In this document: piece after piece, positions 1 through 64,000 of the stretch
How the letters are laid out: each line of letters opens with the position of its first letter
Position numbering within the stretch: the first letter of the stretch is position 1
Assembly: GCF_039654945.1 (NCBI RefSeq)
Contig: NW_027361991.1
Span: 186,001-250,000, forward strand
Origin: Dendrobates tinctorius
Lineage: Eukaryota
Length of the DNA stretch: 64,000 nucleotides
Direction: 5' to 3'
The notes under the pieces: model-generated
The model's input: the letters and a program-made list of their open reading frames with translations, nothing else
The model's database searches: none
Told to the model about the DNA's origin: nothing
Program-made: the position numbers and the translations under genes

Positions 1-1931
1 GGTCAACATAGGAGGAATCTTACATACTCTGAAAAACAGGCATTGGATAATCTTTCAAAGAAATACTGCTATTACGATAAAAGCTGCAGATAAAGGTGGT
101 GTGGTTGTTGTTATGGATACAGACAAATACAAGATGGAGATTCTTGGCCAACTTTCTGATACTGCAGTGTATGTTAAATTGATGAGTGACCCCACCCCCC
201 GTTTTTTGAGCGAATTACGGCTTTTAGTGGATGAGTCCTTGCTTAATGGACTCATTGATCAGAAGCTGTCTGAATATTTGGTAGTGGATGCTCCCCAGAC
301 ACCAATATTGTATACGCTACCGAAAATACATGAGTTTGGAGAACCCACCTGGGCGTCCCATAGTGTCTGGGAGGGGGTCACTATGTAATAAGGTTTCGAT
401 TTTTCTTGATAAAGTATTGCGACGTTTTGCTACCTCAGCACGGTCTTATATTGTGGACACAAATGATTTTCTGCAAAAAATCAGTGACGTTAAGGTTACT
501 TCTCACATGATACTTGCATCCTTTGATGTGGTTTCTCTATATACGTCTATTGAGCATGATAGGGGTTTGGAGGCCGTCGATGTGGTGCTGACAGGCTCGG
601 ACATGGCGTCAGAGTGTGCACAGCTGGTCCTAGCACTGTTAGGTTTCATCCTCAGGAGAAATTATTTTCTCTTTGGGGATGATTATTACCTACAGTTGCG
701 CGGTACTGCCATGGGGTCCAATGTGGCCCCAACTTATGCAAACATCTATATGGCGGTATTTGAGGACCGGTATGTGTACAATTCTACCCACTGGTGCCAT
801 GTCCGGGCCTGGTGGCGCTACATTGACGATATTTTCTGTATCTGGGATGGTAGTCTGGAAGATCTTCTTGATTTTCAAAATGAATTGAATAATGTATTCT
901 CTGAGTTGAAGTTTACACTGACCTACTCTTATGATCAGGTCCAATTTTTGGATACGTTGGTTTATAAGAAAGATGAGTCTCTATATACCGATCTTTTTAT
1001 AAAAGAGACAGATAGGAATAGTCTTTTGGTGTTTGATAGTAATCACCCAAGACGAATGGTGGAGTCACTACCATGGAGTCAAATGCTACGTGTACGGAGG
1101 ATTGTTAAAGAGGATGATAAGTTGGACCTAAGATTGGATCAGATGTGTACAAAATTTATTAACAGGGGTTACCCGATGGATCGAGTTAATTCTTATAAAG
1201 TTAAGGCTCAAAATATATCGGTAGAGGATTCTAACCGTAAGCAAATCAAAGGGCCTAAGAGACGAGTTCCTTTTGTCTCAACATATTGTCCAGTTAGTGG
1301 CAGGATTGGAGGTATCTTGAACAAACATTGGAGCCTCTTACAAAAGGGTCTGCCCCAGATATCAGAATTTGTGGATAGGCCATTACTTTCATATAGACGT
1401 GGACATAATCTTAAAGATAGATTGGTAAGGTCAGATATTGGTTCATCAAAAGTCAACGTACAAAGGACAATATGTCCTCCTAAGATGGGCAATTTTCCAT
1501 GCTTGGGATGTGCCTGTTGTGGCAATATGTTAAAAGGTGACAGTTTCAATCACCCTCGAACTGGAAAAAAGTTTTCTATTAAGGAGAGGTATACGTGTTC
1601 GTCAAGTTTTGTGATTTACTTGATTTTGTGCCCATGTGGGCTTATGTATATAGGAGAGACCACTATGGAGATTAGGGCTCGCATTAGTAAGCATAAGAGT
1701 ACGATTAGGACTTATCTAGTGGAGTTGCCGATTCCGAAGCATTTTATAGAATGCAGACATTCAGTGAATCAGTTACGATTTAGAGTGATAGATGGGGTTC
1801 CTGTATTAAGACGTGGGGGTGATAGGGTTAAGATGCTGAAAAAAAAGGAGTTGAGATGGATATCGATTCTTGATACGTTGCAACCAAGGGGTTTGAACTT
1901 GGATTACAATTTGCATACTTGTGTCACCTAA
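1..1931 (+). pseudogene. Penelope-like (Neptune-type) retroelement ORF: reverse transcriptase + GIY-YIG endonuclease; cut by the window start, two frameshifts
   Basis: Frame 1 reads GQHRRNLTYSEKQALDNLSK. It shifts at ~61 to frame 2 (IKAADKGGVVVVMD...LYTLPKIH) and at ~331 to frame 3 (SLENPPGRPIVSG...FDVVSLYTSI...GTAMGS...WWRYIDD...FLD). A Cys-rich linker (FPCLGCACC) is followed by GIY-YIG (VIYLILCPCGLMYIGET...RISKH...PRGLN), stop at 1931. Confidence 0.93.
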
Positions 1932-2964
1932 TCCCTCACCTTGTGTCATTATTCTTTGTTATGGGTATATATTTACTTATGTGGCCTTTATGGTTTTTTA
2001 ATTAAATATTTTTTATTTTTTAGTGTCTATAGGTGATACATTTGAAAGAATGGAGGACACGGGGACTGAACAGTCCTGAAATTATGAAGAGGATGTTGTC
2101 CTTTTTGGATTTTGTCGTTATTTCTTGCCTGCCATTCCCCGTGCCCTCTTTTTTCTTCTTTTTCTTTTTTTCTTTTTCTTTTTGTTTTTTTTGTAAATAT
2201 GCTAGTTTTGCTCCTTATATAATGTACACATTTATGAATCTCATGAAGTATGGAATATTATTAAATTTACCATGGATATGGTTTTTTGATTCTAAATGTC
2301 TCTTATATGCTGTGGTTTTCTTGGGAGCATTTTTGGTCTATTTGTGTGGACTCATTAATTTAAATGTGGTTTTACACTTGCTCTTATTTATCAGCGCATG
2401 TGCGGGTTTACAAGGGAGTGTGGTGTGTGATCGCGCGCTCTGGGCCTCTGCGCGTGCGCGTTCCCCCCCGGTGGGCGGTTCGTGTGGCTGATTCCTCGCA
2501 TAGCACCGCGCATGCGCGGTGTTCGGTGATGGAGTCTTCACGTGACCGGACCTGGGCGGGGATGGGCGGCGCTCTCGCCGTGGCCTTGTAGCGCGCGTCA
2601 TTAGACTGCGCTCCTGTTGTGGCCTGGCTCTGGCTGATGCTGTCATATGGGGAGAGGGATCTCTGCCGATATAGGAATTTGTGAGTCCATTGGGGTTGGC
2701 GCCACTATTATGTGATTAGGGATTGGCGGTTTATATATGGATATGTGTTACTGCAAGTGATTGGTGTGCTATTTCTATGGATACCTTTGATGCATTACGA
2801 CTAGAGTTGAGCGATACCGTCCGATACTTCAAAGTATCGTATCGGATGGTATCGGCCGATCTTTAAAAAAAGTATCGGTATCGCCGATTCCGATACCGGA
2901 AGTCCCATTCAAGTCTGTGGGACTTCCGGTATCGGAATAAGAAAAACCCTTTCCTGCCCTTGTA

Positions 2965-3250
2965 CAGCCTCTCTGGGGTCTGTACGGGCCTTTCGGGGGG
3001 CTGTGCCGGCCTGCCAGGGGGTCTGTGCAGGCTCCGGTGGTCTGTGCCGGCCTGCCGGTGGTCTGTGCAGGCTCCGGGGGGCTGTGCCGGCCTGCCGGGG
3101 GGCTGTGCCGGCCTGCCGGGGGGCTGTGCCGGCCTGCCGGGGGGCTGTGCAGGCTCCGGGGGGCTGTGCCGGCCTGCCGGGGGGCTGTGCCGGCCTGCCG
3201 GGGGGGCTGTGCCGGCCTGCCGGTGGTCTGTGCAGGCTCCGGGGGTCTGT
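2965..3250 (+). repeat. GC-rich ~21-bp minisatellite (GGGGGCTGTGCCGGCCTGCCG)n, left arm
   Basis: Tandem copies are visible directly; the reverse-complement array lies at ~6065-6260. Confidence 0.9.
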
Positions 3251-3401
3251 GCAGGCATCGTCCGATGGGACTACAAGTCCCATCGGGCGATGCCTGCTAC
3301 CATGACAGTGATTGACACATTAGCCAATGATGGGACAGTAGTAGTCCCATCATCCGGCTAATGTGTTAAATGTAAAAAAAAAATAAATAAAAAAAAAAAA
3401 T

Positions 3402-4325
3402 TACATGCTACATACATACAACATGCATACTACATACATGCTACATTCATACTACATACTACATACATGCTACATTCATACTACATAAATACTACATGCA
3501 ACATACATACTACATATATACTACATGCATGCTACATACATACTGCATGCTACATACATACCACATATATACTACATACATACTACATGCATGCTACATG
3601 CATGCTACATGCTACATACATAACACATATATACTACATGCATGCTACATACATACTACATGCTACATACTACATATATACTGCATGAATGCTACATACT
3701 ACATGCTACATACATACTACATATATACTACATGCATGCTACATACATACTGCATGCTACATGCATGCTACATACTACATACATACTACATGCTACATAC
3801 ATACTACATATATACTACATACATACTACATACATACTACATGCATGCTACATGCATGCTACATACATACCACATACATAACACATATATACTACATGCA
3901 TGCTACATACATACTACATGCTACATACATACCATATACATACTACATGCATGCTACATACATACTACATGCATGCTACATACATACTACATGCTACATA
4001 CATACTACATATATACTACATGCATGCTACATACATACTACATGCTACATACATACTACATATATACTACATGCATGCTACATACTACATGCTACATACA
4101 TACTACATATATACTACATGCATGCTACATACATACCACATGCATGCTACATACATACTACATGCTACATACATACCACATACATACTACATATATACTA
4201 CATGCATGCTACATACATACTGCATGCTACATGCATGCTACATACATACTACATACATACTACATGCTACATACATACCACATATATACTACATACATAC
4301 AATACATTCATACAATACATACATA
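3402..4325 (+). repeat. Compound microsatellite of ACAT/ACT/GCT modules (e.g. CTACATACATA, CTACATGCATG), left arm
   Basis: Low-complexity tandem sequence that gives rise to the spurious His/Tyr/Thr-rich ORFs. Confidence 0.95.
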
Positions 4326-4954
4326 GACATACAGTACATATAACATAGAGTAACATACTTACCAATACTTGTCACATTGTTCCCCGAAGCCATTGTCTTT
4401 TCCGGAATAAATATTAACATAACAAACCACAAAAATACTCACCCACGATCCGAAGCAGTCCACGAGTGTGTCCCACGACGATCTTGGGTAGAGAACTGCA
4501 GCATCAGATGATGCTGCCGTTCTCTACGGGCTGCAGGAATCCAATGACGGAAGGTAGGTATCCTTCCGCACTGTATTCCTCCGCCACTTAAAAAAAAAAA
4601 AGTCCCTAGTCTCACTTTATGCCATTGCTGTGTGGGAAATTCCCACGCAGCAATGGCATAAAGTGAGACTAGGGACTTTTTTTTTTTTAAGTGGCGGAGG
4701 AATACAGTGCGGAAGGATACCTACCTTCCGTCATTGGATTCCTGCAGCCCGTAGAGAACGGCAGCATCATCTGATGCTGCAGTTCTCTACCCAAGATCGT
4801 CATGGGACACACTCGTGGACTGCTTCGGATCGTGGGTGAGTATTTTTGTGGTTTGTTATGTTAATATTTATTCCGGAAAAGACAATGGCTTCGGGGAACA
4901 ATGTGACAAGTATTGGTAAGTATGTTACTCTATGTTATATGTACTGTATGTCTA

Positions 4955-5920
4955 TGTATGTATTGTATGAATGTATTGTATGTATGTAGTATATATGTGG
5001 TATGTATGTAGCATGTAGTATGTATGTAGTATGTATGTAGCATGCATGTAGCATGTAGTATGTATGTAGCATGCATGTAGTATATATGTAGTATGTATGT
5101 AGCATGCATGTAGTATATATGTAGCATGTATGTAGTATGTATGTGGTATGTATGTAGCATGTAGTATGTATGTAGCATGCATGTAGTATATATGTAGTAT
5201 GTATGTAGCATGTAGTATGTATGTAGTATGTATGTAGTATGTATGTGGTATGTATGTAGCATGTAGTATGTATGTAGCATGCATGTAGTATATATGTAGT
5301 ATGCATGTAGCATGTAGTATGTATGTAGTATGTATGTAGTATGTATGTGGTATGTATGTAGCATGTAGTATGTATGTAGCATGTAGTATGTATGTAGCAT
5401 GCATGTAGTATATATGTAGTATGTAGTATGTATGTGGTATGTATGTAGCATGTAGTATGTATGTAGCATGCATGTAGCATGCATGTAGTATGTATGTAGC
5501 ATGCATGTAGTATGTATGTAGCATGCATGTAGTATGTATGTAGTATGTATGTAGTATGTATGTAGCATGCAGTATGTATGTAGCATGTATGTAGTATGTA
5601 TGTAGTATATATGTAGTATGTATGTAGCATGTAGTATGTATGTAGCATGCATGTAGTATATATGTAGTATGTATGTAGCATGCATGTAGTATGTATGTAG
5701 TATGTATGTAGTATGTATGTAGCATGCAGTATGTATGTAGCATGTATGTAGTATATATGTAGTATGTATGTAGCATGCATGTAGTATGTATGTAGCATGT
5801 AGTATGTATGTAGCATGCATGTAGTATGTATGTAGCATGTATGTAGTATGTATGTAGTATATATGTAGTATGTATGTAGCATGTAGTATGTATGTAGCAT
5901 GCATGTAGTATGTATGTAGT
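4955..5920 (-). repeat. Compound microsatellite, reverse complement of the 3402-4325 array, right arm
   Basis: TATGTATGTAG / CATGCATGTAG modules, in a different order and number from the left arm. Confidence 0.95.
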
Positions 5921-6064
5921 ATTTTTTTTTTTTTTTTTAACATTTAACACATTAGCCGGATGATGGGACTACTACTGTCCCATCATTGGCTAATGTGTCA
6001 ATCACTGTCATGGTAGCAGGCATCGCCCGATGGGACTTGTAGTCCCATCGGACGATGCTTGCAC

Positions 6065-6260
6065 AGACCCCCGGACATCAGCACAGCCCCCCGGCAGGCC
6101 GGCACAGCCCCCCGGCAGGCCGGTACAGACCCCCACAGGGTGCACAGACCACCGGCAGGCCGGCACAGCCCCCCGGCAGGCCGGTACAGACCCCGGGCAG
6201 TCCACACAGCCCCCCGGCAGGCCGGCACAGCCCCCCGGCAGGCCGGCAGAGACCCCCGGA
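6065..6260 (-). repeat. GC-rich ~21-bp minisatellite, right arm
   Basis: CGGCAGGCCGGCACAGCCCCC repeats, the reverse complement of the 2965-3250 unit. Confidence 0.9.
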
Positions 6261-6695
6261 AGGCCCGAAATGACGGCGCATCATGATGCGCACACACCGC
6301 GCATCATGATGACGTCAGGCCGTCAATCAACTGAACTTCCGATTCCGATGCCGAATTCCGATATTGAAAAAATATCGGAAGTCGGTATCGGAATTCCGAT
6401 ACAGCAAGTATCGGCCGATACCCGATACTTGCGGTATCGGAATGCTCAACACTAATTACGACCATTGGTGGGCTGATTTGGGGTTTGATGTTTATATATG
6501 AAATGTTTTTGTAATATTTTCAATATGATTATGATCATTATTGTTAACGATTGGATAAGCTATGTTATTGAATATACATGTAACTGATGGATGTATTTAT
6601 ATGTATTTTATATATGGATTCTTTGTGATGGGTGTTACCTACATGGTGATTGGCTGTGCCACACTATAAAAGGCCACCATATGTACTGTTATGTT

Positions 6696-6734
6696 ATACT
6701 TGAAAAAGGCCACAATATGGCCGAAACGTTGTAT
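6696..6734 (+). ncRNA. Candidate minimal type I hammerhead ribozyme of the Penelope-like element
   Basis: ATAC-TTGAAAA-A-GGCC-ACAATAT-GGCC-GAAA-CG-TT-GTAT. Stem I is ATAC/GTAT. The core is UUGAAAA (U3-A8 in place of C3-G8). Stem II is GGCC/GGCC, followed by GAAA and a palindromic AACGTT stem III. Confidence 0.65.
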
Positions 6735-6820
6735 TTTGTACTGGCAGAATAAATTTTTGATACAATTTTTCACCCAGACCGGATGCTGTTCCTCTTCCTT
6801 ATTTTGGACTTGCTGCAATA

Positions 6821-7917
6821 TGTCCGAGGATCCATCACCAGGCAGGACACACAGCTACATCGAGCAATTCCTGCTGAGGAATGTATGTTTGTCACCCTAA
6901 GGTACGTAATTTTGAAAAAAACACCTGTCATTAAAAAAAAAACACCTGTCATTAAAAAAAAACACCTGTCATTAACACCTGTCATCACCTGTCATTAAAA
7001 AAAACACCTGTCATTAATATTATTGTTCTAAAAGCCATTTAATTGTTTTTATCCCATTTTCTGTTCCGGAGATTCATGGCTACTGTAGAGACCTTATCAT
7101 CTCTACATTTTCAATACCGCATTGGAGTGTCCACGCTTTCTGGGGTTGTTGGAGACACCTGCCATGCTTTATGTGACATTCTGCATGCAGAATTCCTCCC
7201 CCAACCCACAACTGAACTCTGGCTGTAAAATGCTGCAAAATTTATGGACATTTGTAATTTGGATGGAAAACACATCGGATTAGGAAACCAGTTGGAAGTG
7301 GATCCAAGTATTTCAATTACAAAAAACACTTTTCTATTGTTCTCATGGCAATTTCAGATGCTGTCGATTTGGACATTGGCTCATTTGGACGAGGAAATGA
7401 CTCACAGACTTTCAAAAACTCTGACTTGGTCCAACGTTTGTATGGGAATAATTTCAATTTTCCACAGCCACGACCTCTTCCCAACACTGAAGGACCGCCA
7501 ATGCCGTTTGTTGTGGATGAGGCCTTTCAAACGTGTGCCAACCTCATAGAACCGTACTCAAGTCGGGACTTGGATCACACCAAATGGATTTACACCTACC
7601 GAGTGACAAGGGCACGAAGAACTGTGGAGTGTACCTTTGGATTGCTGGTATCTAAATGTCGCATTTTGGAAATAGCCATCAATGTAAAAATTGAGACAAT
7701 TGATGAGATTGTGAAAGCGTGTGTTGTTATGCACAATTACATCCTGGTGAAAGAGCGACCCAACTTAGAACTTGATGAACCTGTTCATACCACATTGCCA
7801 GATTATCAAGATCACCTTCTGAGAACTACGGTGGAAGTTGCCCAAATGAGGGATACACTTGCTTCCTACTTTGTTTCGGACACTGGACATGTGGCATGGC
7901 AAGATGAAATGGTTTAA
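6821..7917 (+). pseudogene. PIF/Harbinger (HARBI1-like DDE) transposase relic with one intron (6902-7071)
   Basis: VRGSITRQDTQLHRAIPAEECMFVTL-R joins across the intron to FMATVETLSSLHFQYRIGVSTLS. Later motifs are DGKHI, GSKYFNYKKHFSIVLMAISDA, DIGSFGRGNDS, VVDEAF and RARRTVECTFGLL...ACVVMHNYI. There is an in-frame stop at ~7226 plus deletions and frameshifts. Confidence 0.88.
6915..7015 (+). repeat. Short tandem repeat (A)nCACCTGTCAT, 6 copies, inside the Harbinger intron
   Basis: Visible directly. Confidence 0.85.
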
Positions 7918-7952
7918 GCTGCTAAAATGTACCTGTAATATTAACCTTAATA

Positions 7953-8288
7953 TCTTAATAGCTGTCTACAAATATCTAAAGGGCTGTCACATTGTAGAAG
8001 GATCAACTTTATTCTCATTTGCACAAGGAAAGACTAGAAGCAATGGGATGAAGCTGAATGGGAGGAGACACAGATTAGATATTAGAAAAAACTTTTTGAC
8101 AGTTAGAGTGATCAATGAGTGGAACAGGCTGCCACGAGAAGTGGTGAGTTCTCCTTCAATGGAAGTCTTCAAACAGAGGCTGGACAGACATCTAACTGGG
8201 ATGATTTAGCGAATCCTGCTTTGAGCAGGGGGTTGGACCAGATGGCCCAGGAGGTCCCTTCCAACTCTACGATTCTATGATTCTATGA
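7953..8288 (+). mobile_element. CR1 LINE, 5'-truncated 3' end
   Basis: ORF2 C-terminus LIAVYKYLKG...TRSNGMKL...RKNFLTVRVINEWNRLPREVV...FKQRLD, then the 3' UTR motif GGTCCCTTCCAAC and an (ATTCTATG)2 tail. Confidence 0.93.
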
Positions 8289-10399
8289 ACCTCTTTCTGC
8301 CATCTGATGTACTATCCCGTCCATGGGACCTGGGCCCCTATAGTACGTCTAGCGCGATCATGTGCGCTCACGGGGGGAGTGCAGCTGATCGCGGCCGGGT
8401 GTCAGCTGACTATCACAGCTGACACCCGGCACTATGTGTCAGGGGCGGTCACGGACCGCCCCCGATACATTATTAACCCCTGGCACACTGCGATCAAACA
8501 CGATCGCAGTGTACCGGGGGTTTAGGGAAGCATCGGAAGTGATATGTTAGCGCTATATGAAAATAAAGATTATTATTATTATTAATTCCAGCCAATTCTG
8601 CGTTGAAAAAGTCAAATGGTGCTCCTTCCCTTCCAAGCTCTGCCATGCGCCCAAACAGTGGTTTACCCCCACATATGGGGTATCAGCCTACTCAGGATCC
8701 AATTTCTCCTCTTACCCTTAGGAAAATAAAAAAATTGGGGGCAAAAATCATTTTTGTGGAAAAAAATATTTTCACGCCCGGACGTTATAAACTTCTGTGA
8801 AGCACTTGGGGGTTCAAAGTGCTCACCACACATCTAGATAAGTTCCGTGGGGGGGGGGTCTAGTTTCCAAAATGGGGTCACTTGTGGGGAGTTTCAACAG
8901 TTTCTCTCCAAACGCGACATGACACCCGCAAACCATTCCATCAAAGTCTGCATTCCAAAACGTCACTACTTCCTTTACGAGCCCCAATGTGTGCCCATAC
9001 AGTAGTTTCTCCCACATATGGGGTATCAGCGTACTCAGGACAAATTGGACAACAACTTTTGGGGTCCAATTTCTCCTGGTTCCTCTGGGAAAATAAAAAA
9101 ATTGGGGACTAAAAGATCATGTTTGTGGAAAAAATATGATTTTTTTATTTTCATGCCTGGGTGAAGCACTGGGGGGGGGTTCAAAGTGCTCACCACACAT
9201 CTAGATAAGTTCCTTAGGTGGTTTAGTTTCCAAAATGGTGTCACTTGTCGGGGGTTTCCACTGTTTAGGCACATCAGGGTCTTTCCAAACGCAACATGGC
9301 GGCCGATCACAATTCCAGCCAAATAGTCGCTTACCTCCACATATGGGGTATCAGCGTACTCAGGACAAATTGCACAATAACTTTTGGGGTCCTGTTACCC
9401 TTGGGAAAATAAAAATTGGGGGTGAAAAGGTCATTTTTGTGGAAAAAATATGATTTTTTAATTGTACGGCTGTACGTTATAAACCACATATCTAGATAAG
9501 TTCCTTGGGGGGTCTAGTTTCCAAATTGGGGTCACTTGTGGGGTGTTTCCACTGTTTGGGCATATCAGGGGCTCTCCAAAAGTGACATGGCGTCCGATCA
9601 GAATTCCAGCCAATTTTGCGTTGAAAAAATCAAACGGCGCTCCTTCCCTTCTGAGCTCAGCCATGCTCCGAAACAGTGGTTTCCCCCCCACATATCAGGT
9701 ATCAGCGTACTCAGAACAAATTGCACAATAACTTTTGCAGTCCAACTTCTCCTGTTACCCTTGGTAAAATATAAAAAATTGGACCTGAAGTAATTTTTTT
9801 GTGAAAAAAAGTTAAATGTTCATTTTTTTTAAACACTCAAAAAATTCCTGTGAAGCACTTGAAGGGTTAATAAACTTCTTGAATCTGGTTTTGAGCACCT
9901 TGAGGGGTGCAGTTTTTAGAATGGTGTCACTTTTGTGTATTTTCTATCATACAGACCCCTCAGTGTGACTTCAAATGTGATGTGGTCCATAAAGATAAAA
10001 TGGTGTTGTAAAAATGGTCAAATTTTAACCCTTATAACTTCCTAAAAAAAATTTGGTTCCAAAATTGTGATGATGTAAAGTAAACATGTGGGAAATGTTA
10101 TTTATTAAGTTTTTGTGTGCCATCTGTGATTTAAGGGCATAAAAATTCAAAGTTGGAAAATTGCAAAATTTTCAAAATTTTCGCCAAATTTTCATTTTTT
10201 TCACAAATAAACGCAAGTTATATGAATGAAATTTTACCACTAACATGAAGTACAATATGTCACGAGAAAACAGTGTCAGAATCACCGGGATCCATGGAAG
10301 CGTTCCAGAGTTATTACCCCATAAAGGGACAGTGGTCAGAATTGTAAAAATTGCCCCGGTCATTAGCGTGCAAACCACCCTTGGGGGTAAAGGGGTTAA
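8288..10399. mobile_element. Non-autonomous TTAA-associated (piggyBac-like) element with internal ~300-390-bp tandem units
   Basis: Right end GGTAAAGGGG-TTAA (10396-10399); degenerate left end AACCTCTTT. Blocks CACATCTAGATAAGTTCC (~8829, 9196, 9487) and GGGGTATCAGCGTACTCAG (~8677, 9020, 9345, 9697) recur. No coding capacity. Confidence 0.6.
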
Positions 10400-11145
10400 T
10401 ATCAATAATAAGAATTTAATAAAATACCAAAATTAGTAATTATCAAAAAGGGTTATCACCTATTCAGAAGAAAGGGAAGTCCTGAGTGCTCCAGCATTGT
10501 CAGGCAGTTTCATGCGCATGTGTGACCACCTTTTCTGTTCAAAGGGGTGACTCTGGAATCCCGATCTCATGGTCAGTGGTGATTTCCGTGATCAGACCCC
10601 CAATGATGAGATCATTTTTCCCTCTTGTACATCAATGATTAAATAAAATAATAGAAAAAAAATCAAATACGTGGAAAAAGAAATAAGGAAATGTCCTTGA
10701 CGCAAAACAGGACGCAAACTGACATCCAGCATATCTTGTTACTTGGTTAAGGGCAAAGCTTATCAGGATAGTATGTCTCCATGATTGAATGTTCAGCTAA
10801 TCTCTGTTTTTACCAAAGCCCATCAGGATCTGGACTTGAAAGCATTGCCTTATCCTAGTTTGTATATTTGTGTCAGGCCTTTTGCCGTTTCAAATGGATT
10901 GTCCAGCCACTAATAAAAATAATAAAACAAAAATTCTCAGAATTTCTTAAAAATAATAAAATGAAAAATACTTCCCTTATCCATCTCTGCAGGTCTCGTT
11001 TAATTGTTGCCCCCATTATTAACTGCTGCAGCCTAAGATGGGCTTCAGTCACGGCCATTTGGACCAATAACCAAGTACCAATATTGGCATGTATTTGACT
11101 TAGAAGTTACTATAAAAGTGGAGGATAGATCTTTGCATTGAAGAG

Positions 11146-11560
11146 TAGTGATATGCGAGGACTGCAAGGCTCGGATGCTCGATACTCATAACGAGCAGGT
11201 TTTATTGCTCGGGTGCTCGACTCAAGTAACGAACATAATGCAAGTAAATGGGAAACTCAAGGATTTTTCTGGATGACCCTCCCAGGATGTCTGGTGGGGG
11301 GCTGAAATGGAATGGGAACAGAATGGGGAAGACGCCTGGACGCATCTCTGACTACCAGGTCGCTGTTAGGAATAATGTTGTCACAGTATTACTCTACTTT
11401 TACGGACTGACAATAAAACACCCAAAACCGAAGATAAAATGGATTTTACAGGAAAAAATGTTAGGAAACATTCTTTCCAGGATAACTACTTGTATATAAG
11501 GCAAAATAAAAAAAATAATATAAACAAAATCCTGATTCCTCCTCCCACTTGGTCTATGGT
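11146..11560. mobile_element. Degenerate hAT-type MITE, left part
   Basis: Starts TAGTGATATGCGAG with repeated CTCG/CGAG subterminal motifs. A complementary-type end (...ATCACTA) lies at 21290-21381, but the flanks do not form a TSD. Confidence 0.45.
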
Positions 11561-12257
11561 CACACGTAGAACAAAAAATAAACTATTTGGGAAAATAAAA
11601 GGTAAAGAGTGTTCACACGTATCTTTTTTGCTGCGTTTTGCAATTTTTCATTGCTTTCAATGGTCAAAAAAACCCACTCGCTAGTAAATGTAGTTTTAAC
11701 ATTTTACTACTTCATCTGGGCATGTGGAGAGTGTGACATGGTCAGACACATCCTGTTTAAAGGGAACCTGTCAACAGTTTTGGCCGATATAAGATGTGGC
11801 CACCGCCTTTCAGGGCTTATCTACAGTATTCTATGATGCTGTAGATAAGCCCTCAGTCCGTCCTGAAAGATAAGAAAAATAAGTTTTATTGTACTTACAC
11901 GGGGGGCGGTCCGGTGCGGTCCAGTCAGACGGGTGTCGAGGGCGCGTCCGGCGCCTCCCAACTTCTTGTGATGCTGTCCTCCTGTTGCTTCATTGCTCCC
12001 CGGCATCATGCAGTGTGCAGGCGTTGGGCCTCTCTGACCTTTTCCAGCGCCCGCGCACTGCAGTACTTTACTCTGCCCTTAGAGCAGATAAGTACGCCTG
12101 CGCAGGAAAGTGATGCCAGGGAGTGATGAATGTGTTGGACCTTGTCTTCTTTCTTCCCCCATCACACCTAATCCGCTGTGAGATAGCGCTCACTGAATGT
12201 GTTGGGGGACATTCACTTAGCAGCGGAATTAAGGCACAAAGGAACGGTTTTCCACTT

Positions 12258-14670
12258 AACCCGGATAGTCCGTCATGGCAGGATGTAACTTCCCGCACCA
12301 TGACGGGCTATGTAGTGGTAGTTCAGTCCCAAAAGCTGTCATAGACAGCTGAGAGGCATGGCAAGAGGAGCAGGGACCCTTGCAGTCAGTCCCAGCACCA
12401 AGAATGCTGCGATTGATCAGTCAATCTGACTGACTGATCACAGCATGAGCGGGCAGGAGATGCTGAAATTTCAGCATCTCCTACCCGATCAGTGCAGGAA
12501 CTCAGTGCTGCTAATGGCTGAGCTTCCTGCACTAACAGCCAGGAGCGGCGCCCCTGGCTGTTAACCCCCTGACTGCTGCGATTAACCGCGATCGCAGTGT
12601 TCAGGGGGGAGGCAGAGAGTCGGGGGATCCCTCTGCCTCAGATTGGCGTTCCCGTGGAGTAATCATGGGGCCCGATCTCAGCTATGATGACCCAGGGTTG
12701 TCATGACATCCCCTGGGTCATCAAGCTACGGAAGCCTCTGAGACCATGCTCACAACATGGTTTCAGCAGCTTTCTCCATAGGCACAATACATTGCAAACT
12801 GTAAAAATTGAAAAAAGGGACAAGATCATTTTTTTTTTTTAAATATGTAAAAAAAAAAAAAATTAAATAGTAATAAAAATAATTTTAAAAAATACACATT
12901 TTTACGTAAAAAAAAACAAAAAAAAAACACGTTTGGTATCGCGCGTCTGTAAAAATCCCGTTTATAAAAGTGTCACCCTAGTTAACCCCTTCAGTAAACG
13001 CCGTAAAAAAACCCCACAAAAAAGTAGCAAATTATACTTTTTCCAAGCGGTATCATCATACCGCTTGGAAAAAGTGGAATAAAACACGATCAAAAAAACG
13101 AATGGTGATAAAAATAGTATCACTGAAAGTGCCATCTTTTCCCACAAAAATAAAGCCGCCATACAGCTCCATCAGTGGAAAAATACAAAGTTATAGCTCT
13201 CAGAATAAAGTGATGCAAAAATAATTATTTTTTCTATAAAAGTTTTTATTGTGTAAAAAACGGCAAAACATAAAAAAAAATATAAATGAGGTATCGCTGT
13301 AATTGTTACTCGAAGAATAAAGCTGCCATACTAATTTTACCACACGTGGAATGGAGAAAAAAAAACAATTCCTGAATTGCTGGTTTTTGTTCATTCTGCC
13401 TCCACAAAAATCAGAATAGAAAACAATCAAAAAATGTCATGTGCCCGAAAATGGTATCAATAAAAACGTCAGCTCGTCCCGCAAAAAACAAGCCCATACA
13501 TGACTCTGTCGGCTGAAATGTGGAAAAATTATAGCTCTCAAAATACGGCGATGCAAAAATTTCCTACAAAAAATTCTTACATAAAAAAGCGTCTTTTAGT
13601 GTGTGAAAAAGGATATAAACCTGGTATCGCTGTAATCGCACCGACCCGAGGAATAAAGTCACCTAATCACTATTACAGCATGAGGAACGGCGTAAAAAAT
13701 AAAACCAATTCTTCACCTTTTATGGATTTGTTCATTCTGCCTCCCAAAGATCGCAGTAAGGCGATCACAGTGGTTCCCCCCCACATACGGGGTATCAGCG
13801 TACTCAGAACAAATTGCACAACAACTTTTGGGGTCCCATTTCTTCTGTTACCCTTGTAAAAATAAAAATTTGAGGGCAAAAAGATCACTTTTGTGGAAAA
13901 AAAATATGATTTTTTTATTTTCACGGCTCTACGTTATAAACTTCTGTGAAGCACTTTGGGGTTCAAAGTGCTCACCACACATCTAGATAAGTTCCTTGGG
14001 GGGTCCTGTTTCCAAAATAGGGTCACTTGTTGGGGGGTTTCTACTGTTTATTCACATCAGGGGCTCTGCAAACGCAACATGACGCCTGCAGACCATTCCA
14101 TCAAAGTCTGCATTCCAAAACGGCGCTCTTTCCCTTCTAAGCTCTGCCATGCCCCCAGACAGTGGTTCCACCCCACATATGGGGTATCAGCGTACTCAGG
14201 ACAAATTGCACAACAACTGTTGAGGTCCTATTTCTCCTGTTACCCTTGTGAAAATAAAAATTTTGGGGCAAAAAAATCATTTTTATGGAAAAAATATGAT
14301 TTTTTTGTTTTCACAGCTCTACGTTATAAACTTCTGTGAAGCACTTTGGGGTTCAAAGTGCTCACCACACATCTAGATAAGCTCCTTGCGGGGACTAGTA
14401 TCCAAAGTGGGGTCACTTGTGGCGAGTTTCTACTGTTTAGGCACATCAGGGGCTTTGCAAATGCAACATAACGCCCGCAGACCAGTCTGCATTTCAAAAC
14501 GGCGCTCCTTCCCTTCCCAGCTCTTCCATGCACCCACACAGTGGTTTACCCCCACATATCGGGTATCTGCATACTCAGGACAAATTGCACAATAACTTTT
14601 GTGGTCCTGTTACCCTTGGGAAAATAAAAATTGGGGATGAAAAGATCATTTTTGTGGAAAGAATATGATT
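12258..14670. mobile_element. Second, truncated non-autonomous element related to 8288-10399, with internal tandem units
   Basis: Shares a TTAACCCC..CTGCGAT..CGATCGCAGTG block (~12560, compare ~8472). The same ~390-bp units recur (CACATCTAGATAAG at ~13978 and ~14368; GGGTATC.GC.TACTCAG at ~13790, 14181, 14561). A second ~340-bp A-rich duplication lies at ~13190-13750. Confidence 0.6.
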
Positions 14671-15040
14671 TTTCTCTTCGCCACGACATCACCCACTGAG
14701 AGAGGGGATCCGCCCCTAGGAGCATGAAACCTACAGAGAGATAAAAGGGGCGGCCCCCCTCGGTCCCTCAGCTCAGGATCAGGGAGACACCGCCCTGGCT
14801 CATATGGAGAGCATGGCACGGCGGGTGGAAGGCGGTGCCTGGCCGGGACTGTGAGGAGGAGAGCAGGGTATAGGCAGTGGAAGCCGCCTTGTCTCTCCCG
14901 AAGACCCAAGAGGAGTGCAGCGCTGCGGTGAGTGGGACCGGTCTGCCTGGGGTTTCCTCATTCCGGCGGTGACCTGGAGGCTCGTGGCCGGGAGCACAGA
15001 GTCGGCGCATGCGCAGAGGGCCAGCAGAGTGCTCTCCCCT
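14670..15040 (+). mobile_element. GC-rich fragment resembling the left terminus of an amphibian DIRS-type retrotransposon
   Basis: Abrupt junction TTTTCTCTT..CCACGACATCACCCACTGAGAGAGGGGATCCGCCCCT...ATAAAAGGGGCGG. The family call comes from recalled resemblance only; no coding motif is present. Confidence 0.35.
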
Positions 15041-15094
15041 GGAAATCTTTATTCATTACATAGTGGCATGCGTTGAGAACAAGAAAACATAAAA

Positions 15095-16532
15095 ATGATC
15101 AATGTACATCAAAATTAATATCCCATGGATGTCTGGATTTGGAAGGATACTCAAAATCAAAGTGGAAAATCAAAATACATGCTGATCCAACTTCAGTGGA
15201 AATGCCTCAAAACAAGGAAATGATGCTCAGTAATGTGTGTGGCCTCAACGTGTCTGTATGACCTCCCAACAACGCCCGGGCATGCTTCTGATGAGGCGGC
15301 GGATGGTCTCCTGAGGGATCTCCTCCCAGACCTGGACTAAAGCATCTGCCAACTCCTGGACAGTCTGTGGTGCAACGTGACATTGGTGGATGGAGCGAGA
15401 CATGATGTCCCAGATGTGCTCGGATTCAGGTCTGGGGTCAGGCAGTCCAGTCCATAGCTTCAATGCCTTCATCTTGCAGGAGCTGCTGAAACATTCCAGC
15501 CACATGAGGTCTGGCATTGTCCTGCATTAGGGGGAACCCAGGGCCAACCGCTCCAGCATGTGGTCTCACAAGGGGTCTGAGGATCTCATCTCGGTACCTA
15601 ATGGCAGTCAGGCTACCTCTGGTGAGCACATGGAGGGGTGTGCGGCCCTCCAAAGAAATGCCACCCCACACCATTACTGACCCACTTCCAAACCGATCAT
15701 GAAGGATGTTGTAGGCAGCAGATCACTCTCCATGGCGTCTCCAGACTCTGTCATGTCTGTCACATGTGCTCAGTGTGAACCTGTTTTCATCTGTGAAGAG
15801 CACAGGGCGCCAGTGGCAAATTTGCCAATCCTGGTGTTCTGTGGCAAATGCCAAGCATCCTGCACGGTGTTGGGATGTGAGCACAACCCCCATCTGTGGA
15901 CGTCGGCCACTCAGACCATCCTCATGGAGTCGGTTTCTAACCGTTTGTGCAGACACATGCACATTTGTGGCCTGCTGGAGGTCATTTTGCAGGCTCTGGC
16001 AGTGCTCCTCCTGTTCCTCCTTGCACAAAGGCGGAGGTAGCGGTCCTGCTGCTGGGTTGTTGCCCTCCTACTGCCCCCTCCACATCTCCTGGTGTACTGG
16101 CCTGTCCCCTGGTAGCGCCTCCAGCCTCTGGACACTACGTTGACAGACACAGCAAACCTTCTTGCCACAGCTTGCATTGATGTGCCATCCTGGATGAGCT
16201 GCACTACCTGAGCCAGTTGTGTGGGTTGTAGAGTCCGTCTCATGCTATCACGTGTGAAAGCACAACTAACATTCAAAAGTGACCAAAACATCAGCCAGAA
16301 AGCATTGGTACTGAGATGTGGTCTGTGGTCCCCACCTGCAGAACCACTCCTTTATGGAGGGTTGATAATTGCCAATAATTTCCATCTGTTGTCTGTTCCA
16401 TTTGCACAAGAGCATGTGAAATTGATTGTCAATCAGTGTTGCTTCCTAAGTGGACAGTTTGATTTCACAGAAGTTTGATTTTCTTGGATTTATATTCTGT
16501 TGTTTGTGTTCCCTTTATTTTTTTGAGCAGTG
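15095..16532 (-). mobile_element. Tc1/mariner transposon relic; frameshifted transposase at ~16243-15228
   Basis: Minus strand shows a paired-like HTH ([15 protein letters not shown]), TVRNRLHE, WRPVLFTDENRF, MVWGGIS, MQDNARPH, EHIWD and LVQVWEEIPQETIRRLIRSMPGRC. One TIR (rc CACTGCTCAAAAAAATAAAGGGAACAC) ends at 16532 followed by TA; the other TIR is missing. Confidence 0.93.
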
Positions 16533-16675
16533 TATTTAAATTGGCTCTGAAAGAACTTTGGTTCTACGTGTCAGCACCAAGGACTATAACATGATGAACC
16601 CTGTCTAAATGCCTGGAGTACACTATCCCTACTCTGACAGCAAACCAGTTTACATAATGAATATTATATATATTT

Positions 16676-17583
16676 TGTGAGGCAGTGACCCCTGTTACAG
16701 CTAGAGGGCGCTGTATATTCTCCCCATGATGTGAATGGAGGCATATTGAGGCTATGGGAATGCATTGCGGTCACGGGCGTAGCTGGGATTGCAGTGGTGA
16801 AGCAGTGACCAGTGTCACAGGTAGGAGTTGCTGTGTGTTCTCCCCAGTATGTGCATAGAGGCGTACGAAGTCCATAGGTGTGCATGGCATGTTGGACATG
16901 TTATTGTCCTAGACAGATTTAGGGAAAACATGCTCTGGGTTTTGTGTTTTGAAACTGACAACTGACTGTATTATGTTATTGGTGCAGTCCGTTTGATTTC
17001 CGGTGCGGGCTTTCCATGTGGCCTAAGGCCAGAGGTTTGTTTGTAAAAACCCCTGCAGCAGAGCATTGGGTGTCAGTATCAGAGTGCAAATTGCCTCTTC
17101 AGAAAGAAAGAGGACTTTTACTCTACAGCGCCACCTATTGGTAGTAGCGATCCTACAAGTCACAATCAACCCTTTAACGAGTCTTGTAGTATGACTTAGG
17201 TTAGTATCAGAGTGGAGTTTGCTTGGTGTGGAGCAGACAGCCTGCAGAAGCATGTCCTGTGTGAGAGTAACACGGAGCCCAGAGGAGCAACTACCGGCAC
17301 CCACAGCTTACACAGTGGTGCGGTCGACTACGGCAAGTGGTCTTGAAGGTGGACTGGTGTATTTATCGGCTGCAAACTGGAGGGTATGGATCCTGGCTGC
17401 GATCCGGAGGATACCAGGTGCTATGTACTGCTGTGAAATGGACACTGATGCTATGCTATTTGATTTGCACTTGTGTGTGAATTTGACTTTAATACTGTGA
17501 GGAAACAGATTAAAGAGACTGTGTGTTTGAACTTTGTGTGTCATTGCCTCTTCATTGCATACATGTGCTATCACAGCACTACA
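16676..17583 (+). repeat. 5' LTR
   Basis: Aligns with 19685-20228 from GACATG.TATTGTCC onward; TG...CA ends. The left boundary is inferred. Confidence 0.75.
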
Positions 17584-17638
17584 TATGAAGGAAAGAATGT
17601 GGGCAGTGTGAACTGAGGCATACCCCAAAAAGTGCTGC

Positions 17639-19503
17639 ATGTCATTTATGAGGACTGCAATGCTGCAGCTTAAGCCGACTGATAAGATAGAGGAAATACT
17701 GAGACAGTTGGCCACCTCTCAAGTGCAACAGCAGAAGTTCCAGGAAAAACAGCAGCAAACCAACAATTTAATTCTGCAGCAGATTGCGGCTCTGCGAGAG
17801 GCAGGTTCCCCAGCAACCATATCGGAAGCTCTGTACAAAGTCTGCTCAGCGCTGAGGAAGATGTCACCTGAGGAAAACATGGAGACTTTTCTCACCATCT
17901 TCGAACGCACAGCGGAGCGGGAGAGTTTGCCGGTGGCTGAGGTGGTGTCCAACTTCTTGAAGGGAGATGCACAAAAGGTCTACCTAGACCTCAGTCAGGA
18001 TGATGACCTGGACTATGGGAAGCTGAAAGGTGAGTTCCTTGCCAGACTGGGGGTTAATACATATGTGCAGGCCCAACGGGTGTTCCAGTGGTTTTTTTCC
18101 GAGACTCGCCCTGCCCGATCTCAGGCCTATGACTTGCTGCAACTGGTTAAAGAATGGCTCCAGCCTGAGACATTAACCCCATTCCAGATGGTAGAGAGGG
18201 TGGTAGTAGACCGGCTCGTGAGGGCACTTCCAGTGGCCATTCAGCATTGGGTGGGACAAGGAGACCAAGGCACTCTGGACCAGGTGGTTGGTCTGGTAGA
18301 GCAGTGTACAGCCACTCAGGACTTTATACAGGACACTGCTCCACTTCGGCTGTCACGTAAGGCTCTGCCAGCCCAAGGAACCGGGGAAAAGTCCAGAAAC
18401 CTCTGTTGGGTTTAACCAGGACCGAACCCAGAATAAGGGGGTAACCCGAAGTGAAGGTGACAAAAGTCCCATTTTCTCTAAAACGGCCCCAAGGTATAGT
18501 TGTGGCACAGTGATCAGGTGTTGGCGATGCCAAGGGCCCGGGCCATGTAGCTGCCAACTGCCTGCTGGTATCTGAAACCATGGACTGCGGGTATGGTCGC
18601 CGTATGTCTATGTATGCCCAGCCAGTCGGAACCACCACTACAGGCACCGACAACAGCGAACCCCAGCTGTGCATGTACTTGTGAATGGGTACCAAACAGA
18701 GGCTCTCCTGGACTCGGTGAGCGTAGTGACTTTGGTCCATGGCTCCCTGGTTGTCGGAGACAACTCCAAAAGACAGAAAGTGGAGGTGATGGGTATCCAT
18801 GGGGAAGTCCAGGAGAACCCGACCGTGGAGGTTAATTAATCATGTGGTAGGAGTGGTGAAGACCCTTCCATATGGGACTGTGTTGGGAAGAGAATTGCCC
18901 CTGTGTTGGTCCCTGTGGGAGACCAGGGTCAACCCTCTCACGGTAAAGGTTGTGCCGTGCATAGAGCCCAAAGATGTTGATGTACCTGCCATAGGGGTCG
19001 CCAACCTAGGGACAGAGTGTAATCCCGATGGGTTCCCCCTAGAGGTATTGGCAGGAGAAGTGAAAACTGTTGTTTCGGGCGTGGAACTCGAAGATGAGGA
19101 GATATCTACCACAGGGGTCGCCAACTTAGGGACAGAGTGTAACCCCGATAGGCTCCCCCTAGAGGTTGTGGCAATAGAGGACAAGGATACTCTACTAAAT
19201 CCCGAGCTGGAAATGTCCCCTGGTAAATTCGGGACAGCTCAATTTCAGGGTCCCATGCAGAGAAACTGGTGTAAAAACCGCAGGTTTAAAAAGAATGCCG
19301 GGATGAACCGGGAGCTTGTAGTCGCGGAAGCGACTAGGGACGTACGCACGAGGAACCCTCTGGCACCGGCCAAAGATGTGGCCTGGGGTCAGGGTAAAAT
19401 AGAGCGCTCGCTAGACAGCTGTGTCGGGAAGCTCAGGTGCGACGTAATAAAGATGGATGCTTGGAGTTGCCATGGCGGACCGCATTGTTTTAGCATGATA
19501 TAG
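17639..19503 (+). pseudogene. gag (SCAN-like capsid domain, CCHC knuckle) and aspartic protease relic
   Basis: ETFLTIFERTAERE...FLKGDAQKVY...LLQLVKEWLQPETLTPFQMVERVVVDRLVRALPVAIQHWV is SCAN-like. CWRCQGPG/HVAANC lies at ~18520-18560 (frameshifted) and EALLDS at ~18698-18716. A block GVANLGTECNPD..PLEV is duplicated with a 120-bp period (~18993 and ~19113). Confidence 0.85.
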
Positions 19504-19684
19504 TCACCGAGGCATGGGTAGGGGTATGGAGGAAAAGGTACCAGGGGCCCAAAGGCGAGTACTTAGGTGACAGGATGAGATGCGGGGTTACTGAACCCAA
19601 AATAAACAAGGTCGAGACCTCCCAAAATCACCTCAAATATATGAATAAACGTGACAAGAAATAATAGAAATAAGTGTAATCTTT

Positions 19685-20228
19685 GACATGCTATTGTCCA
19701 AGACAGATTTAGGGAAAACCTGCCCTGGGTTTTGTGTTTTGAAACTGACTGTACTATGTTAGTGGTGCAGTCTGTTTTATTTCCGGTCTGGATTTTCCAT
19801 GTGGCCTAAGGCCACAGGTTTGTTTGTAAAAACTCCTGCAGCAGAGCATTGGGTGTCATTATCAGAGTGGAGTTTGCTTGGTGTGGAGCAGACAGCCTGC
19901 AGCGGCTCGGCCTGTGTGAGAGTAACACAGAGCCCTCAAGAGCAACTACTGGCACCCACAGCTTACACAGTGGTGCGGTCGACTAGAGCAAATGGTCTTG
20001 AAGGTGGACTGGCGTCTTTATCGGCTGCAAACTGGAGGGTATAGATCCTGGCTGCGATCCGGAGGATACCAGGTGCTATGTACTGCTGTGAAATGGACAC
20101 TGATGCTATTCTATATGATTTGCACTTGTGTGTGAATTTGACTTTAATACTGTGAGAAGACATATTAAAAGAGACTGTGTGTTTGAACTTTGTGGGTCAC
20201 TGCTTCTTCACTGCGTACGTGTGCTACC
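19685..20228 (+). repeat. 3' LTR, truncated at both ends
   Basis: Direct repeat of 16895-17570, lacking the insert at 17087-17202. Confidence 0.85.
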
Positions 20229-20249
20229 GTACGCAGTGAATGGTCTCTA

Positions 20250-20695
20250 TAAATTAATTAAAAAAAAAAAAACTGTTTGAAAATGGCGCCGGCCGCGTCT
20301 GCCAATAGCAGCTATCGGCGTACCGATAGCTGGTACTCTGCAGGCGCCCGCAGCAGCATCTTGCTAGAGAAAAAAAATTGCCTCTTCCAAGATGGCGCCG
20401 CCGGCGCCTGCACAGTAGCATGTATCGGTTTGCCAATAGATGGCCGGTGCCATCTTAGTGGAGACAATTTTTCTTCTCTATCAAGATGGCGCCTGCGCAG
20501 AAGCAGCTATTAGCGATCAGATAGACGCTACAGCGCAGGTGCCGGCGGCGCCATCTTGGAAGAGGCAGTTTTTTTTCTCTAGCAAGATGGCACCTGCAGC
20601 GCTTACTCTGTGGTAGCTATCGTATTACCGATAGCTGCTAATGTGCAGGAGCGGCCAGCAACATTTTCAAACTGATTTTTTTTAATGAATTTATG
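20250..20695. repeat. Imperfect inverted repeat (MITE interior)
   Basis: CATCTTGCTAGAGAAAAAAAATTGCCTCTTCCAAGATGGCGCCGCCGGC (~20357-20405) pairs with GCCGGCGGCGCCATCTTGGAAGAGGCAGTTTTTTTTCTCTAGCAAGATG (~20541-20589); the outer arms also pair. Confidence 0.85.
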
Positions 20696-21289
20696 GATAC
20701 CCTAAAAAAAATAATTAACTGCACATTACGGATGCAATCATGATGCAGCACAGGCGGCGCCATCGCCTGCCTGCAGAAGGGGATTTTTTTTTAAAAATAT
20801 ATATAATATTCATTATGTAAACTAGGGGGCAGGTCATTGAGGGGTCAGAAGCCATACTGGTGAATACCTAATCAGAGCACTACATGAAGACCCCCCCACA
20901 TGCCACCCCAGAGCACGAGCATAAAATTAAATGAAAACTGAAACTAAAGATTAAACAACCACCACAAGACAGATTTCATCACCGGGTATCATTGTAATCA
21001 GTATAATGGTGCCGACCTGACACTGTCTGTAGGTTACTCAGCACAATTCTTCTGACAGGTTCCCTTTAAGGAATTTTGGTTTTATTTTGCAGGGCCAAGG
21101 ACTGTAACGTAATGAACCTTGCTAAAATGCCTCTAATACACATTTTTTACTCCAGCAGCTAATCTTACAGTCATTGCAGTTAAGAGCGGTATTATAGAAT
21201 AGAATGTATTTTAAATAGCCCTAATAAAAAGGTTCTTCTCCATTTCAGTTTCATTCCATTGCTTCTCATGTTTTCATGTGCAAATGAGA

Positions 21290-21381
21290 ATAAGGATGAG
21301 CCCACTACTTGATCGAGCATCTCAAGTACCATGATCCTCTGTCGAGTAATGAGCAGTGCCGAGCACATTCACCAATCACTA
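21290..21381. mobile_element. Degenerate hAT-type MITE, right end
   Basis: CGAGCA/CGAGTA motifs ending in ATCACTA, complementary to TAGTGAT at 11146. Confidence 0.4.
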
Positions 21382-21943
21382 CCTCCTAGAGTTTCTACAT
21401 AAGATTGAGACCAAGCTAAAGATTTAGACCAAACTCATTAACTCAGACCTACTACATTTTGATTGGCTTAGTTTATCTTTACTTGTGTCTTATGATACTT
21501 CATCATATCTGATCAGTGGTAGTCCGCCATCCAGCACTCTGAATCAGTTGTCAGCAGGTACACCAGAAGTATGCAATTTACATAGCTGGAACAACACAGC
21601 TACACACTTTGTGAAGTAGACATTTTCAAGAATTGCAGCTCAATTTCCATTCATTTTAATAGGAGCTAAGCTACAGTACCTGAGAAAAGCACCTACAAAG
21701 TGTGCACAATAGTGGTGCATTTCCAGCTGTGGCGGGGTGATGTGCTAATAGCTTATCAATAGGTGTGCTAGAAATGAAGCAGCTTATCAATGGATGACTC
21801 CTTTAATAGATAACACAAGCTAATAGTCGCTAAAGAATAACAACCTGAATAAATATAACAGGGAACTTTTAATCTCCTGTAGAATAAAATCTTAGGAAAA
21901 AAGTAATAAATAAAAAATGACCCATACAAAAGCATATAAATGA

Positions 21944-21963
21944 TCTTTTTCTTTCATTGTCAG
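21944..21963 (+). promoter_or_regulatory. 3' splice acceptor (phase 1) of the giant exon
   Basis: Polypyrimidine tract TCTTTTTCTTTCATTGTCAG|AT TCT ACA ACA sits exactly at the switch from AT-rich non-coding DNA to Thr/Ser-rich codons. Confidence 0.85.
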
Positions 21964-24900
21964 ATTCTACAACAACACAAACATATCGAGAAAATACAGG
22001 AAGCACAGCAGGAGATTCTGTGCTACCAGAGCCAACAACATCCTCAGTACTAGAAATTTCAACGGACACAAATCCAGTATCCTACAGAACAACAGACAAG
22101 AATACGACGGTGCCAAAAGTATCTACATCAGAGACATCTACAATAGTTGTATCAAAAACAGAAGGATCGTCACTATCTGTAACATCAATCAAAACATCTA
22201 CAGTATCAGAAAGAACAACTGAAATAATTACAGAGACTTCTATCACAGTAGCTGAAAAAGCGGCAGAAACATCCGCATTGCCAGAAGTATCCACAGAAAC
22301 TTCTCATGTCTCTGACCTAATCACAGAAGTAAAGCATTCAGTATCGGATACTACAATAGAAGCATCTACATTATCCTCTGTACAGTCAAGAAGTTCTCCA
22401 GTGTCTGCTGTACAAACGAAAGAAACATCAGTGGTGCCAGATTCCACAGCGGCAGAGACAAGTCCAGTGGTGGAAGAAAATACAGAAACCTCCTCATTAC
22501 CACAAGTATCCACAGAAACTTCTCCATTGTCTTACTTTACAACAATTACATCAGTGGTGCAAGAATCCACAGCTGTGGAGACTACTCCATTGGTGGAAGC
22601 AACTACAGAAACCTTGTCGTTACCAGAAGTATCCACAAAAACATCTCCATTATCTGCCCAATCTACAGAAGGAACACATTCACTATCTGATACTACATTA
22701 GGAGCATCCACATTAATCTCTGTACAGTCAGGAAGTTCTCCAGTGCCTGCTGTCCAAACGGAAGAAACATCAGTGGTGCCAGATTCCACAGCTGCAGAGA
22801 CAACTACCGTTGTGGAAGAACCTACAGAAACCTCTCCATTACCACACATATCCACAGAAACATCTCCATTGTCTTACTTTACAACGATTACATCAGTGGT
22901 GCCAGAATCCACAGCTGTGGAGACAACTACAGTGATGCAAACAACTACTGAAACCTCCTCACTTCCAGAAGTGTCCACTAGAGCATCTCCAATATCACTA
23001 CCAGAAGGGACATCGGTGGTTTCAGGCTCCACAGCAGCAGAGTCAACTCCAGGAGGAAAAACAACTACAAAAACTGCATCATTACCAGAGGCACCCACAG
23101 AAACCTCTCCAGTGACTGATGTAACAATAACAGGGACATCAGTAGTGCCAGGTTCCATAGACACGGAGACATCTTCAGTGGTTGAAACAACTGCAGAATC
23201 CTCAATGCCAGGAGTATCCACTGAAAGTTCTCCAGTATCTGATCTATCCACAAAAGGAACAAATACAGTACCTAATACTACTATAGGAGATTCACCTTCA
23301 TTACCGTCTGTAACTTCTGTAACTTCTCCTATATCTGAAGTACAAACAGAAGGAACATCAGTGGCACCAGATTCCACAGCTGTGGAGACAACTACAGTGA
23401 TGCAAACAACTACTGAAACCTTCTCACTACCTGAAGTGTCCACAAGAACATCTCCAATATCTGACCAATCTACAGAAAGAACACATTCACAACCAGATAC
23501 CACAATAGAAGCATTTTCAATATCTTCTGTACAGTCAGAGACTTCTATAGTTTCTACATTACTACCAGAAGGAACATCGGTGGTGCCAGGCTCCACAGCA
23601 TTAGAGACAGCTCCAGTAGTAGAAACAAATACAGAAACCTCATCGTTACCAGGAGGACCCACAGAAACTTCGCCAGTGTCTGATATACCAACAAAAGGGA
23701 CATCAGTGGTGCAAGGTTCCACAGACACAGAGACATCTTCAGTGGTTGAAACAACTGCAGAATCCTCATTGCCAGGAGTATCCACTGAAAGTTCTCCAGT
23801 ATCTGATCTGTCCACAAAAGGAACTCATACAGTACCTGATACTACTATAGCAGATTCACCTTCATCACCGTCTGTAACTTCAGTAACTTCTCCTATGTCT
23901 GAAGTACAAACAGAAGGAACATCAGTGGTACCAGATTCCACAGCTGTGGAGACAACTACAGTGATGCAAACAACTACTGAAACCTCCTCACTACCAGAAT
24001 TGTCCACAAGAACATCTCCAATATCTGACCAATCAACAGAAAGAACACATTCACTACCAGATACCACAATAGAAGCATTTTCATTATCTTCTGTACAGTC
24101 AGAGACTTCTATAGTTTCTACATTACTACCAGAAGGAACATCGGTGGTGCCAGGCTCCACAGCATTAGAGACAGCTCCAGTAGTAGAAACAACTACAGAA
24201 AACTCATCGTTACCAGGAGGACCCACAGAAACTTCACCAGTGTCTGATATAACAACAAAAGGGACATCAGTGGTGCAAGGTTCCACAGACATGGAGACAT
24301 CTTCAGTGGTTGAAACAACTGCAGAATCCTCATTGCCAGGAGTATCCACTGAAAGTTCTCCAGTATCTGGTCTGTCCACAAAAGGAACTCATACAGTACC
24401 TGATACTACTATAGCAGATTCACCTTCATCACCGTCTGTAACTTCAGTAACTTCTCCTATGTCTGAAGTACAAACAGAAGGAACATCAGTGGTACCAGAT
24501 TCCACAGCTGTGGAGACAACTACAGTGATGCAAACAACTACTGAAACCTCCTCACTACCAGAAGTGTCCACAAGAACATCTCCAATATCTGACCAATCTA
24601 CAGAAAGAACACATTCACTACCAGATACCACAACAGAAGCATTTTCAATATCTTCTGTACAGTCAGAGATTTCTATAGTTTCTACATTACTAAAAGAAGG
24701 AACATCGGTGGTGCCAGGCTCCACAGCAGTAGAGACATCTCCAGTAGTAGAAACAACTACAGAAACCTCATCGTTAGCAGGAGGACCCACAGAAACTTCT
24801 CCAGTGTCTGATATGACAACAAAAGGGACATCAGTGGTGCAAGGTTCCACAGACATGGAGACATCTTCAGTGGTTGAAACAACTGCAGAATCCTCATTGC

Positions 24901-27900
24901 CAGGAGTATCCACTGAAAGTTCTCCAGTATCTGATCTGTCCACAAAAGGAACTCATACAGTTCCTGATACTACAACAGATTCACCTTCATCACCGTCTGT
25001 AACTTCAGTAACTTCTCCTATGTCTGAAGTACAAACAGAAGGAACATCAGTGGTTCCCGATTCCACAGCTGTGGAGACAACTACAGTGATGCAAACAACT
25101 ACTGAAACCTCCTCACTACCAGAAGTGTCCACAAGAACATCTCCAATATCTGACCAATCTATAGAAAGAACACATTCACTACCAGATACCACAACAGAAG
25201 CATTTTCAATATCTTCTGTACAGTCAGAGACTTCTATAGTTTCTACATTACTAAAAGAAGGAACATCGGTGGTGCCAGGCTCCACAGCAGTAGAGACATC
25301 TCCAGTAGTAGAAACAACTACAGAAACCTCATCGTTAGCAGGAGGACCCACAGAAACTTCTCCAGTGTCTGATATGACAACAAAAGGGACATCAGTGGTG
25401 CAAGGTTCCACAGACACGGGGACATCTTCAGTGGTTGAAACAACTGCAGACTCCTCATTGCCAGGAGTATCCACTGAAAGTTCTCCAGTATCTGATCTGT
25501 CCACAACAGGAACTCATACAGTTCCTGATACTACTATAACAGATACACCTTCATCACCGTCTGTAACTTCAGTAACTTCTCCTATGTCTGAAGTACAAAC
25601 AGAAGGAACATCAGTGGTACCAGATTCCACAGCTGTGGAGACAACTACAGTGATGCAAACAACTACTGAAACCTCCTCACTACTAGAAGTGTCCACAAGA
25701 ACATCTCCAATATCTGACCAATCTACAGAAAGAACACATTCACTACCAGATACCACAATAGAAGCATTTTCGTTATCTTCTGTACAGTCAGAGACTTCTA
25801 CAGTTTCTACATTACTGCCAGAAGGAACATCGGTGGTGCCAGGCTCCACAGCAGTAGAGACAGATCCAGTAGTAGAAACAACTACAGAAACCTCATCGTT
25901 ACCAGGAGGACCCACAGAAACTTCACCAGTGTCTGATATACCAACAAAAGGGACATCAGTGGTGCAAGGTTCCACAGACACGGAGACATCTTCAGTGGTT
26001 GAAACAACTGCAGAATCCTCATTGCCAGGAGTATCCACTGAAAGTTCTCCAGTATCTGATATGTCCACAAAAGGAACTCATACAGTACCTGATACTACTA
26101 TAGCAGATTCACCTTCATCACCGTCTGTAACTTCAGTAACTTCTCCTATGTCTGAAGTACAAACAGAAGGAACATCAGTGGTACCAGATTCCACAGCTGT
26201 GGAGACAACTACAGTGATGCAAACAACTACTGAAACCTACTCACTACCAGAAGTGTCCATAAGAACATCTCCAATATCTGACCAGTCTACAGAAAGAACA
26301 CATTCACTACCAGATACCACAATAGAAGCATTTTTGTTATCTTCTGTTCAGTCAGAGACTTCTACAGTTTCTACATTACTGCCAGAAGGAACATCGGTGG
26401 TGCCAAGCTCCACAGCAGTGGAGACAGCTCCAGTTGTAGAAACAACTACAGAAACCTCATCGTTACCAGGAGAATTCACAGAAACTTCTCCAGTGTCTGG
26501 TATAACAACAAAAGGGACATCAGTGGTGCAAGGTTCCACAGACACAGAGACATCTTCAGTGGTTGAAACAACTGCAGAATCCTCATTGCCAGGAGTATCC
26601 ACTGAAAGTTCTCCAGTATCTGATCTGTCCACAAAAGGAACTCATACAGTTCCTGATACTACTATAACAGATTCACCTTCATCACCGTCTGTAACTTCAG
26701 TAACTTCTCCTATGTCTGAAGTACAAACAGAAGGAACATCAGTGGTACCAGATTCCACAGCTGTGGAGACAACTACAGTGATGCAAACAACTACTGAAAC
26801 CTACTCACTACCAGAAGTGTCCACAAGAACATCTCCAATATCTGACCAATCAACAGAAAGAACACAATCACTACCAGATACCACAATAGAAGCATTTTCA
26901 TTATCTTCTGTACAGTCAGAGACTTCTATAGTTTCTACATTACTACCAGAAGGAACATCGGTGGTGCCAGGCTCCACAGTATTAGAGACAGCTCCAGTAG
27001 TAGAAACAACTACAGAAACCTCATCGTTACCAGGAGGACCCACAGAAACTTCACCAGTGTCTGATATAACAACAAAAGGGACATCAGTGGTGCAAGGTTC
27101 CACAGACATGGAGACATCTTCAGTGGTTGAAACAACTGCAGAATCCTCATTGCCAGGAGTATCCACTGAAAGTTCTCCAGTATCTGGTCTGTCCACAAAA
27201 GGAACTCATACAGTACCTGATACTACTATAGCAGATTCACCTTCATCGCCGTCTGTAACTTCAGTAACTTCTCCTATGTCTGAAGTACAAACAGAAGGAA
27301 CATCAGTGGTACCAGATTCCACAGCTGTGAAGACAACTACAGTGATGCAAACAACTACTGAAACCTCCTCACTACCAGAAGTGTCCACAAGAACATCTCC
27401 AATATCTGACCAATCAACAGAAAGAACACATTCACTACCAGATACCACAATAGAAGCATTTTCTTTATCTTCTGTACAGTCAGAGACTTCTATAGTTTCT
27501 ACATTACTACCAGAAGGAACATCGGTGGTGCCAGGCTCCACAGCATTAGAGACAGCTCCAGTAGTAGAAACAACTACAGAAACCTCATCGTTACCAGGAG
27601 GACCCACAGAAACTTCACCAGTGTCTGATATAACAACAAAAGGGACATCAGTGGTGCAAGGTTCCACAGACATGGAGACATCTTCAGTGGTTGAAACAAC
27701 TGCAGAATCCTCATTGCCAGGAGTATCCACTGAAAGTTCTCCAGTATCTGTTCTGTCCACAAAAGGAACTCATACAGTACCTGATACTACTATAGCAGAT
27801 TCACCTTCATCACCGTCTGTAACTTCAGTAACTTCTCCTATGTCTGAAGTACTAACAGAAGGAACATCAGTGGTACCAGATTCCACAGCTGTGGAGACAA

Positions 27901-30900
27901 CTACAGTGATGCAAACAACTACTGAAACCTCCTCACTACCAGAAGTGTCCGCAAGAACATCTCCAATATCTGACCAATCTATAGAAAGAACACATTCACT
28001 ACCAGATACCACAACACAAGCATTTTCAATATCTTCTGCACAGTCAGAGACTTCTATAGTTTCCACATTACTAAAAGAAGGAACATCGGTGGTGCCAGGC
28101 TCCACAGCAGTAGAGACATCTCCAGTAGTAGAAACAACTACAGAAACCTCATCGTTAGCAGGAGGACCCACAGAAACTTCTCCAGTGTCTGATATGACAA
28201 CAAAAGGGACATCAGTGGTGCAAGGTTCCACAGACACGGGGACATCTTCAGTGGTTGAAACAACTGCAGAATCCTCATTGCCAGGAGTATCCACTGAAAG
28301 TTCTCCAGTATCTGATCTGTCCACAACAGGAACTCATACAGTTCCTGATACTACTATAACAGATACACCTTCATCACCGTCTGTAACTTCAGTAACTTCT
28401 CCTATGTCTGAAGTACAAACAGAAGGAACATCAGTGGTACCAGATTCCACAGCTGTGGAGACAACTACAGTGATGCAAACAACTACTGAAACCTCCTCAC
28501 TACTAGAAGTGTCCACAAGAACATCTCCAATATCTGACCAATCTACAGAAAGAACACATTCACTACCAGATACCACAATAGAAGCATTTTCATTATCTTC
28601 TGTACAGTCAGAGACTTCTACAGTTTCTACATTACTGCCAGAAGGAACATCGGTGGTGCCAGGCTCCACAGCAGTAGAGACAGATCCAGTAGTAGAAACA
28701 ACTACAGAAACCTCATCGTTACCAGGAGGACCCACAGAAACTTCACCAGTGTCTGATATACCAACAAAAGGGACATCAGTGGTGCTAGGTTCCACAGACA
28801 CGGAGACATCTTCAGTGGTTGAAACAACTGCAGAATCCTCATTGCCAGGAGTATCCACTGAAAGTTCTCCAGTATCTGATCTGTCCACAAAAGGAACTCA
28901 TACAGTACCTGATACTACTATAGCAGATTCACCTTCATCACCGTCTGTAACTTCAGTAACTTCTCCTATGTCTGAAGTACAAACAGAAGGAACATCAGTG
29001 GTACCAGATTCCACAGCTGTGGAGACAACTACAGTGATGCAAACAACTACTGAAACCTACTCACTACCAGAAGTGTCCATAAGAACATCTCCAATATCTG
29101 ACCAGTCTACAGAAAGAACACATTCACTACCAGATACCACAATAGAAGCATTTTCGTTATCTTCTGTTCAGTCAGAGACTTCTACAGTTTCTACATTACT
29201 GCCAGAAGGAACATCGGTGGTGCCAAGCTCCACAGCAGTGGAGACAGCTCCAGTTGTAGAAACAACTACAGAAACCTCATCGTTACCAGGAGAATTCACA
29301 GAAACTTCTCCAGTGTCTGGTATAACAACAAAAGGGACATCAGTGGTGCAAGGTTCCACAGACACAGAGACATCTTCAGTGGTTGAAACAACTGCAGAAT
29401 CCTCATTGCCAGGAGTATCCACTGAAAGTTCTCCAGTATCTGATCTGTCCACAAAAGGAACTCATACAGTTCCTGATACTACTATAACAGATTCACCTTC
29501 ATCACCGTCTGTAACTTCAGTAACTTCTCCTATGTCTGAAGTACAAACAGAAGGAACATCAGTGGTACCAGATTCCACAGCTGTGGAGACAACTACAGTG
29601 ATGCAAACAACTACTGAAACCTACTCACTACCAGAAGTGTCCACAAGAACATCTCCAATATCTGACCAATCAACAGAAAGAACACAATCACTACCAGATA
29701 CCACAATAGAAGCATTTTCATTATCTTCTGTACAGTCAGAGACTTCTATAGTTTCTACATTACTACCAGAAGGAACATCGGTGGTGCCAGGCTCCACAGT
29801 ATTAGAGACAGCTCCAGTAGTAGAAACAACTACAGAAACCTCATCGTTACCAGGAGGACCCACAGAAACTTCACCAGTGTCTGATATAACAACAAAAGGG
29901 ACATCAGTGGTGCAAGGTTCCACAGACATGGAGACATCTTCAGTGGTTGAAACAACTGCAGAATCCTCATTGCCAGGAGTATCCACTGAAAGTTCTCCAG
30001 TATCTGGTCTGTCCACAAAAGGAACTCATACAGTACCTGATACTACTATAGCAGATTCACCTTCATCGCCGTCTGTAACTTCAGTAACTTCTCCTATGTC
30101 TGAAGTACAAACAGAAGGAACATCAGTGGTACCAGATTCCACAGCTGTGAAGACAACTACAGTGATGCAAACAACTACTGAAACCTCCTCACTACCAGAA
30201 GTGTCCACAAGAACATCTCCAATATCTGACCAATCAACAGAAAGAACACATTCACTACCAGATACCACAATAGAAGCATTTTCTTTATCTTCTGTACAGT
30301 CAGAGACTTCTATAGTTTCTACATTACTACCAGAAGGAACATCGGTGGTGCCAGGCTCCACAGCATTAGAGACAGCTCCAGTAGTAGAAACAACTACAGA
30401 AACCTCATCGTTACCAGGAGGACCCACAGAAACTTCACCAGTGTCTGATATAACAACAAAAGGGACATCAGTGGTGCAAGGTTCCACAGACATGGAGACA
30501 TCTTCAGTGGTTGAAACAACTGCAGAATCCTCATTGCCAGGAGTATCCACTGAAAGTTCTCCAGTATCTGTTCTGTCCACAAAAGGAACTCATACAGTAC
30601 CTGATACTACTATAGCAGATTCACCTTCATCACCGTCTGTAACTTCAGTAACTTCTCCTATGTCTGAAGTACTAACAGAAGGAACATCAGTGGTACCAGA
30701 TTCCACAGCTGTGGAGACAACTACAGTGATGCAAACAACTACTGAAACCTCCTCACTACCAGAAGTGTCCGCAAGAACATCTCCAATATCTGACCAATAT
30801 ATAGAAAGAACACATTCACTACCAGATACCACAACACAAGCATTTTCAATATCTTCTGCACAGTCAGAGACTTCTATAGTTTCCACATTACTAAAAGAAG

Positions 30901-33900
30901 GAACATCGGTGGTGCCAGGCTCCACAGCAGTAGAGACATCTCCAGTAGTAGAAACAACTACAGAAACCTCATCGTTAGCAGGAGGACCCACAGAAACTTC
31001 TCCAGTGTCTGATATGACAACAAAAGGGACATCAGTGGTGCAAGGTTCCACAGACACGGGGACATCTTCAGTGGTTGAAACAACTGCAGAATCCTCATTG
31101 CCAGGAGTATCCACTGAAAGTTCTCCAGTATCTGATCTGTCCACAACAGGAACTCATACAGTTCCTGATACTACTATAACAGATACACCTTCATCACCGT
31201 CTGTAACTTCAGTAACTTCTCCTATGTCTGAAGTACAAACAGAAGGAACATCAGTGGTACCAGATTCCACAGCTGTGGAGACAACTACAGTGATGCAAAC
31301 AACTACTGAAACCTCCTCACTACTAGAAGTGTCCACAAGAACATCTCCAATATCTGACCAATCTACAGAAAGAACACATTCACTACCAGATACCACAATA
31401 GAAGCATTTTCATTATCTTCTGTACAGTCAGAGACTTCTACAGTTTCTACATTACTGCCAGAAGGAACATCGGTGGTGCCAGGCTCCACAGCAGTAGAGA
31501 CAGATCCAGTAGTAGAAACAACTACAGAAACCTCATCGTTACCAGGAGGACCCACAGAAACTTCACCAGTGTCTGATATACCAACAAAAGGGACATCAGT
31601 GGTGCTAGGTTCCACAGACACGGAGACATCTTCAGTGGTTGAAACAACTGCAGAATCCTCATTGCCAGGAGTATCCACTGAAAGTTCTCCAGTATCTGAT
31701 CTGTCCACAAAAGGAACTCATACAGTACCTGATACTACTATAGCAGATTCACCTTCATCACCGTCTGTAACTTCAGTAACTTCTCCTATGTCTGAAGTAC
31801 AAACAGAAGGAACATCAGTGGTACCAGATTCCACAGCTGTGGAGACAACTACAGTGATGCAAACAACTACTGAAACCTACTCACTACCAGAAGTGTCCAT
31901 AAGAACATCTCCAATATCTGACCAGTCTACAGAAAGAACACATTCACTACCAGATACCACAATAGAAGCATTTTCGTTATCTTCTGTTCAGTCAGAGACT
32001 TCTACAGTTTCTACATTACTGCCAGAAGGAACATCGGTGGTGCCAAGCTCCACAGCAGTGGAGACAGCTCCAGTTGTAGAAACAACTACAGAAACCTCAT
32101 CGTTACCAGGAGAATTCACAGAAACTTCTCCAGTGTCTGGTATAACAACAAAAGGGACATCAGTGGTGCAAGGTTCCACAGACACAGAGACATCTTCAGT
32201 GGTTGAAACAACTGCAGAATCCTCATTGCCAGGAGTATCCACTGAAAGTTCTCCAGTATCTGATCTGTCCACAAAAGGAACTCATACAGTTCCTGATACT
32301 ACTATAACAGATTCACCTTCATCACCGTCTGTAACTTCAGTAACTTCTCCTATGTCTGAAGTACAAACAGAAGGAACATCAGTGGTACCAGATTCCACAG
32401 CTGTGGAGACAACTACAGTGATGCAAACAACTACTGAAACCTACTCACTACCAGAAGTGTCCACAAGAACATCTCCAATATCTGACCAATCAACAGAAAG
32501 AACACAATCACTACCAGATACCACAATAGAAGCATTTTCATTATCTTCTGTACAGTCAGAGACTTCTATAGTTTCTACATTACTACCAGAAGGAACATCG
32601 GTGGTGCCAGGCTCCACAGTATTAGAGACAGCTCCAGTAGTAGAAACAACTACAGAAACCTCATCGTTACCAGGAGGACCCACAGAAACTTCACCAGTGT
32701 CTGATATAACAACAAAAGGGACATCAGTGGTGCAAGGTTCCACAGACATGGAGACATCTTCAGTGGTTGAAACAACTGCAGAATCCTCATTGCCAGGAGT
32801 ATCCACTGAAAGTTCTCCAGTATCTGGTCTGTCCACAAAAGGAACTCATACAGTACCTGATACTACTATAGCAGATTCACCTTCATCGCCGTCTGTAACT
32901 TCAGTAACTTCTCCTATGTCTGAAGTACAAACAGAAGGAACATCAGTGGTACCAGATTCCACAGCTGTGAAGACAACTACAGTGATGCAAACAACTACTG
33001 AAACCTCCTCACTACCAGAAGTGTCCACAAGAACATCTCCAATATCTGACCAATCTACAGAAAGAACACATTCACTACCAGATACCACAACAGAAGCATT
33101 TTCAATATCTTCTGTACAGTCAGAGACTTCTATAGTTTCTACATTACTAAAAGAAGGAACATCGGTGGTGCCAGGCTCCACAGCAGTAGAGACATCTCCA
33201 GTAGTAGAAACAACTACAGAAACCTCATCATTAGCAGGAGGACCCACAGAAACTTCTCCAGTGTCTGATATGACAACAAAAGGGACATCAGTGGTGCAAG
33301 GTTCCACAGACACGGGGACATCTTCAGTGGTTGAAACAACTGCAGAATCCTCATTGCCAGGAGTATCCACTGAAAGTTCTCCAGTATCTGATCTGTCCAC
33401 AAAAGGAACTCATACAGTTCCTGATACTACTATAACAGATTCATCTTCATCACCGTCTGTAACTTCAGTAACTTCTCCTATGTCTGAAGTACAAACAGAA
33501 GGAACATCAGTGGTTCCCGATTCCACAGCTGTGGAGACAACTACAGTGATGCAAACAACTACTGAAACCTCCTCACTACTAGAAGTGTCCACAAGAACAT
33601 CTCCAATATCTGACCAATCTACAGAAAGAACACATTCACTACCCGATACCACAATAGAAGCATTTTCGTTATCTTCTGTACAGTCAGCGACTTCTACAGT
33701 TTCTACATTACTACCAGAAGGAACATCGGTGGTGCCAGGCTCCACAGCAGTAGAGACAGCTCCAGTAGTAGAAACAACTACAGAAACCTCATCATTACCA
33801 GGAGTACCCACAGAAACTTCACCAGTGTCTGATATACCAACAAAAGGGACATCAGTGGTGCAAGGTTCCACAGACACGGAGACATCTTTAGTGGTTGAAA

Positions 33901-36900
33901 CAACTGCAGAAACCTCATTGCCAGGAGTATCCACTGAAAGTTCTCCAGTATCTGATCTGTCCACAAAAGGAACTCATACAGTACCTGATACTACAATAGC
34001 AGATTCACCTTTATCACCGTCTGTAACTTCAGTAACTTCTCCTATGTCTGAAGTACAAACAGAAGGAACATCAGTGATACCAGATTCCACAGCTGTGGAG
34101 ACAACTACAGTGATGCAAACAACTACTGAAACCTACTCACTACCAGAAGTGTCCACAAGAACATCTCCAATATCTGACCAATCAACAGAAAGAACACATT
34201 CACTACCAGATACCACAATAGAAGCATTTTCTTTATCTTCTGTACAGTCAGAGACTTCTATAGTTTCTACATTACTACCAGAAGGAACATCGGTGGTGCC
34301 AGGCTCCACAGCATTAGAGACAGCTCCAGTAGTAGAAACAACTACAGAAACCTCATCGTTACCAGGAGGACCCACAGAAACTTCACCAGTGTCTGATATA
34401 ACAACAAAAGGGACATCAGTGGTGCAAGGTTCCACAGACATGGAGACATCTTCAGTGGTTGAAACAACTGCAGAATCCTCATTGCCAGGAGTATCCACTG
34501 AAAGTTCTCCAGTATCTGTTCTGTCCACAAAAGGAACTCATACATTACCTGATACTACTATAGCAGATTCACCTTCATCACCGTCTGTAACTTCAGTAAC
34601 TTCTCCTATGTCTGAAGTACTAACAGAAGGAACATCAGTGGTACCAGATTCCACAGCTGTGGAGACAACTACAGTGATGCAAACAACTACTGAAACCTCC
34701 TCACTACCAGAAGTGTCCACAAGAACATCTCCAATATCTGACCAATCTATAGAAAGAACACATTCACTACCAGATACCACAACACAAGCATTTTCAATAT
34801 CTTCTGCACAGTCAGAGACTTCTATAGTTTCCACATTACTAAAAGAAGGAACATCGGTGGTGCCAGGCTCCACAGCAGTAGAGACATCTCCAGTAGTAGA
34901 AACAACTACAGAAACCTCATCGTTAGCAGGAGGACCCACAGAAACTTCTCCAGTGTCTGATATGACAACAAAAGGGACATCAGTGGTGCAAGGTTCCACA
35001 GACACGGGGACATCTTCAGTGGTTGAAACAACTGCAGAATCCTCATTGCCAGGAGTATCCACTGAAATTTCTCCAGTATCTGATCTGTCCACAAAAGGAA
35101 CTCATACAGTTCCTGATACTACTATAACAGATTCACCTTCATCACCGTCTGTAACTTCAGTAACTTCTCCTATGTCTGAAGTACAAACAGAAGGAACATC
35201 AGTGGTTCCCGATTCCACAGCTGTGGAGACAACTACAGTGATGCAAACAACTACTGAAACCTCCTCACTACTAGAAGTGTCTACAAGAACATCTCCAATA
35301 TCTGACCAATCTACAGAAAGAACACATTCACTGCCAGATACCACAAGAGAAGTATCTTCGTTATCTTCTGTACAGTCAGCGACTTCTACAGTTTCTACAT
35401 TACTACCAGAAGGAACATCGGTGGTGCCAGGCTCCACAGCAGTAGAGACAGCTCCAGTAGTAGAAACAACTACAGAAACCTCATCGTTACCAGGAGGACC
35501 CACAGAAACTTCACCAGTGTCTGATATACCAACAAAAGGGACATCAGTGGTGCAAGGTTCCACAGACACCGAGACATCTTCAGTGGTTGAAACAACTGCA
35601 GAATCCTCATTGCCAGGAGTATCCACTGAAAGTTCTCCAGTATCTGATCTGTCCACAACAGGAACTCATACAGTTCCTGATACTACTATAGCAGATTCAC
35701 CTTCATCACCATCTGTAACTTCAGTAACTTCTCCTATGTCTGAAGTACAAACAGAAGGAACATCAGTGGTACCAGATTCCACAGCTGTGGAGACAACTAC
35801 AGTGATGCAAACAACTACTGAAACCTACTCACTACCAGAAGTGTCCATAAGAACATCTCCAATATCTGACCAGTCTACAGAAAGAACACATTCACTACCA
35901 GATACCACAATAGAAGCATTTTCATTATCTTCTGTACAGTCAGAGACTTCTATAGTTTCTACATTACTACCAGAAGGAACATCGGTGGTGCCAGGCTCCA
36001 CAGCAGAAGAGACAGCTCCAGTAGTAGAAACAACTACAGAAACCTCAACATTACCTGAGGGACCCACAGAATCTTCTCCAGTGTCTGATATAACAACAAA
36101 AGGGACATCAGTGGTTCAAGGTTCCACAGACACGGAGACATCTTCAGTGGTTGAAACAACTGCAGAATCCTCATTGCCAGGAGTATCCACTGAATGTTCT
36201 CCAGTATCTGATCTGTCCACAAAAGGAACTCATACATTTCCTGATACGACTATAGCAGATTCACCTTCAACACCGTCTGTAACTTCAGTACGTTCTCCTA
36301 TGTCTGAAGTAGAAACAGAAGAAACATCAGTGGTACCAGATTCCACAACTGTGGAGAAAACTACAGTGATGCAAACAACTAATGAAACCTCCTCACTACC
36401 AGAAGTGTCCACAAAAACATCTCCAATATCTGACCAATCTACAGAAAGAACACATTCACTACCAGATACCACAATAGAAGCATTTTCATTATCTTCTGTA
36501 CAGTCAGAGACTTCTATGGTTTCTACATTACTACCAGAAGGAACATCGGTGGTGCCAGGCTCCACAGCAGTAGAGACAGCTCCAGTAGTAGAAACAACTA
36601 CAGAAACCTCATCGTTACCAGGAAGACCCACAGAAACTTCTCCAGTGTCTGATAAAGCAACAAAAGGGACATCAGTGGTGCAAGGTTCCACAGACATGGA
36701 GACATCTTCAGTGGTTGAAACAACTGCAGAATCCTCATTGCCAGGAGTATTCACTGAAAGTTCTCCAGTATCTGATCTGTCCACAAAAGGAACTCATAGA
36801 GTACCTGATACTACTATAGCAGATTCACCTGCATCACCGTCTGTAACTTCAGTAACTTCTCCTATGTCTGAAGTACAAACAGAAGGAACATCAGTGGTAC

Positions 36901-39900
36901 CAGATTCCACAGCTGTGGAGACAACTACAGTAATGCAAACAACTACTGAAACCTCCTCACTACCAGAAGTGTCCACAAGAACATCTCCAATATCTGTCCA
37001 ATCTACAGAAAGAACACATTCACTACCAGATACCACAACAGAAGCATTTTCAATATCTTCTGTACAGTCAGAGTCTTCTATAGTTTCTACATTACTACCA
37101 GAAGGAACATCGGTGGTGCCAGGCTCCACAGCAGTAGAGACAGCTCCAGTAGTAGAAACAACTACAGAAACCTCATCGTTAGCAGGAGGACCCACAGAAA
37201 CTTCTCCAGTGTCTGATATAACAACAAAAGGGACATCAGTGGTGCAAGGTTCCACAGACACGGAGACATCTTCAGTGGTTGAAACAACTGCAGAATCCTC
37301 ATTGCCAGGAGTATCCCCTGAAAGTTCTCCAGTATCTGATCTGTCCACAAAAGGAACTCATACAGATCCTGATACTACTATAGCAGATTCACCTTCATCA
37401 CCGTCTGTAACTTCAGTAAGTTCTCCTATGTCTGAACTACAATCTGAAGGAACATCAGTAGTATCAGATTCCAAAACTGTGGAGACAACTACAGTGATGC
37501 AAACAGCTACTGAAACCTCCTCACTACCAGACGTGTCCACAAGAACATCTCCAATATCTGACCAATCTACAGAAAGAACACATTCACTAACAGATACCAC
37601 AATAGAAGCATTATCATTATCTTCTGTACAGTCAGAGACTTCTATAGTTTCTACATTACTAGCAGAAGGAACATCGGAGGTGCCAGGCTCCACAGCAGTA
37701 GAGACAGCTCCAGTAGTAGAAACAACTACAGAAACCTCATCGTTACCAGGAGGACCCACAGAAACTTCTCCACTGTCTGATATAACAACAAAAGGGACAT
37801 CAGTGGTGCAAGGTTCCACAGACACGGAGACATCTTCAGTGGTTGAAACAACTGCAGAATCCTCATTGCCAGGAGTATCCACTGAAAGTTCTCCAGTATC
37901 TGATCTGTCCACAAAAGGAACTCATACAGTTCCTGATACTACTATAACAGATTCACCTTCATCACCGTCTGTAACTTCAGTAACTTCTCCTATGTCTGAA
38001 GTACAAACAGAAGGAACATCAGTGGTACCAGATTCCACAGCTGTGGAGACAACTACAGTGATGCAAACAACTACTGAAACCTCCTCACTACTAGAAGTGT
38101 CCACAAGAACATCTCCAATATCTGACCAATCTACAGAAAGAACACATTGTCTACCAGATACCACAATAGAAGCATTTTCATTATCTTCTGTACAGTCAGA
38201 GACTTCTACAGTTTCTACATTACTACCAGAAGGAACATCGGTGGTGCCAGGCTCCACAGCAGTAGAGACAGCTCCATTAGTAGAAACAACTACAGAAACC
38301 TCATCGTTACCAGGAGAACTCACAGAAACTTCTCCAGTGTCTGGTATAACAAAAAAAGGGACATCAGTGGTGCAAGGTTCCACAGACACGGAGACATCTT
38401 CAGTGGTTGAAACAACTGCAGAATCCTCATCGCCAGGAGTATCCACTGAAAGTTCTCTAGTATCTGATCTGTCCACAAAAGGAACTCATACAGATCCCGA
38501 TACTACTATAGCAGATTCACCTTCATCACCGTCTGTAACTTCAGTAAGTTCTCCTATGTCTGAATTACAAACAGAAGGAACATCAGTGGTACCAGATTCC
38601 AAAACTGTGGAGACAACTACAGTGATGCAAACAGCTACTGAAACCTCCTCACTACCAGACGTGTCCACAAGAACATCTCCAATATCTGACCAATCTACAG
38701 AAAGAACACATTCACTACCAGATACCACAATAGAAGCATTATCATTATCTTCTGTACAGTCAGAGACTTCCATAGTTTCTACATTACTAACAGAAGTAAC
38801 ATCGGTGGTGCCAGGCTCCACAGCAGTAGAGACAGCTCCAGTAGTAGAAACAACTACAGAAACCTCATCATTACCAGGAGGACCCACAGAAACTTCTTCA
38901 GTGTCTGATATAACAACAAAAGGGACATCAGTGGTGCAAGATTCCACAGACACGGAGACATCTTCAGTGGTTGAAACAACTGCAGAATCCTCATTGCCAG
39001 GAGTATCCACTGAAAGTTCTCCAGTATCTGATCTGTCCACAAAAGGAACTCATACAGTTCCTGATACTACTATAACAGATTCACCTTCATCACCGTCTGT
39101 AACTTCAGTAACTTCTCCTATGTCTGAAGTACAAACAGAAGGAACATCAGTGGTACCAGATTCCACAGCTGTGGAGACAACTACAGTGATGCAAACAACT
39201 ACTGAAACCTACTCACTACCAGAAGTGTCCACAAGAACATCTCCAATATCTGACCAATCAACAGAAAGAACACAATCACTACCAGATACCACAATAGAAG
39301 CATTTTCATTATCTTCTGTACAGTCAGAGACTTCTATATTTTCTACATTACTACCAGAAGGAACATCGGTGGTGCCAGGCTCCACAGTATTAGAGACAGC
39401 TCCAGTAGTAGAAACAACTACAGAAACCTCATCGTTACCAGGAGGACCCACAGAAACTTCACCAGTGTCTGATATAACAACAAAAGGGACATCAGTGGTG
39501 CAAGGTTCCACAGACATGGAGACATCTTCAGTGGTTGAAACAACTGCAGAATCCTCATTGCCAGGAGTATCCACTGAAAGTTCTCCAGTATCTGGTCTGT
39601 CCACAAAAGGAACTCATACAGTACCTGATACTACTATAGCAGATTCACCTTCATCGCCGTCTGTAACTTCAGTAACTTCTCCTATGTCTGAAGTACAAAC
39701 AGAAGGAACATCAGTGGTACCAGATTCCACAGCTGTGAAGACAACTACAGTGATGCAAACAACTACTGAAACCTCCTCACTACCAGAAGTGTCCACAAGA
39801 ACATCTCCAATATCTGACCAATCTACAGAAAGAACACATTCACTACCAGATACCACAACAGAAGCATTTTCAATATCTTCTGTACAGTCAGAGACTTCTA

Positions 39901-42900
39901 TAGTTTCTACATTACTAAAAGAAGGAACATCGGTGGTGCCAGGCTCCACAGCAGTAGAGACATCTCCAGTAGTAGAAACAACTACAGAAACCTCATCGTT
40001 AGCAGGAGGACCCACAGAAACTTCTCCAGTGTCTGATATGACAATAAAAGGGACATCAGTGGTGCAAGGTTCCACAGACACGGGGACATCTTCAGTGGTT
40101 GAAACAACTGCAGAATCCTCATTGCCAGGAGTATCCACTGAAAGTTCTCCAGTATCTGATCTGTCCACAAAAGGAACTCATACAGTTCCTGATACTACTA
40201 TAACAGATTCATCTTCATCACCGTCTGTAACTTCAGTAACTTCTCCTATGTCTGAAGTACAAACAGAAGGAACATCAGTGGTTCCCGATTCCACAGCTGT
40301 GGAGACAACTACAGTGATGCAAACAACTACTGAAACCTCCTCACTACTAGAAGTGTCCACAAGAACATCTCCAATATCTGACCAATCTACAGAAAGAACA
40401 CATTCACTACCCGATACCACAATAGAAGCATTTTCGTTATCTTCTGTACAGTCAGCGACTTCTACAGTTTCTACATTACTACCAGAAGGAACATCGGTGG
40501 TGCCAGGCTCCACAGCAGTAGAGACAGCTCCAGTAGTAGAAACAACTACAGAAACCTCATCATTACCAGGAGGACCAACAGAAACTTCACCAGTGTCTGA
40601 TATACCAACAAAAGGGACATCAGTGGTGCAAGGTTCCACAGACACGGAGACATCTTTAGTGGTTGAAACAACTGCAGAAACCTCATTGCCAGGAGTATCC
40701 ACTGAAAGTTCTCCAGTATCTGATCTGTCCACAAAAGGAACTCATACAGTACCTGATACTACAATAGCAGATTCACCTTTATCACCGTCTGTAACTTCAG
40801 TAACTTCTCCTATGTCTGAAGTACAAACAGAAGGAACATCAGTGATACCAGATTCCACAGCTGTGGAGACAACTACAGTGATGCAAACAACTACTGAAAC
40901 CTACTCACTACCAGAAGTGTCCACAAGAACATCTCCAATATCTGACCAATCAACAGAAAGAACACATTCACTACCAGATACCACAATAGAAGCATTTTCT
41001 TTATCTTCTGTACAGTCAGAGACTTCTATAGTTTCTACATTACTACCAGAAGGAACATCGGTGGTGCCAGGCTCCACAGCATTAGAGACAGCTCCAGTAG
41101 TAGAAACAACTACAGAAACCTCATCGTTACCAGGAGGACCCACAGAAACTTCACCAGTGTCTGATATAACAACAAAAGGGACATCAGTGGTGCAAGGTTC
41201 CACAGACATGGAGACATCTTCAGTGGTTGAAACAACTGCAGAATCCTCATTGCCAGGAGTATCCACTGAAAGTTCTCCAGTATCTGTTCTGTCCACAAAA
41301 GGAACTCATACAGTACCTAATACTACTATAGCAGATTCACCTTCATCACCGTCTGTAACTTCAGTAACTTCTCCTATGTCTGAAGTACTAACAGAAGGAA
41401 CATCAGTGGTACCAGATTCCACAGCTGTGGAGACAACTACAGTGATGCAAACAACTACTGAAACCTCCTCACTACCAGAAGTGTCCACAAGAACATCTCC
41501 AATATCTGACCAATCTATAGAAAGAACACATTCACTACCAGATACCACAACACAAGCATTTTCAATATCTTCTGCACAGTCAGAGACTTCTATAGTTTCC
41601 ACATTACTAAAAGAAGGAACATCGGTGGTGCCAGGCTCCACAGCAGTAGAGACATCTCCAGTAGTAGAAACAACTACAGAAACCTCATCGTTAGCAGGAG
41701 GACCCACAGAAACTTCTCCAGTGTCTGATATGACAACAAAAGGGACATCAGTGGTGCAAGGTTCCACAGACACGGGGACATCTTCAGTGGTTGAAACAAC
41801 TGCAGAATCCTCATTGCCAGGAGTATACACTGAAAGTTCTCCAGTATCTGATCTGTCCACAAAAGGAACTCATACAGTTCCTGATACTACTATAACAGAT
41901 TCACCTTCATCACCGTCTGTAACTTCAGTAACTTCTCCTATGTCTGAAGTACAAACAGAAGGAACATCAGTGGTTCCCGATTCCACAGCTGTGGAGACAA
42001 CTACAGTGATGCAAACAACTACTGAAACCTCCTCACTACTAGAAGTGTCTACAAGAACATCTCCAATATCTGACCAATCTACAGAAAGAACACATTCACT
42101 ACCAGATACCACAAGAGAAGTATCTTCGTTATCTTCTGTACAGTCAGCGACTTCTACAGTTTCTACATTACTACCAGAAGGAACATCGGTGGTGCCAGGC
42201 TCCACAGCAGTAGAGACAGCTCCAGTAGTAGAAACAACTACAGAAACCTCATCGTTACCAGGAGGACCCACAGAAACTTCACCAGTGTCTGATATACCAA
42301 CAAAAGGGACATCAGTGGTGCAAGGTTCCACAGACACCGAGACATCTTCAGTGGTTGAAACAACTGCAGAATCCTCATTGCCAGGAGTATCCACTGAAAG
42401 TTCTCCAGTATCTGATCTGTCCACAACAGGAACTCATACAGTTCCTGATACTACTATAGCAGATTCACCTTCATCACCATCTGTAACTTCAGTAACTTCT
42501 CCTATGTCTGAAGTACAAACAGAAGGAACATCAGTGGTACCAGATTCCACAGCTGTGGAGACAACTACAGTGATGCAAACAACTACTGAAACCTACTCAC
42601 TACCAGAAGTGTCCATAAGAACATCTCCAATATCTGACCAGTCTACAGAAAGAACACATTCACTACCAGATACCACAATAGAAGCATTTTCATTATCTTC
42701 TGTACAGTCAGAGACTTCTATAGTTTCTACATTACTACCAGAAGGAACATCGGTGGTGCCAGGCTCCACAGCAGAAGAGACAGCTCCAGTAGTAGAAACA
42801 ACTACAGAAACCTCAACATTACCTGAGGGACCCACAGAATCTTCTCCAGTGTCTGATATAACAACAAAAGGGACATCAGTGGTTCAAGGTTCCACAGACA

Positions 42901-45900
42901 CGGAGACATCTTCAGTGGTTGAAACAACTGCAGAATCCTCATTGCCAGGAGTATCCACTGAATGTTCTCCAGTATCTGATCTGTCCACAAAAGGAACTCA
43001 TACATTTCCTGATACGACTATAGCAGATTCACCTTCAACACCGTCTGTAACTTCAGTAAGTTCTCCTATGTCTGAAGTAGAAACAGAAGAAACATCAGTG
43101 GTACCAGATTCCACAACTGTGGAGAAAACTACAGTGATGCAAACAACTAATGAAACCTCCTCACTACCAGAAGTGTCCACAAAAACATCTCCAATATCTG
43201 ACCAATCTACAGAAAGAACACATTCACTACCAGATACCACAATAGAAGCATTTTCATTATCTTCTGTACAGTCAGAGACTTCTATGGTTTCTACATTACT
43301 ACCAGAAGGAACATCGGTGGTGCCAGGCTCCACAGCAGTAGAGACAGCTCCAGTAGTAGAAACAACTACAGAAACCTCATCGTTACCAGGAAGACCCACA
43401 GAAACTTCTCCAGTGTCTGATAAAGCAACAAAAGGGACATCAGTGGTGCAAGGTTCCACAGACATGGAGACATCTTCAGTGGTTGAAACAACTGCAGAAT
43501 CCTCATTGCCAGGAGTATTCACTGAAAGTTCTCCAGTATCTGATCTGTCCACAAAAGGAACTCATAGAGTACCTGATACTACTATAGCAGATTCACCTGC
43601 ATCACCGTCTGTAACTTCAGTAACTTCTCCTATGTCTGAAGTACAAACAGAAGGAACATCAGTGGTACCAGATTCCACAGCTGTGGAGACAACTACAGTA
43701 ATGCAAACAACTACTGAAACCTCCTCACTACCAGAAGTGTCCACAAGAACATCTCCAATATCTGTCCAATCTACAGAAAGAACACATTCACTACCAGATA
43801 CCACAACAGAAGCATTTTCAATATCTTCTGTACAGTCAGAGTCTTCTATAGTTTCTACATTACTACCAGAAGGAACATCGGTGGTGCCAGGCTCCACAGC
43901 AGTAGAGACAGCTCCAGTAGTAGAAACAACTACAGAAACCTCATCGTTAGCAGGAGGACCCACAGAAACTTCTCCAGTGTCTGATATAACAACAAAAGGG
44001 ACATCAGTGGTGCAAGGTTCCACAGACACGGAGACATCTTCAGTGGTTGAAACAACTGCAGAATCCTCATTGCCAGGAGTATCCACTGAAAGTTCTCCAG
44101 TATCTGATCTGTCCACAAAAGGAACTCATACAGATCCTGATACTACTATAGCAGATTCACCTTCATCACCGTCTGTAACTTCAGTAAGTTCTCCTATGTC
44201 TGAACTACAATCAGAAGGAACATCAGTAGTATCAGATTCCAAAACTGTGGAGACAACTACAGTGATGCAAACAGCTACTGAAACCTCCTCACTACCAGAC
44301 GTGTCCACAAGAACATCTCCAATATCTGACCAATCTACAGAAAGAACACATTCACTAACAGATACCACAATAGAAGCATTATCATTATCTTCTGTACAGT
44401 CAGAGACTTCTATAGTTTCTACATTACTAGCAGAAGGAACATCGGAGGTGCCAGGCTCCACAGCAGTAGAGACAGCTCCAGTAGTAGAAACAACTACAGA
44501 AACCTCATCGTTACCAGGAGGACCCACAGAAACTTCTCCAGTGTCTGATATAACAACAAAAGGGACATCAGTGGTGCAAGGTTCCACAGACACGGAGACA
44601 TCTTCAGTGGTTGAAACAACTGCAGAATCCTCATTGCCAGGAGTATCCACTGAAAGTTCTCCAGTATCTGATCTGTCCACAAAAGGAACTCATACAGTTC
44701 CTGATACTACTATAACAGATTCACCTTCATCACCGTCTGTAACTTCAGTAACTTCTCCTATGTCTGAAGTACAAACAGAAGGAACATCAGTGGTACCAGA
44801 TTCCACAGCTGTGGAGACAACTACAGTGATGCAAACAACTACTGAAACCTCCTCACTACTAGAAGTGTCCACAAGAACATCTCCAATATCTGACCAATCT
44901 ACAGAAAGAACACATTGTCTACCAGATACCACAATAGAAGCATTTTCATTATCTTCTGTACAGTCAGAGACTTCTACAGTTTCTACATTACTACCAGAAG
45001 GAACATCGGTGGTGCCAGGCTCCACAGCAGTAGAGACAGCTCCATTAGTAGAAACAACTACAGAAACCTCATCGTTACCAGGAGAACTCACAGAAACTTC
45101 TCCAGTGTCTGGTATAACAACAAAAGGGACATCAGTGGTGCAAGGTTCCACAGACACGGAGACATCTTCAGTGGTTGAAACAACTGCAGAATCCTCATCG
45201 CCAGGAGTATCCACTGAAAGTTCTCTAGTATCTGATCTGTCCACAAAAGGAACTCATACAGATCCCGATACTACTATAGCAGATTCACCTTCATCACCGT
45301 CTGTAACTTCAGTAAGTTCTCCTATGTCTGAATTACAAACAGAAGGAACATCAGTGGTACCAGATTCCAAAACTGTGGAGACAACTACAGTGATGCAAAC
45401 AGCTACTGAAACCTCCTCACTACCAGACGTGTCCACAAGAACATCTCCAATATCTGACCAATCTACAGAAAGAACACATTCACTACCAGATACCACAATA
45501 GAAGCATTATCATTATCTTCTGTACAGTCAGAGACTTCCATAGTTTCTACATTACTAACAGAAGGAACATCGGTGGTGCCAGGCTCCACAGCAGTAGAGA
45601 CAGCTCCAGTAGTAGAAACAACTACAGAAACCTCATCGTTACCAGGAGGACCCACAGAAACTTCTTCAGTGTCTGATATAACAACAAAAGGGACATCAGT
45701 GGTGCAAGATTCCACAGACACGGAGACATCTTCAGTGGTTGAAACAACTGCAGAATCCTCATTGCCAGGAGTATCCACTGAAAGTTCTCCAGTATCTGAT
45801 CTGTCCACAAAAGGAACTCATACAGTTCCTGATACTACTATAACAGATTCACCTTCATCACCGTCTGTAACTTCAGTAACTTCTCCTATGTCTGAAGTAC

Positions 45901-48900
45901 AAACAGAAGGAACATCAGTGGTACCAGATTCCACAGCTGTGGAGACAACTACAGTGATGCAAACAACTACTGAAACCTACTCACTACCAGAAGTGTCCAC
46001 AAGAACATCTCCAATATCTGACCAATCAACAGAAAGAACACAATCACTACCAGATACCACAATAGAAGCATTTTCATTATCTTCTGTACAGTCAGAGACT
46101 TCTATATTTTCTACATTACTACCAGAAGGAACATCGGTGGTGCCAGGCTCCACAGTATTAGAGACAGCTCCAGTAGTAGAAACAACTACAGAAACCTCAT
46201 CGTTACCAGGAGGACCCACAGAAACTTCACCAGTGTCTGATATAACAACAAAAGGGACATCAGTGGTGCAAGGTTCCACAGACATGGAGACATCTTCAGT
46301 GGTTGAAACAACTGCAGAATCCTCATTGCCAGGAGTATCCACTGAAAGTTCTCCAGTATCTGGTCTGTCCACAAAAGGAACTCATACAGTACCTGATACT
46401 ACTATAGCAGATTCACCTTCATCGCCGTCTGTAACTTCAGTAACTTCTCCTATGTCTGAAGTACAAACAGAAGGAACATCAGTGGTACCAGATTCCACAG
46501 CTGTGAAGACAACTACAGTGATGCAAACAACTACTGAAACCTCCTCACTACCAGAAGTGTCCACAAGAACATCTCCAATATCTGACCAATCTACAGAAAG
46601 AACACATTCACTACCAGATACCACAACAGAAGCATTTTCAATATCTTCTGTACAGTCAGAGACTTCTATTGTTTCTACATTACTAAAAGAAGGAACATCG
46701 GTGGTGCCAGGCTCCACAGCAGTAGAGACATCTCCAGTAGTAGAAACAACTACAGAAACCTCATCGTTAGCAGGAGGACCCACAGAAACTTCTCCAGTGT
46801 CTGATATGACAACAAAAGGGACATCAGTGGTGCAAGGTTCCACAGACACGGGGACATCTTCAGTGGTTGAAACAACTGCAGAATCCTCATTGCCAGGAGT
46901 ATCCACTGAAAGTTCTCCAGTATCTGATCTGTCCACAAAAGGAACTCATACAGTTCCTGATACTACTATAACAGATTCATCTTCATCACCGTCTGTAACT
47001 TCAGTAACTTCTCCTATGTCTGAAGTACAAACAGAAGGAACATCAGTGGTTCCCGATTCCACAGCTGTGGAGACAACTACAGTGATGCAAACAACTACTG
47101 AAACCTCCTCACTACTAGAAGTGTCCACAAGAACATCTCCAATATCTGACCAATCTACAGAAAGAACACATTCACTACCCGATACCACAATAGAAGCATT
47201 TTCGTTATCTTCTGTACAGTCAGCGACTTCTACAGTTTCTACATTACTACCAGAAGGAACATCGGTGGTGCCAGGCTCCACAGCAGTAGAGACAGCTCCA
47301 GTAGTAGAAACAACTACAGAAACCTCATCATTACCAGGAGTACCCACAGAAACTTCACCAGTGTCTGATATACCAACAAAAGGGACATCAGTGGTGCAAG
47401 GTTCCACAGACACGGAGACATCTTTAGTGGTTGAAACAACTGCAGAAACCTCATTGCCAGGAGTATCCACTGAAAGTTCTCCAGTATCTGATCTGTCCAC
47501 AAAAGGAACTCATACAGTACCTGATACTACAATAGCAGATTCACCTTTATCACCGTCTGTAACTTCAGTAACTTCTCCTATGTCTGAAGTACAAACAGAA
47601 GGAACATCAGTGATACCAGATTCCACAGCTGTGGAGACAACTACAGTGATGCAAACAACTACTGAAACCTACTCACTACCAGAAGTGTCCACAAGAACAT
47701 CTCCAATATCTGACCAATCAACAGAAAGAACACATTCACTACCAGATACCACAATAGAAGCATTTTCTTTATCTTCTGTACAGTCAGAGACTTCTATAGT
47801 TTCTACATTACTACCAGAAGGAACATCGGTGGTGCCAGGCTCCACAGCATTAGAGACAGCTCCAGTAGTAGAAACAACTACAGAAACCTCATCGTTACCA
47901 GGAGGACCCACAGAAACTTCACCAGTGTCTGATATAACAACAAAAGGGACATCAGTGGTGCAAGGTTCCACAGACATGGAGACATCTTCAGTGGTTGAAA
48001 CAACTGCAGAATCCTCATTGCCAGGAGTATCCACTGAAAGTTCTCCAGTATCTGTTCTGTCCACAAAAGGAACTCATACAGTACCTGATACTACTATAGC
48101 AGATTCACCTTCATCACCGTCTGTAACTTCAGTAACTTCTCCTATGTCTGAAGTACTAACAGAAGGAACATCAGTGGTACCAGATTCCACAGCTGTGGAG
48201 ACAACTACAGTGATGCAAACAACTACTGAAACCTCCTCACTACCAGAAGTGTCCACAAGAATATCTCCAATATCTGACCAATCTATAGAAAGAACACATT
48301 CACTACCAGATACCACAACACAAGCATTTTCAATATCTTCTGCACAGTCAGAGACTTCTATAGTTTCCACATTACTAAAAGAAGGAACATCGGTGGTGCC
48401 AGGCTCCACAGCAGTAGAGACATCTCCAGTAGTAGAAACAACTACAGAAACCTCATCGTTAGCAGGAGGACCCACAGAAACTTCTCCAGTGTCTGATATG
48501 ACAACAAAAGGGACATCAGTGGTGCAAGGTTCCACAGACACGGGGACATCTTCAGTGGTTGAAACAACTGCAGAATCCTCATTGCCAGGAGTATCCACTG
48601 AAATTTCTCCAGTATCTGATCTGTCCACAAAAGGAACTCATACAGTTCCTGATACTACTATAACAGATTCACCTTCATCACCGTCTGTAACTTCAGTAAC
48701 TTCTCCTATGTCTGAAGTACAAACAGAAGGAACATCAGTGGTTCCCGATTCCACAGCTGTGGAGACAACTACAGTGATGCAAACAACTACTGAAACCTCC
48801 TCACTACTAGAAGTGTCTACAAGAACATCTCCAATATCTGACCAATCTACAGAAAGAACACATTCACTACCAGATACCACAAGAGAAGTATCTTCGTTAT

Positions 48901-51900
48901 CTTCTGTACAGTCAGCGACTTCTACAGTTTCTACATTACTACCAGAAGGAACATCGGTGGTGCCAGGCTCCACAGCAGTAGAGACAGCTCCAGTAGTAGA
49001 AACAACTACAGAAACCTCATCGTTACCAGGAGGACCCACAGAAACTTCACCAGTGTCTGATATACCAACAAAAGGGACATCAGTGGTGCAAGGTTCCACA
49101 GACACCGAGACATCTTCAGTGGTTGAAACAACTGCAGAATCCTCATTGCCAGGAGTATCCACTGAAAGTTCTCCAGTATCTGATCTGTCCACAACAGGAA
49201 CTCATACAGTTCCTGATACTACTATAGCAGATTCACCTTCATCACCATCTGTAACTTCAGTAACTTCTCCTATGTCTGAAGTACAAACAGAAGGAACATC
49301 AGTGGTACCAGATTCCACAGCTGTGGAGACAACTACAGTGATGCAAACAACTACTGAAACCTACTCACTACCAGAAGTGTCCATAAGAACATCTCCAATA
49401 TCTGACCAGTCTACAGAAAGAACACATTCACTACCAGATACCACAATAGAAGCATTTTCATTATCTTCTGTACAGTCAGAGACTTCTATAGTTTCTACAT
49501 TACTACCAGAAGGAACATCGGTGGTGCCAGGCTCCACAGCAGAAGAGACAGCTCCAGTAGTAGAAACAACTACAGAAACCTCAACATTACCTGAGGGACC
49601 CACAGAATCTTCTCCAGTGTCTGATATAACAACAAAAGGGACATCAGTGGTTCAAGGTTCCACAGACACGGAGACATCTTCAGTGGTTGAAACAACTGCA
49701 GAATCCTCATTGCCAGGAGTATCCACTGAATGTTCTCCAGTATCTGATCTGTCCACAAAAGGAACTCATACATTTCCTGATACGACTATAGCAGATTCAC
49801 CTTCAACACCGTCTGTAACTTCAGTAAGTTCTCCTATGTCTGAAGTAGAAACAGAAGAAACATCAGTGGTACCAGATTCCACAACTGTGGAGAAAACTAC
49901 AGTGATGCAAACAACTAATGAAACCTCCTCACTACCAGAAGTGTCCACAAAAACATCTCCAATATCTGACCAATCTACAGAAAGAACACATTCACTACCA
50001 GATACCACAATAGAAGCATTTTCATTATCTTCTGTACAGTCAGAGACTTCTATGGTTTCTACATTACTACCAGAAGGAACATCGGTGGTGCCAGGCTCCA
50101 CAGCAGTAGAGACAGCTCCAGTAGTAGAAACAACTACAGAAACCTCATCGTTACCAGGAAGACCCACAGAAACTTCACCAGTGTCTGATAAAGCAACAAA
50201 AGGGACATCAGTGGTGCAAGGTTCCACAGACATGGAGACATCTTCAGTGGTTGAAACAACTGCAGAATCCTCATTGCCAGGAGTATTCACTGAAAGTTCT
50301 CCAGTATCTGATCTGTCCACAAAAGGAACTCATAGAGTACCTGATACTACTATAGCAGATTCACCTGCATCACCGTCTGTAACTTCAGTAACTTCTCCTA
50401 TGTCTGAAGTACAAACAGAAGGAACATCAGTGGTACCAGATTCCACAGCTGTGGAGACAACTACAGTAATGCAAACAACTACTGAAACCTCCTCACTACC
50501 AGAAGTGTCCACAAGAACATCTCCAATATCTGTCCAATCTACAGAAAGAACACATTCACTACCAGATACCACAACAGAAGCATTTTCAATATCTTCTGTA
50601 CAGTCAGAGTCTTCTATAGTTTCTACATTACTACCAGAAGGAACATCGGTGGTGCCAGGCTCCACAGCAGTAGAGACAGCTCCAGTAGTAGAAACAACTA
50701 CAGAAACCTCATCGTTAGCAGGAGGACCCACAGAAACTTCTCCAGTGTCTGATATAACAACAAAAGGGACATCAGTGGTGCAAGGTTCCACAGACACGGA
50801 GACATCTTCAGTGGTTGAAACAACTGCAGAATCCTCATTGCCAGGAGTATCCACTGAAAGTTCTCCAGTATCTGATCTGTCCACAAAAGGAACTCATACA
50901 GATCCTGATACTACTATAGCAGATTCACCTTCATCACCGTCTGTAACTTCAGTAAGTTCTCCTATGTCTGAACTACAATCAGAAGGAACATCAGTAGTAT
51001 CAGATTCCAAAACTGTGGAGACAACTACAGTGATGCAAACAGCTACTGAAACCTCCTCACTACCAGACGTGTCCACAAGAACATCTCCAATATCTGACCA
51101 ATCTACAGAAAGAACACATTCACTAACAGATACCACAATAGAAGCATTATCATTATCTTCTGTACAGTCAGAGACTTCTATAGTTTCTACATTACTAGCA
51201 GAAGGAACATCGGAGGTGCCAGGCTCCACAGCAGTAGAGACAGCTCCAGTAGTAGAAACAACTACAGAAACCTCATCGTTACCAGGAGGACCCACAGAAA
51301 CTTCTCCAGTGTCTGATATAACAACAAAAGGGACATCAGTGGTGCAAGGTTCCACAGACACGGAGACATCTTCAGTGGTTGAAACAACTGCAGAATCCTC
51401 ATTGCCAGGAGTATCCACTGAAAGTTCTCCAGTATCTGATCTGTCCACAAAAGGAACTCATACAGTTCCTGATACTACTATAACAGATTCACCTTCATCA
51501 CCGTCTGTAACTTCAGTAACTTCTCCTATGTCTGAAGTACAAACAGAAGGAACATCAGTGGTACCAGATTCCACAGCTGTGGAGACAACTACAGTGATGC
51601 AAACAACTACTGAAACCTCCTCACTACTAGAAGTGTCCACAAGAACATCTCCAATATCTGACCAATCTACAGAAAGAACACATTGTCTACCAGATACCAC
51701 AATAGAAGCATTTTCATTATCTTCTGTACAGTCAGAGACTTCTACAGTTTCTACATTACTACCAGAAGGAACATCGGTGGTGCCAGGCTCCACAGCAGTA
51801 GAGACAGCTCCATTAGTAGAAACAACTACAGAAACCTCATCGTTACCAGGAGAACTCACAGAAACTTCTCCAGTGTCTGGTATAACAACAAAAGGGACAT

Positions 51901-54900
51901 CAGTGGTGCAAGGTTCCACAGACACGGAGACATCTTCAGTGGTTGAAACAACTGCAGAATCCTCATCGCCAGGAGTATCCACTGAAAGTTCTCTAGTATC
52001 TGATCTGTCCACAAAAGGAACTCATACAGATCCCGATACTACTATAGCAGATTCACCTTCATCACCGTCTGTAACTTCAGTAAGTTCTCCTATGTCTGAA
52101 TTACAAACAGAAGGAACATCAGTGGTACCAGATTCCAAAACTGTGGAGACAACTACAGTGATGCAAACAGCTACTGAAACCTCCTCACTACCAGACGTGT
52201 CCACAAGAACATCTCCAATATCTGACCAATCTACAGAAAGAACACATTCACTACCAGATACCACAATAGAAGCATTATCATTATCTTCTGTACAGTCAGA
52301 GACTTCCATAGTTTCTACATTACTAACAGAAGGAACATCGGTGGTGCCAGGCTCCACAGCAGTAGAGACAGCTCCAGTAGTAGAAACAACTACAGAAACC
52401 TCATCGTTACCAGGAGGACCCACAGAAACTTCTTCAGTGTCTGATATAACAACAAAAGGGACATCAGTGGTGCAAGGTTCCACAGACACGGAGACATCTT
52501 CAGTGGTTGAAACAACTGCAGAATCCTCATTGCCAGGAGTATTCACTGAAAGTTCTCCAGTATCTGATCTGTCCACAAAAGGAACTCATAGAGTACCTGA
52601 TACTACTATAGCAGATTCACCTGCATCACCGTCTGTAACTTCAGTAACTTCTCCTATGTCTGAAGTACAAACAGAAGGAACATCAGTGGTACCAGATTCC
52701 ACAGCTGTGGAGACAACTACAGTAATGCAAACAACTACTGAAACCTCCTCACTACCAGAAGTGTCCACAAGAACATCTCCAATATCTGTCCAATCTACAG
52801 AAAGAACACATTCACTACCAGATACCACAACAGAAGCATTTTCAATATCTTCTGTACAGTCAGAGTCTTCTATAGTTTCTACATTACTACCAGAAGGAAC
52901 ATCGGTGGTGCCAGGCTCCACAGCAGTAGAGACAGCTCCAGTAGTAGAAACAACTACAGAAACCTCATCGTTAGCAGGAGGACCCACAGAAACTTCTCCA
53001 GTGTCTGATATAACAACAAAAGGGACATCAGTGGTGCAAGGTTCCACAGACACGGAGACATCTTCAGTGGTTGAAACAACTGCAGAATCCTCATTGCCAG
53101 GAGTATCCACTGAAAGTTCTCCAGTATCTGATCTGTCCACAAAAGGAACTCATACAGATCCTGATACTACTATAGCAGATTCACCTTCATCACCGTCTGT
53201 AACTTCAGTAAGTTCTCCTATGTCTGAACTACAATCAGAAGGAACATCAGTAGTATCAGATTCCAAAACTGTGGAGACAACTACAGTGATGCAAACAGCT
53301 ACTGAAACCTCCTCACTACCAGACGTGTCCACAAGAACATCTCCAATATCTGACCAATCTACAGAAAGAACACATTCACTAACAGATACCACAATAGAAG
53401 CATTATCATTATCTTCTGTACAGTCAGAGACTTCTATAGTTTCTACATTACTAGCAGAAGGAACATCGGAGGTGCCAGGCTCCACAGCAGTAGAGACAGC
53501 TCCAGTAGTAGAAACAACTACAGAAACCTCATCGTTACCAGGAGGACCCACAGAAACTTCTCCAGTGTCTGATATAACAACAAAAGGGACATCAGTGGTG
53601 CAAGGTTCCACAGACACGGAGACATCTTCAGTGGTTGAAACAACTGCAGAATCCTCATTGCCAGGAGTATCCACTGAAAGTTCTCCAGTATCTGATCTGT
53701 CCACAAAAGGAACTCATACAGTTCCTGATACTACTATAACAGATTCACCTTCATCACCGTCTGTAACTTCAGTAACTTCTCCTATGTCTGAAGTACAAAC
53801 AGAAGGAACATCAGTGGTACCAGATTCCACAGCTGTGGAGACAACTACAGTGATGCAAACAACTACTGAAACCTCCTCACTACTAGAAGTGTCCACAAGA
53901 ACATCTCCAATATCTGACCAATCTACAGAAAGAACACATTGTCTACCAGATACCACAATAGAAGCATTTTCATTATCTTCTGTACAGTCAGAGACTTCTA
54001 CAGTTTCTACATTACTACCAGAAGGAACATCGGTGGTGCCAGGCTCCACAGCAGTAGAGACAGCTCCATTAGTAGAAACAACTACAGAAACCTCATCGTT
54101 ACCAGGAGAACTCACAGAAACTTCTCCAGTGTCTGGTATAACAACAAAAGGGACATCAGTGGTGCAAGGTTCCACAGACACGGAGACATCTTCAGTGGTT
54201 GAAACAACTGCAGAATCCTCATCGCCAGGAGTATCCACTGAAAGTTCTCTAGTATCTGATCTGTCCACAAAAGGAACTCATACAGATCCCGATACTACTA
54301 TAGCAGATTCACCTTCATCACCGTCTGTAACTTCAGTAAGTTCTCCTATGTCTGAATTACAAACAGAAGGAACATCAGTGGTACCAGATTCCAAAACTGT
54401 GGAGACAACTACAGTGATGCAAACAGCTACTGAAACCTCCTCACTACCAGACGTGTCCACAAGAACATCTCCAATATCTGACCAATCTACAGAAAGAACA
54501 CATTCACTACCAGATACCACAATAGAAGCATTATCATTATCTTCTGTACAGTCAGAGACTTCCATAGTTTCTACATTACTAACAGAAGGAACATCGGTGG
54601 TGCCAGGCTCCACAGCAGTAGAGACAGCTCCAGTAGTAGAAACAACTACAGAAACCTCATCGTTACCAGGAGGACCCACAGAAACTTCTTCAGTGTCTGA
54701 TATAACAACAAAAGGGACATCAGTGGTGCAAGATTCCACAGACACGGAGACATCTTCAGTGGTTGAAACAACTGCAGAATCCTCATTGCCAGGAGTATCC
54801 ACTGAAAGTTCTCCAGTATCTGATCTGTCCACAAAAGGAACTCATACAGTTCCTGATACTACTATAACAGATTCTCCTTCATCACCGTCTGTAACTTCAG

Positions 54901-57900
54901 TAACTTCTCCTATGTCTGAAGTACAAACAGAAGGAACATCAGTGGTACCAGATTCCACAGCTGTGGAGACAACTACAGTGATGCAAACAACTACTGAAAC
55001 CTACTCACTACCAGAAGTGTCCACAAGAACATCTCCAATATCTGACCAATCAACAGAAAGAACACAATCACTACCAGATACCACAATAGAAGCATTTTCA
55101 TTATCTTCTGTACAGTCGGAGACTTCTATATTTTCTACATTACTACCAGAAGGAACATCGGTGGTGCCAGGCTCCACAGTATTAGAGACAGCTCCAGTAG
55201 TAGAAACAACTACAGAAACCTCATCGTTACCAGGAGGACCCACAGAAACTTCACCAGTGTCTGATATAACAACAAAAGGGACATCAGTGGTGCAAGGTTC
55301 CACAGACATGGAGACATCTTCAGTGGTTGAAACAACTGCAGAATCCTCATTGCCAGGAGTATCCACTGAAAGTTCTCCAGTGTCTGGTCTGTCCACAAAA
55401 GTAACTCATACAGTACCTGATACTACTATAGCAGATTCACCTTCATCGCCGTCTGTAAATTCACTAACTTCTCCTATGTCTGAAGTACAAACAGAAGGAA
55501 CATCAGTGGTACCAGATTCCACAGCTGTGAAGACAACTACAGTGATGCAAACAACTACTGAAACCTCCTCACTACCAGAAGTGTCCACAAGAACATCTCC
55601 AATATCTGACCAATCTACAGAAAGAACACATTCACTTCCAGATACCACAACAGAAGCATTTTCAATATCTTCTGTACAGTCAGAGACTTCTATAGTTTCT
55701 ACATTACTAAAAGAAGGAACATCGGTGGTGCCAGGCTCCACAGCAGTAGAGACATCTCCAGTAGTAGAAACAACTACAGAAACCTCATCGTTAGCAGGAG
55801 GACCCACAGAAACTTCTCCAGTGTCTGATATTACAACAAAAGTGACATCAGTGTTGCAAGGTTCCACAGACACGGGGACATCTTCAGTGGTTGAAACAAC
55901 TGCAGAATCCTCATTGCCAGGAGTATCCACTGAAAGTTCTCCGGTATCTGATCTGTCCACAAAAGGAACTAATACAGTTCCTGATACTACTATAACAGAT
56001 TCATCTTCATCACCGTCTGTAACTTCAGTAACTTCTCCTATGTCTGAAGTACAAACAGAAGGAACATCAGTGGTTCCCGATTCCACAGCTGTGGAGACAA
56101 CTACAGTGATGCAAACAACTACTGAAACCTCCTCACTACTAGAAGTGTCCACAAAAACATCTCCAATATCTGACCAATCTACAGAAAGAACACATTCACT
56201 ACCAGATACCACAATAGAAGCATTTTCGTTATCTTCTGTACAGTCAGCGACTTCTACAGTTTCTACATTACTACCAGAAGGAACATCGGTGGTGCCAGGC
56301 TCCACAGCAGTAGAGACAGCTCCAGTAGTAGAAACAACTACAGAAACCTCATCATTATCAGGAGTACCCACAGAAACTTCACCAGTGTCTGATATACCAA
56401 CAAAAGTGACATCAGTGGAGCAAGGTTCCACAGACACGGAGACATCTTCAGTGGTTGAAACAACTGCAGAAACCTCATTGCCAGGAGTATCCACTGAAAG
56501 TTCTCCAGTATCTGATCTGTCCACAAAAGGAACTCATACAGTACCTGATACTACAATAGCAGATTCACCTTCATCACCGTCTGTAACTTCAGTAAGTTCT
56601 CCTATGTCTGAACTACAATCAGAAGGAACATCAGTGGTATCAGATTCCAAAACTGTGGAGACAACTACAGTGATGCAAACAGCTACTGAAACCTCCTCAC
56701 TACCAGACGTGTCCACAAGAACATCTCCAATATCTGACCAATCTACAGAAAGAACACATTCACTAACAGATACCACAATAGAAGCATTATCATTATCTTC
56801 TGTACAGTCAGAGACTTCTATAATTTATACATTACTAGCAGAAGGAACATCGGTGGTGCCAGGCTCCACAGCAGTAGAGACAGCTCCAGTAGTAGAAACA
56901 ACTACAGAAACCTCATCGTTACCAGGAGGACCCACAGAAACTTCTCCAGTGTCTGATATAACAACAAAAGGGACATCAGTGGTGCAAGGTTCCACAGACA
57001 CGGAGACAACTTCAGTGGTTGAAACAACTGCAGAATCCTCATTGCCAGGAGTATCCACTGAAAGTTCTCCAGTATCTGATCTGTCCACAAAAGGAACTCA
57101 TACAGTTCCTGATACTACTATAACAGATTCACCTTCATCACCGTCTGTAACTTCAGTAACTTCTCCTATGTCTGAAGTACAAACAGAAGGAACATCAGTG
57201 GTACCAGATTCCACAGCTGTGGAGACAACTACAGTGATGCAAACAACTACTGAAACCTCCTCACTACTAGAAGTGTCCACAAGAACATCTCCAATATCTG
57301 ACCAATCTACAGAAAGAACACATTCTCTACCAGATAACACAATAGAAGCATTTTCATTATCTTCTGTACAGTCAGAGACTTCTACAGTTTCTACATTACT
57401 ACCAGAAGGAACATCGGTGGTGCCAGGCTCCACAGCAGTGGAGACAGCTCCAGTAGTAGAAACAACTACAGAAACCTCATCGTTACCAGGAGGACCCACA
57501 GAAACTTCACCAGTGTCTGAAATAACAACAAAAGGGACATCAGTGGTGCAAGGTTCCACAGACATGGAGACATCTTCAGTGGTTGAAACAACTGCAGAAT
57601 CCTCATTGCCAGGAGTATCCACTGAAAGTTCTCCAGTATCTGTTCTGTCCACAAAAGGAACTCATACAGTACCTGATACTACTATAGCAGATTCACCTTC
57701 ATCACCGTCTGTAACTTCAGTAACTTCTCCTATGTCTGAAGTACTAACAGAAGGAACATCAGTGGTACCAGATTCCACAGCTGTGGAGACAACTACAGTG
57801 ATGCAAACAACTACTGAAACCTCCTCACTACCAGAAGTGTCCACAAGAACATCTCCAATATCTGACCAATCTACAGAAAGAACACATTCACTACCAGATA

Positions 57901-60900
57901 CCACAACAGAAGCATTTTCTATATCTTCTGCACAGTCAGAGACTTCTATTGTTTCTACATTACTAAAAGAAGGAACATCGGTGGTGCCAGGCTCCACAGC
58001 AGTAGAGACATCTCCAGTAGTAGAAACAACTACAGAAACCTCATCGTTAGCAGGAGGACCCACAGAAACTTCTCCAGTGTCTGATATTTCAACAAAAGTG
58101 ACATCAGTGGTGCAAGGTTCCACAGACACGGGGACATCTTCAGTGGTTGAAACAACTGCAGAATCCTCATTGCCAGGAGTATCCACTGAAAGTTCTCCGG
58201 TATCTGATCTGTCCACAAAAGGAACTAATACAGTTCCTGATACTACTATAACAGATTCATCTTCATCACCGTCTGTAACTTCAGTAACTTCTCCTATGTC
58301 TGAAGTACAAACAGAAGGAACATCAGTGGTTCCCGATTCCACAGCTGTGGAGACAACTACAGTGATGCAAACAACTACTGAAACCTCCTCACTACTAGAA
58401 GTGTCCACAAAAACATCTCCAATATCTGACCAATCTACAGAAAGAACACATTCACTACCAGATACCACAATAGAAGCATTTTCGTTATCTTCTGTACAGT
58501 CAGCGACTTCTACAGTTTCTACATTACTACCAGAAGGAACATCGGTGGTGCCAGGCTCCACAGCAGTAGAGACAGCTCCAGTAGTAGAAACAACTACAGA
58601 AACCTCATCATTATCAGGAGTACCCACAGAAACTTCACCAGTGTCTGATATACCAACAAAAGTGACATCAGTGGTGCAAGGTTCCACAGACACGGAGACA
58701 TCTTCAGTGGTTGAAACAACTGCAGAAACCTCATTGCCAGGAGTATCCACTGAAAGTTCTCCAGTATCTGATCTGTCCACAAAAGGAACTCATACAGTAC
58801 CTGATACTACAATAGCAGATTCACCTTCATCACCGTCTGTAACTTCAGTAAGTTCTCCTATGTCTGAACTACAATCAGAAGGAACATCAGTGGTATCAGA
58901 TTCCAAAACTGTGGAGACAACTACAGTGATGCAAACAGCTACTGAAACCTCCTCACTACCAGACGTGTCCACAAGAACATCTCCAATATCTGACCAATCT
59001 ACAGAAAGAACACATTCACTAACAGATACCACAATAGAAGCATTATCATTATCTTCTGTACAGTCAGAGACTTCTATAATTTATACATTACTAGCAGAAG
59101 GAACATCGGTGGTGCCAGGCTCCACAGCAGTAGAGACAGCTCCAGTAGTAGAAACAACTACAGAAACCTCATCGTTACCAGGAGGACCCACAGAAACTTC
59201 TCCAGTGTCTGATATAACAACAAAAGGGACATCAGTGGTGCAAGGTTCCACAGACACGGAGACAACTTCAGTGGTTGAAACAACTGCAGAATCCTCATTG
59301 CCAGGAGTATCCACTGAAAGTTCTCCAGTATCTGATCTGTCCACAAAAGGAACTCATACAGTTCCTGATACTACTATAACAGATTCACCTTCATCACCGT
59401 CTGTAACTTCAGTAACTTCTCCTATGTCTGAAGTACAAACAGAAGGAACATCAGTGGTACCAGATTCCACAGCTGTGGAGACAACTACAGTGATGCAAAC
59501 AACTACTGAAACCTCCTCACTACTAGAAGTGTCCACAAGAACATCTCCAATATCTGACCAATCTACAGAAAGAACACATTCTCTACCAGATACCACAATA
59601 GAAGCATTTTCATTATCTTCTGTACAGTCAGAGACTTCTACAGTTTCTACATTACTACCAGAAGGAACATCGGTGGTGCCAGGCTCCACAGCAGTAGAGA
59701 CAGCTCCAGTAGTAGAAACAACTACAGAAACCTCATCGTTACCAGGAGGACCCACAGAAACTTCACCAGTGTCTGATATAACAACAAAAGGGACATCAGT
59801 GGTGCAAGGTTCCACAGACATGGAGACATCTTCAGTGGTTGAAACAACTGCAGAATCCTCATTGCCAGGAGTATCCACTGAAAGTTCTCCAGTATCTGTT
59901 CTGTCCACAAAAGGAACTCATACAGTACCTGATACTACTATAGCAGATTCACCTTCATCACCGTCTGTAACTTCAGTAACTTCTCCTATGTCTGAAGTAC
60001 TAACAGAAGGAACATCAGTGGTACCAGATTCCACAGCTGTGGAGACAACTACAGTGATGCAAACAACTACTGAAACCTCCTCACTACCAGAAGTGTCCAC
60101 AAGAACATCTCCAATATCTGACCAATCTACAGAAAGAACACATTCACTACCAGATACCACAACAGAAGCATTTTCTATATCTTCTGCACAGTCAGAGACT
60201 TCTATTGTTTCTACATTACTAAAAGAAGGAACATCGGTGGTGCCAGGCTCCACAGCAGTAGAGACATCTCCAGTAGTAGAAACAACTACAGAAACCTCAT
60301 CGTTAGCAGGAGGACCCACAGAAACTTCTCCAGTGTCTGATATGACAACAAATGGGACATCAGTGGTGCAAGGTTCCACAGACACGGGGACATCTTCAGT
60401 GGTTGAAACAACTGCAGAATCCTCATTGCCAGGAGTATCCACTGAAAGTTCTCCAGTATCTGATCTGTCCACAAAAGGAACTCATACAGTTCCTGATACT
60501 ACTATAACAGATTCACCTTCATCACCGTCTGTAACTTCAGTAACTTCTCCTATGTCTGAAGTACAAACAGAAGGAACATCAGTGGTTCCCGATTCCACAG
60601 CTGTGGAGACAACTACAGTGATGCAAACAACTACTGAAACCTCCTCACTACTAGAAGTGTCTACAAGAACATCTCCAATATCTGACCAATCTACAGAAAG
60701 AACACATTCACTACCAGATACCACAAGAGAAGCATTTTCGTTATCTTCTGTACAGTCAGAGACTTCTACAGTTTCTACATTACTACCAGAAGGAACATCG
60801 GTGGTGCCAGGCTCCACAGCAGTAGAGACAGCTCCAGTAGTAGAAACAACTACAGAAACCTCATCGTTACCAGGAGGACCCACAGAAACTTCACCAGTGT

Positions 60901-63900
60901 CTGATATACCAACAAAAGGGACATCAGTGGTGCAAGGTTCCACAGACACGGAGACATCTTCAGTGGTTGAAACAACTGCAGACTCCTCATTGCCAGGAGT
61001 ATCCACTGAAAGTTCTCCAGTATCTGATCTGTCCACAAAAGGAACTCATACAGTTCCTGATACTACTATAACAGATTCACCTTCATCACCGTCTGTAACT
61101 TCAGTAACTTCTCCTATGTCTGAAGTACAAACAGAAGGAACATCAGTGGTACCAGATTCCACAGCTGTGGAGACAACTACAGTGATGCAAACAACTACTG
61201 AAACCTCCTCACTACTAGAAGTGTCCACAAGAACATCTCCAATATCTGACCAATCTACAGAAAGAACACATTCTCTACCAGATACCACAATAGAAGCATT
61301 TTCATTATCTTCTGTACAGTCAGAGACTTCTACAGTTTCTACATTACTACCAGAAGGAACATCGGTGGTGCCAGGCTCCACAGCAGTAGAGACAGCTCCA
61401 TTAGTAGAAACAACTACAGAAACCTCATCGTTACCAGGAGAACTCACAGAAACTTCTCCAGTGTCTGGTATAACAACAAAAGGGACATCAGTGGTGCAAG
61501 GTTCCACAGACACGGAGACATCTTCAGTGGTTGAAACAACTGCAGAATCCTCATCGCCAGGAGTATCCACTGAAAGTTCTCTAGTATCTGATCTGTCCAC
61601 AAAAGGAACTCATACAGATCCCGATACTACTATAGCAGATTCACCGTCATCACCGTCTGTAACTTCAGTAAGTTCTCCTATGTCTGAATTACAAACAGAA
61701 GGAACATCAGTGGTACCAGATTCCAAAACTGTGGAGACAACTACAGTGATGCAAACAGCTACTGAAACCTCCTCACTACCAGACGTGTCCACAAGAACAT
61801 CTCCAATATCTGACCAATCTACAGAAAGAACACATTCACTACCAGATACCACAATAGAAGCATTATCATTATCTTCTGTACAGTCAGAGACTTCCATAGT
61901 TTCTACATTACTAACAGAAGGAACATCGGTGGTGCCAGGCTCCACAGCAGTAGAGACAGCTCCAGTAGTAGAAACAACTACAGAAACCTCATCGTTACCA
62001 GGAGGACCCACAGAAACTTCTCCAGTGTCTGATATAACAACAAAAGGGACATCAGTGGTGCAAGATTCCACAGACACGGAGACATCTTCAGTGGTTGAAA
62101 CAACTGCAGAATCCTCATTGCCAGGAGTATCCACTGAAAGTTCTCCAGTATCTGATCTGTCCACAAATGGAACTCACACAGTTCCTGATACTACTATAAC
62201 AGATTCACCTTCATCACCGTCTGTAACTTCAGTAAGTTCTCCTATGTCTGAAGTACTAACAGAAGGAACATCAGTGGTACCAGATTCCACAGCTGTGGAG
62301 ACAACTACAGTGATGCAAACAACTACTGAAACCTCCTCACTACCAGAAGTGTCCACAAGAACATCTCCAATATCTGACCAATCTACAGAAAGAAAACATT
62401 CACTACCAGATACCACAACAGAAGCATTTTCTATATCTTCTGCACAGTCAGAGACTTCTATAGTTTCTACATTACTAAAAGAAGGAACATCGGTGGTGCC
62501 AGGTTCCACAGCAGTAGAGACATCTCCAGTAGTAGAAACAACTACAGAAACCTCATCGTTAGCAGGAGGACCCACAGAAACTTCTCCAGTGTCTGATATG
62601 ACAACAAAAGGGACATCAGTGGTGCAAGGTTCCACAGACACGGGGACATCTTCAGTGGTTGAAACAACTGCAGAATCCTCATTGCCAGGAGTATCCACTG
62701 AAAGTTCTCCAGTATCTGATCTGTCCACAAAAAGAACTCATACAGTTCCTGATACTACTATAACAGATTCACCTTCATCACCGTCTGTAACTTCAGTAAC
62801 TTCTCCTATGTCTGAAGTACAAACAGAAGGAACATCAGTGGTTCCCGATTCCACAGCTGTGGAGACAACTACAGTGATGCAAACAACTACTGAAACCTCC
62901 TCACTACTAGAAGTGTCTACAAGAACATCTCCAATATCTGACCAATCTACAGAAAGAACACATTCACTACCAGATACCACAAGAGAAGCATTTTCGTTAT
63001 CTTCTGTACAGTCAGCGACTTCTACAGTTTCTACATTACTACCAGAAGGAACATCGGTGGTGCCAGGCTCCACAGCAGTAGAGACAGCTCCAGTAGTAGA
63101 AACAACTACAGAAACCTCATCGTTACCAGGAGGACCCACAGAAACTTCACCAGTGTCTGATATACCAACAAAAGGGACATCAGTGGTGCAAGGTTCCACA
63201 GACACGGAGACATCTTCAGTGGTTGAAACAACTGCAGACTCCTCATTGCCAGGAGTATCCACTGAAAGTTCTCCAGTATCTGATCTGTCCACAACAGGAA
63301 CTCATACAGTTCCTGATACTACTATAGCAGATTCACCTTCATCACCATCTGTAACTTCAGTAACTTCTCCTATGTCTGAAGTACAAACAGAAGGAACATC
63401 AGTGGTACCAGATTCCACAGCTGTGGAGACAACTACAGTGATGCAAACAACTACTGAAACCTACTCACTACCAGAAGTGTCCATAAGAACATCTCCAATA
63501 TCTGACCAGTCTACAGAAAGAACACATTCACTACCAGATACCACAATAGAAGCATTTTCATTATCTTCTGTACAGTCAGAGACTTCTATAGTTTCTACAT
63601 TACTACCAGAAGGAACATCGGTGGTGCCAGGCTCCACAGCAGAAGAGACAGCTCCAGTAGTAGAAACAACTACAGAAACCTCAACATTACCTGGGGGACC
63701 CACAGAATCTTCTCCAGTGTCTGATATAACAACAAAAGGGACATCAGTGGTTCAAGGTTCCACAGACACGGAGACATCTTCAGTGGTTGAAACAACTGCA
63801 GAATCCTCATTGCCAGGATTATCCACTGAATGTTCTCCAGTATCTGATCTGTCCACAAAAGGAACTCATACATTTCCTGATACGACTATAGCAGATTCAC

Positions 63901-64000
63901 CTTCATCACCGTCTGTAACTTCAGTTAATTCTCCTATGTCTGAAGTAGAAACAGAAGAAACATCAGTGGTACCAGATTCCACAACTGTGGAGACAACTAC
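21964..64000 (+). CDS. Giant mucin-type PTS-domain exon (partial: at least 14,011 codons, open at the window end)
   Basis: Frame +3, first full codon at 21966: STTTQTYRENTGSTAGDSVLPEPTTSSVLEIS... followed by 188-aa repeats. The frame has in-frame ATGs in every unit, yet the ORF track lists no closed ORF in it, which implies no stop before 64000. Hand count of the consensus unit: 43 T, 39 S, 16 P, 25 D/E, 4 K/R. Confidence 0.92.
23261..64000 (+). repeat. Coding tandem array of 564-bp units: about 72 complete copies plus a partial copy
   Basis: The landmark GGAACTCATACA recurs at ~23820, 24384, 24948, 25509 and then every 564 bp to ~63861. One unit is 561 bp (in-frame 3-bp deletion at ~24970). 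Confidence 0.97.

Follow-up and report, generated by a model that had tools for sequence, protein, structure and literature searches.

Organisation of the locus

The window, the whole 64,000-nucleotide stretch of Dendrobates tinctorius DNA that was analysed, carries on its + strand the 3′ part of an intron followed by a giant exon that continues past the window end at 64000. The intron part (1-21963, at least 21.9 kb) is packed with transposable elements, its ORFs matching the RVT_1, DDE_Tnp_4, SCAN and HTH families. A tblastn search of the upstream 22 kb with two Ranitomeya proteins (P0001 and P0002) gave nothing convincing before 21951. Weak matches at 18843-19232 on the − strand are a chance Ser/Thr-rich similarity inside a transposon.

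The intron ends in a polypyrimidine tract and AG splice acceptor (21944-21963, ctttttctttcattgtcag/ATTC), identified from the sequence, a transcript-like contig and the alignment with a homologue. The AG occupies 21962-21963 and the first exon base is 21964. Within the window the split codon reads x/AT; it is assigned as G/AT because the contig overlap supplies 'AG' and the frog homologue has aspartate at this position. The intron before the giant exon is thus in phase 1 and measures at least 22 kb, and the exon lies where a sequence-only reading of this DNA had placed it.

The same reading had described a good acceptor followed by a single open + frame, and this also holds. Frame 3 of the + strand is free of stops from 21921 to 64000, a distance of 42,080 bp. 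Base composition predicts approximately 758 stops in 14,012 codons, and none is observed. Over 21964-64000 the two other + frames contain 775 and 576 stops and the three − frames 99, 667 and 1,479. The exon is invisible to the program-made ORF list, as had been remarked, because ORFs running off the window end are omitted; in this region the list has only antisense ORFs of 184-372 aa. Taken at face value, those ORFs would favour a non-coding satellite or an antisense product, with the + frame open by chance. The complete lack of the expected chance stops, a deficit of stop-creating variants specific to the coding frame, a contig spliced at the acceptor and a protein homologue (all described below) reduce the probability of that explanation to a negligible level. 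Coding on the − strand is ruled out, the best frame there having about one stop per repeat unit.

Architecture of the repeat array

The exon begins with a diverged 5′ part (21964-23004) that contains 342/123-bp sub-repeats and is approximately 73% like the array consensus; it is the only part of the exon with a detectable homologue. It is followed by some 73 tandem units, each of 564 bp, which run from 23005 to 64000 and off the window end with no stops. Each unit encodes 188 aa, arranged as 42-, 73- and 73-aa sub-repeats that all begin GTSVV, in frame across the whole array. Neighbouring units are 94.7% identical. The register is perfect from 23569, with 71 full units up to 63609 and a partial one, and an additional unit at 23005 is 93% like the consensus.

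Successive units are spaced 564 bp apart, with a single exception of 561 bp. When units 2 and 3 are aligned, the corresponding in-frame 3-bp deletion falls at 24973-24974, after position 24973 in the unit beginning at 24697. The claim that this is the only length change in the array is therefore correct. The approximately 72 units counted there are not independent, since there are only about 32 distinct types. Recent block duplication accounts for much of the array. At 25258-32589 a 5-unit block (2,820 bp) is repeated with 6 differences, followed by three further units identical to 28078-29769. Three copies of a 12-unit (6,768-bp) higher-order block occupy 32590-52893, and a 4-unit block (2,256 bp) is present twice at 55714-60225, with 6 differences between the copies. 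Through unequal crossing-over of 4-, 5- and 12-unit blocks the array both grows and becomes homogenised.

The encoded protein

Translation of the exon within the window gives 14,011 aa, of which 6,108 (43.6%) are Ser or Thr and 7.9% Pro. The product is acidic, with 1,845 Asp and Glu against 348 Lys and Arg. It contains eight scattered cysteines (0.06%), nowhere forming a CysD-like cluster, and 0.7% Phe and Tyr. An acidic, Ser/Thr-rich mucin domain had been proposed and is what we find, although the earlier figure of about 5,900 Ser/Thr is too low. Such a long Ser/Thr/Pro-rich domain, poor in cysteine and aromatic residues and with its tandem repeats within one large in-frame exon, has the features that define the PTS region of a mucin. 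A Pfam scan of the exon start and three units returned nothing meaningful, the one match, to FKRP_N, lying below its cutoff.

Selection on the reading frame

Variation among the units provides a test of whether the open frame is maintained. There are 167 distinct types of substitution, of which 44 are synonymous and 122 non-synonymous, with no real stops. The expected numbers are 44.6, 114.7 and 7.8, respectively. The one nominal stop, TCA to TGA at column 483, is really TGT (Cys) in all four carrier units. The probability of observing no stop-creating variant in the coding frame is 3.6e-4. The same set of variants, read in the out-of-phase + frames, includes 6 and 20 stop-creating changes, where 5.6 and 14.6 would be expected, so that such variants are missing from the coding frame only. 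Insertions and deletions amount to a single event of 3 bp, set against the 167 substitution types.

The exon is coding and its frame is kept open by selection, in agreement with the earlier proposal of a functional coding exon. Selection holds the frame and a length in multiples of three and tolerates amino-acid replacements (dN/dS of about 1). The array is therefore a clean example of selection acting on frame and composition rather than on sequence, in a domain that grows by block duplication.

Transcription and array length

Two runs from the same organism (X5 and X6, 48-67 Mb of contigs) were taken as RNA from their behaviour. Their depth on the unique intron sequence at 21492-21879 is zero, and exact contigs cover parts of 22097-22918 in the unique part of the exon. 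RNA-like contigs are collinear across nearly one whole unit. In one X6 contig (record 28, 240 nt), letters 96-240 are an exact match to 21962-22106; the first 95 letters map elsewhere, and the match to the genome ends exactly at the acceptor. This is the one contig in which the junction is seen. Reads spliced into 21964 had been suggested as a check, and an RNA-like contig does break there, but contigs carry no strand; we infer + strand transcription from the acceptor and the frame. The giant exon is very likely transcribed and, with the runs read in this way, the sequence is both expressed and selected as coding.

The ratio of repeat to unique depth is 29-37 in X5 and X6 and approximately 41 in a DNA run. 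The similarity of these values indicates a transcript that includes most of the array, with the proviso that in collapsed contigs in-register splicing between distant units would leave no trace. Exact contigs of the DNA run cover 21270-22791. The majority-path 31-mer multiplicity in the window is 34.3-34.9 for 71.7 units, and comparison with the DNA ratio suggests some 85 units in total and an exon of roughly 50 kb. We note that a single individual may have supplied both the DNA run and the assembly.

Could the array be partly an artefact, either of over-copied 6.8-kb blocks or of an untranslated sequence from which breaks have been polished away? In favour of this, identity among the three 12-unit blocks is 99.6-99.8%, one stretch of 1.7 kb occurs as two exact copies and unique sequence is covered only some 8x in the DNA run. 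Against it, each 12-unit block carries 16-28 diagnostic differences, the collapsed DNA contig forms a gap-free cycle of 564 nt and real variants are devoid of stops in a frame-specific manner. Since the k-mer depth predicts a unit count no lower than that of the assembled window, the array is not over-expanded; read depth had been proposed as a check for assembler excess, and it argues against such an excess. We consider an artefact very improbable. In a related organism (X10) contigs are approximately 95% alike, with a depth of 190-350 and a net indel length of zero.

A homologue in Ranitomeya imitator

A HMMER search with the first 1,200 aa of the exon product against 1.84 billion representatives identified a single relative, a Ranitomeya imitator protein named 'mucin-17-like' (CAJ0965809.1, 497 aa; XP_069623434.1, 1,510 aa), 47-51% identical to the 5′ part of the exon. 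The similarity is confined to a low-complexity region at the start of the PTS exon and the protein's name is automatic. The alignment begins at the first full codon of the exon and includes the Asp of the split codon. The first 60-100 exon residues, which are not simple repeat, align collinearly (EPTTSSVLEISTDTNPVSY compared with EPTVSSLTEIPTDTNAVSY), and collinearity from the exon boundary is what would be expected of orthologous exons. A core motif, ETSSLPxVSxETSPV, is common to both.

The Ranitomeya protein contains a SEA domain (Pfam E 4.9e-10). By eye, its start, MTRVVILLLVLPLLTVLG, reads as a signal peptide, and the SEA domain is flanked by EGF-like modules, with a G/SIIV motif, a transmembrane helix and a cytoplasmic tail. 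The N-terminus is unusual in carrying some eight basic repeats, each roughly 100 aa long. When solved structures were searched with the C-terminus, the sole result was a weak SEA-like similarity to ADGRF1. The signal peptide, the basic repeats and the EGF-SEA-EGF-TM end have no counterpart within our window. The PTS region also differs: as annotated in Ranitomeya it comprises approximately 350 aa of 20-aa units, compared with a 188-aa unit and at least 14,011 aa here, and the Ranitomeya PTS may be collapsed in the gene model. It had been stated that the mucin family could not be seen in this DNA. The terminal domains do lie outside the window, yet the homologue is a SEA-type frog membrane mucin.

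A word-indexed protein search among products of 5,500-17,500 aa gave nothing, one at 1,100-3,500 aa gave only compositional matches to aggrecan and one at 495-1,575 aa returned the Ranitomeya protein again. At these lengths a predicted protein of this gene was not found in the collections. The aggrecan likeness involves the chondroitin-sulphate attachment region of bird proteins and is weak (30-33% identity, E 5e-9 to 5e-4). Both sequences have acidic Ser/Thr/Glu-rich repeats, but the resemblance is compositional and not collinear with the exon start, and the link, lectin and sushi domains of aggrecan are absent from the window.

Comparison with known mucins

The sequence-only reading held the exon to be about twice the size of the largest human coding exons. 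That comparison is outdated. In T2T-CHM13, exon 2 of human MUC3B is 39,267 bp (13,089 aa) and the PTS exon of MUC12 is 32,428 bp (PMC9578598), and the products of MUC12 alleles can be as long as 23,080 aa (PMC13345508). The frog exon is in the top size class beside the largest human mucin exons, and is not twice the record.

MUC3A, MUC3B, MUC12 and MUC17 likewise have one giant PTS exon of comparable size, which in the human MUC3 cluster follows short N-terminal exons and is highly variable in repeat number. The human units are short (17 aa in MUC3; PMC9578598) compared with 188 aa here, and they have no detectable sequence similarity to the frog exon. A member of this kind would be expected in the conserved MUC3 cluster, beside the genes that flank it in mammals and Xenopus; Ache, Trim56 and Serpine1 are flanking genes (PMC9578598). 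Upstream of the frog exon, transposable elements are all that the window contains. Seven SEA-type membrane mucin genes are reported in Xenopus tropicalis (PMC9578598).

In the gel-forming mucins (MUC2, MUC5AC, MUC5B, MUC6 and MUC19), too, tandem repeats lie in a large central PTS exon. In these proteins the PTS region is flanked by VWD/C8/TIL and CK domains and often interrupted by CysD. The frog exon differs in having no Cys-rich interruption in 14,011 aa and no VWD-like ORF in the 22 kb upstream.

What class of mucin is this? The favoured reading, to which we assign a probability of about 0.85, is that the exon encodes the central PTS domain of an expressed frog mucin of very large size, and that this mucin most likely belongs with the SEA-type membrane mucins of the MUC3/MUC12/MUC17 kind. 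A genuine, expressed PTS exon might instead belong to another class, either a secreted mucin with neither SEA domain nor transmembrane anchor or a lineage-specific 'orphan' mucin, and the match to Ranitomeya would then reflect a shared repeat motif only. This fits with terminal domains that lie beyond the window, homology confined to PTS sequence, an automatic protein name and basic N-terminal repeats in Ranitomeya that human MUC3, MUC12 and MUC17 do not have. It fits poorly with a non-repeat exon start that is collinear with the Ranitomeya protein from the exon boundary, and with the lack of the CysD and VWD features just described. On balance we judge another class unlikely.

The PTS domain would be densely O-glycosylated in the Golgi and would take the form of a bottle-brush that is stiff, negatively charged and several micrometres in length. 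Should the C-terminus resemble that of Ranitomeya, the brush would be held on the apical membrane by a self-cleaved SEA domain and a transmembrane helix, and would there form a glycocalyx barrier.

Implications

The known principles of mucin construction are unchanged by the frog exon. It does show that the extreme mucin exon sizes of human telomere-to-telomere assemblies occur in amphibians too. It is possible, and we put this forward only tentatively, that with some 85 units, roughly 50 kb and roughly 16,500 aa, the exon surpasses in length any other single coding exon, and its product any other mucin domain, on record outside mammals. If so, the exon would be larger than every exon of the human reference assembly (MUC3B, 39.3 kb), would imply growth within frogs from a motif of approximately 20 aa to a 188-aa unit and would offer a natural case for studying how an mRNA of over 50 kb is made, exported and translated. 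The predicted product, an acidic glycocalyx or mucus component on the micrometre scale, bears on the barrier function of frog skin and gut and on contact with pathogens.

Coding frame and exon structure

The exon is at least 42 kb long, is expressed, as indicated by runs that behave as RNA, and is maintained by selection; it encodes an acidic Pro/Thr/Ser (PTS) domain. Forward frame 3 stays free of stops for 42,080 bp, beginning at 21921 and reaching the window end; base composition would predict approximately 758 stops in 14,012 codons. Between 21964 and 64000 stops number 775 and 576 in the other two forward frames and 99, 667 and 1,479 in the three reverse frames. A pyrimidine tract and AG were read immediately 5′ of 21964 (ctttttctttcattgtcag|ATTCTACAAC), and the window contains no N bases. 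Over this region the ORF tool gives only antisense ORFs of 184–372 aa because those running off the window are omitted. The sequence-only reading had proposed a good splice acceptor, an open forward frame from 21964 to the window end that is invisible to the ORF track, and a 3-bp deletion as the sole length change; it is correct in all essentials.

Autocorrelation gives a repeat period of 564 bp with neighbouring units 94.7% identical, and secondary peaks at 6,768, 2,256 and 2,820 bp. Likeness to the array consensus is approximately 73% over the start of the exon (21964–23004) and 93% in the unit at 23005. From 23569 an anchor search places every unit in perfect register at 564 bp, with the single exception of a 561-bp spacing due to the 3-bp deletion after 24973. 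The 188-aa consensus is composed of three sub-repeats of older origin, 42, 73 and 73 aa long, all of which start GTSVV and share the core ...ETSSLP..TETSPVSD...; the two long ones carry a 31-aa extension.

There are 54 distinct units among the 71 full ones from 23569, falling into approximately 32 types, and the order of these types shows that the array expands through duplication of blocks. A five-unit block from 25258 (+) is repeated with six differences, after which its first three units recur exactly, three 12-unit blocks (32590–52893, +) differ at 16–28 of 6,768 positions, and two four-unit blocks from 55714 (+) show six differences. This order is the pattern of recent unequal crossing-over. 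The blocks are separate copies, since diagnostic differences distinguish them.

Over-expansion by the assembler, which the earlier reading had named as grounds for refutation, is not seen in k-mer depth. Run X1, which is DNA, has exact contigs over 21270–22791 at a depth of 7.6–8.1 and a collapsed 563-nt contig, closing the 564-nt cycle with no gaps, at a depth of 323, a ratio of approximately 41. Along the majority path of the array, 31-mers have a mean multiplicity of 34.3–34.9 for the 71.7 units in the window, so the ratio would correspond to approximately 85 units, give or take roughly 20%. The assembly is therefore not over-expanded, and the array probably extends approximately 7 kb beyond the window.

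Selection and composition

The 71 full units contain 167 distinct single-base differences from the consensus, spread evenly over codon positions (51, 63 and 53). Against expectations from the observed mutation spectrum there are 44 synonymous (44.6 expected), 122 non-synonymous (114.7 expected) and no stop-creating variants (7.8 expected, P=3.6e-4). One nominal stop variant, scored against the consensus codon, was rejected; the codon reads TGT in all units that carry it and the true count is thus zero. As a control, the same variants were scored in the two out-of-phase forward frames, where they create stops as often as expected (6 against 5.6 and 20 against 14.6). The length of the sole indel in the array is divisible by three. 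Losses of Ser/Thr number 33 against 34.5 expected, and gains are somewhat commoner than expected (16 against 8.4). Selection therefore guards frame and length and, in rough terms, composition, not the exact sequence, as is to be expected of a glycosylated PTS domain.

The translation within the window, 14,011 aa, is 22.8% Thr, 20.7% Ser, 11.9% Val, 9.0% Glu and 7.9% Pro, with 1,845 acidic residues against 348 Lys and Arg, nine N-glycosylation sequons and eight Cys. At unit consensus column 483 (for example in units 25, 37, 49 and 53) Ser TCA has become Cys TGT, two changes in one codon, and block duplication later spread this variant. The eight Cys are explained by such variants, and free thiols in a mucin domain could permit occasional disulphide cross-links.

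Transcription

Depth and junctions were taken from assembled contigs, not raw reads. Two runs from the same organism, X5 and X6 (48–67 Mb of contigs, longest 15 kb, library type not on record), behave as RNA, since a frog genome's single-copy DNA could not be assembled from runs so small. On unique intron (21492–21879) they have zero depth and over the repeat 92–215, and exact contigs cover unique parts of the exon at 22097–22254, 22266–22582, 22421–22554 and 22678–22918. In X6 record 28 (240 nt) letters 96–240 match 21962–22106 exactly. The contig is spliced, since its first 95 letters have no placement on 18000–21961. The two-nucleotide overlap, AG, points to the same letters at the end of the upstream exon, from which we infer a split codon G|AT, Asp, in phase 1.

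No intron lies within a unit, since RNA-like contigs are collinear with the genome across almost one full unit (23293–23800). The transcript includes most of the array, because in X5 and X6 depth over the repeat is 29–37 times that over unique sequence, near the ratio in DNA. In a related organism (run X10, labelled probably RNA) contigs are approximately 95% alike with depths of 190–350, and the frame is kept there too because small indels cancel (+1/-1; +3/-1-1-1).

Probable relationship to membrane mucins

Only one relative emerged from a full HMMER scan of 1.84 billion representative proteins, a 497-aa Ranitomeya imitator protein (CAJ0965809.1, E 1.8e-21), which clusters with the 1,510-aa 'mucin-17-like' XP_069623434.1. 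The predicted product of the exon's own gene was not found at any length searched in protein collections. BLASTP alignment begins at exon residue 1 (STTTQTYRENTGSTAGDSVLPEPTTSSVLEISTDTNPVSY against (D)STMKQTSPESTGGTEGESLRTEPTVSSLTEIPTDTNAVSY, 47% identity), and the Asp ahead of it in the homologue agrees with the split codon from the X6 contig.

The homologue, encoded by a gene spanning 104 kb, has a SEA domain (Pfam, 4.9e-10). A signal peptide, a PTS region built of 20-aa units (ETSSLPKVSIETSPVVDTT.), EGF-like modules flanking the SEA domain, a GSIIV motif of the autocleavage type, a transmembrane helix and a cytoplasmic tail were read from its sequence. This is the layout known from the MUC3/12/13/17 group. 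Between signal peptide and PTS domain, residues 1–800 hold about eight basic/acidic repeats of approximately 100 aa (...KKSRMKRSIEMLEYFEQE...), which have no Pfam match and no counterpart in human MUC3/12/17.

Mucin biology suggests that the Ser/Thr residues would be O-glycosylated, giving an extended, hydrated, negatively charged brush. They number roughly 6,100; the earlier estimate was approximately 5,900. Should the C-terminus resemble the Ranitomeya protein's, a SEA/transmembrane module would anchor the brush, which could be shed at the SEA cleavage site. A MUC17 cytoplasmic-tail site is numbered S4492, indicating approximately 4,500 aa (PMC6705488), and the MUC17 glycocalyx is reported to extend approximately 1 μm (PMC12172626). 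In proportion, a domain of 14,000–16,500 aa could reach several micrometres.

The sequence-only reading had taken MUC16 (approximately 21.7 kb) and TTN (approximately 17.1 kb) as the largest familiar coding exons, yardsticks which predate long-read assemblies. In T2T-CHM13, MUC3B exon 2 is 39,267 bp (13,089 aa), and the PTS exon of MUC12 measures 32,428 bp (PMC9578598). MUC12 proteins are between 4,677 and 23,080 aa long in 296 long-read human assemblies, and the largest human exon is said to be in MUC12 (PMC13345508). The frog exon is therefore among the largest known coding exons, not a new kind of thing, and is probably the largest so far reported from an amphibian. For Xenopus tropicalis, seven membrane mucin genes of the SEA type have been reported (PMC9578598, PLoS One).

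Upstream region

The 22 kb upstream of the exon consists of transposable elements, and none of the N-terminal exons of the R. imitator homologue is detectable in it. At 288–1931 (+) an intact 547-aa ORF matches reverse transcriptase (RVT_1, E 1.9e-6); its Cys-rich C-terminal part, ending in a YIGET-type motif, resembles the GIY-YIG nuclease of Penelope-like retroelements, and the copy may be young and possibly active. Mirrored satellite arrays at 2802–6454, with long ORFs in all frames of both strands and translations rich in His/Tyr/Thr and Pro/Ala/Gly, fit a 3.65-kb foldback hAT element. A Harbinger/PIF-type transposase fragment lies at 7345–7917 (+; DDE_Tnp_4, E 8e-14), and broken Tc1/mariner-like transposase pieces, with paired-box/HTH matches and a C-terminal DDE-like piece, lie inside the intron at 15245–16291 (-).

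Vertebrate SCAN domains derive from Gmr30-type Gypsy elements. The segment at 17639–19503 (+) looks like the gag end of one, with a 258-aa ORF bearing a SCAN domain (E 7.5e-12; unrelated to SEA) followed by a 234-aa ORF that has no family match. At 20716–21297 DNA k-mer depth is 20,000–53,000, against approximately 8 for unique sequence, and there must therefore be thousands of copies. This is a SINE- or MITE-like element, approximately 700 bp upstream of the acceptor, and is transcribed, since its depth is also high in all three RNA-like runs.

What the first reader, a model, noticed from the sequence alone, without database searches (positions are those of the whole stretch)
25514..60480. 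Centromere-style higher-order repeats (5-mer, 12-mer, 4-mer) inside a protein-coding exon
Seen: diagnostic unit variants recur at fixed multiples of 564 bp. Period 2820 (5 units) holds over ~25514-33050, e.g. marker variants at 26348, 29168, 31988. Period 6768 (12 units) gives three copies at ~32282-39049, 39050-45817 and 45818-52585, with markers at 35825/42593/49361 and 38147/44915/51683. Period 2256 (4 units) appears at 50330-54841 and ~55970-60480, with markers at 51683/53939 and 56534/58790. Inference: successive unequal crossovers of different block sizes, as in alpha-satellite HORs, but under a reading-frame constraint. This yields protein super-periods of 940, 2256 and 752 aa and predicts large allelic length polymorphism.
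Basis: partly seen in the sequence, partly recalled or inferred. Interest (0 to 1): 0.8.

Follow-up and report, generated by a model that had tools for sequence, protein, structure and literature searches.

The report
Giant frog mucin exon, nested repeats
One frog mucin exon of more than 42,000 bases is built of 188-amino-acid repeats that were recently re-copied in blocks of 4, 5 and 12 repeats; this is the known way mucin genes grow, seen here unusually clearly rather than a new kind of element.

Summary
From 21964 to the window end one + strand frame is open for over 14,000 codons. It consists of 564-bp units in exact register. Unit-to-unit identity is about 95.6%. Blocks of 5 units (25132-33104), 12 units (32131-52594) and 4 units (50179-54850, 55676-60354) repeat at 99.6-99.8%.

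It is the Ser/Thr/Pro-rich (51%) central exon of a frog mucin. RNA-like runs skip the intron, and one contig joins a signal-peptide-like upstream exon at the predicted acceptor. The only relative among 1.8 billion proteins is a Ranitomeya imitator gene. Its matching exon is about 1.2 kb and is followed by EGF-like and SEA-like exons.

The unit is itself nested: a 20-aa motif, then 42/31-aa sub-units, then 188 aa. About 58% of the array in the window is duplicate younger than 0.3% divergence. Unit variants look neutral (pN/pS about 1.2), but there are no stops or frameshifts.

The best explanation is in-register unequal exchange spanning several units, the standard way mucin repeat arrays grow. 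Published comparators exist: an implicit 4-unit pattern in human MUC6 and MUC12 alleles up to 23,080 aa. I rate it a new member of a known kind. The same exon was noted elsewhere in this scan. Allelic polymorphism is untested.

The parts
1..21963 (+). 3' part of the intron upstream of the giant exon. It is filled with transposon remnants, and the signal-peptide exon is not in the window.
   Evidence: Pfam hits RVT_1, DDE_Tnp_4 and SCAN on ORFs. The 30-nt end of the upstream exon seen in RNA has no match in the window. Positions 21488-21963 are 74-81% identical to the R. imitator intron.
21964..64000 (+). Giant mucin (PTS) coding exon. It is open from the splice acceptor to the window edge (over 14,000 codons) and runs off the window.
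   Evidence: The frame is open for 14,026 codons, while the other frames have 1-19 stops per unit. The acceptor is ...cattgtcag|AT. RNA-like contigs start at 21962 and are absent from the intron. Composition is T 22.8%, S 20.7%, P 7.9%.
21964..22263 (+). Non-repeated start of the exon, orthologous to the R. imitator protein P0001.
   Evidence: phmmer E 1.1e-22 with 49% identity over residues 1-92. tblastn and blastn agree.
22264..22996 (+). Older repeats of 342 bp (2.1 copies, 84%) and 123 bp, which precede the 564-bp unit.
   Evidence: TRF.
23054..25508 (+). The first 564-bp units, older and 2.5-4% apart. The unit at 24948-25508 is 561 bp because of a one-codon deletion.
25132..33104 (+). 5-unit block (BCDEF, 2820 bp), 2.83 copies at 99.77%.
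32131..52594 (+). 12-unit block (D GHIJKLMNOPQ, 6768 bp), 3.02 copies at 99.73-99.77%. It shares a D-centred tract of about 1 kb (32131-33104) with the 5-unit block.
50179..54850 (+). 4-unit block NOPQ (2256 bp), 2.07 copies at 99.75%. The extra copy is identical to NOPQ of 12-mer copy 2.
   Evidence: longest exact repeat 2385 bp at lag 16 units
54840..55967 (+). Units S and T, older copies (4-8 differences) of units D and G. They form an intermediate-age layer.
55676..60354 (+). Second 4-unit block (UVWX), 2.07 copies at 99.59%.
59922..63462 (+). Weaker lag-4 similarity (12 mismatches in 1285 bp). The tail units are related to units P, Q and L of the 12-mer.

Best explanation
This is the central O-glycosylated (Ser/Thr/Pro-rich) domain of a frog mucin, encoded by a single exon of more than 42 kb. 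The mucin is probably a membrane mucin of the SEA/EGF type.

The exon is a tandem array with four nested levels. A motif of about 20 aa was doubled into 42-aa X and 31-aa Y sub-units. These are arranged X-Y-X-X-Y to make a 188-aa (564-bp) unit. The units were then copied in multi-unit blocks.

The array grows by misaligned but in-register exchange between units: unequal sister-chromatid or homologue crossover, or replication slippage or template switching. When the misalignment spans 4, 5 or 12 units, a whole block is duplicated. Because these events are young (about 0.25% divergence) compared with the units themselves (about 4.4%), they show up as higher-order periods. About 58% of the array in the window is such young duplicate, so the exon roughly doubled recently.

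The frame survives because every level is a multiple of 3 bases. Selection removes only stops and frameshifts and keeps the composition; individual residues drift.

Shown here: the periods, the open frame, transcription and splicing, the orthology, and the neutral-like variant pattern. Inferred: the exchange mechanism, glycosylation, membrane anchoring and timing.
For: Periods and identities.

Coding:
- A 14,026-codon open frame, with 1-19 stops per unit in the other frames.
- 179 distinct unit variants with 0 stops, where about 7 are expected.
- One indel in about 41 kb, and it is 3 bp.

Transcription and splicing (translation):
- Runs X5 and X6 have no depth over intron 21402-21937.
- Their contigs start at 21962.
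- One 240-nt contig carries 95 upstream letters that read in frame LLLLVLPLLI|DSTTTQ.

Mucin nature: S+T+P is 51%, D+E 13%, with only 8 Cys in 14,011 aa.

Gene type: the R. imitator locus L001 has the orthologous exon start, with the conserved acceptor and intron. It is followed by an EGF-like exon with good splice sites and a SEA-like exon.

Drift: variable sites fall 49/61/49 by codon position and pN/pS is 1.18. The 22 sites that differ among the 12-mer copies are all substitutions, 12 of them private.

Nesting: X-X identity is 62-71%, nucleotide lag peaks are at 219 and 126, and the R. imitator 20-aa motif aligns inside X.

Copy number: reads of X1 give the collapsed unit 323x depth against 7.6x for the unique flank, a ratio of 42.5. 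The same 31-mers occur 34.8 times on average in the window, so the assembly is not inflated.

Literature: mucin repeat arrays evolve by slippage and unequal crossing over (PMC13345508).
Against: - No read spans a block, so the exact order of blocks rests on the assembly alone.
- X1 may be the sample the assembly was made from.
- The SEA (E 0.001) and EGF (E 0.011) matches are below the Pfam cut-offs. They lie in another species' locus, and the 3' end of this gene is outside the window.
- Ten of the 22 differences between 12-mer copies are shared with other units. Gene conversion therefore also acts and blurs both the history and the dating.
- The three 12-mer copies are nearly star-like (private differences 7, 4 and 1), so 'successive' events cannot be ordered.
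Confidence: 0.8

Rival explanations
1. Assembly artefact: the assembler over-expanded or mis-ordered near-identical units, so the 5-, 12- and 4-unit blocks do not exist in the animal.
For: Block copies are 99.6-99.8% identical. No spanning reads could be laid, only contigs. Repeat arrays are classic trouble spots for assemblers.
Against: - The copies are not identical. Twenty-two substitution differences distinguish the three 12-mer copies, 12 of them private.
- The longest exact repeat anywhere in the array is 2385 bp, well inside long-read length.
- K-mer depth of the collapsed unit is 42.5 times single copy. That is at least what the window's own copy number predicts, 34.8.
- A second organism (X8) also shows unit contigs at many times single-copy depth.
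Confidence: 0.08
2. The high-identity blocks come from gene conversion homogenising pre-existing distant units, not from recent duplication, so the array did not grow recently.
For: Ten of the 22 sites differing among the 12-mer copies carry a base that also occurs in other units. A D-centred tract of about 1 kb is shared by the 5-mer and 12-mer blocks.
Against: - Conversion tracts are normally short.
- Here collinear identity runs for 13.7 kb at a single lag, with unit order preserved over 12 units in three copies.
- The R. imitator orthologous exon is only about 1.2 kb, so real growth occurred in this lineage.
Confidence: 0.07
3. Functional super-repeats: the 940-, 2256- and 752-aa super-periods are kept by selection on the protein, as in titin or nebulin super-repeats or the MUC5B super-repeat.
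For: The blocks are in frame and translated. Super-repeats with function exist in other giant proteins (own knowledge; MUC5B super-repeat mentioned in papers).
Against: - Units within a block differ by only about 4%.
- Their differences are spread evenly over codon positions, with pN/pS of 1.18.
- Three different block sizes sit side by side with only 2-3 copies each.
- There are no distinct domains such as CysD between them.
Confidence: 0.03
4. Non-coding satellite whose open frame is an accident of copying one open unit.
For: A long open frame in a young tandem array needs only one open 188-codon unit to begin with.
Against: - 179 variants without a stop, and no frameshifting indel.
- Spliced RNA evidence with a signal-peptide-like upstream exon.
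- An orthologous coding exon with a conserved acceptor in R. imitator.
Confidence: 0.01

Closest known systems
Human MUC6 central exon (169-aa / 507-bp repeats)
   Same: Both are a single PTS exon of long repeat units of similar size. Published long-read data list repeat lengths 169/168/150/74 aa recurring three times (repeats 14-25), which is an implicit 4-unit higher-order pattern (PMC9712336). Copy number varies between people.
   Different: MUC6 is a secreted gel-forming mucin with about 27 units (13.5 kb), and the paper does not describe the pattern as higher-order. Here there are 72 or more units, three block sizes and no unit truncations.
Human MUC12 / MUC3 / MUC17 membrane mucins (SEA-EGF type)
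   Same: All have a signal peptide, then one giant PTS exon, then EGF and SEA modules. MUC12 alleles range from 4,677 to 23,080 aa and hold the largest human coding exon (PMC13345508). Frogs have several SEA-type membrane mucins (PMC9578598).
   Different: There is no detectable sequence similarity in the PTS part. Membership rests on sub-threshold EGF and SEA hits in the R. imitator locus. Synteny and the 3' end were not seen. The repeat unit here is much longer (188 aa).
Alpha-satellite higher-order repeats of primate centromeres
   Same: Both have head-to-tail monomers of fixed length and multi-monomer blocks that are far more alike than the monomers within a block. Unequal exchange is the accepted cause (own knowledge).
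   Different: Alpha satellite is non-coding, with hundreds to thousands of block copies and monomers only 50-80% alike. Here the array is coding, each block has 2-3 copies, monomers are 95.6% alike, and there is no centromere role.
NBPF / Olduvai 3-mer higher-order repeats
   Same: A higher-order tandem organisation inside protein-coding genes has been published and named as such (PMC9584774).
   Different: NBPF units are exon-intron cassettes of about 1.6 kb that encode a folded domain. Here everything lies in one exon and encodes a disordered glycosylated region.
Chironomus Balbiani-ring genes and spider silk genes (own knowledge, not checked here)
   Same: Both are very long exons (tens of kb) made of hierarchically nested, strongly homogenised repeats that encode secreted structural proteins.
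   Different: They are unrelated proteins from invertebrates, with different composition.

Membership tests
Higher-order repeat array (as defined for alpha satellite) | Head-to-tail monomers of constant length | tested here: met
   564-bp units stay in exact register from 25509 to 64000. Identity is 0.947 at lag 564 against 0.21 at lags 563/565.
Higher-order repeat array (as defined for alpha satellite) | Blocks of n monomers repeated in tandem, with block-to-block identity well above monomer-to-monomer identity | tested here: met
   n = 5, 12, 4 and 4. Blocks are 99.59-99.77% identical against a modal 95.6% between units. Permutation gave 22 against a maximum of 10. The contrast is much smaller than in alpha satellite.
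Higher-order repeat array (as defined for alpha satellite) | One block homogenised over many (tens to thousands of) copies | tested here: not met
   There are only 2.07-3.02 copies of each block, and four different blocks lie side by side.
Higher-order repeat array (as defined for alpha satellite) | Non-coding, centromeric | tested here: not met
   The array lies in an open, transcribed, spliced exon.
Mucin (PTS / VNTR central exon) | Long region rich in Ser, Thr and Pro, made of tandem repeats in one large exon | tested here: met
   S+T+P is 51.5% over 14,011 aa. It is one open frame with a 188-aa unit.
Mucin (PTS / VNTR central exon) | Secretory signal peptide | tested here: inconclusive
   Only the last 10 residues of the upstream exon are seen in an RNA contig: LLLLVLPLLI, hydrophobic and in frame. 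The exon itself is outside the window.
Mucin (PTS / VNTR central exon) | Dense O-glycosylation | not testable with these tools
   Needs glycoproteomics or lectin and density-gradient work.
SEA-type membrane mucin (MUC3/12/17, MUC13) | SEA domain after the PTS region | tested here: inconclusive
   In the orthologous R. imitator locus, one exon (L001 24869-24994) hits Pfam SEA at E 0.001 and 19.6 bits, below the 26.4 cut-off, covering profile positions 3-33 of 106. No GSVVV-type cleavage exon was found in the 10 kb held. There was no PDB hit.
SEA-type membrane mucin (MUC3/12/17, MUC13) | EGF-like module between PTS and SEA | tested here: inconclusive
   L001 22120-22224 has AG/GT borders in phase 1 and reads CLNG..C.C...F.G..C. 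The EGF_2 hit is E 0.011, below the cut-off.
SEA-type membrane mucin (MUC3/12/17, MUC13) | Transmembrane helix and cytoplasmic tail; synteny with the MUC3 cluster | not tested
   The 3' end of the gene lies beyond the window and beyond L001.

The most novel reading that the evidence does not exclude
An untested note on the next window (s1-386214) says the frame stays open for another 26 kb or more. If so, this is a single coding exon of 66 kb or more (22,000 codons or more), among the largest known in any vertebrate. It would have grown more than 35-fold relative to the orthologous exon of another poison frog. More than half of its length would have been added in a recent burst of multi-unit duplications (about 0.25% divergence). 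That would make it a natural time series of how a giant mucin is built, and probably a highly length-polymorphic locus.
Probability: 0.45. Interest if true: 0.5.

Novelty: new member of a known kind. Interest (0 to 1): 0.4.

Why it matters
Mucin length sets the thickness of the sugar coat on epithelia, and mucin repeat exons are among the fastest-changing coding sequences known.

This locus shows the whole growth history in one sequence: a 20-aa motif, then 42/31-aa sub-units, then a 188-aa unit, then 4-, 5- and 12-unit blocks. It also shows that selection polices only the frame and the composition.

It gives a clean non-human comparator for the giant human MUC12 exon. It is a test case for assemblers and gene annotators, which miss such exons: the R. 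imitator gene model is clearly wrong at its 5' end.

It does not reveal a new mechanism.

Tried and rejected
- Pfam on three units and on the exon start: nothing meaningful.
- ESM Atlas feature search: scores 0.81, below use.
- Word-based protein search with three units: only P0001.
- The same search with a 3000-aa frame and the exon start: only bird aggrecan chondroitin-sulphate regions, E 1e-10 to 1e-4 and 31-37% identity. I take these as compositional, not homology.
- Exhaustive phmmer of the exon start against 1.84 billion representatives: P0001 plus two compositional hits, an Aeromonas hypothetical protein and an unnamed ENA protein.
- PDB search with the SEA-like exon: no hit.
- Search for the upstream (signal-peptide) exon in the window and in L001: absent.
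- Search for further SEA exons in L001 by the cleavage motif: none.
- Verifying block order with reads: only collapsed short contigs were available, so this was not possible.
- Ordering the two duplications that made three 12-mer copies: the data are nearly star-like, with only one clear site shared by copies 2 and 3.
Full report
**Observation**

The window has no N. One + strand frame is open from 21921 to the last full codon of the window (14,026 codons). No other frame has more than 548 open codons.

Identity between the sequence and itself shifted by 564 bases is 0.947, against 0.21 at 563 or 565. Register holds from about 23054 to the end. The single exception is a 3-bp, one-codon deletion near 24975.

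I cut the array into 72 units. Each unit's nearest relatives lie at fixed lags:
- +-5 units for 25514-32845
- +-12 and +-24 for 32282-52585
- +-4 for 50330-54841 and for 55970-60480

These pairs differ at 0-5 of 564 positions, while ordinary pairs differ at about 24.

The maximal high-identity segments are:

| Lag (bp) | Segment | Mismatches | Identity |
|---|---|---|---|
| 2820 | 25132-30284 | 12 | 99.77% |
| 6768 | 32131-45826 | 32 | 99.77% |
| 13536 | 32131-39054 | 19 | 99.73% |
| 2256 | 50179-52594 | 6 | 99.75% |
| 2256 | 55676-58098 | 10 | 99.59% |

With types defined by 3 or fewer differences, the array reads: A BCDEF BCDEF BCD GHIJKLMNOPQ D GHIRKLMNOPQ D GHIJKLMNOPQ NOPQ S T UVWX UVWY Z P a b Z L.

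In 2000 shuffles of unit order, the largest number of near-identical pairs at any one lag was 10 (mean 4.8). The observed number is 22.

**What it is**

The open frame begins behind a good splice acceptor...cattgtcag|AT at 21963/21964, phase 1. The translated product is 22.8% Thr, 20.7% Ser, 11.9% Val, 9.0% Glu and 7.9% Pro. It has 8 Cys in 14,011 residues. This is a mucin-type PTS domain.

Pfam finds nothing in it. The only true relative is P0001, an unnamed protein of the poison frog Ranitomeya imitator. It was the sole hit of the word-based search. It was also the sole credible hit among 1.84 billion representatives (E 1.1e-22, 49% identity over the first 92 residues of the exon). The other two hits were compositional. 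Bird aggrecan hits are compositional as well.

In the R. imitator locus L001, the matching exon has the same acceptor context (PIQKYINYLF.. against PIQKHINDLF..). Its upstream intron is 74-81% identical. There the exon is only about 400 codons, with 7.3 copies of a 60-bp repeat.

Two further exons follow in L001:
- an exon with AG/GT borders in phase 1 that reads as an EGF-like module (EGF_2, E 0.011)
- an exon that matches the start of the SEA domain (E 0.001)

Both hits are below the Pfam cut-offs, as expected for single short exons. This fits a membrane mucin of the SEA/EGF type, which frogs are reported to have in several copies (PMC9578598). It is not proven, because the 3' end of the gene is outside both the window and L001.

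The first two exons of the P0001 model have several look-alikes nearby and no counterpart in the window. They are probably a mis-annotation.

**Expression**

Ten runs hold parts of the stretch. I laid four of them on 21000-24999.

The DNA run X1 covers intron and exon alike at about 7.6x. One contig (21270-22449) has no differences from the window.

The small runs X5 and X6 (48 and 67 million letters) have no depth at all over 21402-21937, and their contigs begin at 21962. One X6 contig of 240 letters lies on 21962-22106 and carries 95 further letters upstream that fit nothing here. Read in the exon's frame, its last 30 letters give LLLLVLPLLI followed by DSTTTQ.... That looks like the hydrophobic core of a signal peptide spliced to the giant exon.

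That upstream exon is not in the window or in L001, so the intron is longer than 21.9 kb. The window's first 21.9 kb is transposon debris.

The array part is covered in X5 and X6 at many times the depth of the exon start, as expected for collapsed repeats.

**Is the copy number real?**

In X1 the collapsed 563-letter unit contig has depth 323.3 against 7.6 for the unique flank, a ratio of 42.5. The 31-mers of that contig occur 34.8 times on average in the window. The reads therefore support at least as many units as are assembled, and somewhat more. This fits an array that runs on beyond the window.

The tool warns that contig depth is not a copy number, and X1 may be the assembly's own sample, so this is rough support only.

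The longest exact repeat in the array is 2385 bp. The three 12-unit copies differ at 22 sites, all substitutions, 12 of them private to one copy. That is what real, slightly diverged copies look like, and long accurate reads could place them. The block order itself could not be checked independently.

Run X8, from a second and closely related organism, matches the exon start at about 97% with an in-frame 18-nt insertion. It also has unit contigs at high depth.

**Anatomy below and above the unit**

The 188-aa consensus splits into X1 (42 aa), Y1 (31), X2 (42), X3 (42) and Y2 (31). X units are 62-71% identical to each other, and Y units match at 14 of 26 positions. The nucleotide self-comparison peaks at lags 219 (X+Y) and 126 (X). 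The 20-aa repeat of R. imitator aligns inside each X.

Near the exon start there are older 342- and 123-bp periods.

Above the unit there are at least three age layers:
- about 4.4% between ordinary units
- about 1% (for example S, T and U against D, G and H)
- about 0.25% between block copies

The 5-unit and 12-unit blocks share a D-centred tract of about 1 kb (32131-33104). Units E and F are close to I and J, so the two blocks have common ancestry.

The extra NOPQ is identical to NOPQ of 12-mer copy 2. This fits either duplication of four units or loss of eight units from a fourth 12-mer copy. Both are outcomes of misaligned exchange.

Sequence that is redundant at 0.4% divergence or less adds up to 23,688 of 40,947 array bases in the window, or 58%.

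**Selection**

Among 49 distinct unit sequences there are 159 variable sites, spread 49/61/49 over the three codon positions. The 179 distinct variants are 45 synonymous and 134 non-synonymous, giving pN/pS of 1.18. Individual residues are therefore not conserved.

Yet none of the 179 variants makes a stop, although 4.0% of possible single changes would. About 7 stops are expected, so P is about 8e-4. The only indel is 3 bp.

Selection thus keeps the frame and the composition, as is usual for mucin domains. Block duplication cannot break the frame, because the unit is 188 codons.

**Mechanism**

The best-supported reading is in-register misaligned exchange between units, whether unequal crossover or replication slippage and template switching. 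Misalignments of 4, 5 and 12 units would leave young multi-unit duplicates.

This is the accepted way mucin repeat arrays change (PMC13345508). It is inferred here, not shown.

Gene conversion acts as well. Ten of the 22 inter-copy differences carry bases seen in other units, and there is the shared D tract. For that reason any date from 0.25% divergence is only an order of magnitude: roughly a million years at 1e-9 per site per year, which is my assumption.

**Comparison with what is known**

- Human MUC6 has 169-aa repeats whose published lengths 169/168/150/74 recur three times. That is a 4-unit higher-order pattern, though the paper does not call it that (PMC9712336).
- Human MUC12, a SEA-type membrane mucin, has alleles from 4,677 to 23,080 aa and the largest human coding exon (PMC13345508).
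- Higher-order repeats inside coding genes are published for NBPF (PMC9584774).
- A full-text search for 'higher-order repeat', mucin and tandem repeat found only two papers, neither about this. The explicit description is therefore rare, but the phenomenon is not new.
- Against alpha satellite the resemblance is formal. The defining high copy number of one homogenised block and the non-coding centromeric setting are not met.

**Earlier notes of this scan**

- s1-381450 describes the same open exon. I confirm it.
- s1-386214 says the frame stays open for at least 26.3 kb from window position 62001. That would make the exon 66 kb or more. I could not test this.
- s1-381557 describes the foldback at 2802-6454. 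The mirrored satellite arrays are visible.
- s1-376875 concerns another frog mucin on other DNA.

**Verdict**

This is a real, well-resolved example of multi-level tandem-repeat growth in a giant frog mucin exon. It is a new member of a known kind. Interest is moderate.

Noticed in passing
window 2802-6454: Large foldback. A 21-bp G-rich satellite (2975-3256) and an 11-bp TACATACTACA satellite (3402-4333) are mirrored as reverse complements at 4945-5922 and 6081-6265. Its outer ends (2789-2937, 6344-6458) match an element in the R. imitator locus L001 at 30309-31433. Already noted in the scan as s1-381557.
   Followed up: partly
window 288-1928, 7345-7914, 17639-18412: Transposon-derived ORFs in the intron: a reverse-transcriptase fragment (RVT_1, E 2e-6), a Harbinger-type DDE nuclease (E 8e-14), and an ORF with a SCAN domain (E 7.5e-12), presumably a retroelement gag relative.
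   Followed up: partly
L001 10001-18675 (R. imitator gene model P0001): The first two exons of the public gene model have several 31-42% identical look-alikes within 5 kb upstream and no counterpart in the window. The model's last exon skips the EGF-like exon. The annotation of this gene looks wrong at both ends.
   Followed up: partly
L001 26249-26554: Interstitial telomere-like repeats in inverted orientation, CCCTAA then TTAGGG, inside an intron of the R. imitator locus.
   Followed up: no
window 22213 (run X8, organism B): A closely related organism carries an in-frame 18-nt insertion behind 22213 and 19 substitutions over 21819-22418. The unique exon start therefore also evolves fast and in frame.
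   Followed up: no
window 24805 (run X5): One RNA-like contig leaves the array behind 24805 into 255 letters beginning TGGGACTACTTCAACTACAGCAGCACCACC, which reads as a Thr/Ala/Pro-rich stretch. It may be the 3' exit of the array, as in the Thr-rich tail of the R. imitator exon, or a variant unit.
   Followed up: no
window 21000-21401: Very high-copy interspersed repeat just upstream of the conserved intron part. Word depth is 15,000-58,000 in DNA runs of both organisms, and it is also present in the RNA-like runs.
   Followed up: no
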